From Mobula birostris (lineage: Eukaryota): a stretch of DNA of 64,000 nucleotides. Under the pieces are notes generated by a model. The model did no database searches, had not been told where the DNA came from, and saw nothing but the letters and a program-made list of their open reading frames with translations. The DNA is taken from the NCBI RefSeq assembly GCF_030028105.1, contig NC_092384.1, positions 40,555,553-40,619,552 of the forward strand. The letters are read 5' to 3'. Positions within the stretch are counted from its first letter, which is position 1; each line of letters starts with the position of its first letter. Below, piece after piece: positions 1 to 64,000 of this stretch. The position numbers and the translations under genes are program-made.

Positions 1-120
1 AGCATCAAAATTATGGCGAGAAGGCAGGTATATGGGGTTGAGTGGGATCTGGGATGGAATAGTAAGCAGATTCGATGGGCTGAATTCCCTAATACTACTG
101 CTCCTATGTCTTGTGGTCTG
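1..120 (+). mobile_element. CR1-type LINE 3' tail
   Basis: gatgggctgaat...ctgctcctatgtcttgtggtc matches the CR1 3' tail seen in other copies in the window. Confidence 0.65.
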
Positions 121-789
121 TGAAAGGGAAATTACGTTAGATTTTTTTTTTTGTTTGGGAATGTAAGTAAATATAAATAATTTTCTCATAATATATTTAT
201 ATTTTTCTCTAGAGCTTTAACAAGATTTTGCATAACCTACAATCTCATGGAGATGTGTGTATTAGCAAGGGAAGGATTGGTTAATGGGCAGAAAAAGATG
301 TGCCACAAAAGTTGGTTCTTAAGTCTCAGCTGTTTGTAATCTGATGGCCAGTTATAATGTATTTAAGTTTTCTTATAATACAAAAGTTAAATGGAGACAG
401 TAAGCTTGGAGGTGGTGGGGCGAGGGTACTTGAAGTATTAAATGAATGGGCAAGAGGTGCATGCAAATCTAAGATACACTTTTATTAAAAAGTTTTAAAA
501 TGGTAAACAGTTATTAAATTTTCTTGTTCTGTCTGAGAAATGTGGATATCCTTGTACAAGCAACAAAAGATAAGTATCTAGGTACAACAAGCAAGCCATC
601 AGGAAAGCAAGCAGTATGTTTTTTATGAGGGGTTTGCGGTGCTTGATACTGAAAGTCTTGCTTCAAGTTCATAGAATTTTGCTGAGATCATAGGACGTAG
701 CTGTTTTAGCCTCTTTATTTTGGGAGACGTACAGGTCGAAATTCTCTTGTCTGTCACCCTCGGGACCTGAATGGTAAGTGGCCACAGAA

Positions 790-3050
790 AATTCAGTTCA
801 AAGTTCAAAGTAAGTTATTATCAAAGTACATACTGGATATGTCACCATATACAACCCCGAAATCCATTTTCTTGCAGACACACTCAGTAAATCCATTAAC
901 CATAACAGAATCAACGGGCGTACATCCTGTGTGCAAAAGACTACAAACTGTTCAAATAGAAAAGGAAAGAAATAATTAATCAATCAATTAATTAATGGGT
1001 AAATAAATAACTAAATAGATAGACAAACAAGTATGCAATAAGCATTGAGAATGTAAGATGAAGAGTCCTTGAAAGTTAGCCCATAGGTTGTGGGATCATT
1101 TCAATGATGGGGCAAGTAAAGTTATCCACTTTGGTTCTTGAGCCTGATGAATGAGGGGTAATGACTGTTTCCGAACCTGATTTTGGGTGGCAGGGTTCCC
1201 TGAAGATGGATGCGGCTTTCCTACAATAACACTCCATATAGATGTACTCAGTGGTGGAAAGGGCTTTACCTGTGATGAACTAGGCCATATCCACTACTTC
1301 TGTAGGATTTTCCATTCAAGGTCATTGGTGTTTCCATACTATGCTGGAGTGCAGCCAGTCAATATACTCTCCACCACACATCTATAGAAGTTTGTGAGTT
1401 TTAGATGTCATACCAAATCTTCATAAACTTCGAAGGAAGTTGACACACTGCCGTGCTTTCCTCATAATTGCACTTGCGTTGGGCCCAGAACAGATCCTCC
1501 AAAATAATACACCAAGGAATTTAAAGTTGCTGTCACTCTCCACCCCTGATCCCCCAATGAGGACTGGCTCATGGACCTCTGGTTTCCTCCTCTGGAAGTC
1601 AATAATCATCTTCTTGGTCTTGCTGGCATTGATTAAGAGGTTGTTGTTGTAGCACCACTCCACCAGATTTTCAATCTCCCTCCTATATGCTGATTCATCA
1701 GCAAACTTGAATATGGCATTGGAGCTCTGCTTAGCCACACAGTCATAAGTGTAAAGTGGGTAGAACAAAGGTCTAAGCACACACACTTGTGATGCCCCTG
1801 TGCTGATGGAGATGCTGTTGCCAGTCTGAACAGACTGAGGTCTGCCAGTGAAGAAATCGAGATCCAATTACACAAGGAGGTATTGAGGCCAAGGTCTTAA
1901 AGCTTATTTATTAGTTTTGAGGGGATGATAGTATTGAATGATGAGCTGGAGTTGATAAGCAGCATCCTGGCGTATGCATCTTTGCTGTCTAGGTATTCCA
2001 GGGTTGAGTGAAGGCCAATGAGATGTCATCTGTTGTAATGGTTGGCAAACTGGAGTGGATCCAAGTCCCTTCTTAAGCAGGAGCTGATATGTTTCATCGT
2101 CATCCTCTCAAAACACATCATCACTACTGGACAATAATCATTGAGACAGGCTACCATATTCTTCTTAGATACCGTTATGACTGAAGCTTGCTTGAAGCAT
2201 TTGAGTACCTCAGACTGCCAAAGCCAGAAGTTAAAAATTTCAGTGAACACTCTAGCAAGTTGATCAGCACAGGTCTTTAATACTCGGCCAGGTACCCCAT
2301 GTGGGCTGGATGCTTTCTGTGGGTTCACCCTCGTGAAGGATGTTCACAAGTTGGTCTCAGAGACTGAAATCACAGGATCATCGGGGGCTTTGGAATTTGT
2401 GATGGATCCTCCATGTTTTGACAGTCGAAGCAAGCATAGAAGGTATTGAGCTGATTTGGAAGCAAAGCCTTGTTGTCACCTAATTTAGCATTTAAGCCCT
2501 GCCACAACTGTCGTGCATCTTTCATTGATTCAAGTTTTGACCAGATTTGTTACTTCACGTGTGAGATGATTTTCCGGAGATTGTATCTGGACCTCTTGTA
2601 ACTTTCCTGGTTGCCAGACTTGAATGCTTCTTATCTGGTCCTCAGCAAATTGCGGATCTCATGGTTCATCCAGGGGAAGGTGTTGAATGATTTTGCAGGG
2701 CACCCTCGTCTACAACCGTTTTTATAAAGTGGTGACTATGGTGTATTCACTTAGATCCACAGATGAGTTCTTGAACATGGCCCAGTCCACCAACTCGAAG
2801 AAATCCCATAACCACTCCTCTGCCTCCAGTGACCACCTCTTTCTTGGCCTTTTCTCTGAACCATGCTCTTTAGCCTCAACTAGTATGCAGGTAGGACAGC
2901 CGAGTGATCAGATTTCTCAAGATGCGATCTGGGCATGGAAATTCCCGTTGTCACATTCCTCTGAGGAGGAGCACTATTCTTTTAAAGAGTAGACCCTACC
3001 TGGGTCACATAACAGCTCTGAGTACTGTCTGTAACCACTGTTAATTTAGA
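790..3050 (-). mobile_element. Rex1/Babar-clade LINE, decayed and 5' truncated
   Basis: Minus-strand ORF fragments: IFKFADESAYRREIENLVEWCYNNNLLINASKTKKMIIDF (1421-1867) and GVPGRVLKTCADQLARVFTEIFN...LDPLQFA (2026-2328). A short-repeat tail lies near 790-830. Confidence 0.88.
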
Positions 3051-3179
3051 TCGCTGTTGACTGAGATTAAAAGAATTGTAGGTTAATTGCTACAGAATAG
3101 TACAGATCTTAGTTAATTTAGATTTTAGATTTTCATTATAATTACTTAATTAGTATGGATTCAAAGCATGCTGAACCAT

Positions 3180-4520
3180 AGGCCTTCCTCAATCACAGGA
3201 AGTGGGAGTTTCAGCCTGATGGTTCCACAGCCCTATACTGCCCATTTTTACCTTTTACCCATGATTCGCAGACCATTAGTGTCTTGGTGGAGCCATTGTT
3301 TCTGCCTGCTCTTGCATCATTGAACTTATCTCCACATAATGCGACTCTGCCTTGTTACCTTTCCGTGGACTCTGTATTACAAACGTACTTTGCCAACACT
3401 CCCCAGTTTTTATTCTCCACCACATCGATGACTGCATTGGTATTACCTCCTGCACCCATGTGGAATGGCACTTTCATGACTTTCACTACCTACTTACAGA
3501 AAATCATTCTTTGTCATATCTGCAACAGGATCCTACCAGCAGCCACATCTTGTCTTAACCCAACCTTTTCTGCTTTTCTCTGGGGCCACTCTCTCCGTGA
3601 CAACCTATATCAGTCATCCTTCCTCACCCACCCACCCCTCTACTTCCCCAGGCACTTTCTCCTGAAACGGTGGGGGTGTAACACCCTCCTCCCTCACCAC
3701 CGTCCAGGGACCGGAACAACCCTTCCAGGTGAGGCAGAGGTTTGCATGTACCTACCCCAATCTTGATTACTGTGTCTGGTGCTCCTGATTTGCCCTCTTC
3801 TAATCAGTGAGACCAAGTGAAGACTGAGCCACTGTTTTATCGAGCACCTGCATGTCCGCCCTAACCATTTGGAGCTCCTAGTTGCAAAACACGTTAATCC
3901 CCCTCCCCACTCCCAAATGAGTCTGTCTGTTGTTGCCTTCCTCCGCTACCAGGGTAAGACCAAATGCAAATTGGGAGGAATAGCTGCTCATGCTACATCA
4001 GCGTATCCTATAATCCCAGTGGCATGAACATGACCTGCTCCCTATCTGTCCAGTTTTTTCTCTCATGTTCATCTATTCAGTTCCTCCTGCACTCAGCCAA
4101 TTCCCTCCAGTCCCCACTCACACTGATACTTTGCCCCTTCACTTACTTCAATCAGCTAGATATTCCATCTGCCCACCCCATCTCCCTATTTGCTTCACTT
4201 TCCTTTCCTACCAGTTTCCATCATCTGCAGCCCATTGTTGCCTCCATCTTTGTCCTCTCAGCCTCTGTTGCTATTTCATTTCTTTTTGCTATTTGTCCAT
4301 TTACCTACCATTCCTCCTTACCTGAATCCATCTATCATTGTTCTGTCCCTTCTCATCAGCTCTTTATACTGGCTACCTCCCCTGTATTCTTTCAATCCAG
4401 ATGAAGAACCTTGATCTGAAACGTCAACTGTTCATTTCTTTCCAGACATGCTGGGTGAACCGTTGGGTTCCTCCAGCAATTTTTTTTACTCCAGATTTCA
4501 GCAGTCTTGTATGCTTCAAG
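3180..4520 (+). mobile_element. Old Penelope-like element with decayed GIY-YIG region, pseudo-LTR and degenerate hammerhead
   Basis: Similar to the young copy at 18143-19577 (ttccaggtgaggcagaggtttgcatgtacc; gtgagaccaag...gagcacct). Ends with ccagatgaagaaccttgatctgaaacgtcaactg (4397-4430) and the family 3' end. Confidence 0.8.
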
Positions 4521-4990
4521 ATTGAGGTATTTGCCGAAGATTCACTGATTTGACTGGTTTAATTCCTAGGAAGCAGCCTGCCCTATGAGGATAGATTGTG
4601 CAGAATGGACTAAGATTTTCTGGCATTCAAAAAAATGACACATGAGTTAGAAAGATCATCACAGGACGAACCTGTCAGGGTTGGCATAAGCGATTGGCTG
4701 GAGGGTTAAAAGATGGAGCATTGTCTCAAAATAAGACTTCCATTCAGGAATGAGATGGGAAGAAATGCCTTTACCTAGAGAACAGTGAATATTTGGACTA
4801 CTCTACCCCAGATCACCATTTATTGCAGATTTTTGGATATCATGCCCCTCTGTCTCGGGGAATTGAAGGATATGAGGATCAGACAAGAGGATGGTGTCGA
4901 GGTGGAAAAGCAACTTTGCTGTTGTTGAATGACGGAGCAGCTCAAAAGGATGCTTAGCTTACTCCTTCTCCAATATCACATGTTCTCGTA
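4520..4990 (+). mobile_element. Decayed CR1 LINE 3' fragment
   Basis: gaatgagatgggaagaaatgccttt...gtgaatatttgg and tail gacggagcagctcaaaaggatg...tactccttctcc. Confidence 0.6.
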
Positions 4991-5306
4991 CCCCAAGAAG
5001 ACTATTTTAGTCTTTCCTATAAGTGAATACCCTTCATTGCTGGTAACATTTTTGTGATTTCTCTTTGCCTTTACTCCAGAACTTTTCTTTTTTTTTGAAT
5101 AGGGAAATGAAAACTATTCCTAAGTGTGGTCTAACAGACTTTCTATATGAATTTAATATTGATCTTCTCTTTTCCTATTTCCAAATCTTTGCTTCTCTGT
5201 CACATTTAGCTTTTTCTCTTCCATTGGTGAAGGACCATTCCATTACTCTAGCCAAAATAAACCACACTTTGTTGGATTGAATTATCTATGTCATTTATGT
5301 GTCCAT

Positions 5307-5520
5307 AGCCAGCTGGTGGCGTAGTGGCATCAACGCCAGACTTCGGAGCGAAGGCTCCTGAGTTCAAATCCAGCAAGCTCTCTTGGCACGCTTTCCATCT
5401 GTGCTGGGTTGAGCGTCGAGCTAGCAACTCTGCCTTGTAAAAGTAATAAAGCCTGCTAAAAAAACGCCGTCATGACGGCGTCCCAATGACTCCACTTGGA
5501 CTTAAGGGCTTTCTTCTTCT
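5307..5520 (+). mobile_element. tRNA-derived SINE with (TTC)n tail and 16-bp TSD
   Basis: A box TGGCGTAGTGG (5317-5327) and B box GAGTTCAAATCC (5360-5371). Flanked by tcatt[t/g]atgtgtccat at 5291-5306 and 5521-5536. Confidence 0.88.
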
Positions 5521-6384
5521 TCATTGATGTGTCCATTCTTCAGGTTTGCTTTTGTCTTCCTCTTTTTTTTTGTGTAATCCTCTTCATTATCAGTTACTCC
5601 CCACTCCCCATCACCATCAATCTCAAAGTTTGCTGTTATTTCCTAATTTCAACACTAAAGTTTGCTCGGATTTCCAGCATCTGCAGATTTTCTCTTCTTT
5701 GTGGTTTGATCAACACTAAAGCGTTTGATTTCTGAGTTTAGATTACTTGTGTAATTAACATATTGATGTTGATGGAAAGCTTCTTCATAACTTTTGCCAG
5801 CTAGGGAAGTTTATCTTACTCACTAGGCTCTGTTTTTGTACAGATAGTCTAGACTGGAATCTCGGCATTACTGAATTATGTATTTTAAGACTGTAATGTA
5901 ATGAGGTTAAATAGATTTTTATTTTGAGGGTTCTACTTAGTGATCTTTGTTCCAAAAATATTGAACCCTCATTGACTTTATTGTACTGTATTTTAAGATA
6001 ACAAATTTCAATTTAAGATCAATTAAACATGATTGTTTTTCCTAACTCTGCTTGGCACACAACCCTAAGCCACGTCGAGCTGGGAGCTTCCAGCACAGCT
6101 AGAATGCAGACTATGCATTGTCAATGTGTTACCAAGGATGCAGCTGATATTATCTTCATCTCAGATAGGATACTGCCAGAGCTAGTTCCCATGGAAGAGT
6201 TAATACACGATAGTGAAAGATTGAAAGATTATCAGTACTGGCTGGTTCTCTTAATGGGTGGATAATTCCTCTTGTAGTTTATTTTAAAAGTAATTTTCTA
6301 CCTGAATTTAAGTTTCAATTTAGTGTAAATTCACTTAAACTGTGAAACAGTGATTATGCTAAGACATTGAAACAATGGAAAGGG

Positions 6385-6540
6385 AGAACATAAGAACATG
6401 AGAAATTGGAGCAGGAGTAGGCCATATGGCCCATCGAGCCTGCACCACTTCTCATTAAGATCTTGGCTGACCTGGCCATAGACTCATCTCCACCTGCCTG
6501 CCTTTTCCCCATAACCCTTCATTCCCATACTATGCAACTA
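6385..6540 (-). mobile_element. CR1 3' tail
   Basis: agaacataagaac...ggagcaggagtaggccat...ggcccatcgagcctgc. A similar piece lies at 6760-6890, and a + strand tail at about 7210-7280. Confidence 0.75.
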
Positions 6541-7021
6541 CTTGGGAGTTGAGATGGTGTCATTGTGTTTTTCATTAGAACAATGAATTCTTAGAAGATA
6601 TTTAGTAATTTCAGAATTGTGTTATCAAAAAGAAGTACTCCGGCTGAAATAAAGGTGGTCTGCAAATTTCGAAACTATTGAAAATAAATTGCAAGTAGAA
6701 GGTGAAGGCCACTACAGCAAATAAAAGAAAAATCATGAAAATATTTGAAACAGTCTATATAGGAACTTAAAATCATAAGATATGGGAGAAAAATTAGGCC
6801 ATTAACCCCATTGAGTCTGCTCTGCCATTGATCATTGCTCAGTTTTATTTCAATCCCATCTCCCCACTCTCCCCACCTGACTGAACACTTACAGGCAAAT
6901 GAGTGCAAATTGCTTTAACTTCAGTTGCAGGTAAAATAAAACCTCACTTTAAAAACCACCTTTAATGACTTTGTTTTGCTCAGTTCATTGTTATGTAATC
7001 AAATCTTCTCTCTTCCTATAG

Positions 7022-7100
7022 CCATTTGGTGTGAACCAGCCTGGGCCTTATATCATGTACACAACAGCAGATGCCAATGGATATCTGAAGAATGCATCAG
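7022..7100 (+). CDS. ITFG1: ITFG1 (TIP/LINKIN) internal coding exon, 5th from last
   Basis: Pyrimidine tract + AG at 7020-7021, GT at 7101. Encodes PFGVNQPGPYIMYTTADANGYLKNAS+G (79 nt, phase 0 to 1), which I recognise as ITFG1 C-terminal ectodomain. Confidence 0.96.
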
Positions 7101-7544
7101 GTGGGTACTTGAAGCTCAAACCTAATGTAACTTAAATTGTGAGCGTAGTTTGAAGTAATTTTAATAATACAAATTAGTGGGAAAACAGAAATGAGTAAGG
7201 GTGAATTGAACACAGTGAATGGCAGTGCTGGCTCGAAGGGCCGAATGGCCTATTCCTGCACCTATTGTCTATTGAACCAATATACCAGGTGATAACGCCG
7301 TAAGAGAATTCTAGATATAGGTCTTATAACATCCTGGCTGTTGTAATGTCAGAACTTGTTGCTACTCTAAGCCAGCCTGTTCCGAAACTATAATGACATT
7401 TGCAAAAAAATATAAAAATGACCTAAGTACTACCTGCAAAGAAAAAGCAAGGCAAGTCCAATCCAGCTCAATACTGCTCCATTATTCTATTCTTACCCAT
7501 AAGCAAAATGGCAAAGGTACTGTTGGCAATGCTCAGTTTTGTTT

Positions 7545-8165
7545 CTTTAGATTATGAAGACACGCAGTCCTCTTTTATTGTCATTTAGTAATGCATGCAC
7601 AAGAAATGATACAATATTTCCTCCGGTGTGATATCACAAAACACAAGACAGACCAAGACTGAAAAAACTAACAAAACCACATAATTATAACATACAGTTA
7701 CAACAGTGCAACAATACCATAACTTGATGAAGAACAGTCCATGAGCACAGTAAAAAGTTCAAAGTTTCTCAAGTGTCCCACATCTCACGCAGACGGGAGA
7801 AGGAAGAAAAACTCTCCCTGCCATGCCCGACCACAGTCCAACTCTGAGTCGTCCGAAAACTTCGAGCCTCCGATCAGCTCTCCAACACCAAGTACCAAGC
7901 ACCATCTCTATCCGAACGATTCAACCTCAATCTCAGTCACCCACAGCAGGCAAAGCTGGGGATTTTGAGGCCTTCCCTCCGGAAGATTCTCGATCACGCA
8001 GTAACCACAGCAGCGAACGGGCGTTTCAGAAATTTCTCCAGATGTTCCTCTGTGCTTTCACGTCTGTCTCCATCAAATCAGAATAGTCCATGGCCCCTAT
8101 TTAACGAATACAATATAATTTTCACCGGAGGGCTGCACACTCGCGGCGCGTTGCTGTCTTTCTAG
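7545..8165 (-). mobile_element. Non-autonomous retroelement with Rex1-like 3' end
   Basis: ctcttttattgtcatttag...tgatatcac tail resembles the ends of Rex1/Babar copies here (e.g. 41870-41890). CpG-rich body with no RT coding. Confidence 0.55.
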
Positions 8166-8399
8166 TAGAACCATCAAGTTCAAGCATTGATTCAGACTTG
8201 GATAAAAAAGCTGAATCCCAGAAATGAGGTTGGAGTAATTCCTTTTGCTGTAGAGGTAGTGTTTGAATAACTGTGACATCAAAGAACCTTGGTAAAATTG
8301 TTACATAGCAAATAAGGGAAAGATACATGAATGTTGAAGTTATACCAAGTATAAAGAAAGATGTTTGTAATTATTAGAGATCAATCTTATCAGCCCAAA

Positions 8400-8805
8400 A
8401 CATTGCTACAAAAATTCTTCGACGAAGAGCTGCAACAGTGTGTACTATCTACAAGATACACTGCAACAACACACCAAAGTTCCTAAGCCAGCACCTTCCA
8501 GACCTTCAACCACTACCATTTAGAAGGACAAGAACAGCAGATACCTGGGAACACCACCACTTGGAAATCCCCCTCCAAGTCACTCATCATCCTGACTTGG
8601 AAATGTATCACTGTTCCTTCATTGTCACTGGGTCAAAGTCATGGAATTCCCTCCCTAACAGCACTGTGGGTATACCTACACCTCAGGGACTGCAGCTGTT
8701 CAAGAAGGCAGCTCATCACCACCTTCTCAAGGGCAACTATGGACGGGCAAAAAAAAACACTGGCTTAGCTGGTGACGCCCACATCCCATTACTGAATAAA
8801 TTTTA
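8400..8805 (+). mobile_element. CR1-group LINE 3' end
   Basis: ORF 8438-8806 has GSKSWNSLP...FKKAAHHHLL, followed by tail gacgcccacatccc...gaataaa. A second, more decayed copy lies at about 61540-62070. Confidence 0.8.
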
Positions 8806-9189
8806 GAAAATCATCCTGCATTTCTTAGTAACTTTCTGCAATATTTTTGTTTCTGTAGGAAACCAGTCCCCCTTACATATCATAAATTTAAGTCATATGA
8901 TTCAATTTGAGTCTGTTGTCTATCTGTATACAGTTAATTTCTTCCTAATTGCCTGTGTCAGCCTGCACATTTCACCGAGTACTTTAATCATTTGATGTTC
9001 AATGAACTAAACCACAATGCTTTCAGCTCACATCATATTGTTCAGTTCTTTTTAACTGCTATCTCTGAAACCTATGCTCAGTGGTGTATCAATCCATCTG
9101 CTTCAAAACAACGTTTATATTCTTAAGCTCAGTGATAATATTGACATGTTTAAGTTTGCATTTTTCACACTTTGATCATAAGTGTTCAT

Positions 9190-9640
9190 TGGTAAGCTAG
9201 AGAAAGTTGTAAAATTGGTCAGCTCCATCTTGGGTATTAGCCTCCATAGTACCCAAGACGTCTTCAAGGAGTGTTGCCTTAGGAAGGCAATGCCTATCAT
9301 TAAGGACTCCCATTATCCAGGACATGTCCTCTTGTCATTGTTACTATAGTGAAGGAGGTACTGAAGCTTGAAGGCACACACTCAGTGATTCAGGAACAGT
9401 TTCTTCCCCTCTGCCATCTGCTTTCCAAATGGACAATAAACTAATGAATACTTCCTTACTTTTATTATTTATGTTTTTGCACTGTTGTTAATTTAACTGT
9501 TTAATATACATATATATACTTACTGTAATTGATTTACTTAATTATTTTTTCTATATTATCGTGTATTGCATTATCCTGCTGCCACTAAGTTAACAAATTT
9601 CATGACATATATTGATGATACTAAACCTGATTCTGATATA
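9190..9640 (+). mobile_element. Rex1/Babar LINE 3' end
   Basis: gattcaggaacagtttcttcccctctgccatc and tail aaacctgattctgat. Confidence 0.75.
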
Positions 9641-10239
9641 ATGAAAATGTTACAGGACAAATGTACATCAATATACAGCATTGTTAGGCATCTAACCTAA
9701 TTTAAATTAAGGCTAACAACACATATTACAATGCCACCTTAATTGTTTACACACACAGTACTTAATGGCATGAATAATTATGGTGATGATAATATGGATG
9801 TCATCGGTGCTTACTGCTATTGGGGCATAAATGAGGTACCAATTTGTGGCATTCACCTATGCCGGGGTAAACCCAGATATCCAGAAGCTGACTACCCAAT
9901 TTGTTGTGCTTCTCCTGAAACGTTGCCACACTTGCACAGCACTAACTACTTTGTCATTGAAATAAATGTAAGAATATGATAGTTCAGTTAATAGCTTACT
10001 ACGTACTGAACATCTGCAAAATTTTTGGTCTTTCCCAACTTAAGTACAAGGAATCTTCCTTCTCTGTTCCTTAGATAATAATTATTGTTGGAGATGTATA
10101 AAGTTTAACTTAGTCTCTAATGTTTCTCTTAACCCCATTTTATTTCTCTTTCTATTTCTTTAATTTTATTTTATGATTTTGATTTAAATGATTTTAAATA
10201 TTGTAGCGAATGATTTCAAGGTCAGTCTCTACTCATCAT

Positions 10240-10830
10240 AGAACTTTATAGCGTAGGAATGGGTCTTTTTCGCTCACCACTGCCGACCATGATGCCAATC
10301 TACACTGAGCCTATTTTCCTGTATTAGGCTTCTATCCCTCAACATCTCTCCCATGTACATGCCTGCCCAAATGTCTTTTAAATATTGTAATTGTATTGTC
10401 CTCTGCCACCTCCTCTGGCTGCTTGTTCCTGATAACTACCATCTTCTGTATGGAAAAAGTTGCCCCTCAAGTGTCCTTTAAATTTCCCCCTTTCAGGTGA
10501 AAACTGTGCCATCCATTTCTAGACTCCCTTCTCCGGGAAAAGGCTCTGACTATCTACTATGTCTATGACCGTCATAATTTTATAGACCTTTAAGGGCATT
10601 TGACAGCCTCCTACATTCTGGTGAAACTAAGCTCAGCCTATCCAGTTTCTACTTATATCTACAGCCCTCCATCTTGGTGAATCTCTTATGTACCTTCTCA
10701 ATAGCAGGAGTTCCCAACTAACTTGAGGTCCATGGACCCCTCTGTTAACGGTAGGGGTACGTGGCATAAAAAATGGTTGAGAACCCGTGCTCTATAGCTA
10801 CCACATTCTTACTGTAGTGTGGCGAGTAAT
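10240..10830 (-). mobile_element. CR1 3' fragment interrupted by a hAT-type MITE
   Basis: tcctctgccacctcctctggctgcttgttcc...tgccatccatttctagactcc are typical reverse-strand CR1 ORF2 end motifs. Confidence 0.7.
10705..10789. mobile_element. 85-bp hAT-type MITE
   Basis: Imperfect TIRs caggagttcccaac / ggttgagaacccgtg. 8-bp TSD ctcaatag (10697-10704) / ctctatag (10790-10797). Confidence 0.8.
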
Positions 10831-13319
10831 CGTGAGAGTTAAAATTTAATTGGTTAAGAAGACAAGCAATAGCATGCATGAATATCTGCTGTGCTCTGCT
10901 TTTCTAATTTACAATAATAAGTTGCTCATAAATTCACAGAAGTTCTGTGGACTGCTGTAAATATGAATAAAGAAATGTTCAGTTGCCAGTGACTATAAAA
11001 TTTCAGCAATTATCATTCTCCGTCAGTACCTTAGGGATAGTTAAATTAGTTTTAAACTAAAAGAAGTATTGAGGTGAGCAGTGAATATCCAATTTTTATT
11101 TCATCTTCATGAATGATGAAAACGTCAATGTAGTCATAAAGTACCTATCGCATAAGTGTCACAACCATATTCGATAGTTGAGGTGAAAAAATTTGATGCA
11201 TTCAAAAGCAGCTCAATAAATATGAGAGAGAAAGATTAGAAATATATGCTGATATGATGGTGTGGAACATAATTAAATTGAGCCAAATGACTTATTGATC
11301 CATTATTCCATGCAGCTTCAAATATTTAATAATTACTATTATTTAGTGAAAAATACTTCAACCGTACTGGTACTTAATTTACTCAGTGGTGAAAGGGCTC
11401 AGCCAGTTGAACTTTCACTAAAATGATTGAATTGAAAATTCTGCTACCTTTGTGAATAAATTTGATATAATTGCCTACATGTCTCATCTGTGAAAAATCC
11501 AGGATGAGTAAAAGGACATGTGGCAACATTGTTCTAAAATATATTACCTACATTATGATTCCATATAGAAAGTGTCCTAAATTATTTCTTGCACATTTTA
11601 ATTGTGTCATTTGTAGTTATCACAAGTTTGGCAGTACGGTAAGTTATAGTTTGCCACTTTGAAGTCTGAGTTTTTCCAAATCATGTATAAACTGAATAAC
11701 ACTAACTTGTTGAGGGAATAGGTATCAAGTTCCTACATTGTGAGCTGCAGGGCTTAGCAAGTTGTCAAATACTCTGTCAATATAGCTGTAGGCTAAAATG
11801 CAAGATAAACTAATTGTGCCAACTATTGAAGCTCTGCAGTTTAGAGATATCATAATCATTCGGAATGCCAGACACCAGAATCTAAATTATCAGGGTTCAA
11901 GTTACTTTGGAGTATCTGGCCTCACCAAACAACTTGGAATCATTTCTTTCTTCTGGATTTTTGGAACACCGTTTGTTCAGTCAAATTTATCCAATTTTCC
12001 TGAACTTGAGTGATCCCCAAATAACAGTCTATTCATGGATTTGGCCAAAGCTACCACTCACTGGATAATGATGTGTGATATCCATGTGGGATAAGGTGGG
12101 ATGGGGTTTGGTTTTAACTAGGAAGAGGCATTGAGAAATAGCTATACTCATCACTAGTTGTAACGTATTTTGGGACACATATTGAACTGATTGACAAGTA
12201 GACAAACCTACTATATAGTCCATTGGGCACCAAGACCTTCAAGATAATGTTCACTTACCGGTTGCCCATACCCAAAACTGTAGTCACGACTGGTCAGTGG
12301 TAATAGTTCAGAGCAAAATTTGGTGCTGGGCTCAGAAGTCCCCTACCTGGAATACATACCATGCCCTTTCTAATGTATGCTTCTTCCAAGCACCTTCAAC
12401 ATGGAGAAATAAGACATTGTTGAAGGACAATATTCGGAATCATCCAAAGGCTTTCTTACGTGTATTTGAGCTAGATGTAAAACAATCTGAGATACAGAGT
12501 AAATGTTTCAATACTCAGCACCACTTCTTCCTGCCTATATATATCACTATGCTGCTAATTCTAGTAGGTCCGTATTATCAAGACGTATGCAAGCATTGTG
12601 ATGAAGTAGTTCAGGATGTTGGCTGAAAGTTATTATTCTGTTAGTATGACTATTGTCAGTTACTTGCAGTGCCATAGGAGTAAAGGTGGTTTTCACTCCA
12701 CGCACCTGTTTTCTGGTTTTTGGCAGTCACCTGAGGTCTAAACATTTCTAACTAACTGCCCGATCTCAAACTTCAATGCTGGTGCATCAGGAAATTGCAC
12801 ATAACGTAGATTGCAAAGTAAGTTTGGGTAGGTTTGCGGATTAGATATTAAGGGACTGTCAATATTTAATCAAAATTTATTTGCATCTCTGGCCCAGGAG
12901 TAGAATTGTACTCGACAGAGAAGATCTTTTAAAAGGATTGAAATTTGCAGTTTTGTTGCTTGTACTGTGCCCTCTGTCACCACTGAGTCAGACATGTGGA
13001 TTCTCTGGTAGATAGATCCTCTTTTTAGGTTTTTACTTAATGCTTGCTCCTATGTCATTATCCCTGGTTACTAACATCATTCAGATCACTGTTAATAGCA
13101 GCAGGCACTCAGATTAATAACCGATCTGAGTATTCTCCTGAACCAGTTACTTTTTCAATCCCTTCTCTTTAATCCAGCTCTTCCCTGATTCTCTGGATAG
13201 CACAGGAAAAATTCCTTGAGAAAATTAACAGGGTATAGAATTCAGAGAAAGTTAAATTTAGTTAGAAAAGAGAATACAGCAGTTTAATAGAGTGGTTGTG
13301 AAAACTCTTTACTTCCATT

Positions 13320-16045
13320 TCAGTTACTAGCTCTAACATCACACCAGATAACAATATCGACAACACTACTATTCAAATAGGTGAAAATCTAATGATAGTA
13401 AATGCCTTTAAACCTCTAAATAAGGAATGACCAAATCCACTGTTACCAAAGATTAAAGACCCAGCAATATTCCTTGGAGACTTCAACAGCCATCATTAAG
13501 ATTGGGGATACTCAGAAAACAACACAGCCAGAGAAGCGATCAATCATTGGGCATCTAATAACGACTTCCAACTACTTACTATACGATCCTAAAGATAAGG
13601 GAACATTCTTCTCAGCTAGATGGCAACAAAATTACATACCAGACCTCTGTTTTGTAACAATAAACAATCAGCTATCCGAGAAGTCCTTGCTGATTTTCCT
13701 CATAGTCAGAACAGATCCATGCTAATAATGGTTGGATCCCAAATACCCATTCATCTCTCTATCCCAAAAACCAGATGGAACTTCAGAAAAGCAAACTGGG
13801 AAAATTTCACCTTGCAAGTCAACAATACATAGAAGAATACCACTCACCATCGAAAATTTCTACCGATTTCATAGACTCGTGCTAGAATGCGTGAAAGAGG
13901 CAATACAGAGGGGCCATCAACAAGAATATATTCCTTGTTGGTCTGAAGAAGGCAAAGAACTATTTCAAGAGTTTAAAACAACAGGCGAAATGACTACAGC
14001 TAATGATCTCCTCAAATCGCTCCACAACGCCAGGCAAAATAGAAGGATGGAAACTGTCAAAAACATGGACTTCACTCATTCCAGCAAATCAGCATGGACC
14101 CTCCCCAAAAAAACTAGATCCCAACACAGCACCAAAGCAGCAAGTCACTCAGTGCAGACACAGTAGCAAAACACATCAGACAAAGAGGAATGCATACTCC
14201 TAATCATAAATTTAAAACACGTCAGACACGAATACCAGAAACTTTACAATAGTGCGCCAGAAGCTGATGACAGACTTACACTTCCAATAACATAATAACA
14301 TCAGCCGAAGTAAGTCCGCCTTGCAAAGCACTAAATCAGCAAAAGCAACCAGCATCAAAGATATCTATCTAGAAATGTTGAAACATCTCAGAGAGGAGGA
14401 TATCAAGTGGTATCACTGACGTCGTAATAGAAGTAAAATACCCCGACACTTGGGAACGTGCCAAAGTCATTGCAATAGCTAAACCAGGAAAGCCTGCAGA
14501 CGATCCATCAAGTTACTGCCCAATTTCTCTCCTCTGCTGTACCTACAAACTTCTAGAGCATGTTATTTTACCCAGAATATTACCTCCAATAGGTCCTTAC
14601 ATACCGATCGAACAAGCTGGCTTCAGACAACACCACAATACCAGTGAAGGATTTCTCATTCACATCGTACATCAAATCAGGCTTTGAACTCAGAAGGAAA
14701 ACTGAAGCATTTTTTATCGATTTATCGGCTGCATATGACACCATTTGGAGCCAAGGCTTAATGTTAAAACTAGTTCAGACCATCCCATGTCAAATGATCC
14801 TGCGTCTCGTCCACAGAATGACAGGCGCCTGTTCTTTCTTCACCTGCCTAGGAATTGACACCAGTCACATTATGAAATTTCGCAGTGGTGTCCCCACAGG
14901 GTTAGTCTGGCTCCAACCTTGTTCGGTCTGTATCTCACTGACCTCCCTGAAACCAAATCTAATGTGTTGGTGACTGGGCCAAAGCCTTCCAATTGAACAA
15001 CGTCAAATCCATTGAAAGAAAACCTTACCCAAGTTATCAACTCCCTATCCAACTACCTCTCAAAGTGGTACCTAAATATAAATGTCAACAAAACAGTAAC
15101 TTCCATATTTCAACTGAACAACTGACTAACCAAACTTAAACTTAATAACAAACTGCTACCCAACGATCCACACCCAAAGTACTTAGGAGTCACACTAGAT
15201 CGAACTCTCTCATACAAGATACACCTCCTCATACAAGTGTTGCAAAGAAACTAAAATCCAGAATGGCCATGATCAGGAATATAGCAGGAAACAAATGGGG
15301 TGTTAACCAATCAGTCCTACAAACATCTAGCCTATCACTATATTTCTCAGTCGCCGAATATTGCACACCCACCTAGGAGAGAAGTGCTCACACAAACATC
15401 ATCAGTACACAGCTTCATACTTCTATGAGAATAATCTCAGGAGCCCTAAGATCCACACCTGTCCAATGGCTCCCAACAATGAGCGGAATAGCACCCCTGG
15501 AGATCTGTAGAAGAGCAGCTTCAGCAAAATTCTACAGACATATCCAAGCTATGTCCAACATTCCAGTTCATAAACTCATAAACTCATTAAAAATGCTCAT
15601 CCACCTTCCCAACTCAAAACCCGAAAACCTTTCTACAACTTGAAAAAACCTCAACTCCTATGACAACACACTGAAGGGCGCCAGTACTGGCACACTAACA
15701 CATCCCACCCCCCTACCCAACGGAGATCTGATTGACGGCTCCACCTCGCTCCTCCCGGGGTTTCCTACAGCTACCAGAAAAGGCTGGAGAGCTGCAACTA
15801 GACTCGTAAGTCAACATGCCAAAACAGCACAAACACTACATCACTGGGGCACCCAGCAAACCCCAGCATGCCGCTGTGATGCCCCAACCCAGGGAGTCCT
15901 CCACTTGGTCCAAACATGCCCTCTCACCAAGGTCCAAGACGGTTTTGCTGCGGTTCATTGGTGCAGCCAGGAGCTGGAGGAGTGGCTTGACAAAAACCAA
16001 TTAGGAGTGTGAAGAGAAAAATACCTGCCATATGAAACAACATAA
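13320..16045 (+). mobile_element. Vingi/Ingi-like LINE, frameshifted
   Basis: APE motif LGDFNSHH..WGY (about 13475-13512), RT FIDLSAAYDTIW (ORF 14644), RIISGALRSTPVQWLP..GIAP (15425), C-terminal CRC..TQ..H..C zinc-knuckle-like motif (about 15866-15922) and 3' end gccatatgaaac. Confidence 0.8.
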
Positions 16046-16786
16046 TCCTTCTAGATATAAGCTAAGGAAGAGTGATGTAAAAATTGGAGATTATGGCAGA
16101 GTAAGGGTACAGCTAATTTTTCAGAAGTCAAAAGTAAGTTGCAAATAAATTGTGGCATGATAGGCCAATGGGCCGAAGGGTGGTATTGTTAGAGTAATTG
16201 CAATATGGTGGCAGAACTAGCAGCCACACTGATGTACTATGAATAGATAGAAGCTTGGTGCTGTAGAAAGCACAGATGGACTTGGGGGAGAGATATGCAA
16301 ATCAGTAAAGACAGCATGTATGAGAAATGTTTGGTTTAAAAGTACTATAGGACTTCTAAGTCGGATCATGCAGCAAACAAACTCTGAAAATTTTTTATGG
16401 AACTTAATATGACTTGGTATTCAGTTCTACACCAGAGGAAGCATTGAGTTCCGCACACAGTAGAATGTTATTTGGTATTAAAATATAGAAATATACGTGA
16501 GTTATAAGAAAACATAATAAAGTTGTTTAAAATTAAGAAATGATTGATCAGAGTAATGGAAGCCAGCTGTCTTCTATATTTGAGCATCAGAAATAAAGAG
16601 CATTGATGCAGATTTGCAATGAAGTATAAGACAATCTTCTTTTGACAGAGAATCGTGAGACTATGCAATTCGCTGCTGGGGTTTGTGATTGAGACAGAAA
16701 GTAGGTCAGCCTTAAAAATGACAGTGAAGGAGAAGTGAGAGAAGAGTGTGAAAATGTGTAATTACATAAATATGATTAACCATTTG

Positions 16787-16946
16787 TTTTTGTGGAGCAC
16801 AAGCATCAAACTGAGTCATATGAGCTAAATTAACTAGTTTTGTGTTGTAAATACTTCACATTTCTTTTTTGTGGAGCACAAGCATCAAACTGAATCATGT
16901 GAGCTAAATTAACTATTTTTGTGTTGTAAATACTTCGCATTTCTTT
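16787..16946. repeat. Tandem duplication, 79-bp unit, 2 copies
   Basis: gtggagcacaagcatcaaactga...aaatacttc.catttctt starts at 16792 and at 16871, with about 4 mismatches. Confidence 0.92.
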
Positions 16947-18238
16947 GCTAAAAGTGACAAACTGGTATGGAGAGATGAAAAGGGTTAAATCTGTTATTGT
17001 CAGCATACTCATGAAATTGGATACACCTTCAGCAATTGCAAAAGATATTGTTGGGTTTCCAATTTAAAAGTAGTGGATAAGCCAGTACAACATGTGCGCA
17101 AAGGTATTTTCCTTGGCCAGTGAATGTGGCTGGTGAGATTTGAGGTTAATAGCTGCTTCTTCTGAAACCTTTTCTATGTCGCTGTCAAAATATGCCATTT
17201 ACCCCTAGAAATGAACAGTCGATGTATTGGGCCAAAATGTCAACTGTTTGTTCACTTCCTTGGATGGTATCCGACCTGCTGAACTCCTTAGCATTTTGTG
17301 TGTGTTGCTTTGGATTTCCAACATCTGCAGGTTTTATCATGTTTGTTATTTACCTCTAGAGTTGTGCAGTATTTAAGAATGTGTTTCTAATTTCTACATT
17401 AAGAACAAAATCTACCACATATCGAAAGGTGGAATTCTGGTAGAATTTTATTAGTAGCTAAAAATTCTAGCCGCACCTGATTCTAGAAAGAGGTGCATTT
17501 TTGACAATATTTGGTACACTCTCTATACATACGTTGATTTTAAATAAAGGGCATGCCTTTAAACATTTATATATTCATCGGTTTCATCACTAAAATACTT
17601 TTGGTTGGTTCCAAAGCCAAAAGAGATAAAACTTCTTGATAAACTTGAGGACTTGGCTTCCCTTGTAAAATCAGAAATAACTAGCCTGGGCATTATCCCT
17701 GATTCAGATTTGAATTTAAAACCCACATAAAGACCAGAGCAGCAATTCTACACTTAAGAAATATTGCAAATGTATGTACACTTCTGTCATGTAGTGACGC
17801 TGAATAACTAATTCATGTCTTTCTATCGAAGAGACTACATTCCTGCAGTGAATTTTTTATTGACCTTCCAAAGCAATCTATCGACAGACTTCAACTGATT
17901 CAGAAATCTGCTGCTAGACTTTTAACCAAAACCAGGATGAGGGAACATATCACTCCCACCCCAGCTACTCTGCATTGGCTTCCTCTATCTTGATTTTAAC
18001 ATCCTCTTACTTATTTAAAAAGCTCTTAATGGTCTGGGACTGGAATACATCACAGAATCGTTTGCATTTTATAATCCAGCTCAAGCTCTCAGATATTCTT
18101 CCGCTGGTCTCTTAAATTTAAACAACGTCCCTCAAAAGATAAACAACAGGAATTCTGCAGATGCTGAAAATTCAAGCAACACACATAAAAGTTGCTGGTG
18201 AACGCAGCAGGCCAGGCAGCATCTGTAGGAAGAGGTGC

Positions 18239-18274
18239 AGTCGACGTTTCAGGCCGAGACCCTTCGTCAGGACT
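18239..18274 (-). ncRNA. Minimal type I hammerhead ribozyme (Penelope pseudo-LTR)
   Basis: Reverse complement reads agtc-CTGACGA-agggtctcggcct-GAAAC-GTC-gact. Confidence 0.8.
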
Positions 18275-19931
18275 AACTGAAGGAAGAGTGAGTAAGGGAT
18301 TTGAAAGTTGGAGGGGGAGGGGGAGATCCAAAATGATGGGAGAAGACAGGAGGGGGAGGGATAGAGCCAAGAGCTGGACAGGTGATTGGCAAAAGGGGAT
18401 ACGAGAGGATCATGGGACAGGAGGTCCGGGAAGAAAGACGGCGGGGGGGGGTGAACCCAGAGGATGGGCAAGAGGTATATTCAGAGGGACAGAGGGAGAA
18501 AAAGGAGAGTGAGAGAAAGAATGTGTGCATAAAAATAAGTAACAGATGGGGTACGAGGGGGAGGTGGGGCCTTAGCGGAAGTTAGAGAAGTCGATGTTCA
18601 TGCCATCAGGTTGGAGGCTACCCAGACGGAATATAAGGTGTTGTTCCTCCAACCTGAGTGTGGCTTCATCTTTACAGTAGATGAGGCCATGGATAGATAT
18701 GTCAGAATGGGAATGGGATGTGGAATTAAAATGTGTGGCCACTGGGAGATCCTGCTTTCTCTGGCGGACAGAGCGTAGATGTTCAGCAAAGCGGTCTCCC
18801 AGTCTGCGTCGGGTCTCGCCAATATAAAAAAAGGCCACATCGGGAGCACCGGACCCATTATATCACCCCAGTCGACTCACAGGTGAAGTGTTGCCTCACC
18901 TGGAAGGACTGTTTGGGGCCCTGAATGGTGGTAAGGGAGGAAGTGTAAGGGCATGTGTAGCACTTGTTCCGCTTACACGGATAAGTGCCAGGAGGGAGAT
19001 CAGTGGGGAGGGATGGGGGGGACGAATGGACAAGGGAATTGCGTAGGGAGCGATCCCTGCGGAATGCAGGGGTGTGGGGAGGGAAAGATGTGCTTAGTGG
19101 TGGGATCCCGTTGGAGGTGGCAGAAGTTACGGAGAATAATATGTTGGACCCAGAGGCTGGTGGAGTGGTAGGTGAGGACCAGGGGAACCCTATTCCTAGT
19201 GGGGTGGCAGGAGGATGGAGTGAAAGCAGATGTACGTGAAATGGGGGAGATGCGTTTAAGAGCAGAGTTGATAGTGGAGGAAGGGAAGCCCCTTTCTTTA
19301 AAAAAGGAAGACATCTCCCTCGTCCTAGAATGAAAAGCCTCATCCTGAGAGCAGATGCGGCGGAGACGGAGGAATTGCGAGAAGGGGATGGCGTTTTTGC
19401 AAGAGACAGGGTGAGAAGAGGAATAGTCCAGATAGCTGTGAGAGTCAGTAGGCTTATAGTAGACATCAGTGGATAAGCTGTCTCCAGAGACAGAGACAGA
19501 AAGATCTAGAAAGGGGAGGGAGGTGTTGGAAATGGACCAGGTAAACTTGAGGGCAGGGTGAAAGTTGGAGGCAAAGTTATATTCCATCTGGGTAGCCTCC
19601 AACCTGATGGCATGAACATCGACTTCTCTAACTTCCGCTAAGGCCCCACCTCCCCCTCGTACCCCATCTGTTACTTATTTTTATGCACACATTCTTTCTC
19701 TCACTCTCCTTTTTCTCCCTCTGTCCCTCTAAATATACCTCTTGCCCATCCTCTGGGTCCCCCCCCCCTTGTCTTTCTCCCTGGGCCTCCTGTCTCATGA
19801 TCCTCTCATATCCCCTTTGCCAATCACCTGTCCAGCTCTTGGCTCTATCCCTCCCCCTCCTGTCTTCTATCATTTTGGATCACCCCCTCTCCCTCCAACT
19901 TTCAAACCCCTTACTCACTCTTCCTTCAGTT

Positions 19932-19967
19932 AGTCCTGACGAAGGGTCTTGGCCTGAAACGTCGACT
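19932..19967 (+). ncRNA. Minimal type I hammerhead ribozyme (sense to ITFG1)
   Basis: agtc-CTGACGA(19936-19942)-agggtcttggcct-GAAAC-GTC-gact. Predicted cleavage after 19963. Confidence 0.8.
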
Positions 19968-21499
19968 GCACCTCTTCCTAGAGATGCTGCCTGGCCTGCT
20001 GCGTTCACCAGCAACTTTGATGTGTGTTCCCTCAAAAGATAATTAGCAGGTCAGCTTTTTTTTCAACTATGCACCTAAACTGTGGATTTCAGTACCCAAA
20101 CTATAATTAATGCAGACTCAGTTGACACTTTAAAATGCCAGATCGAAACCTATTTATTTAATCATCTTTTTAACTCACATCTTTTTGTCCTTTATTTTCA
20201 TGTTTTTTTTATTTTCATGTTTGCACTTTTGCTGCATTGTAAAGCTTAGTGTAAAGCTTAATGAGCCACATTGTCAAGAAACGTGCTTGATAAATAAAGT
20301 TGTTGTTATTATTTTAGAGTGCAGTGGACAATAAATTTAAGAAAGTAATATTTAAAAGTTTAGTGTTGGTAAAAATGCATGCTTAGTTTTATGATTCTTT
20401 AAACATCCAGTGTTGGTGGAAGCGCAAGGTGATGATAAATTCATTCTAGGACACAGTTAGTTTGTAGGCTGTGTTAACTTGGTTTTTTGAAGTTTCTTAA
20501 ACTGGTACAAAGGCCCTCAGTTGCTCATCCTTACCACACCTGTTTTCCGTCATGATCCAACTATCATTCTCTCATAGTTTCCTCCCAGTTCTGTATGTTT
20601 TTTTGCCAAACCCCTGAGGATGCTATCCTATTTCTTAACTCCCTACTGATTGTACTATTCTGTCACCTAAGACACAAGTGTTTGGGTAAGTCAGTGAATT
20701 ATTTAATAGCCAAAGTTACTCTATATAATAATAGAAAAAAGGAATAAATTTACTTCATGAATAACTTTGAAATGACAAGTCATTTGGTAACTATTTAACA
20801 ATATGGAATAGAAAAAATCAGTGATTAAAACAGTTGAATATGAGCAAAAGGTTTAATTCTGATATTGAAATCCAGACTTTTTGTAGCTGTATTCATCCCG
20901 TCTAGTTAGGAATATTCCCATATACTTCTGATTAATACCTTGTAGATAATGGAAAGATTTTGGAGAATAGGAGTGTGAGTTAGCCTTCTGCTAAAAGACG
21001 AATCAGGATATTGATGGAGGGATATTCAAAACCTGAAAATTTGTAGTTGACTATTATAGTGGAGATGCTTAGTGTCTCTTTCATTTGCACTTTGGTATTG
21101 CAAGTTTTATTTGCCAATTACCAGCCTGTTTCTGTTTATTGCCGTAGTCTTCGGCAGGTAAGTTTATGAAGTACATTATCTAAGGAGAAACAGTGCAATT
21201 ATCTGGAACATGTGAAGATGCCCTTAAGCATACTCACGGTGATGTCCGGGCTGAGATAACTGATTTCCAATAACTGAAACTGTCCTCTTTCTGCTAGTTA
21301 CTAGTGGAGAATTTTCCCTGATTGCCGTTAAATTTAATATTAATCAAGTGTGAATAATCTAGAACAGCTGTCCCTTGGATGTTACTGGTGATGTTTTTGT
21401 AAGGTTATACAGAGCACTTTGAACTTTGTCATGATAGATCAATGTAAGTGATCTAATTGGCTTTACAGTTATGTTTAGGTAACAGAGTGACTTACTGGA

Positions 21500-21790
21500 C
21501 CAATTAAGAGTCCTCCACATAAATTTAGTGTCACATTTAAAGCAGACTCGGTAAGGAAGGCTGGTTATCTTTCCAAAAGGACAACAGTGAACTAGCTAAA
21601 TTTTATAATAACTCTATAGTTTCATGGTCACAATGCCAGCACAAACTTCTTTTTGCTCCAAGTTGATTTAATTATCTGAATTTAAATTCACCAGATGCTT
21701 TGTTAGAGTTTGAGCTCAAGCTCCAAGTCCTTCATCCAGGTCTTTAGATTACTAGTTATATAACTAGAATCTTACAGCACCATGTAATGT
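21500..21790 (-). mobile_element. Old SINE
   Basis: gaatttaaattcacca...tttgagctc...ggtctttagattactagt. Related decayed copies lie at about 31250-31510 and 38260-38370. Confidence 0.55.
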
Positions 21791-24019
21791 GTAGGTTATT
21801 ATCAGACTGCCTATGACCACAAGGTGTACAAGATGTATATGTCAGTATCATAGAGGATTAGGGGGAAGTATTAGCTCAATAAGTAAAACTAAATGTATAT
21901 CTGTAGTGTAACAATTGTCTGCCTTCCCTCCGATCTATAGTATACAATGCTGTTAGTTTGTGTCACCAGCTCTGGAGATGAACACACTGTATTTTCAAAA
22001 TCTAGGATTGCTGTGTGATGATTCATTCTGCAGGACAGTCGTTGATCTCCAATTGTGCACAAAAACTGCTGCAATAAAGCTGCACCGGCAGGGATAACTG
22101 TAGAGTTTCAGATGAGGCTGGGTTATAAGAACACCTACACAAAGCTATTTGTCAGACAGAAACTGCATAACAGAGACGGCAGCACCAACATGTAAAACAT
22201 GAGATGGTGAATACTGAAAAAAAATGCAGCTGATCCAGACAGTCTTTCCATTGTTTATTTAAGAATTTTCATGGGAGTTCAATTAAAACTTTGCAATAAG
22301 AGACTAATCCTTTTTACATCTATCAAAACACATTTGTTAAAAATTTTCAAAATAGTTAAATAGACTTGCATAAAAGATTTATTCTAATGGAGTCTTCTTA
22401 GAATACTGTTCTTTATAAAGCTCATTATCTCCTGTTCACTAACCATTGACAATACTGCAGTGTTTTACTGCAACAAGCTGTCTTCTTTATTTATATCAGT
22501 AGTAGCTGCATACTTGACAATAACAATTCCTCAATACTTAATATATACTGCAATGTCAACAAATTTAGTTGTGAATAACGATAAAATGAAATAAGGTTGC
22601 TTTTATGTACAGAAATTCTGTAAAAGGATTCCTCTGTAATTTGTTAGACAACATATCCTTCATTAAAATATGAAATTCAGTTGTTTAACATTTAAGTGAT
22701 GCCACAGTCTATTATCACTATCTACTGCAAGCTAGAGCACTATTATCTAGAGCACTTCTCCGGTAGACTCTTCTGCAGATCCTCATGAGTCAGAATGTCT
22801 TGAAGGGAGTACTGTTATACTTCTTTCACATTGAATTTGCCTGTTGACAACACCTCACGGCAATCAGGACATTCATGAAGTATCTAATATGATGGAGAAT
22901 TGCTGGAAGCATTTAAAACTTGCTATTCTCATGGCATATGCTGAATCCATATGCTAAATGTTCTGCCATACCAAGATTGATTTTGAAGGAAGAAAATAAT
23001 AAAGGTATAAGAACAAATTAGCAGAATGTTAAATTCTGCAGGCATATGACAGCTATGGCATGTGCCTGCTGTTTTTAATCTATTAAATCTTTCAGGATGT
23101 GTAGTAAGAGTGAGTGGTGTCATCGATTGGAGAATGGGAGGACAAATGAGCCTTCCGATACACTTGGGACAGATGGGTTTTTGGCTGGTGCTAACCACAA
23201 CTGAGGTTAGTGTATATTGTCCAAGATCATCAGAAAACAGTGAGCAATAATAGTAATGCCTGAGATTGTGAGGAATTACAGCAGCAAGCACCAAATACCT
23301 GGATAGAATGATAGTGTGGAGAAAGTTCTTGGTATATGTCTCGGTTATGACTGTTCAGGGTATTCGATTAACCCAGCACAGCATGATCAGGTAGGGCTAT
23401 AAGGGGTCAATAATATCAGCAATGGCTGACCACAAGTCATCTTCTGTGATTGGCTCTGAGCTGATAACAGATTGATAATCTTCATTGGATGAAGATGTCA
23501 TCTGATGTTGTGTCATGTCTAGCAATTGTGTATATAAAATAAAGCCATGCTTTCTATTATCAGGGCAAGAGTAAGGACCTTACTGAGTAATATGAAAGGG
23601 CCTTTCATCCACTTGTAAGTTTAAAATTGATCATCATAAACATACTTTTGTTTAACCTTGAAGGGAAAGTGTGAGTAATTTTTTGCTCTATCATAGTATG
23701 ATGAGAATTGCACTGATATTTGGGGCACATTCAAACAGAAAAGCAAAGCCCATCACAAATGGGCAAAATGACAGTTCTTGTCCGCAAAATTAACAGTATT
23801 ACCAGCAACTCAGGAATGAAGCCAAAAGGAAGCTTTGTCATGGAAGATAAGTAGTGGCAAGTAAAGGCTAAGGAGATTGGCTTTTATGCTTATAAATAAA
23901 ATGTTTAGGAGTTTTTCCACATACTATAATATCAAATCTCTCATGGTGCCACAATCCTCTGAGCACATCTTTAAGAAAAACCAGATGAAAGGAATATTTG
24001 ACTCCCTCCCAAACCTTGA

Positions 24020-25830
24020 GTCATCTTGATAGATACTGCTATCAAATCCATTTACCTAATTCCCACTAATCCCAGGCGCTGCCCACCACATCCATGAAGA
24101 AGTCAGATGCACTACCATGCAAACCAAGAACCACAAGGGAGCAGAGCTAGATTACGTAACAACTGAAGTGTGCAAAGTCAGAGTTAAAGAATCATTACAG
24201 AAATAGTACACTTTCCTCATTTGTGGTGCAATGAGAAGATTCCGAACGATGAGAATAAAACGTTTGCAATCTTTAAGTTAGTAATTAAATCAGAATCTGG
24301 AAATTACTGAATCATTACTTCACTTTCTACAAAAGTCTTGCCTGTATCTTCTTTAGTGGAATTCTCCTTGCCACAGTAAAGATGCTGGAATATCATTGAT
24401 GATTTAAACCGTTTTCAAGATAACTGTTGTCTGTCACATGTCCTCCATTGCTTTGACAACATTTTTTATTCCTTCAGTTGCAAAGCTCTCTGGAAAATTC
24501 TGGTCAGATATGGGTGCCCTTTAAAATTTATAAATTTAAGGCTTCTTTACAATTAGATGTTTACCACCAACGTTTGGGGTTGTGCGGTTGTACCATTGCC
24601 CAAAGACCAACATTACTCCATCACTTTGTCAGTCATCCTTACTCTGAAGAATTCCTCTGTACTGGAATTGATTTCCACTACGGCTTTTAAATCTTTGTTC
24701 TCTTTGCCCAATGACAAGCACCTCTAAATAATCCATTACTAATCTTTTGATGACATCATTGTGCACAATGCGAATGATCTTCAGTGTAACTCTTGCTTTG
24801 GCTAGCGGCTTAATATAGGGGGTGATAGCCCCTGGCCCAGCCAAAATTAAGAAATCTCGTTTGGGTGGATGCTACATGATGTGTCTCCTGTTACAAATCA
24901 GTACCCCAAAATAACAAACAGTACACCATATGCAATTAAATGATTAAGGTTTTATAATTCTTACTTTGACTATATGGTTAGTAAAGAAAATGAAGAAAAA
25001 AAGAAAAAGGGCCTAATCTTGTGAAACAGTCTAATGCGCAATGGTGGAGCTCACTGATAGGCAGATTGTCTACCATCGACCTCCTCCGATCGTCACTGCT
25101 CTTCAGACCCTCGCTCCAAGTCCACCCTGTCCGGCGGTCTACCAACTCTCTCCATTTGCGTCTTCTCTCCGCATCTCTCCCCAGCAAAAAACGCGAAAAT
25201 CTCTCTTCCAGACTCTCAAGAAAGAACAGCATTCCAAACCCCATTATCTCTAGTCATAACCCAAACATTGTTGCTACAGAGAAACCATTACATTATCAGT
25301 GAAACCCTACAGCATGTTACATCAGTCAAACTGAATTCTTTTCACAGAGTTACCCTAGCCTAAGATTCCTACTTAACACAGCACATAGCCTGCCTCAGGA
25401 CTTAATCATGTCCCATCACAAATCATTACCAAGTGAAGAGCTTGGAGGCAATTGGGCATGACCAATATCTGATAGACCCATTTTTCAGAGTGATGATGCT
25501 GACATTGAGATTCCACACAAAATCTGGTGCACAAACCTTCTGGTGTTTGCTGAACATAAAGTGCTAAAGCACACCAGTTTCCAGGTCTGTAATTCAGTTG
25601 TCATTCCTACATTACTCTATGGATGTGAGACCTCAGCGAACTATCAACTAGAGCACAAGAAGCTGGAACAATGCCACCACCCATCCCTGTCAATGCTCCT
25701 GCAATTATGGGTAGATTGCCACAATGTTGCTAACATGTAGATGCTAGGTTTTCATCTTCCCAAAGAAGTCCAATTTGCCCAAAGATTCTTGGATGGTCGG
25801 AGGACATGGTTACTTTTGGAATGAATACTG
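24020..25830 (+). mobile_element. Decayed RTE-type LINE interrupted by a solo LTR
   Basis: VVIPTLLYGCET motif in ORF 25543-25740, with upstream RT-like remnants. Boundaries approximate. Confidence 0.55.
24785..25321. mobile_element. Solo LTR (Gypsy-type, 537 bp)
   Basis: Termini TGTAAC...GTTACA. Exact 4-bp TSD TCAG at 24781-24784 and 25322-25325. Confidence 0.85.
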
Positions 25831-26829
25831 AAAAAAAAGCAGATGTAGATATTGTGCAAGTCCCGTCCTCAGTGGTTCCAGTACCATAAGCCACATTAAG
25901 CAATAGAGGGGAAGAATTGTTGCTAGCAGATCCCTGGCCTATGAGAAAATGTTTGTACCTTCTGTAAATATGTTTGTGAGTTCATGATTAGACTCTTGTG
26001 ACATCTCAGGACTCAATTATAATAGAGGTCTTCCTTAAATCATGCTGACAGTAATAAAGAGGAAAGTTACAGCTTTAGGCCAAGTAAAATCTTTAGTGCA
26101 TCTTCTAACATATTTCACATCTCACATTAATTTCATGTTTTCTCATAACATAGAAGAAAGCTATTCTGCCATCAAGTCTGTGCCGCCTCTTGGAGCAACC
26201 ATCAATCCCATTCTCCCCACTTTACTCCCTTTTCATTCAATACCCTTAATTCTCCTGGAAACCACCTCAACTCTTTTGAGTTGCATCATCTCTTTGACGA
26301 TAAGACCTGTGGTAAATGGTTCACAAAAGAAAAGCTCAGAACGGAGGAAGAATTAAGAATCATAATTAAATGCATTAAGTAGGAATAAGGAATAAGGAGA
26401 TGATCACAAGGATAAGGTTGATGAGCAAACAGAACAGGATAAAGTTTTAGAGTTCAGAGTGAATTATATATTATAGAGTCAAAGCTAAGAGTGCACCAAA
26501 GGTGGGCAGGTAAATCATGTTGGTGGTGACAAAGGCATGACTGAGAAATTGAGGGAAGTTCAAGTTGGGAAGGTGAGGGTAATATGCAGAGGTTACATCA
26601 ATCTCTGTGAGACTTTATAAGATCGAGAAGTTATTTTGAAACAAGATAATAAACTCATGTGGTTTGAAGCTGTAAACTGCAAATTATTTAATTTTTTCAA
26701 ATTTATTTGAGTAAAGAGTAAAATAATTTACTTTTACTTTGCTAGTTTTGGTTTTTAGCAGTGAATTCAAATAGCTGTATAATTTCTATGAGATTGTGCA
26801 CCATCCCCTTGAACGGGTTAAGAATTCAA

Positions 26830-27750
26830 GATCAGGCTCAACTTTATTATTATCTGACAGTACATACTGTATAACCAAACGAAACATCGTACTTCCGAAC
26901 CACAGTGCACCCGCAAAACATATCAGACCCAGCACATCATACAAAATATTACCATAAATAAGTTAATAAAATATAATTCAAAGTGCATGTAATAAATACA
27001 CAACACAGGTAAACAGTAAATGATACAGTAAACAGCTTGCTGTCCTGGTGGCAAGACCTTGGTGGTGGCCGGGTGTTCATTAGTCTCACAGCCTGAGGGA
27101 GGAAGCTGTTACCCAGTTGGCAGCCCTAGTCCTGATGCTCCTCTACCTCCTTCCTGATGGTGGTAGGTTAAAGAGATTGTGGATTGGGCATTAGGGATCA
27201 TCAACAATATTCCCAATAAATGTCTCAAATGTGGAGGGGGGGCAGGGGAGGAAAATCCCGGTGATCCTCTCGGCGGTTTTTCCTATACTCTGTAGGTCTT
27301 GCGATCTGATGTCTTGCAGCTTCCGTACCGTACAATGATGCATTGATCAGGATACTCTCGAATATTCAGGTACTCTGTTAGAATGGGGGCAGGCCTTGTA
27401 TGCCTCAATCTCTTCAGAACGTGTAGACCCCTTGACTAATGAAGAGGTGATATGGGTCCAGGTTAGATCATCCATGATGTGCACACCAAGGAACGGCAGA
27501 ACCATTGATGAGCAATGGAGTGTGATCAACCTGTGCTTTCCTGTAGTCCGTAATCCTCTCTTTTATTTTGTCCATGTTGAGATTCTGGTTGTTGTTCTCA
27601 CACCATTTGATAAGCCTTTCTACCTCCTCTCTGTATGCCAACTCATCATTGTTGCTGATGAGGCCAATCACCATTGTATCCTCAGCAAACTTGATGATGC
27701 AGTTTGAGCAATTTGGTATCTCTTTGAACAATCTGATCAAAGAATTGTAA
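26830..27750 (-). mobile_element. Rex1/Babar LINE 3' fragment
   Basis: IIKFAEDTMVIGLISNNDELAYREEVERLIKWCENNNQNLN (27468-27740). Confidence 0.88.
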
Positions 27751-28129
27751 ATGAAAGGTGCAGAATCTGAAGCAGTAGTATCACGGAAAATATTTAATTC
27801 ATTTTCAAATCAGCTACAGGAAGAAAAATCAATGGAATGTGGGAAATGAAACGTGAATTTGAGGAAAAAGCAGATAAAAGGGACTGGAGACAAAGTTACA
27901 AAATTGTAAGCTCAACACCCATGAAAATTAATTTCCAAGGCAAGAAGTTGTTTGGTAATTAAGACTTACATGCATTTTAAAAAGTTGCTTACATTGGAAT
28001 AAATTATGCCTAATATTTCCTGGTGAGTTCAATGGGCACATGCTGTTTTGTCTAAGTGAGCACGTTCATACTTTCTAATATATTTAAATATGACATCTAT
28101 CAGCAGAGTAATGTTATAGCTTTTAAAGA

Positions 28130-29390
28130 AGCAGTACAAAGTGGAAAGCAGATTTTCGCATTTAACTAGGCCAGAAATCCCTGATCTACTTAAGCTTTAA
28201 TAATTGATCACTGTCAATCTCATCGCTATTTCTACAGCAAAATCTGATCTATTAGCTGTACATCCATGGCTGACAGAAAACTTTAAGATCATATTAAATC
28301 CACAGAAGAGGCATATAACCCGGCCAGAAATTGCTGTAGGCCTGATGATTCAAAGCATTTTGAGAATCAGCAAAGGATCAGGAAACTGGTAAAAAAAAAC
28401 CAAGATAGAATATTAGGATAAATTATAGAAGTATGTACCAAATAAAATATGAGTTTATTGTAAATATATGAGTCTCCTATAGACAGAAATAGGAAAATAT
28501 ATAATAGGAAAACAAGGAAATGTCAGAGGAATTAAACCTATCTTCACAGAGCAAGGCCCAAAACACTTAGCAGTATCAGAGACTCAAGGGACTAATAAGA
28601 ACAAGAAATCAAAGAAAATTCAGTATATACTAGTAAACAAAATTTAAAAATTGGTGAGCATTAAGGCCAACTGATCCACAGATCAGTATCCCAGAGATTT
28701 GAAAGAGGTGGCTACAGAAACAGTGAAAGCTCTGGTTGTCATCTTCTAAAATGTCATAGATCGAAGATTGAAAGGAAGCAAATGTGAATTCTCACAACTC
28801 CCTGGAATCCAACATTCAAATACAGCAAGCAATAATTAAGGCAATTTCTATTAAGGCCTTTATTACATGGGAATTTAAGTATAGAAGTAAAGATTTCTTT
28901 ATTAGGCCTAGTGACACAATTTAGGTCTCCTTATCTAAAAATGATAGTCTAGCCATAGAGAGGGTGCAGCAATGGTTCAATAATCTGGGGGCGGGAATGC
29001 CAGATTTGCTGTCTGAGGGATGACTGAGTCGACTAGACCTGTATCCTCGAGAATTTAATTTTTTATAGGGCTTTAAGGAGCTTGTTTCCCCTGGTTGAGC
29101 GACCTAAACCCAGGGATTGCAATCTCAGTAAAGGGGTAGGTTATTTAGGAATGAGTGTCACAGAGAAGCTGGTAAATATTTAGGCTCTTTTCCACCAAAA
29201 GACAACAGAGACTCAATTATTGGTTAAATCAAAACAGAAACTGGTAGATTTCTGCATATCAAAGGAATTGGGGGATGTGGGAATACTGTAGGAAAACAGA
29301 GTGTTGAGGTGGAAAATCATGACATTGATAAATAGTTGAGCCAACATAAAGCATGATATAGTTAACTCTTGCTCTTATTTTTATGCATGA
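28130..29390 (+). mobile_element. Heavily decayed CR1 LINE
   Basis: agtatcccagagatttgaaagaggtggctacagaaacagtg; ggtctccttatctaa...gagggtgcagc; CR1-like tail. Confidence 0.6.
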
Positions 29391-29603
29391 GTTATTTAAT
29401 TTACAACCTTGAAGATTTGTGCTTACGACAGGAAAAGAAATACAGGGAAAACTTCAGTTTTTAAAGTCATAGTTGACCTAAGCTGAAATATGAAACAATT
29501 ATGTGAGGCACCTATATCTAGACCCTTTGAAATTTCACTTCCATCATGTATCCCTGTCTTCTTGTATTTTTATGCTTTTATTATTGATCTGATCTCTCTG
29601 CAG

Positions 29604-29728
29604 CTGGACAGCTTAGCCAGTCAGCACATTTTGCTCTTCAGCTTCCCTATGTGGTCCTTGGTCTAGGACGTAGTGCAAACTTTCTCGACCATCTTTTTGT
29701 TGGGATTCCTCGTCCTATTGGAGAAAAG
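29604..29728 (+). CDS. ITFG1: ITFG1 coding exon, 4th from last
   Basis: ctctctgcag acceptor and AAG|gtaac donor. Encodes (A)GQLSQSAHFALQLPYVVLGLGRSANFLDHLFVGIPRPIGEK (125 nt), in frame with the previous exon. Confidence 0.97.
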
Positions 29729-29779
29729 GTAACATCACAGCTGGAAACTGTTGTTATTATTTTCATTTTGATATATGCA

Positions 29780-30291
29780 CACTCAGTGGCCACTTTATTT
29801 GGTACACCTGTATACCTGCTCATTAATGTGAATATCTAATCACCTAATCATGTGGCAGCAACTCAATGCATAAAAGCATGCAAGTATGGTCAGTTGTTGT
29901 TCAGACTAAACATCAGAATGGGGAACAAATGTGATCAAAGTGACTTTTACCATGGAATGATTGTGTTTGCTAGACAAGGCGGTTTGAGTAACTCAGAAAC
30001 TATTGATCTCTTGAGATTTTCACACACGGCAGTCACTAGAGTTTACTGAGAATAGTGCAAAAAAAAAAGTCCAATGATCAACAGTTCTGTGGGTGAAAAC
30101 CATGAGAGAGGTCAGAGGAGAATGGCCAGCTGGTTTATGCTGACAGGAAGGTGACAGCGACTCGGATAACCACACATTATAACAGTGGTGTGCAGAAGAG
30201 CATCTCTGAACCCACAACACATCAAACCTTGAAATGGATGGGCTACAGCAGCAGAAGACCATGAAGTACCTAATAAAGTGGCCACTGAATG
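29780..30291 (+). mobile_element. Non-autonomous Tc1-like element (HTH N-terminus only)
   Basis: TIRs cactcagtggccactttatt / aataaagtggccactgaatg followed by TA. Encodes MGNKCDQSDF.HGMIV.ARQGGLSNSET.DLLRFSH. Confidence 0.88.
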
Positions 30292-31790
30292 TATATTACT
30301 GAATTGTTTGAATTGAATGCAAATTCAAATATGTGTTAGCAGCTTCAAAGACTCTTAGTACAAAGTGATAAGAATGAAAAAAATTGAGTAGATTTTCTTC
30401 TCTAGTTGCTTTCCTCAGCCAGTGATGCATCCCCTCAGTCATTGAGTTGGAGATGTCAGTGGGCTTCTGTTTGACATAAATTCAGAAACAGTTTCTTTCA
30501 GAGTTCGAGTAAGTTTATTATCAAAGTTCATATACTATCTTGAAAATTAATTTCCTTGAAGTAATTTAAAGGAAAAAAAAGAAATAGGTTATAAATATAC
30601 GAAAAGCTATGCATAAACAAAGACTGACAAATGCCAATGAAATTAATACTGAGAACATTTAATCAGAGCTTCAGTAAGCTGCAACAAACAGAAATCATGA
30701 TTAAGTTGCAGCAAAATAAAACCAGAGCTCTTTCCTTATAGAAAAGCAAGAATGAGGAATAGTTTAGTACTACAGATCGAGAGTAAAATCAACCCTATGT
30801 ACCAGGGCAGTGCAGACTTCAGACGTGATTCATGGTACCCAATCATTTCTATGCTTTCTAGGATGATCGCTGCATTATATTAGCTTTACAATGAAAGGCC
30901 TTTACAGTTTAAAATGTTAAGTCATTGATTTTTTTTAGTTCTATTGCTTTAGGCATAAATCTGGTGCTGGGAGAATGTGTGGTGCTTTTTTCCTCAAGCC
31001 TTTGTCAATTCTATATTGCAGTTGACAACCGTTTGGAAGCCCAGAAATGTAGGTTATCTTGCACCCCCTTTGTTTAGGGAAGTAACTCAGTAGGACGTAC
31101 TGTAGATAGAAAGCCACTATATTGTAACAAAAGACAGGCTGTTTAAATATTTACATTTAGTTTTTTACACAGTCATAATCTGTCAAATAATAGTAGATAA
31201 TGACTGATACTTAGTATTAGGTGCTCGGTTTTAAAAAGCGTAATTTCTTTGTTCACCTGAAGTCTGTGTCACTGGCAAGAGCTGCCTTTATTGCCTTTGA
31301 ACTTCTGGACAGTTAAGAGTTAATCACATTGTGGTGGGTCTGTTGTCATACATAGACTAGACCAGATATTCTTCCTCAAATATCTAGTAGCTCCCAGTGT
31401 AATTTTTTTTGGACATAATTATTTACTTAGATTTAAACTCCCACCTCTAGAGGTGGCATTCAGATCCATTGTCCAGCATTCTGATTAAAGTCCAGTAACT
31501 TCAGCAGTCTTTTTTTTTCTACCACTCTCCATTTCCTTTAAAATGCTTGCACTTCGCCTGTGTTTGCAGTTTGAATATAATTGTCCATGGACTTCAAAGT
31601 TTTAGGGACATATCAACCTTGTATTACTAACATTACTGTAAAGCTGTCAGCAAAAAATCTTGTTACTGTTAGTGCTGCATCGCTGTAATGTGCCATACTG
31701 TCTAATGATTCCACTTATTTTAAATATTTAACGCCATTTTGAAGTGATATTCTGCCTAATTATTTTCTGCTCTGTTTTCACTTTTAACAG

Positions 31791-31873
31791 TCTGTAAGAA
31801 AACAAGAATGGACAGCTATCATTCCAAATTCTCAGCTTATAGTAATTCCATATCCTCATAATTCACCAAAAAG
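31791..31873 (+). CDS. ITFG1: ITFG1 coding exon, 3rd from last
   Basis: cttttaacag acceptor and AG|gtaaaa donor. Encodes SVRKQEWTAIIPNSQLIVIPYPHNSPK+AG (83 nt, phase 0 to 2). Confidence 0.97.
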
Positions 31874-32772
31874 GTAAAAGTAATTTTATTTCTCTGCAGT
31901 AGTAGTCAATCTGATGGTGCGTGTGAAAATAAATTGTTCACCTGACCAAGCTCCCAAAATATCGGGTTATTCCTCCTAATAACTGTGCATATTACTTTAA
32001 AATTACTGTGCAATAATCCAGTTTTAAATTAATATCCATGTAGTCATTAATGCTAAGATTCTTTGAATCTTACTTCATAACAATGGTAATTTCTGTGTCA
32101 GCAAGTACATTACCTAATTTACCAGTCAACGATTTTGTATGTGGAACTTTGCTGAATATTGTACACAGTGTTTCTCTTTTAATTCTGCACAAGGAAGAGC
32201 TCTAATATATTTCATGGAGAATCTCATCAAGTGCATTTGCAATTAGGGTATTAAGAAGAAATACCAAAATACGTCCCTGTATTCTAACTTTAAATGTTAT
32301 CACTCAAACCTTTGCTCTGATTGAGCAACAGTTACCTGGTCCATTTGAAAGTCATTCTTGAGACCCAAGGCAGCTGTCTTATGTTGGTCTAACTTTTAGC
32401 AGTAGGCTTAAAGTAAGTCTATTTGTTAAAGGAATAAACCAAAGAGGAGCTTTCTGTGTCCTGTACATTCACAGCAAATGGCTGACTTGTAGAGCTCTTC
32501 CCCGGGCTGCTCATTCTATTTTGTGACCTTCTGACAGCAATAGTGTGATCTGAGGTAAATTAATTAAGTACTAAAGCTGGAGTTTATCAAGCATTCTCTC
32601 TTTTAAAGTGCTAATTATTTCTTATCATGTTGTACACCTCTATCAAGTCACCTCGCATCTTTGTTCACTCTAAAGAGAAAAGCCCTAGCTCGTTCAACCT
32701 ACCCTCCAATCCAGGCAGCTCAGTTGTACCCAAAAACTGAGATTGTCATTCTAAGTGCAGAGCAATTACTGT

Positions 32773-33436
32773 CGAGACCCAACGCCTTCTATATATTGGC
32801 GAGACCCGACGCAGACTGGGAGACTGCTTTGCTGAACACCTACGCTCTGTCCACCAGAGAAAGCAGGATCTCCCAATGGCCACACATTTTAATTCCACAT
32901 CCCATTCCCATTCTGACATATCTATCCACGGCCTCCTCTACTGTAAAGATGAAGCCACACTCAGGTTGGAGGAACAACACCTTATTATCCGTCTGGGTAG
33001 CCTCCAACCTGATGGCATGAACATCGACTTCTCTAACTTCCGCTAATGCCCCACCTCCCCCTCGTACCCCATCCGTTATTTATTTTTATACACACATTCT
33101 TTCTCTCACTCTCCTTTTTCTCCCTCTGTCCCTCTTGCCCATCCTCTGGGTTTTTTCTCCCCTCCCCCTTTTCTTTCTCCCTAGGCCTCCTGTCCCATGA
33201 TCCTCTCATATCCCTTTCGCCAATCCCCTGTCCAGCTCTTGGCTCCATTCCTCTCCCTCCTGTCTTCTCCTATCATTTTGGATCTCCCCCTCCCCCTCCC
33301 GCTTTCAAATCTCTTACTAACTCTTCTTTCAGTTAGTCCTGACGAAGGGTCTCGGCCCGAAACGTCGACTGTACCTCTTCCTAGAGATGCTGCCTGGCCT
33401 GCTGCGTTCACCAGCAACTTTGATGTGTGTTGCTTG
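32773..33436 (+). mobile_element. Penelope-like 3' fragment (GIY-YIG end + pseudo-LTR)
   Basis: Near-identical to the reverse complement of 18170-18835. Possible TSD gagcaattactgt (32760-32772) / gagcaattgttgt (33436-33448). Confidence 0.93.
33335..33370 (+). ncRNA. Minimal type I hammerhead ribozyme (sense to ITFG1)
   Basis: agtc-CTGACGA(33339-33345)-a-gggt-ctcg-gccc-GAAAC-GTC-gact. Predicted cleavage after 33366. Confidence 0.83.
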
Positions 33437-34827
33437 AGCAATTGTTGTATAGATTTACAATACTTTTGCTTTAGTGCATTACATAAACTGGTTCTAGGGT
33501 AGGATTTTAACAACCTTAAAAATTATTCTCTCTGAAGAATATTGTATTTCAGTCACTAAATTATTTTACTAGTGTGTATTGTCATCCTTTCTTACCCTAT
33601 AATGCCTTATTATTTTAGCATTTTCATTAGACTATTGTCTTTGCAGCCTACTTTCCCCAAGTCTTCCTGAAGTCACCTCACGTTGCTCACCCTATGTATC
33701 CATGCTAGGTAACATACTGAGAGCAGGACAAAGAAACAAAGTGGTTTAAAACCCAAAATGGGGTGATGATGGGAGCTACTAACCAGGCATCTTGCAGATT
33801 TATTCTGGGTTCTATGCTGAGTTAGATGTGATAGATCTAAGGGATAGTGATAGAACCTTTAGACAGTTTTGTCAACCATATTATGGGGGGGGTGAAAAAC
33901 TGTTGTTACTTTGCTGTCTAAAATCCAGTGACACATCTTGATGTGAATGAAAAGGTTCTGCTATTGTCAGAGAGCACAGGAAATATAGCCACTGAAGTAT
34001 GAAAAGGGAGATACTGACAATGTCATCTTATGAGTTGGTACCTTCAAGGAAGAAAAAACAAGCCTGGCACAATCTTTATAACTAACACATATGATAAACA
34101 TTCTTGGTAATTTACAGTCCTGATTGATGACAAAACCTAACACTAAATCTATACAAATATTATTTAAGCTTTATCTGCATATGGTCCCCAATTTTCATGA
34201 ATCAATGAAATGGGTCATGTACCTGCATTCTGTGCAGAGTCTATTTAAGAGAATTGGTTAGGAGATGGAGGATTTCAGTTGTGTAAAGTAACATAAGAAA
34301 TTGAGGATGTTCTCTCAGAATAAACAGGGTTGAGAGGAGCTGTAATAGAAAACGTCAATATCATGCCAAATTTTGATAAATAAGGAAGGATTTTTTTCAT
34401 CAAAGAATCGCAGAGTCGTTAGAATTTTGATTTTCATAGTGTTATTGCTTTTATGATCTATAATGTGTTGCTTGAAAAGATAACAAGTGGATTCAACAGA
34501 ACTTTAAATGGAATTTAGTATGTTCGTGAAAAGAAACAATGTGAGTGTTGTATGAAAAGAACAAGAGATTGCAGCTAATTGGAGAGCAATCTCTGAGTCA
34601 GTACACCATGATCAAATGGCCTCCAAATAAATCATATGATAATATGATACTGATTTTCTTAGATTACACTTAAAATGTAAATATTTAAAACACTTTCTAT
34701 TATAAGGTATTTATTTATTGAAGGAAATATCAGCCATAAATTATTTGAAATAAGAGGATAGTATTGAGCACAAAATAGTTACTGAACTATAAACTTTATT
34801 AATTTTTTTCTGCTTTTCTTTTCACAG

Positions 34828-34945
34828 CTGGAGTGCCAAATTGTATCTTACTCCCAGTAACATTGTACTGCTCACCGCCATAGCCTTAATTGGAGTCTGC
34901 CTTTTCATTTTGGCTATAATCGGTATTTTACACTGGCAGGAAAAG
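34828..34945 (+). CDS. ITFG1: ITFG1 penultimate exon, containing the transmembrane helix
   Basis: ttttcacag acceptor and AAG|gtact donor. Encodes (S)WSAKLYLTPSNIVLLTAIALIGVCLFILAIIGILHWQEK (118 nt), with a hydrophobic TM segment. Confidence 0.97.
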
Positions 34946-35058
34946 GTACTTCTCTCAGATTTCAGTTAGTAGTCCTGCAATATGCACAAGTAGTAAGATT
35001 TTGTGTCTTATTAAACAATATTGGAACAAATATCAAAACTATTCAAATATTATATTTA

Positions 35059-36673
<1,615 letters not shown>

Positions 36674-39600
36674 TATATATGAATCAATGCCTTTAGCAAA
36701 TTGATATATATGGATGTAAGGAATATGGTCCTTTCTCATCCTCAGGATATCCAAGAGGCTTTAACAACCAGTTAAATATCTTTCTTAAATCAGCTCACTT
36801 TTGTAATCTAGAAACTATTGCAGCTAAATTTTGTCCATGAAGCACCCGTGATCAGGAACATAATAATGACCATGGTATCTCTTTTAGTGTATTAATTGAG
36901 GGAGGGGTAAGTATTGACCAAGACATCAGGAGTATCTTCTTTGCTGTTCTTAGAAAAGTGGCATGGTAGGCAAAAACTGTGAAGACACACAGTAACTACG
37001 CAAGTAACTATTTACAAAAAAAAATCATAGAAAGATTGGAAGTAAGGGTTCTTATCATGTGGTGTGTGAAAGAAGCTTGCAGGGTAGATAATTGTACCTC
37101 AATTATTGATTACACAAATTTATATTTTTACAAATCTGAAAAAGTTGTATCTAGAACAAGTCTAAGCATATTACTGTGGGTCAGAGGTTCCCACAAAAGC
37201 ACAGAAAGTTATTTTAATGTTTAAAATGATCACATAAATGTTTAATTGAAGACTTGGAAATATCTATTGTAACCTTTTATACCTTCCCTTAATAACTACA
37301 GAATCTTCCAAGTAGTATTTGAATGAGGTAGCATTAACTAAATGATACAATTTACAACCATGCAAGAGCAGCAACTGCAGCAAGTTTCCCAGTGCCTTGA
37401 CATCATTAAAAGTGGCAATGTTGCGGTTTTGTGGATAGGTTGGAGGAAGGGGGAGAAAGTTAAACTTGTCGAAGAGTTGAAATTCATTGTGTTTTAATGA
37501 AGTGACAATGAATTGATAACCAGAAGTACTAGACAGGGATGGTGATAAATGCAGCAGATACAAAGTGAGAATTTTTGTTAGGTACAGTGAATTATCGCAA
37601 TGTGGAAATACAGTGTTTATTGACTGATTCTAAGATTTGGAGGTTCCTGTTTACAAGTGATAATGGAAGTGTAAAATTCCTTCAGTTAGGTATTTGTGTT
37701 AACTACATGTCTTTCAATGGTATTTTGGTTAAATTTCACAGTTCTAATTTGGCCAAGATAAATGCATCATGATGAAAGACCATTCAATAAGATCTCTGTA
37801 AAGTCTTAACAGTGTTGAATTGATCAATGTTGGGAAGTATAACAATACCAAAGAGGGACTAGTAAACAATTGAAAAAAGCACAAATCATTGAAATAACCA
37901 TTAAAAGCTATGGCAGCTTGGGTAATATCAGACAGGCCACATATATCCTTGGGTTAGCCATGAGTACAAATGACAATTTACAATGCCTATGTCACAAAGA
38001 AGAATAGGTTGCAGGAGAACAAAAGTTATCTCCACCAATATAGTAGTGGGGCTTAGCTATGAATATCAGAAGTGGTTGCTGAGGTAGCCTCTGCCCAATG
38101 TTTAACTAGGTAATCTACAAAGAAGGCAACAGGTTCCTCCCCAAATTCCTGCCCACCCAACAGCAATAAAGGTAAAAAGCTTCTGGGACTGCTGCCACAG
38201 AGGTCTCTTCTAGAGCTCCAGATGAAAACAACCAGGTTTACAGAAACATCCTTTAAATCAATGGGACCAGATTAATTGAATTAAATTTTACAACTTGCCA
38301 TAGTGAGATTTGAACCCTGATCATTGGATTATTGGTCCAGTATCCAAATTATTAGGTTACAACCTACTGCTGTGTCTCTACGTATGTGTTTGTTCATCTT
38401 TCTGAAGTAATTTTCTATTTTAAGTGTGATGCATAGAATTGATGTAATGCTCTGCTGCTTTCAGTGCCTGGAATCCAATCTTATGAAGGTATTAAACACA
38501 GGCACCCCACAAGCTCAACTATCCAAATGAACTCTTATTAATCTGTGTTCAAAGTCATAAACTTGTCTAGACTTATATTTCACTAGTAGGGTATTAGAAT
38601 TCACCCATGAGATTGTTCCAAGATCTAAGTCCATGCAGCAACATAGGCTGATTGTATTTGACATTCCTGCTCTCACAAACTTCAAATCAGTCAAAGTACC
38701 TCCTCCTGAGCCCACATTGAGTTTTGTCTTTGTGTATTGCCCAAGGAACTGATTGAAACCCCTTTACATTATCATTAGACATATCCATGTGGAATCACTA
38801 TTTAGAAGAGGTACTGGGAACTATTAGTGTCAGTAAAACTGCATTTCGTTCTTCAGGGATAAAATGGGACATTTTTTCAAAATGGTTCATTGCTAGTCTG
38901 ATGATGCAGTCTATTTTTCTGCACATCACACTGACAACACAGTGTAATCCCTCCAGAAGCAATGCCCTTCAGAACATTTAAAGAAATTCATATCTTCAAA
39001 ACAATGAAGGCAGATGAATATTAAACTATTAGCTTTGGTGTTTCAACTAGTTAACAGACCTTATTTTCTCATAGGTTGAAGCAATGTGTCTTGTTTATTG
39101 ATTTACAGTTTTTAGGAATCATACCTTTTGGGCAGTTTTAATTTTTTCTGTGATAGTTATTTGAAATGAAAATGATGATTGATTTAGTGCAACACTGTGT
39201 AGAACAGTCAGGAAAACGTTCTGGTTAGCAAAGTGATTAGTCCCAGCATAGCACAAGCAAGTGGGGACTGAGATTGGGCAAAGATTTATGTTGTTACTAC
39301 TCCACCCAAATCATGCAGTACTTAATCCTCTCGCCAATCTGAAATGTATTCTTAAATTCATGAGTTCAGTGAACCCATATGAAATCAGCAGTGAAGGGAA
39401 GCATGTTCTGAACGGTTGAGAGTTTTTAAAGATGTATTGTTTTTTCACTGCTGCAACTTAAATTCTTCAAATAAATACTGATAGAGAGACAGATGAAGGG
39501 TGTGGTAAGCATGCTTACTTCACACAGAAGCTGGCTGTCTGGATCAGTTTTTGCCAGATCTATAATTACCAGAAGATCTTCAGAGATTTCATATCACAGA

Positions 39601-39796
39601 AAAAGCAATAGCCATGTTTTGTCACCTGCTGGAATCTGTCAAACAATCTCTGCCTCTGCTTCAGGTTCATTTCACCATCAGCAATATAATTATAATTCTC
39701 AGCGTAAAGACAAACTAAGCAAATTATTCACGTTCTCACTATCAAATGTGGAATTTTATTGAGAAAGTAACGTGCAGATATTTCAGCACTACAGTA

Positions 39797-40667
39797 TTTC
39801 AAAGCACATAACTGTTACCATAAGCAGCCCTGAGGTTTGTTTCCTTGCGGGCATACTCAGTAAAATCCAAGAACCATAATGGAGTCAATGAAAGACTGCA
39901 CCCAACAGGGCAGACAAACAACCAATGTGCAAAAGTCAACAAAATTGTGCAAATACAAAAGAAAAAAGAAATAATAATAAGTAAGTAAGTAATAAATACC
40001 AAGAACATGAGATGAAGAGTCCTTGGAAGTGAGTCCATAGGTTATGGGAACAGTTCAATGATGGGGCGAGTGAAGTGATCCACAGTGGTTCAAGAACCTG
40101 ATGCTTCATGCATAATAACTGTTCCTGAACCTGGTGGTGTGAGTCCTGATGCTCCTATACCTTCTACCTGATGGCAGCAGTGAGAAGAGAGGATAATCTG
40201 GGTGAGGGAGTCCCTGATGATGGATGCTTCTTTCCTGCAAAAGCACTCTGTGTAGATGTGCTCAGTGGTATGGAAAGTTTTACCCGTGATGGACTGGGCT
40301 GTAACCACTACTTTTTGAAGGATTTCCTGTTAACAGGCATTGGTGTTTACATACCAGGCTATGATGCAGCTAGTCAATATACTCTTCACCACACATCTGT
40401 AAAAGTCTGTCAGATTTTTAGATGTCATGCCAAATCTTTGCAAACTCCTAAGTATGTAGAGCCACTGCCATGCTTTCTTCAAAATTGCACTTACATGCTG
40501 GGCCAGGACAGATGCTCTGCAATGATAGCACCAAGGAACTTAAAGCTGCTGACCCTCTCCACCTCTGATCCCCCAATGAGGACTAGCTCATGGACCTCCA
40601 GTTTCCTCCTCCTGAAGTCAATAATCAGCTCTTTGGTCTTGCTGACATTGAGTGAGATGTTGACTTC
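39797..40667 (-). mobile_element. Rex1/Babar LINE 3' fragment
   Basis: Same family as 790-1700 (ccaaggaacttaaagctgctgaccctctccacctctgatcccccaatgaggac). Confidence 0.88.
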
Positions 40668-41849
40668 CTGAAGTCAAGGCTTTTTTTAAAATTTGGAACC
40701 CTTTAGGCCCATCACAGAAGCTGATATATTTCTTCCACATCATCATTACCAGGTGAGCTGCTAGTGAAAAGCAGAATCTTGCAAGTGTTTGTCCTTTCCT
40801 AGGCAGATCATTCCACTGTAGAGAAATTAGAATCAAGAGATTTGATTTTTGGACACTGCTTGTAATCCTAGAGTTCCAAGGTAGTTCACTGTTCTGGAGT
40901 GAATTGTGCAGTATGGCATATTGGTGAAGACATCCATTGCAAATAGATGGATCATGCTGTGCATAATATAATAATGCTACATCAATAATCTATGTCATTT
41001 TAGATCCTGATATTTAATCTGATATCCCATTCTAATTTAAAATGTCTGTAAATGTGGCCAGCACCATTCTTTATGTTCCCCCCTGTCTGGGTCCTTAACT
41101 AAATTTGGTTTACACATATAGGAATGCTTCACTCAGTGTGTAAAACATTCAAATTATGTGACAATCAGTATGTGGAAAGTGTAAGCTATGATCTGAGATT
41201 GTAGCAATTCTTCCAGTGCGAGAATGCAGTAAGAACAAGGATTTTTAAATTTCAGATTTATATAGAATATTGATAAGTTGTTGGTGTTGTTACGTTGAGC
41301 ACAGCTTGAGCTCTCGTTGCAGTAAAATAAGGTATTTGAAGATTCATTCACTAGCCTTGACCACTCATGAGACTTTACTGAACCCCTTTTGACACAGCAT
41401 CGCGATCTGCTGAGCTTTATTTCTTAAATTCGTAATGTGGTTCTCTGTGTCTACTACCATCGAAGCATGCATTTGAAAAATTTCGGGACCTGTGCAAATA
41501 GAAGACATCTCTGCTATCTTCCATCTTCTGTGCAATGTTTCCCTAAACCTTGGCACTTACTTGCTCTCACAACATCCCACACATCATTTTTTCTCAGGTA
41601 AAACATATTTGCTGAAAAACTGTCAGCATGCAGTCCCACTCCCTCTGAGAAGTGCACAATAGTTTTAACTAGAGCTTACCACCATTGTTGTATCCAGACA
41701 TCCAGCTAATCAGTTAGTGCTGGCTGGGTAGTGAAATCATTGTAATGAGCACACAATGCCAAGCTGGTGTACTGCCTGCATTGCAATTGATCGACATGGG
41801 TTCATTGGCCGCGTACCTGCATCTATTTTCAGGAGCCATCAAAGTTTGC

Positions 41850-43080
41850 TTCTCAAGTCAAGCCAAGTCACTTTTTATTGTCATTTTGACCATAACTGCT
41901 GGTACAGTACACAGTAAAAACGAGACAACGTTTTTCAGGACCATGGTGCTACATGAAACAATACAAAAACTACACTGAACTACGTAAAGCAACACAAAAA
42001 CTATGCTAGGCTACAGACCTACCCAGGACTGCGTAAAGTGCACAAAACAGTGCAGGCATTACAATAAATAATAAACAAGACAATATGCACAGTAGAGGGC
42101 AGTAGGTTGGTGTCAGTCCAGGCTCTGAGTGTTGAGGAGTCTGATGGCTTGGGGGAAGAAACTGTTACATAGTCTGGTCGAGAGAGCCCGAATACTTTGG
42201 TACCTTTTGCCAAATGGCAGGAGGGAGAAGAGTTTGTATGAGGGGTGCGTGGGGTCCTTTATAATGCTGTTTGCTGTACAGATGCAGCATGTGGTGTAAA
42301 TGTCTGTAATGGCGGGAGAGAGACCCCGATGATCTTCTCAGCTGACCTCACTATCCGCTGCAGGGTCTTGTGATCCGAGACGGTGCAATTTCCGAACCAG
42401 GCAGTGATGCAGCTGCTCAGGATGCTCTCAATACAACCTTTGTAGAATGTGGTGAGGATGAGGGGTGGGAGATGGACTTTTCTCAGCCTTCGCAGAAAGT
42501 AGAGAAGCTGCTGGGCTTTCTTTCCTGTGGAGCTGGTGTTGAGGGACCAGGTGAGATTCTCCACCAGGTGAACACCAAGAAATGTGGTGCTCTTAACGAT
42601 CTCTACGAAGGAGTCGTCGGTGTTCAGCGGAGAGTGATCGCTCCGTGTCCTCCTGAAATCAACAACCATCTCTTTTGTTCACATTCAGAGACAGGTTGTT
42701 GGCTCTGCACCAGTCCATTAGCCGCTGCACCTCTCCTCTGTGTGCTGAGCCATCATTCTTGCTGATGAGACCCACCATGGTCGTGTCATCGGCAAACTTG
42801 ATGATGTGGTTTGAGCTGTGTGTTGCAGCACAGTCATGGGTCAGCAGAGTGAACAGCAGTGGACTGAGCACACAGCCCTGGGGGGGCCCCCGTGCTCAGT
42901 GTGATGGTGTTGGAGATGCTGCTTCCAATCCGGACTGACTGAGGTCTCCCAGTCAGTAAGTCTAGGATCCAGTTGCAGAGGGAGGTGTTCAGGCCCAGTA
43001 GGCTCAGCTTTCCAATCAGTTTCTGAGGAATGATTGTGTTGAATGCTGAACTGAAGTCTATGAACAGCAGTCGAATGTAC
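41850..43080 (-). mobile_element. Rex1/Babar LINE RT 3' fragment
   Basis: [13 protein letters not shown]...IIKFADDTT (42659-42871) and FLGVHL...[13 protein letters not shown] (42259-42669). Confidence 0.92.
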
Positions 43081-43489
43081 CTGTCTTTTTTGTGTGCTTC
43101 CTTAGTTTAACGGACAAAGTAGTTAAGAAGAATACTTTGTGGAATTGGGGGCTTGTACGGTTCAGCGCTGCCTCATGACAGAAAATGGTGGCACATAAAA
43201 TGAGGCTTGGCATAGAGGTCTTTGTGCAACACCCCCAATACTTGGTCAGATCTGGGACTTTATACGACACAGAGGTGTAGAGATTATCTTTCTCTCTGTT
43301 CTCCATGTCAAGGACTTTATTTTATGTCCTGGTGTAGTTAAGGGAGGCATCTCCAAGGCCTTTCCCCTTGTGAATTCTATTTGATGCTGTGTGTTGTTCT
43401 GCCAATAGCATTGAGATGTTGCAAATGAAGGAATACCAACAGTGACACCAAGTGTCGGTTGGTGAAGATAGATTTTAACAGAAGTTTAC

Positions 43490-44737
43490 TTTGGCTCTGT
43501 CAGATTGCATGGGGATTGTGAGTGAACAGCCCTTTTCAAGTCCAGCCCCAAATTCTCAATTGGATTGAGGTCTGGACTCTGATTTAGCCACTCCAGGGCA
43601 TTAAGTTTGTTGTTTTTAAGCCATTCCTGTGTAGCTTTGGCTTTATGCTTGGGGTTATTGTCTTGCAGGAAAACAAATCTCCTAACTTGCAGTTCTCTTG
43701 CAGACTGCACCAGGTTTTCCTCCAGGATTTCCCTGTATTTTGCTGCATTCATTTTACCCTCTACCTTCAGAAGCCTTCCAGGGCCAGCTGCAGTGAAGCA
43801 TCCCCACAGCATCATGCAGCCACCACATTGCTTCGCGGTAGGGATGGTGTGTTTTTGATGATGTGCAGTGTTTAGTCTGATGGCCAAAAAGCTCAACTTT
43901 GCTTTCATCAGACTATAGAACCTTCCAGCTGACTTCGGAATCTCCCCCGTGCCTTCTGACAAACTAGCTGAGATTTCATGTGAAATTTTTTCAACAGTGG
44001 CTTTCTCTTTGCCAGTCTCTCATAAAGCTGCAACTGACGAAGCACCCATGGCACCAGTTGTTGTACGCGCAGTCTCTCCCATCTCAGCCACTGAAGCTTG
44101 TAACTCCTCCAAAGTTGTCATAGATCTCTTGGTGGCCTCCCTTACTAGTCCCCCCCTTGCATTGTCACTCAGTTTTTGAGGACGGCTTGCTCTCAGCAAA
44201 TTTTTTCCATTTTCTTTCCATTTCTTGACGATTAACAATATACTCCAAGGGATATTCTCTGACTTGAAAATTTCCTTGTATCCATCTCCTGACTTGTGCT
44301 TTTCAATAACCTTTTCGCGGAGTTGCTTGGAGCGTTCTTTTGGAGTGAACCAGGATACTGACTCACCAGCAGTTGGACCTTCCAGATATAGGTGTATTTT
44401 TACTACAATCAATTGAAACACCTTGACTGCACACAGGTCTCCAAAAACAGATCGTCATTTAACTAATTATGTGACTTCTGAATCCAGTCGGCTGCACCAG
44501 TGATGCTTTGGTGTGTCATATTAAAGGGGATAAATACTTATGCAAACAATTATTTTGTGTTTTATACTTGTCATTAATTTAGATCACTTTATAGAGGTCT
44601 GTTTTCACTTTGACACAGTCGAATCTTTTTCTGTTGATCAGTGTCAAAAGAGCCAAATGACGTCCACTGTGATTCAAAGTAGTAAAACAATAAAACATTA
44701 AAACTTCCAAGAGGGTGAATACTTTCTATAGGCAGTG
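43490..44737 (-). mobile_element. Tc1 transposon, decayed, one end missing
   Basis: GGCMMLWGCF...LQDNNPKHKAK...SPDLNPIENL (43486-43962) and HTH region (44020-44421). End gtgaatactttctataggcagtg|TA at 44737. Confidence 0.9.
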
Positions 44738-45177
44738 TACTTCCAGTCTGAATTGCCTTCATTGTCTTGGTTATCTAAATGAGCACCATCATGTTAGCCT
44801 TTTGAAGCACTTCTTGCTTAATATGACGGATTCTCCTCTGTGGAAAGATATTCTCCTGTGTTCAAGAGGACATTCTCCCTTTAATCCACGTGTAATCTCA
44901 TTGCATTATCATTTAATGCTCTAGTTATTTTTTTAACTTGCATTTAGCTGTTAGAGATTTTGCAGAGAAAGACCAAAACCCTGTCTCCTTTCATGTATTC
45001 TCATTGTTTAATTACAGCACAGGTCTTTATTCAAAAATTTGCTTCAGCCTGGTTAAGTACCTACAGAGCAAGTTCAATCTAGGATTAAAAAAATAAGTTA
45101 GAGCAAACTATTATACTCATACTATGCTGTGTGATAAATGATATTTGTTTTTAATCATCATTTTCCTTTAATTCCAG

Positions 45178-45237
45178 AAAGCAGACGACCGGGAAAAGCG
45201 CCAGGAAGCACACAGATTCCATTTTGATGCCATGTGA
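45178..45237 (+). CDS. ITFG1: ITFG1 terminal coding exon (cytoplasmic tail)
   Basis: attccag acceptor. Encodes KADDREKRQEAHRFHFDAM followed by TGA, the conserved ITFG1/LINKIN C-terminus. Confidence 0.98.
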   Translation, partial: KADDREKRQEAHRFHFDAM

Positions 45238-45810
45238 AATACAATGGCTCCTGAGGAACAATTGTTACAATGCTAGATCTAAAATATTACTTCCAATCAG
45301 CAGTAAATGGTGAATGTTTAATGTTGAATTGTACATAGTTTAACTGCTTCCTCATTTTTATTAATTAAAATCATTTTTTCTGGTTTTCTGGGCAGGGGTT
45401 GCAAATAACTCAAGATGTATATTTTGGGAATTAAGAATAATTTAAAGCTAAATTATGCATTTTGTTGTAATACTGAATATTTGAAAATGTGTGTTTGTGT
45501 TGTTCGAATATGGTGAATTGTTCTGTTATTAATGTCTTCAAATGTTTACTTAAATGGTCTTTGTGGAATGCATGTTTATTAATTCTGGTTGCTAAAAATC
45601 ATACATTAAACTTTAATGATTTAAAATAATTAATGTTTCAAATTCTTTTTTATACTACTGTAATACAACACTCAGACTGATACCTTTCTGTGAGACTGGA
45701 TGACCCTTGAGTTCCACTAATTAAATACATACACTGCTAACTACTTTCTGGCAAGATCCATAACTTTAAATTATGCATGCATATGGATGGCTAACGTACT
45801 TCACAATAAA
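45238..45810 (+). promoter_or_regulatory. ITFG1: ITFG1 3' UTR with candidate polyadenylation signals
   Basis: AT-rich sequence after the stop. ATTAAA at 45605-45610 and AATAAA at 45805-45810; a further AATAAA lies at 46432-46437. Pumilio-type TGTACATA at 45330-45337. The true cleavage site cannot be determined from sequence. Confidence 0.6.
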
Positions 45811-45833
45811 TAGACAGCAGGTTGATTGAACCG

Positions 45834-46380
45834 CAAACAACAGGAATTCTGCAGATGCTGGAAATTCAAGCAACACACATAAAAGTTGCTGGTGAACGCA
45901 GCAGGTCAGGCAGCATCTCTAGGAAGAGGTGCAGTCGACGTTTCAGGCCGAGACCCTTCGTCAGGACTAACTGAAGGAAGAGTGAGTAAGGGATTTGAAA
46001 GTTGGAGGGGGAGGGGGAGATCCAAAAAGATAGGAGAAGACAGGAGGGGGAGGGATAGAGCCGAGAGCTGGACAGGTGATAGGCAAAAGGGATACGAGAG
46101 GATCATGGGACAGGAGGTCCGGGAAGAAAGACAAAGGGGGGGGGGGGGACCCAGAGGATGGGCAAGGGGTATATTCAGAGGGAGAAAAAGGAGAGTGAGA
46201 GAAAGAATGCGTGTATAAAAATAAGTAACAGATGGGGTACGAGGGGGAGGTGGGGCATTAGCGGAAGTTAGAGAAGTCGATGTTCATGCCATCAGGTTGG
46301 AGGCTACCCAGATGGAATATAAGGTGTTGTTCCTCCAACCTGAGTGTGGCTTCATCTTTACAGTAGAGGAGGCCGTGGAT
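45834..46380 (-). mobile_element. Penelope-like pseudo-LTR fragment with hammerhead
   Basis: Near-identical to 18141-18695. Hammerhead on the minus strand at 45933-45968. Confidence 0.93.
45933..45968 (-). ncRNA. Minimal type I hammerhead ribozyme
   Basis: agtcgacgtttcaggccgagacccttcgtcaggact is the reverse complement of an intact core. Confidence 0.8.
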
Positions 46381-47799
46381 GTGACTACAACTAGTTTTAT
46401 TTCAGCATTTTACAAAGCTTTTATAAAAAGCAATAAACCTGCATCCCTTGTTTCATTTGGTACCAACTGGTGTCCAAGTCTGTAACAATTTTGTACATTT
46501 CATTGACACGTTATACCTTTCTTCAAAAGACAAGTAATTTCTGCATAATTTCACTTTCTGAGGCAATCCTCCCCCAGCACATCCTAGGATTCAATCTGAT
46601 TCAATCACTCTCCATTGCAGTTATACAAAAGAACTCAGTTGAAGTTAGTATAGGAAGGTAGCACAAAGAGAAAAGCCATGAGCTTATTAAATGTCAAAGC
46701 CAACACAGGAGCTGAATGAATTCGTCCTGCTATTTTTCATGTTATTTTCCTCTGAAACGGAGAGCAGACAGACAGTCACACGATATTCCAGGTGTCAGTT
46801 TATCGGGGCCCTACACAACTGGAGCAAGATACCTGTACTTTTCCTAATTGTTCACTGTTAACTTTCACTGATTCATGTAAATAAATTCCTTGATCCCTTT
46901 GGATACCTTTCAGTCTCTTATTTCTTAAAACTATCCTGCCTTTTGGGGGGTTTATGTACTAAAATGGACACTTTGGTGTTGATGGCCTTATGTTTGTTAC
47001 ACATTATATTCTGTTTGTCATGTTATCGCCATTTGCTTAACCCTTAGATTAATCTTGGAGTAGATTAAAAGGTCAGCACAACATTGTGGGCTGAAGGGCC
47101 TGTACTGTGCTCTATTGTTCTATGTTTATGCTGCTGAAGTCTCTCAGCGCCCCTCCCTCACCCTGTACAGCCACTTAGCTTCGTACCGTCAGCATACGTG
47201 TGTGTTACTACATTTGATTCTCATCCAAAGGATGTAAATTGTGGATAGCTTTAACCCCAGCAGCACCCCACTGCTCACAGCCTCCTAATACAAAGGTGTC
47301 CCATTTATTCTTGCACTTTTTGTTGATCGATTTTCAGTCCTTGTCCATATGTTGTCCCTAATGCCATGAGTCGTTTTAATAACCTCTTGTATGGTACTCT
47401 GTCGAAGTTCAAATTCATCACTCTTGTCTATTCTGCTTATTATAACCTCAAATATTCTAGCAGATTTATCTTTCACAAATCTGTAGTATATTAACATTTT
47501 TTTCTAAGGATCTATGTTGACACCTCAACATATAAATATACGGTAAAAATGAATGAACGGCATGTGTTTTTCAAGTACCTATCCTTCCCGATCAATAGTT
47601 TCTCTGAAAACACTTGGACACTCAACACTGCTCACTGTAAAGCAAAATCTAATGGATGCACTGATTTGTATATATTATATATCTGCCCCGCAAGATCCGC
47701 CAAATCACCACGGAGTTTAGAACTCTGAAATGTTTTAAATAATCTTCATTATTGTGACCCTCAAAACAATAGAGAACTTGTAGCGGCTTCATTAACGAT

Positions 47800-50300
47800 C
47801 TGTTCTTGGTTGCTGCCGTCGTGTTTGAAGGTGTGTGTGTGGAATTGGAAACAGCAGGCTGCAGCTTGGTGTGTAATGTGGAGTTGGGTGCATGCGTACA
47901 AGCTGCTTGCTGAAGCACAGCACGTCGATCCGAAAATGAGACTCATTCATTCGCTAAACAGTTCTTCCATCCAGCTGGGAGCTGGAGTGGCTCTTGCAGG
48001 CTCTCTAAAGATCGATAGACCCTTCCTGCTGCTTTGCACCCTGGAACGGACTTTGGCATCTTCAGAACAATTCATATTTTCCTAGATGCCCTGTCCTGCG
48101 TTAAAAGCACTTGAAAAGTCATTGTAAAAATACAGCTACCGAACATTTCTGAAGGACTATCGCGGTCTCCGTGGAGGAATTACTCGAGGGACAAAAGATG
48201 GGACTAACCCAGTGTGGAAAGTTTGTTTTCCAGGAGAGAAGTCCATCCTCCAGCAGGGGAAAGGGATGGTTTGTGTAATGAACATCAAGAAATTGGATGT
48301 GAAATTGATCAATGAATGTAGGTAAGTATCGGGGGAGAAAAGCAACCGAATAGAAATCTGGTTTCCTTAATTCGGATAACGTGGATTCTTTGAGCACACA
48401 ACGCCGACTAGGAAATGCTGTGAACCTAGCGACTGAGTCCACTGGGCTTTGCAGACTGCCTCCTCAATAGACCCGAAGAGGCATCGAGGAAAATCGGCAT
48501 CTTCCTGATCGAGAGAGAATGGTGCTGGAAAGACGCTTTTTCCTCATGTTCAAAGGTGAGTCACAAATAAAACATAAAATAACGTCGCCATCTACAGGAC
48601 TGTTGTGCTTCGTAAAACAACCAGTCTTGGCGAAAATAACAGCTCTTGAAAACTTGCCTGCCTTTCTGTTTCATTGTAAAAGCTTTTGTTTCAGTGCATT
48701 AGCGTTATTATTGGTTTTCCCACGGGCCGTGTATATCCGTTTTAAACTGACTGAGAACGAGTGTATTTCGGCTCGGTTGTGTTCAAACTATTTGAAACAA
48801 ATCCATACAAGATCATGCCCGACATGGTTGTTTTCCCGAACGATTTAAACTCACAAGTTTGCACAAATATGTATAACGGTGTAGAAGCGTAAACATCAGA
48901 AAGCCTTTTAAATTCGATAAAACAATGCGGACACAGGGAAAATGAAGCGGATCATAAAATGGAGCGATTCGACCGCTCATGAGCAAAGATCTCGGTCCCA
49001 CGGGGATGTAATTGTGGAACCGCCGGAGCTCAGATAATAGAGGTCTGGAAAAACATGGCAAAACGGGAGAGGCGAGTCCAAACGCGGCTGTCTTAATTAG
49101 TGGCGGATAAGATTGGAAAGGAACTGCCTGTATCTGTTACTGAAGATGAGTGAGGGTTTAAATGGAAACCGGCTGATGTTTCTTTCCCGATGTCTGCAGC
49201 TTTGCAGGAAGTGCTGAACAGCTCCACGTGGTGCTGCGGCTTGGTCCGACCACCTCGAGGACAGCGGGCCCAGCCTTCGATCCCTCCGCACGCTGCCCGC
49301 CGCAGCTTTCTCGCTCAATGTCTGCTCCCATCTGAAAAGCGCCGTCTTAACTATCTACTTTTCCCTGTCACCAACCCCATTCTCGTTCTACCGATATCAA
49401 ATGTCTTCGTATACAACGAATTCAGAAAATTGTACGATCTATGCTATTGGAGCAGGTGTACTAGTAACGACGGAGAGCAGAAGGCGCTGAATTCACGCTC
49501 GACCTAACACCCTACGGCGTATTGCCGAGGATCAAATGCAATCGCTTACACTTCATTGGCAGCTTTTATGAACAAAATGTCAGAGGCGTTCACCACGATT
49601 TCTACATTAGTACTGCCTCATTTCTTGGCTGGATTAAATGGTCAATATTGGAGAATATTGCTGAGCACTAAACATAAAGCACGGTAACTCCCGCCATCGG
49701 CTCAAGTGTATTTTTTGCGCGGTCCCCGAACATTTTAAAAATGGACGAATGCACTTTCATGTTCTCCTTGGTAAATAATTAATGGATTGAATGTTACAGG
49801 CTTGAAGTCGCCCATATTAAAACTGGGCAAATTCCAAACGAAATAGACTCAAATTAGGGGAAATCAGTTGTTTTGGAAGTTGTTTCCTCATACGATCTCA
49901 GAAAATGTTTCCGAATCGTCAGGAAGGGCCATGAAGTCAACACTTCAGCCAGGAATCTCTGTGAATCTTGAGGAGTCGGTACTCCAAACGGTTGCCTAAG
50001 CTGAGTATATCCAAGGCTAGTAGTTCTAAAGGAATAAAGGGACCTGGGGACTGGCTAGGAAGTCATTTTGAGGTTGAGGGTGCTGCTGAATGTGGACGGT
50101 GCTCCCAGCGCCAGAGCCTGTATGGTCCTCTCCATCCTCATACTGTCCACAGCGTCCTCGCGTCCATTGGCTCCATTTGCACCGAACGTCTGCGCTTGCC
50201 TTGTGCAAGTCAATCAGTCGCTTAACATTGGAACAGATATAGTGCATTTCCCTCCGATTTATGCAGCGTCTACCTGCTGCCACGTAACATTCACCTCTGC
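47800..50300. promoter_or_regulatory. NETO2: CpG-rich promoter/5' region of NETO2
   Basis: CpG dinucleotides rise visibly relative to the CpG-depleted introns around the first NETO2 exon, and stay elevated to about 53400. Boundaries judged by eye. Confidence 0.7.
48519..48555 (+). CDS. NETO2: NETO2 (neuropilin and tolloid-like 2) first coding exon
   Basis: agaATGg strong Kozak context. Encodes MVLERRFFLMFK+G with donor AG|gtgagt. Resembles human NETO2 MALERLCSVLK and lies directly downstream of ITFG1 on the same strand, as in human. Confidence 0.85.
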
Positions 50301-51209
50301 CCGAAAATAGGGAACTTTTCCTGCTGACCCAGCTGCTCCCACCGGATTTCCAGCCAGATCCCAGGACAGCAGGGAATTGTGCAGTAAATTAGAATGTACT
50401 GATGATTTCATGTATTGGACACAAACTTTTAATACAGGCGAGCTGATGACTAATGAAGCTCACCACACAACGAAGTGTTCCTAATTCTGAAAACCACGCA
50501 TCCAGCCCCGGTACAAACCAAGGCTTTCAACTTTAATGGAACAATCTCAGTTCCAATATCTCAAGAATGTAGCTAAATTTTATCATTTATTCAGAAAGTT
50601 CAGCCAGCTCTTTCAGTAAGATATTCCGTTTATGTATCGGAATTAAAGGCGTATTTAGCGGTGTCCAATCTGATATTTGGAACCAGCGAAGCTAGACCCA
50701 AGCATATCTATCCGTGCGAAAACGGGTAAATATTAATTTAAATTGACATTAAATATTTTAAGATCTTAATTATTGGAGGATCAAGTAGAATTTCTAAGTT
50801 GTCTGAACTTCGTTTCTGGTGTCATGGAGTCTGTTAATATAATTACATGCTCGCAATTATTCGCTGTTTATGCTGTAATATGCTTATTCTCTCGGACGTC
50901 TTATGAATCTCATGCTCTAAACATAACAATCGCGATTTTATTATTTGTGTCCGCAATTCTTTAAAATAGGTGTCAAATGGAAATCTGTGACACTGACAAT
51001 TGGCTCTGATAAAATAAACCTTCGTTTATGGGGCAAATATGCAAAGACTTTTCTCATTATTCAACAGTGGTTTTATAATCTCCTTACAATGGTTTTAGAG
51101 TGTCTGATAATCTCTGTAATAATACTTGCCCCAATACATAATCCTTAACCAATCGTTTCATGCAGGAAATGTGGCCGGCCGCGCATTTGTCGTGTGGTAG
51201 CCACGTTAA

Positions 51210-51990
51210 TCAGAACCACTTTATTGCCAGTATGTGAAACATATCAGAATTGAGTATGGTTCGATACCAAGCATTAAACACGAGACAATATCATAACATT
51301 CAACACAACAGCAACCAACAATTTACTAGACAATAGTGCAAACGGCCAAGAGCAATCAGCAATTAGCGGAACGATCACACGTGCAAACGTCAATAATCAA
51401 ATTTAAATAAATATGCACATATGAACATTCTCAATAGTTATCAACAGATAAAAAAAGAAGAGCAGGAAAGGCCATTTAATGGATGTGTGCAGGGAGGGTT
51501 TGCTGAGAAGCTGGAAAGCTACATATGTGCAGCCCTGGTGGTGACGGACTCCCAGATGGCAATTTGGTGAATAGGTGACTGCTAGGGTAGGTGGGGTCAG
51601 CAGTAATGTTTTTTTTCCCAGTTCTCTTCTTCGCTCTGGCAATGAACAGGTCATTCAATGTCAGCAGCTGACGGACCATGAATGATCTTCCCCGCGAAGT
51701 GGACCGTTCGCAGCATCCTAGACTTGGGGGGTGGGGGGCGGGGAGCGGGAAACCAAAAGGTGATAGAGGTGGTCACAACACTGAGTAAAAATTCGGCAGG
51801 ATACCTCCTGAGATGTTGAATTTCCTAAGGTGGCGTGGGAAGGCCAATCTCTGCTGGGCTTTCCCAGTGACGAGTGTAACATGTTTCTCCCACTTCAATG
51901 TATTGGTAATTGGAATTTGAATGACTCGACCACAGCCTGACCATTCATTTCCAAGCAGGGGGCAGGTGGGGGCGGCGGAATTATTTAAGC
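51210..51990 (-). mobile_element. Old Rex1/Babar-like LINE fragment in NETO2 intron 1
   Basis: LKWEKHVTLVTGKAQQRLAF.RHLRKFN (ORF 51773-52003). Confidence 0.7.
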
Positions 51991-52671
51991 ACCTATCGAT
52001 CATCCATTGAAAACGTTCTCTAACTATACCGTATTTAGTTCCTCACCATAATTCCAACTATTTCCTGAAAAAAAAGTTGGGGTCCAGACAATGGCACGGT
52101 TTCTAATTGCACCTTATTGAAGAAGCGAGATAAACCTCCCTCTTGGCTGACACAGAATCCTAATTTTAAGAATTCTTACAGACACTCAATTATAAAACTA
52201 CTATTTGACCAAACATAACCTCTTTTTCTTACACCCTAGATAAGAAATAAAATCACGTTAAGTTGTTCAGTGCATGCAGTGAGTTCAGGGAGACATTGTA
52301 TAAGTATCCCGGGGCTGACTACTTCACCACCGGTTCCAGGCACAATGTAGGACATACTTATCGACGGCAAGAGGCAAACTACCCTGAAACATTTTCCCGC
52401 AACCCTTCTTATTTACTGCTGAGGAAGAGTACTTTATAAGAGTACCTTTACTGCTGTACGGCGTATCTAGAGCACAGATCCTGCATGTTAGATTTCTTCT
52501 TTGTTTAATATTTATTGGGAATACTTTATGCAATAAATACCTTATTTTGTATCCCATGTTTTCAAATTTAAGATTAAACTTCATATTCTCTGTAAATTCT
52601 GCCCAGTTTTCTACGTTTGAGTGGCAGTGTTATGTGACATCCACACACTGAAACCTAATTCTCTTTTCCAG

Positions 52672-52725
52672 TGTGGTCGATCATTGTTCTCACTGGAGGG
52701 ATCGCTTCTATACAAAAGGCAGAAG
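52672..52725 (+). CDS. NETO2: NETO2 second coding exon (signal peptide)
   Basis: ctcttttccag acceptor and AG|gtgagt donor. 54 nt, phase 1 to 1. Encodes (V)WSIIVLTGGIASIQKAE, similar to human VLLITVLVVEGIAVAQKTQ. The CUB1 exon was not found in the window. Confidence 0.85.
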
Positions 52726-54266
52726 GTGAGTTTCTAATTCTGTTTTTTTGCTGGTAATTCACTTGATCGCATTCATCTGGTTAGAATCCTTTGGCGAGTA
52801 TACCGGCGGCCACCTGATTAATAAAGGGCAAAATAAGAGCGCCTCTTATTCACCGGTTGGCGAGATCAACTCAATTTGACTGGAGCAGCCGGAAATATAT
52901 CGGCACTCCGGTTATTGCCGTCCAGCATTAGAACCCAGTTATATATCGATCTGGCGTTTACCACCTTAATGTTAGCACTGTCTTACCGCACCTACACTTA
53001 GGCACATTATTACCCTAGTATATTCAGAAATATACATGCCGCTACTAAATACGTGTATGTTAGTGCCAGGAGGAGAACATGACAGCCACTTATTGTCTGT
53101 GCATCAGCCATTAACCATTTACTCGCCGCATTATTTTTCACTCAAGCGCCATCAGAGATACATTTATTATCTGCGACCGCCTGTCGTGAGTCCGGAGACC
53201 CCCAAAGCCCCTCCACTGCGCGCTGGCTTCCACGCCAGTATCCGTGTCCCCAATCCCTTTCGGAGTGGTACTGTTGTAAGAAGCCATCTGAGGCAGGCAG
53301 TTGTGTAAATGACTTTCAAATTTCAGTTTTGTGGAAACTGAAACTATGGCAATTTAAATCCTTTAAATAATAACTGACGGCGGGAAGTATTTACACCGAA
53401 AACAATGATTAAAGTTACAAAGACCTTTTTGCCTTTTAAAATGTGTCCAATGGCCCATAAAATCTTGAACCCAATGCAATCTAAGGGGGGGGGGGGGAGG
53501 GTGGAATTTTCCATGAATACAATCATGCGATGTAGTTTTTAAAATATAATTATTGCTTCTGGAAAACCTTGTGGATGAAATGTCGTTTCCAGAGTTCTGA
53601 AAAACAAGGGGCAGTGGATTCTATCAATTTTCCATTCTTTTCTCTAAATAAAAGCTTGTTTCTAAGTAAAATAATCCCTGCAGTGAATTGAAATGTTTCT
53701 GAATGTACATTTATTGACAAGTATTTAAGAGAAATCTAACCTAAAATTATTTGTTAGAATTAATCTTGTGCTTTGGAAACCATTTATTTAAAAAGTAATT
53801 CTTTAACTTCACTTGAAGTGTTGAACATCCTGGAACACAACAGGGAATCCATGGTGCTCGCAGCAAATTATGACTTTTATCTGCATTTGTAGAATATTTG
53901 TTGATGCAAGTCAAAGTTTTCAAATGAAGGAAAGGTAAATAGTCACCAAATGGGCAGCAGCATGAAGTTTTCAGTAAGTCTGTACTGAAATTTAAGCAGA
54001 AATGATGCAGGTTTTGTAGCATCTGTGTGTGCCATCGGTTCAAGTGGTCCGATACATCTGCATCTCCATTCGGAATAATTACATGTTGATTAAAATTTGA
54101 AGCGTTGCCGAGACATCTGCTGTAAAGTGCAGAGTAAACCCTGTCCACTATTCATACCGCATGTAACACGAATCAGACGGCTCACCTGCTAGATTCTTCA
54201 GCATTGAGAGCTCCCACTTCTCACAAGCCAGACATTAGACTGGTTAGAATGAAGCTGATTTATTTA

Positions 54267-54805
54267 CACGTAGTGGTCACTTGTTAAGTACATCTGTACA
54301 CCTGCTTGTTAATGCAAGTATCTAATCAGCTAATCATGTGGCAGCAACTCAATGCATAAAAGCACACAGACATAGTCAGGAGGTTCAGTTGCTATTCAGA
54401 GCAAATATCAGAATAGGGAAGAAATGTGATCTAAGGGGCTTTGTCCGTGGCATGATTGCTGGTGCCAGATGGGGTGGTTTGAGTATCTCAGAATCTGCTG
54501 ATCTCCTGGGATTTTCATGCACAACAGTCTCTAGAGTTTATAGAGAATGGTGCAAAAACAAAGAAAAAATCCAGTGAGTAACAGTTATGTTGGTGAAAAT
54601 GCCTTGTTAATGAGAGAGGTCAGAGGAGAATGGCCAGACTGGTTCAAGCTGACCGGAAGGAGACAGTAACTCAAGTAACCATGTGTTACAACAGTGATGT
54701 GCAGAAGAGCATTTCTGAATGCACAGCACGTCAAACCTTGAAGTGGGTGGGTTCCAGCAGCAGACAACCAGAAACATACACTCAGTGGCTGCTTTATTAG
54801 GAACA
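54267..54805 (+). mobile_element. Non-autonomous Tc1-like element, same family as 29780-30291
   Basis: GKKCDLRGFVRGMIAGARWGGLSISESADLLGFSCTTVSRVYREW; shared left end. Confidence 0.85.
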
Positions 54806-55479
54806 AAAGCTACCTTTTATGTCTGAAATTGTGATGGTTCTAAACGATTTGTTTATTACAGGTGTCAATGTTCCATGGTCAAAGTAGTGTGTTGGTAATT
54901 TGCTGATGTTCATGTTGCATATGTTTACACAGTAAATGAAGCTTTTCAAGACCAAACACAAATATATATTCTGGTTTCGACCATGGGCATATTATGTAAA
55001 ATACATATTAGTTTGTTACTGGAGAATTATTACAAGAATCACATGAAGATATGTAGAAATTGAGTTCATTATTCATTGAGCATCTTTATAACATCTCTGG
55101 CTTCATATCAATATCTTGCAATCACAGATAATGGATTATTTTCTGCACCCTGTACTTTAACAGCTCTGGAATTGCAAATTTCCTTCAACATGATATGCAG
55201 AGCCAGAGAATTCACATTCAAAATATAACCGCCTCATTCTAAGGCAGAATGTTTTGTTTTGCCATTTTAGGCATTTATTCAAAATAGTGCTTGAGTTAGT
55301 TTTCTTAACAAATGATAAGACTACAGTGATATCCCATGTTAATGATTTGGATAGTACACAAACATTCGAATGGGGAACAGGATACAGCTGCTCAGTTTCT
55401 CTGAAATAATGTCATGTTGGATATGATTGTATACCGAGCTTCATATTCTTTCCTACTCTAGGTAGCCTTTCACCCTGCA

Positions 55480-55625
55480 TTTCGGCAGGACAAAAGGGTC
55501 TTGGCCCAAAACTTCAACTGTTTACCGTTTTCCATAGATGCAGCCTGGTCTGCTGAGTTCCTCCAGCATTTTGTGTGTGTTGCTTTGGATTTCCAGCATC
55601 TGTAAATTTTCTCTTGTTTGTGATT
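55480..55625 (+). mobile_element. Short Penelope-type 3' end with degenerate hammerhead
   Basis: aagggtcttggcccaaaacttcaactg...gatgcagcctggtctgctgagttcctccagcattttgtgtgtgttgc. A related piece lies at about 17220-17350. Confidence 0.75.
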
Positions 55626-56851
55626 CTACTCATCTTCAAGTTGTTTCAGAGTACTGCATAATCACAGGCTTTCTATGCCCATGTCAATTCATAATGGAAG
55701 TGTCCTCTTGCTTTTATTTAAGTTTCAGATGATATGGCCTTGCTTAGTGGCCTGGGGTATTTCTCACCGTTGTTTCATACACAATGAGGAGATAGGTTCT
55801 GCAGTGCACAATGAATGCCTTGCTCTGGAATGGCCGCATTGGACTATGTTCCTCTGCCCTTTACATCTGAGCAACTCAAAGAACTAACATTCTTGCATCA
55901 CAATGTACTGTTGCCCCTTCTTCTCATCAAATTACAGAGGAACTAAATGATTTAAATTCACTTACAGGTTATGAGGCTGAAATCACCACCATTCCATGAA
56001 TTGATATAAAGATAAACAGATCAACAAAGTGGTAAAAAAGAAGATCAAAGACAGACCATATTCTCATATGAATTAATATTTTAGTGGATTTAGTATAAAT
56101 ATAATTTTCATTTTAGTGGGGTTTCCGTTCCAAAAAATTGTGCTTAAGTAAGCCTCAATTTAATTATATATTTGTTTCTTTTCTGCAAACTATCCCTGTG
56201 ATCTGTTCCAAGGAAGGGTTTCAACGATTGTGGTTGTAATATGTGGCAACATTTTAAATTTTTGTTTACAAAAGCACATTTGCGCCTAATTCTGATCCCC
56301 AGAAGTCTGATCATTTTATTCATAAACTATTGCTACAACTCTGGTGCAAAACAGACATCATGCATGCCCTCTGAAACACACTTGGAAGAGCGGCCTTTGT
56401 AATCCGGCCCTATTTGCCCCTGAGAAAGTAGAGACGAAATGGTTCCATCTGTCTGGTGAAGCGATGCCCATGCTGCTGTCAAGTAGAGCATTCCAAGGTA
56501 CTGAGCCTGCAAAAATAGAGGAAAAGCGTGAGTTATAAGAAAAACTTGTAGACAGTGAATGGTGTGCATCTGGTTTCCTTGCCTTCTAGAGATTGATGGC
56601 TTGGAAATTGCCAACAAAGAATTTTACAACAGTTTGTTTAACCACTGACCTTAGTGATAGGACCACTTTCTGCATGCATGGCGTGCAGTCCTTGGGCTTA
56701 TATAATGACCTTAAGTTAATCAGCAGCTTTCTTATGAAGCTTCTTCAATCCAGTAGGATACTTATGTTGGCAACTTCACCACTAATTTTACCCAAATGAC
56801 TTTTTAGTGTGTACTATAGGCAGCTTAGATCTAATATTTCATTACTGCACA

Positions 56852-57285
56852 CAGTACTGTGCAAAAGTCTCAGGCACACTGTGCTGCTGTCGCAAAGGAA
56901 AAAAAATATTTCATGATTTATGCGAAGAAGCTGGGAGTGGGAAGGGGTCAGGGAAAGGGGAATCATGGTTGGGAAAAGGGGGAGGGAGCGGGGAGGGGGG
57001 CAGGAAGCACCAGAAAGACAGTTTGTAATGACTAATAATCCAATTGTTTGGAATCAAATGACCTTGCCTGGTGTGTCAGGGCTGGGTGTGTCTGCACCCA
57101 TGCCAACCCCCTCCCCTGGCACGCCTTCTCTGTCACCTGTCCTACATCCCTCTTGCGGTGCTCCACCCTCGCCATTCCTGACATCCTTTGTTCCCGCCAG
57201 ATTTACAAACTCGCTCTCTGCTCCATGTTGACAAATACAGTACAGCGCAAATGTCTCAGGCACCCCCTTGCTATATATATATATC
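56852..57285. mobile_element. Composite MITE-like repeat with Tc1-like terminus
   Basis: cagtactgtgcaaaagtctcaggcac at 56852, repeated in direct orientation at 57238-57263. Confidence 0.55.
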
Positions 57286-57800
57286 TGCTGTAGATCTACA
57301 GTAATGTAAGTTTATAATGTCTCAAGTCAGTAGTTTGAGTTAACTGTGTATGTATTGCCTAAACCACAAAGTAACTGCATGTATATTCTACAGTATGCAT
57401 AGAATCAAAGAGCGTTGCATAATGAAGTTCCAGACTGGGTGTGATTCTTTCTCTAGTGAAGCATTTTCTATTGTCTCTATCAGGCTATCTGATCCAGTAT
57501 GATACATTTGGAGATGATGGATATTTTTCTATTTCCCATCACAAAGATAAGTTTTATGTTGGGAGGTAGATTTATGATTGAACAGCAGGTGAACATTAAC
57601 TTGTTACATTTGAAATAGACCTTTTTCAATTTTCTGCTGCACCACTCATCACTGTGTCTTCCATGATTTCAATGTATGATAAACATGCACAACCCAAAAG
57701 GGCCAAGGGTAAAGAAATTAGATAATCAATGCACTGAAGTATATCGGGCAGAAACATTGGTGTGGACATGGTGAGCTGAGAGGGTCCGGTCTCTCTATGC

Positions 57801-58656
57801 TAGAACATAGAACAGTACAGCACAGTACAGGCCCTTCAGCCCACAATGTTGTGCCAACCCTTAAACCCTGCCTCCCATATAACCCCCCCCCACCTTAAAT
57901 TCCTCCATATACCTGTCAGTAGTCTCTTAAATTTCACTAGTGTATCTGCCTCCACCACTGACTCAGGCAGTGCATTCCACGCACCAACGACTCTCTGAGT
58001 AAAAAGCCTTCCTCTAATATCCCCCTTGAACTTCCCACCCCTTACCTTAAAGCCATGTCCACTTGTATTGAGCAGTGATGCCCTGGGGAAGAGGCGCTGG
58101 CTATCCACTCTATCTATTCCTCTTAATATCTTGTATACCTCTATCATGTCTCCTCTCATCCTCCTTCTCTCCAAGGAGTAAAGCTCTAGCTTTCTTAATC
58201 TCTGATCATAATGCATACTCTCTAAACCAGGCAGCATCCTGGTAAATCTCCTTTGTACCCCTTCCAATGCTTCCACATCCTTCCTATAGTGAGGCGACCA
58301 GAACTGGACACAGTACTCCAGGTGTGGCCTAACCAGAGTTTTATAGAGCTGCATCATTACAACGCGACTCTTAAGCTCTATCCCTCGACTTATGAAAGCT
58401 AACACCCTATAAGCTTTCTTAACTACCCTATCTACCTGTGAGGCAACTTTCAGGGATCTGTGGACATGTACCCCGAGATCCCTCTGCTCCTCCACACTAC
58501 CAAGTATCCTGTCATTTACTTTGTACTCTGCCTTGGAGTTTGTCCTTCCAAAGTGTACCACCTCACACTTCTCCGGGTTGAACTCCATCTGCCACTTCTC
58601 AGCCCACTTCTGCATCCTATCAATGTCTCTCTGCAATCTTCGACAATCCTCTTCCG
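57801..58656 (-). mobile_element. Young CR1 LINE 3' end (ORF2 C-terminus)
   Basis: Open frame LQRDIDRMQKWAEKWQMEFNPEKCEVVHFG...LVRPHLEYCVQFWSP...FTQRVVGAWNALP, with tail tagaacatagaac. Confidence 0.95.
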
Positions 58657-58657
58657 C

Positions 58658-58969
58658 AGGTAAGGCATCCGTTAGTCTTGCGAGACCATGGATCTGCACC
58701 TGAAAAGTCTTCACTCTCCAGGGCGCAGGCCTGGGCAAGGTTGTATGGAAGACCGGCAGTTGCCCATGCTACAAGTCTCCCCTCTCCATGACACCGATGT
58801 TGTCCAAGGGAACGGCAAGGGCCAATACAGCTTGGCACCAGTGTCGTTGCAGAGCAATGTGTGGTTAAGTGCCTTGCTCACGGACACAACACGCTGCCTC
58901 AGCTGGGGCTCGAACTCATAACCTTCAGGTCGCTGGTTGAATGCCTTAACCACTTGGCCACGTGCCCAC
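58658..58969 (-). mobile_element. tRNA-derived SINE
   Basis: On the minus strand: A box GTGGCCAAGTGG (58950-58961) and B box GAGTTCGAGCCC (58906-58917). Confidence 0.85.
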
Positions 58970-59229
58970 GACCCTATCTACAACATATGTTGGACTCTAT
59001 GACTTTGAGTGATTCTCTTCCCAGATATGAGATAATTGATTCATTCCTAGACAACTGGGACTTTTATTTACCAACTTTTGTTGGAGGTATTCTACAGGCC
59101 CTAAATGCTGATCATGTTGGTGACATTGACATCTGGGAATGGGTAAATAAAAAATAGTTGCATCACTTTGACTCAGTATACATGGACTTTGACCATCTAT
59201 CTGATGGTTGAAGAATGGTCTTCCAATCT

Positions 59230-60300
59230 TCAAGTTCATCTGTCCTAACTCCAAGCACAAACATACCTCAATCAGTGAGAATTGGTAACAACATCTCCTC
59301 CTCTCTGATTATCAACACAGGTGCACCTTAAGGCTGCATGCAAAGCCCCCTGCTCTACTCCCTATCCACACAAGACTGTGTGGATAAGCGCAGCTTCGAT
59401 GCCATCTTCAAATTTGCTGGCAAGGCTGTTGCTGTCGGACAACTCATAACTGGTGAGGAGTCAGCTTACCCGAGTGAGATAGGATACCTGGTTGAGTGGT
59501 GCTACACCACTCTGTCGCTCAAAGTCTGCCAAACTAAAGAGCGGATTGTTGACTTTGAAAGGAGAAGGAGGGTGAACATGTGCCAGTCTACACTGGGGGG
59601 GCTGGCAGTGGAAATAATCAGAAGCTTTAAATTTCTGAGTATTATCAGGTGACCTGTCCTAGGCCCAGCACATAGATGTAATCACAAATATTTTCTTGGA
59701 AGCTGAAAGAGGTCCGTCTTGTTATTGTACACTCTGACAAATTTCTACAGATGTACTGTTGGACATATACCTGATGGGTTGCAGTATGGTCTGGTATGGC
59801 AATTCAAATGCACAGGAATGTAAGAAGCTCAGAGAGAAGTGGTCTCTGCTCAATAAATCAAGGGGACGTCCCTCCCCATTACTGGTAGCCTCTACAGGTA
59901 GTGCCACTTCAAGAAGGCAACTTCGAACACCTAACCTCCCAACCATCTGAGCTATGCCATCTTTTCCCAGCGATCATTGGGCAGGGGCTACGGAATCCTG
60001 CAATTCCATGTCATCAGGTTCAATTACAGCTACTTCTGTTCAGCCTGAACCAACCAAAGCAATACTGATCTTTACAGTTTAGCAACACTGACTTCTTTAA
60101 CCATTTTGCACTAAAAGGGACTTCAGTCTTTTTTTTGTTCTAATTGTGTTTTCTTGTAAAATTTGGGTGTCAGTTTTTTTTTTCTTGTGAATGTTGCTTA
60201 TATGATGCCATGTGCTTGTGATACTCCTGAAAGTTAGTTTTTGATTGCACTCGTGCTTATATGTACTTGTGCTTATGACAATATTTCGTGACTTTACCAC
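59230..60300 (+). mobile_element. Rex1/Babar LINE fragment
   Basis: SPLLYSLSTQDCV...IFKFA...YLVEWC...FKFLS (59338-59652). Confidence 0.85.
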
Positions 60301-62179
60301 AAAACTGTAGTTCCTATTCTTCCCCGAATTAGGCTGTGCAGGATCGTTTTCAGTTATGGGCTGATCAGTCAATCACATTTTACAATTTCTCAAATTGAAA
60401 ATATTGTTTATAAATCCAGCATTCCTTTTTAACTAGCAGAGATTAATGGACATTCTATCATGTTGTGTACTTGCATTATCCACCGTGCCAGCAAAAACAG
60501 GTAATGTAAGTAAGAGATTTGACAACAGTTAAATCCCTTAATACTTCTAGCTGGTTCATAATTCACCTCCCTTTGCATAATCCTCTTTCAAATATTAGCT
60601 GAATTTCACTTGAAGTGTTACCATTGTCAAGGCAGTGATTTCGGACTTTTTTTTAATGCTCCGGAGGAAGCTTTAGATTTGCATATTATTTCCAGTCAAT
60701 TTCTTTTGAATGGAGAATATCAGAGTAAACAATCGTGCAAGGTCCTTTTACAACCAACTTTGCTTTTTATCACAATCAATATAACAAATGCAACACTGGC
60801 ACTTAAATCCTTATGCATTTTTATTGAAAATTATTATGTTTTTGCCTATTATCCCAGAACTGTTCCAATAAAATTTCCTAATTGAACTATTTATTAAAAA
60901 AAGAGAATAAGTAGAGGAACGCCAGGAAGGTCAGGCTGCATTGGATGCACTTGTGGCTCACTGTCAGTTTTGATAAACCTTTATCTTTGGATAGAAATGA
61001 CCATTAGCCAGAAGTTATTAGGTAATTCTGGCAGTTTCAGCAGTTTCAACAGTCCAATCAAACATGGGCGTCTCAAACAATCACAGACTTACTGGTTGGT
61101 TTCCACTGGCACTTTTCCAACTGCATTCCAGTGCTGAACTCTGATGTTACGCTGGGAAGTCTGCAAACTGTGTCTGCATCAGACTCACTGCAGGAACAGT
61201 AAGTCCATTCATTTGAATAGAAAGCAATGGTTGCGAAGAGTCTTGGTAAGTACAAGGTTACTTACGTAATTGTTTGGATTAATTGAATCTTCCATAATGT
61301 TTTGATGGTTTAAAAGTGTTTTTTAAGTTTTTTATACTTTCATTTGCTAACTTATTCATTGCTTTTTTGTGTAAGTTAGTTCGTGCTTCAGTTTGACTTG
61401 ATATGTTGCTCATGTAAGATGGCATTATCTTGTTCAATGTCACACTGCTGTGCAGAGCCATGCTCTGGGTTGGTACAAATTCAGGAAGTAAGTAGATACC
61501 AAAGGATTCAGAAACTCAGTGGATGTGTCTTCAAGAGCAGATCAGAGGTGATGCATTCTGCAGGGAGTGACTAACTCACCTCCTAACTTCCCAACACCTG
61601 TCCACCACTAGACAGGAATGTGATGAAATATCTGACTGTTTGAATGCAGCTTCAGTAACAGTCCAGGAGTGTGACACCATACAGAACAGTGCACCCACTC
61701 ACAACTGTTCAGATACTCACCGCCAATACACAGTAAACGTTGTTTGTACCATCTACAGTATGCACTGCAGCATCTCACCAAGAGTCTTTAGACAGCACCT
61801 TACAAGCCCATGGCCTCTGCCAGCTAGAAGAGCAAAGCACGAGAACACCACCACCAGGAACACAAGCCACACACCATCCTGACATAGAAGTACAGTATAT
61901 TGCTGTCGGTTGTCGCTGGGTCATAATCCTGGAATCCCCTCCCCACATCTCAAGGACTGCAACAATTCAGGGAGGCAAATGACCTTCACCTGCTCAAGGG
62001 GAGTTAGGGATGGACAATTAAATGCCATCTCAATCTGGATAGCACGCATCCCCTTGCATGAATAGGAAAGAAACTAGGTCACCCCGTAACCCATGGGTCA
62101 GTAGTGAATGTGAACAGCTTATATATCACTTCATTCTGAAGCTTCTATTCCAAAAATTGATAGTAGGAAAATCTGGATG

Positions 62180-62545
62180 ACCTGGTGGTGTAACTAGTAG
62201 ACTAGCTGCCTCACAGTTCCAGGGGACCTAAGTTTATTCCTTATCGCTGGTGCTGTCCATGGGGAGTTTGCACTAACTCCCTATAACCATGTTGGTTCCT
62301 CCAGCTCTACCGATTTCCTGCTAAATCAAAAGAAATTGTGGGTGCAAGTTAATTGTTCTGTCTAAATGATCCCTAGTGTGTAGATGAGTGGTATAATCTA
62401 GTGAGGAATTGAGGGGAATGTGAGAGGCTATTAAGGGGTTAGGGTAGGATTTGTGTAACCAGAGTGATTGGTGGTCAACACCAATTCAGTGGGTCAACAA
62501 GCCTTTTTCTATGTTGTATCTGTCTGTGACTTTGTGACTCTAGAT
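62180..62545 (+). mobile_element. HE1/V-SINE-like tRNA SINE with CR1-like tail
   Basis: tRNA-like head (gctgcctcacagttccaggggacc), V-domain-like ggagtttgcac...gatttcctgc and tail gtgggtcaacaagcctttttctatgttgtatc. Confidence 0.7.
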
Positions 62546-63614
62546 AATGACAAGCTATTTTAAAAAATGACATCACTTGATGTAGAAAGTCACTCTTTCC
62601 AATGAGTCTAGAATGCTGAAGAAAGTAGGAGTAGGATAATATTTGTTCATGACAAATTATTATCATCTATTGGAACGGGAGAGGTAGTTAAAGGTCAAAA
62701 ACAAATCGGTTGGTTTAAATTTTGTGATCGACTACTTAAGTCAAAATTAATTTACACTTAGAAAAATATGGATTTCATATATCATTTCTTAAGCAAAATT
62801 GTGTTTTCATTGATTTGTTTGAGATTCTCAATAAAGTCAGAGGAAGGATCTATTAGGATTGTCATTTTTTGTGTATGCACATTCAATTTTTCTTAATCAT
62901 TTAATGATTTGTGTTTAAGTACACAGGGCACGATTTCAAAATTTACAGATATCAGCAAACCCTGAAAAATAGCGAAGGGCAGTGACAGGAATAGTTTTCA
63001 GGATGACAGACTAAGTGATGATATTGCACCAATGTATCAGATGAGCTTTTGCCACGTTCTACCAAAATGTTGCATTCTAGGAGAATGAGAGACTCAATAT
63101 GAACTAAAAGGTCCAGGAACAAAGAGAAATTAGGAATTAATGTACCTAATTTTTCAAAAGATGTGAAAGCTTAGAGAGGATATCTAAGATATTTATTGAA
63201 ATTGTGCCAAAACTGAAAGACATTAGTTGTGTAGAGCGACAGGATATAAAACTAATTGAAACAGCCTTTCTGCTAATCTCACCTGTTGTGCTTTTTTATT
63301 GAATCATAGATCTATCAGTCTGTTTCCTATAATCGTTTATACAATTCAATAAAAAACTACCACCCTCATAGTTAAAATTGTCGGAGCATTAATTGCCACT
63401 TGTGCTCAGGCAATGGCAGTGTTGTCCAGCATCACTTCTGACATCCCTGGCTCTGAAGTAAGATAATACTTTGTATCTTAGATTTCCCCAACTACCTAAT
63501 AGATTCTTCCTACTTACCATATCACTTTTCATTAATGGCTTGCAAGTTTCTTCATAATAACTTGAGACATAGGGACCATGTTTCTTACAACGAACATGTT
63601 ATGAGCAACTTCAT

Positions 63615-64000
63615 TAAGACAATAAGACCATAAGACATAGGAGTAGAATGAGGCCATTTGGCTCATCGAGTCTGCTCCACCATTCAATCATGGCTCATCC
63701 TTTTCTCCCCCTCCTCAACCCCACTCTCCGGCATTCCACCCCACCCCCGTAAACTTTGATGCCTAGTCCCATCAAGAACCTATCATGTTCTCCCTTAAAT
63801 ACACCCAGCGACCTGGCCTCCACTGCTTCATGTGGTAACAAGTTCCACAAATTCACCACCCTCTGGCTAAAGAAATTTCTCTGCATCTCTGTTTTAAATG
63901 GATACCCGTTTACACTGAGGCTGTGCCCTCTTGTCCTGGACTCCCAAACCATGGGAAACGCCTTTTCCACATGTTCTCTGTCTATGCCTTTTAACATTCA
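63615..64000 (-). mobile_element. CR1 LINE 3' end (runs off the window edge)
   Basis: TRGHSL...RNFFSQRVVNLWNLLP (63695-63997) and tail taagaccataagacatagg. Confidence 0.92.

What the first reader, a model, noticed from the sequence alone, without database searches (positions are those of the whole stretch)
18143..46380. Four core-intact loopless hammerhead ribozymes around ITFG1, two in the sense strand of the pre-mRNA
Seen: four near-identical CTGACGA-stem II-GAAAC-GTC cores. Two are on + (19936, 33339) and two on - (18239-18274, 45933-45968). Older degenerate copies lie at about 4397 and 55490. Stem III is only the palindrome AC/GT with no loop. Established: Penelope pseudo-LTRs carry minimal type I hammerheads, and such very short stem-III forms generally self-cleave as dimers. 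Inference: the two sense copies sit in different introns flanking exons 29604-29728 and 31791-31873. They could pair with each other in cis, or with other family transcripts in trans, and cut the nascent ITFG1 RNA. That would be a repeat-derived, pairing-dependent RNA-cleavage system in a host gene.
Basis: partly seen in the sequence, partly recalled or inferred. Interest (0 to 1): 0.7.

Follow-up and report, generated by a model that had tools for sequence, protein, structure and literature searches.

The report
Penelope hammerhead debris in ray ITFG1
The four small self-cutting-RNA motifs are really there, but they are the tail ends of a very abundant Penelope-type jumping gene of a known kind that landed in and beside a ray's ITFG1 gene, and they likely do not cut the host RNA.

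Summary
Observation confirmed; interpretation mostly not. Four minimal, loop-III-less type I hammerhead cores lie at the stated places, two sense in ITFG1 introns. They are 3' ends of 5'-truncated copies of a young Neptune-like Penelope-like element (RT plus GIY-YIG); the 28-nt core pattern occurs 43,618 times in this 4-Gb ray genome. The four are three insertions: 18239(-) and 19936(+) are the arms of one inverted insertion with a 15-bp target-site duplication, so the sense core is predicted fully paired to its own antisense arm. Three of four lack the canonical G10.1-C11.1 pair. In 1.84 Mb of intragenic DNA from 7 genes, copies show no sense depletion (86 sense/78 antisense; descriptor-intact 21/16), cores decay about like flanks, and ITFG1 holds five intact sense copies, not two. 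5' ends of copies cluster just before the core, not at the cut site. PLE minimal hammerheads are published (PMC4209133), cleave weakly even as dimers, and one needs the element's protein (PMC11167929). RNA ends could not be tested (contigs only). This scan has noted the same family many times (123 notes, at least 19 genomes). New member of a known kind; low interest.

The parts
18128..18142 (.). Left copy of 15-bp target-site duplication of insertion 1
   Evidence: identical 15-mer at 18128 and 20028
18143..19580 (-). Insertion 1, long arm: 5'-truncated Neptune-like PLE (RT C-terminal part, Zn-finger linker, GIY-YIG end with stops/frameshift, 3' UTR, hammerhead, long tail); antisense to ITFG1
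   Evidence: 96-97% identical to ORF-bearing copies L031-L036
18238..18275 (-). Minimal hammerhead 1 (C3 at 18270, C17 at 18243; T at 11.1); antisense to ITFG1
19577..20027 (+). Insertion 1, inverted short arm (~450 nt, short end, no tail); 4-nt overlap with the long arm at the junction; sense to ITFG1
   Evidence: (I6, I7, I13, I17)
19931..19968 (+). Minimal hammerhead 2 (C3 19936, predicted cut after 19963; T at 11.1); predicted fully paired with 18243-18270 in the pre-mRNA
20028..20042 (.). Right copy of the 15-bp target-site duplication
29604..29728 (+). ITFG1 coding exon (AG/GT bounded)
   Evidence: spliced joint in contigs of 4 of 4 runs
31791..31873 (+). ITFG1 coding exon
32787..33437 (+). 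Insertion 2: 5'-truncated PLE (GIY-YIG C-terminus, 3' UTR, hammerhead, short end); candidate 8-bp TSD at 32760 and 33436; sense to ITFG1
33334..33371 (+). Minimal hammerhead 3 (C3 33339, predicted cut after 33366); the only one of the four with G10.1-C11.1
34828..34945 (+). ITFG1 coding exon (transmembrane segment by similarity)
45178..45830 (+). ITFG1 last exon: stop at 45235-45237, 3' UTR, AATAAA at 45805-45810; the 3' end is inferred
   Evidence: one contig of run X9 spans 45176-45830
45835..46380 (-). Insertion 3: 5'-truncated PLE with long tail, just past the putative poly(A) signal; antisense to ITFG1; no TSD of 6 bp or more found
   Evidence: (D1, D2)
45932..45969 (-). Minimal hammerhead 4 (C3 45964, C17 45937; T at 11.1)
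4398..4482 (+). Old degenerate remnant of a related tail; core broken
   Evidence: (D15)
55487..55625 (+). Old degenerate remnant (78.7% to the young family); core broken; outside ITFG1
   Evidence: (D10, D15)

Best explanation
The four cores are the terminal hammerhead motifs of three 5'-truncated insertions of a young, very abundant Neptune-like Penelope retroelement in a ray genome, and the two sense copies in ITFG1 introns are likely inert passengers that are spliced out uncut. Shown: element identity, insertion anatomy, copy number, no strong sense depletion in the sample. Predicted: 19936 is sequestered by its own mirror arm; both sense cores prefer a local alternative hairpin or an inactive duplex over the active dimer. 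Inferred from published PLE work: the motif serves the element's own RNA, cleaves slowly and probably needs the element's protein; copies were laid down by target-primed reverse transcription from uncleaved RNA, starting at one of two sites in the tail.
For: Each core lies ~300 nt 3' of a GIY-YIG-type C-terminus. The window arm is 96-97% identical to 6 of 6 fetched long copies; two of their ORFs give RVT_1 and GIY-YIG hits, a CX4CXXC linker and YIDD. 43,618 exact core-pattern matches, 0 in the reversed control. 15-bp TSD and one-sided tail at insertion 1, as drawn for PLEs in PMC8557442 (passages). 98% of the sense arm and all of the 19936 core pair with the upstream arm in the MFE fold. Orientation in 1.84 Mb of 7 genes: 86 sense/78 antisense of 164; intact 21/16 of 37; solo intact 13/12 of 25. 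Non-CpG core positions mutate at 2.4% against 1.9% in flanks (49 copies, p=0.48). Of 84 young copies, 34 begin at -20..+19 of C3 and 1 begins at the cut site. Only 10,434 of 43,618 keep C11.1, and 9 of 9 motifs in the long-ORF loci have T there. Contigs of 4 of 4 runs show normal splicing across the intron holding 33339. PMC4209133: no monomer cleavage, low dimer cleavage. PMC11167929: an anole PLE hammerhead cleaves only with the element's protein, cleavage is not needed for insertion, and no RNA-seq reads end at the site.
Against: No cleavage assay or raw-read end data exist here. Folding energies omit tertiary contacts and proteins. The 33339 copy has a textbook minimal core and no inverted arm within 5 kb. 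The orientation sample is 7 genes (0.05% of the genome); the 95% interval for the sense share of intact copies is 0.41-0.71, so weak bias is not excluded. A crude first test showed cores better kept than flanks (2.6% v 4.7%, p=0.009) before gaps and three subfamily sites were removed. After that weak trends remain: CpG core 7.1% v 12.2%, p=0.08; in sense copies p=0.051; young intact 19/28 sense v 14/30 antisense, p=0.12. The runs laid are not shown to carry these insertions. The title of Lunse et al. (seen only in a reference list) says such variants do cleave as dimers.
Confidence: 0.88

Rival explanations
1. Occasional trans cleavage without host function: when the element is expressed, its RNA and protein would pair with the better copy (33339) and cut a small share of nascent ITFG1 transcripts, a side effect too weak to be selected against.
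For: 33339 has an intact core and G10.1-C11.1. Family sequence is abundant in RNA-guess contigs (summed depth 230,218 over the 33339 bin against 256 for the spliced ITFG1 contig in X1; all copies pile there and strand is unknown). Many ORF-intact copies exist. PMC11167929 shows protein-assisted cleavage for another PLE.
Against: Active B+B dimer -16.7 v inactive duplex -34.1 kcal/mol. Antisense copies are as common as sense ones and would out-compete by about -295 kcal/mol duplexes. The next exon is 1.46 kb away. No sense depletion.
Confidence: 0.08
2. One reading: the two sense copies pair in cis across 13.4 kb and cut out the stretch holding two exons, acting as a regulatory cleavage system of ITFG1.
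For: Both copies are sense and flank two exons; a nested double-hammerhead can be drawn with all 22 pairs valid; precedent for intronic ribozymes that affect the host mRNA exists (CPEB3, PMC10919898 passages).
Against: 19936 is predicted locked by its own arm and lacks G10.1-C11.1. Three more intact sense copies lie upstream in ITFG1, so the pairing is arbitrary. The copies belong to a young family of over 40,000. Spliced contigs include both exons. At 3.5-4.1 kb/min (rate quoted in PMC10919898) the partner appears 3-4 min later, long after the 940-nt-distant arm.
Confidence: 0.02
3. The inverted insertion affects ITFG1 as a long double-stranded RNA (editing, altered splicing), not as a ribozyme.
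For: Arms 87-98% complementary over ~450 nt, 940 nt apart; MFE fold pairs them.
Against: Deep in a 22.5-kb intron, about 9.6 kb from the nearest exon; A>G differences in contigs cannot be told from differences among copies; 49 of 164 sampled copies have an inverted partner, so it is common.
Confidence: 0.02

Closest known systems
Minimal hammerheads (min-HHR) in pseudo-LTRs of metazoan Penelope-like elements (Xena, Poseidon, Neptune; Cervera and De la Pena 2014, PMC4209133; parts 1-2 of 4 read)
   Same: Type I core, no helix III loop, palindromic 15.1-16.1, extra nucleotide between 9 and 10.1, 4-5 bp helix I, mostly dispersed single copies from truncated PLEs, opposite-strand pairs close together, thousands per genome.
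   Different: Ray host, not named in the parts read (supplementary figures not seen); 43,618 copies against ~4,000 (coelacanth) and ~9,000 (Xenopus); helix II only 4 bp; 76% of exact-pattern copies have T at 11.1 instead of the conserved G10.1-C11.1.
Neptune/Nematis-type EN+ Penelope-like elements (PMC8557442, passages)
   Same: RT then C-terminal GIY-YIG, CX2-5CxxC linker, 5' truncation, adjacent inverted 5'-truncated copy, 30-40 bp tail at one end only.
   Different: No RT tree built, so Neptune versus Nematis is not resolved; no direct 5' pLTR seen in the 6 long loci fetched.
Anolis Poseidon element PAc (Frangieh et al. 2024, PMC11167929; parts 1-2 of 4 read)
   Same: Hammerhead in the pLTR; two clusters of 3' ends about 30-35 nt apart matching two RT start sites (here +64..+72 and +95..+102 from C17); template ends not set by the cut site.
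   Different: Different PLE clade; protein dependence not tested here.
Host-acting intronic ribozymes (CPEB3 HDV-like, PMC10919898 passages; ultraconserved intronic hammerheads, title only)
   Same: Self-cleaving motif sense in a vertebrate intron.
   Different: CPEB3 is single-copy, conserved and active as a monomer (half-life 2-3 min in the passage read); these are young dispersed repeats without stem III and without a sign of selection.

Membership tests
Metazoan PLE min-HHR (type I) | Core CUGANGA / GAAA / UH in type I order | tested here: met
   4 of 4 copies
Metazoan PLE min-HHR (type I) | No helix III loop; palindromic 15.1-16.1 allowing a 4-bp intermolecular stem | tested here: met
   ACGT in 4 of 4; dimer pairs valid
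Metazoan PLE min-HHR (type I) | Extra nucleotide between 9 and 10.1; helix I of 4-5 bp | tested here: met
   extra A and 5-bp helix I in 4 of 4
Metazoan PLE min-HHR (type I) | Conserved G10.1-C11.1 pair | tested here: inconclusive
   Met in 1 of 4 (33339); G-U in the other 3; 10,434 of 43,618 genome-wide
Metazoan PLE min-HHR (type I) | Located in the terminal repeat of a PLE | tested here: met
   ~300 nt after the ORF stop in window copies and in L031-L036
Metazoan PLE min-HHR (type I) | Self-cleavage as a dimer | not testable with these tools
   Needs an assay; only contigs were on offer
Rfam hammerhead families | Covariance-model match | tested here: not met
   No hammerhead family among 3 hits at E<=1; that the models expect a stem III is my recalled explanation
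EN+ Penelope-like element, Neptune-like | Single ORF, RT then C-terminal GIY-YIG | tested here: met
   RVT_1 E 2e-5/5e-6 and GIY-YIG E 2e-3/2e-4 in 841- and 863-aa frames, all just under Pfam's curated cut-offs; YIDD and GVIY..YIG motifs
EN+ Penelope-like element, Neptune-like | CX2-5CxxC linker before the endonuclease | tested here: met
   2 of 2 ORFs examined
EN+ Penelope-like element, Neptune-like | Inverted 5'-truncated copy and one-sided 30-40 bp tail | tested here: met
   Insertion 1; 6 of 6 fold-back loci
EN+ Penelope-like element, Neptune-like | Clade placement by RT phylogeny | not tested
   No reference PLE set on hand
Host-acting intronic ribozyme | Signature of selection (sense bias or core kept better than flanks) | tested here: not met
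   weak non-significant trends reported; sample of 7 genes
Host-acting intronic ribozyme | Conservation at the orthologous site in other species | not testable with these tools
   No relatives' genomes held; no listed contig bridged an insertion junction
Non-LTR retrozyme (tandem hammerhead repeats) | Two or more consecutive tandem units with a hammerhead | tested here: not met
   Copies are dispersed or inverted, 13.4 kb or more apart on one strand

The most novel reading that the evidence does not exclude
Ray introns carry tens of thousands of half-ribozymes that become live when the Penelope RNA and protein are expressed, so derepression of one retroelement would cut nascent transcripts, ITFG1 at 33366 among them, across the transcriptome; the spread of the T11.1 lineage would then be an attenuation that lowered this cost.
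Probability: 0.05. Interest if true: 0.7.

Novelty: new member of a known kind. Interest (0 to 1): 0.13.

Why it matters
If the cis or trans cleavage were real it would be a retroelement-triggered way of cutting host pre-mRNAs, which is not described in the papers searched. The evidence points instead to ordinary transposon debris. What remains of use: this ray family offers over 40,000 young copies and many intact ORFs, a large natural sample for asking what PLE hammerheads do. Its copy ends (two 3' clusters; 5' ends just before the core, not at the cut) fit the in vitro picture from the anole element that insertion uses uncleaved RNA.

Tried and rejected
Rfam scan: no hammerhead hit. Pfam on three window ORF fragments: nothing above cut-off; identity came from homologs and long copies. 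Sequencing runs: no RNA holder listed on record and all 22 listed runs are kept as contigs, so RNA ends could not be read; 'no places where many molecules begin or end' is no evidence. No listed contig bridged an insertion junction or an empty site, so presence of these insertions in those organisms is unknown. Genome forward/reverse counts (21,607/22,011) say nothing on gene orientation and were not used as a test. The dimer energies had an index error in stem III and are replaced. The crude core-versus-flank test (p=0.009) was replaced after gaps and 3 subfamily sites were dropped; both are reported. CpG decay as the source of T11.1 was rejected: T is at 46 of 71 copies there while neighbouring CpG bases change in 6-16%. 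Local excess: 3 insertion events against 0.70 expected cores per 64 kb (Poisson p=0.03; p=0.006 for 4 cores), but 3 of 27 64-kb tiles in the sample, ITFG1 included, reach 3 cores and the window was chosen for the feature; not treated as meaningful. Lunse et al. [quoted passage not shown] Searches for shark/batoid PLE hammerheads or intronic orientation bias listed no paper whose title or abstract start addresses it; subscription papers and supplements were not seen.
Full report
Observation. The pattern CTGANGA-N4..30-GAAAC matches the window 7 times against 1.03 expected; 4 of the 7 are the near-identical cores at 18246-18270(-), 19936-19960(+), 33339-33363(+) and 45940-45964(-). Read as RNA, each has a 5-bp stem I, CUGACGA, an extra A, a 4-bp stem II with a 4-nt loop, GAAA, the palindrome ACGU and C17. 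Only 33339 has G10.1-C11.1; the other three have G-U there. The remnants near 4398 and 55490 have lost CUGA. Rfam reports no hammerhead (0 of 3 hits).

Host gene. The exon at 29604-29728 is 100% identical to T-cell immunomodulatory protein (ITFG1) of three batoids, so the host is a ray. ITFG1 runs on + over about 261 kb of G000:C19. Window exons lie near 7022-7103, 29604-29728, 31791-31873, 34828-34945 and 45178-45237. So 19936 and 18239 share one 22.5-kb intron, 33339 is in a 2.95-kb intron 1.46 kb before the next exon, and the 45835-46380 copy starts 25 nt after an AATAAA, likely past the mRNA end.

What carries the motifs. Each core lies about 300 nt after a GIY-YIG-type C-terminus and stop. 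The window's longest arm encodes a fragment whose best homologs are ray and shark proteins with PF26215, some with RVT_1 or GIY-YIG. Searching the genome with one of these gives 104,957 first-look candidates; of the 68 scored, most have no stop inside the match. The window arm is 96-97% identical to 6 of 6 fetched loci. Two of their frames (841 and 863 aa) hit RVT_1 and GIY-YIG just below Pfam's cut-offs and have YIDD and a CX4CXXC linker, the Neptune/Nematis layout described in PMC8557442 (passages). The 28-nt core pattern occurs 43,618 times, about once per 92 kb, with 0 in the reversed control; 10,434 of these keep C11.1. T11.1 marks a lineage, not decay: it is in 46 of 71 sampled copies while neighbouring CpG bases change in 6-16%, and in 9 of 9 motifs in the long-ORF loci.

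Anatomy. The four cores are three insertions. 18143-20027 is one event: a 1.44-kb minus arm with the long tail, an inverted ~450-nt plus arm with the short end, a 4-nt overlap at the junction and a 15-bp TSD. This is the inverted, one-tailed arrangement described for PLEs. In the pre-mRNA the antisense arm is made first; folding 18141-20030 pairs 98% of the sense arm with it, including every base of the 19936 motif. Without the arm, both sense cores prefer an upstream hairpin that takes up CUGA; stem I probability is 0.00-0.01 with 60 nt of context, though 0.5-0.6 with 20 nt. The active A+B dimer scores -14.1 kcal/mol against -33.1 for the best duplex of the same 38-mers (the dimer values were mis-indexed). 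These are secondary-structure predictions and omit tertiary contacts and proteins.

Orientation test. I fetched the rest of ITFG1 and 1.58 Mb inside six clusters of same-strand CUB exons (my gene names for them are inferred, and nested genes are not excluded): 1.864 Mb, 1.84 Mb intragenic. Hits outside ITFG1's bounds, hits not spanning the core and duplicates within 15 nt were dropped. Of 164 core-spanning copies 86 are sense and 78 antisense (95% interval 0.45-0.60). Descriptor-intact copies: 21 and 16 (0.41-0.71); with G10.1-C11.1: 5 and 8; intact without an inverted partner: 13 and 12. Intact share is 21 of 86 sense and 16 of 78 antisense (p=0.58). ITFG1 itself has 19 copies, 5 intact and sense. 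Strong depletion is excluded in this sample; weak bias is not.

Decay test. A crude comparison had cores better kept than flanks (2.6% v 4.7%, p=0.009). Restricting to substitutions in 49 fully spanning young copies and dropping 3 subfamily sites gives 2.4% v 1.9% at non-CpG sites (p=0.48) and 7.1% v 12.2% at CpG sites (p=0.08; sense only p=0.051); young copies are intact in 19 of 28 sense and 14 of 30 antisense (p=0.12). These trends are unresolved and run opposite to purging of active sense copies.

Where copies begin and end. Among 84 young copies reaching the tail, 3' ends cluster at +64..+72 and +95..+102 from C17 (the reference ends at +102), like the two RT start sites of the anole element (PMC11167929, parts 1-2 of 4). 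5' ends cluster just before the core: 34 of 84 at -20..+19 from C3, 1 of 84 at the cut site (these are alignment starts, and fold-back junctions shift some). Head-to-head junctions within 2-20 nt of the core occur at 1,245 places; 6 of 6 fetched are 220-259-bp palindromes with one long and one short arm, 3 of 6 with a 14-bp TSD. If cleavage made the template's 5' end, copies would start at +28. They do not, which fits insertion from uncleaved RNA (inference).

RNA data. No holder is on record as RNA and all are contigs. Contigs of 4 of 4 runs (4 studies) join 29728-31791, 31873-34828 and 34945-45178 at GT..AG. One run matches unique window pieces without a difference, but no run is shown to carry the insertions, and contigs cannot show ends.

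Literature. PMC4209133 (parts 1-2 of 4) defines this motif: no helix III loop, extra base before 10.1, helix I of 4-5 bp, found in Xena, Poseidon and Neptune PLEs, mostly as dispersed single copies, no monomer activity and low dimer activity. [quoted passage not shown] PMC11167929 found cleavage only with the element's protein and no RNA-seq ends at the site. A 2026 preprint (10.64898/2026.07.22.740005; part 1 of 5 and passages) includes one chondrichthyan and reports depletion of tandem retrozymes from Xenopus introns; the word 'orientation' does not occur in it, and its supplements are closed. CPEB3 (PMC10919898, passages) is the model for a host-acting intronic ribozyme, with a half-life of 2-3 min as a monomer. 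Lunse et al. was not held. Searches listed no paper on ray PLE hammerheads; supplements of PMC4209133 were not seen and may list some.

Earlier notes of this scan. 123 notes in at least 19 genomes hold the same words, and several in this genome reach the same reading, including the antisense lock and the palindromic stubs. I had stated my reading before opening them; they are not independent support.

Verdict. Real motifs, known kind, ordinary context. The element-level facts are shown; inertness in ITFG1 is predicted and inferred (0.88). Low-level trans cleavage remains possible (0.08); the cis regulatory system is unlikely (0.02). Interest 0.13.

Noticed in passing
G000 genome-wide; L037-L042; G000:C19:40371730 and 40389972 in ITFG1: 1,245 head-to-head junctions within 2-20 nt of the hammerhead's 5' edge; 6 of 6 fetched are ~230-bp palindromes with one long-tail and one short arm, 3 of 6 with 14-bp TSDs. 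Suggests the template's 5' end or an RT stop lies just before stem I.
   Followed up: partly
G000 genome-wide; L031-L036: 76% of exact-pattern cores, and 9 of 9 motifs in the long-ORF loci, have T at 11.1 instead of the canonical C: the currently dominant lineage spread with a weakened or re-registered stem II.
   Followed up: partly
window 45805-45835: Insertion 3 starts 25 nt after an AATAAA; a contig of a related organism (X9) ends at 45830, so the element sits at or just past the likely ITFG1 poly(A) site.
   Followed up: partly
window 35052-36680: A 1.6-kb near-perfect palindrome (arms 85-95% complementary, 73-nt centre) in the last ITFG1 intron, probably a foldback DNA-transposon derivative (my inference from its inverted ends); it gives a sub-threshold Rfam MIR2619 hit (61 bits, gathering 113).
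   Followed up: no
G000:C19:40626404-40626640 (+), 7 kb past the window: A CUB-domain exon on the same strand just downstream of ITFG1, likely NETO2 (several database proteins are NETO2-ITFG1 fusions); the window's last 18 kb may hold its 5' part.
   Followed up: no
window 16776-16933: Two tandem copies of a 79-nt unit (90% alike) in the ITFG1 intron.
   Followed up: no
window 1029-1861, 39983-40662, 27566-27709, 42673-42965: Older LINE-like repeat fragments (72-87% alike), not identified.
   Followed up: no
window 32768-32786: About 19 nt at the 5' junction of insertion 2 resemble a short duplicated piece of the element's own sequence, between the candidate TSD and the element.
   Followed up: no
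P0124, P0131: Annotated ray isoforms of CHID1 and DIPK1C contain this element's ORF fragment (exonisation or annotation artefact).
   Followed up: no
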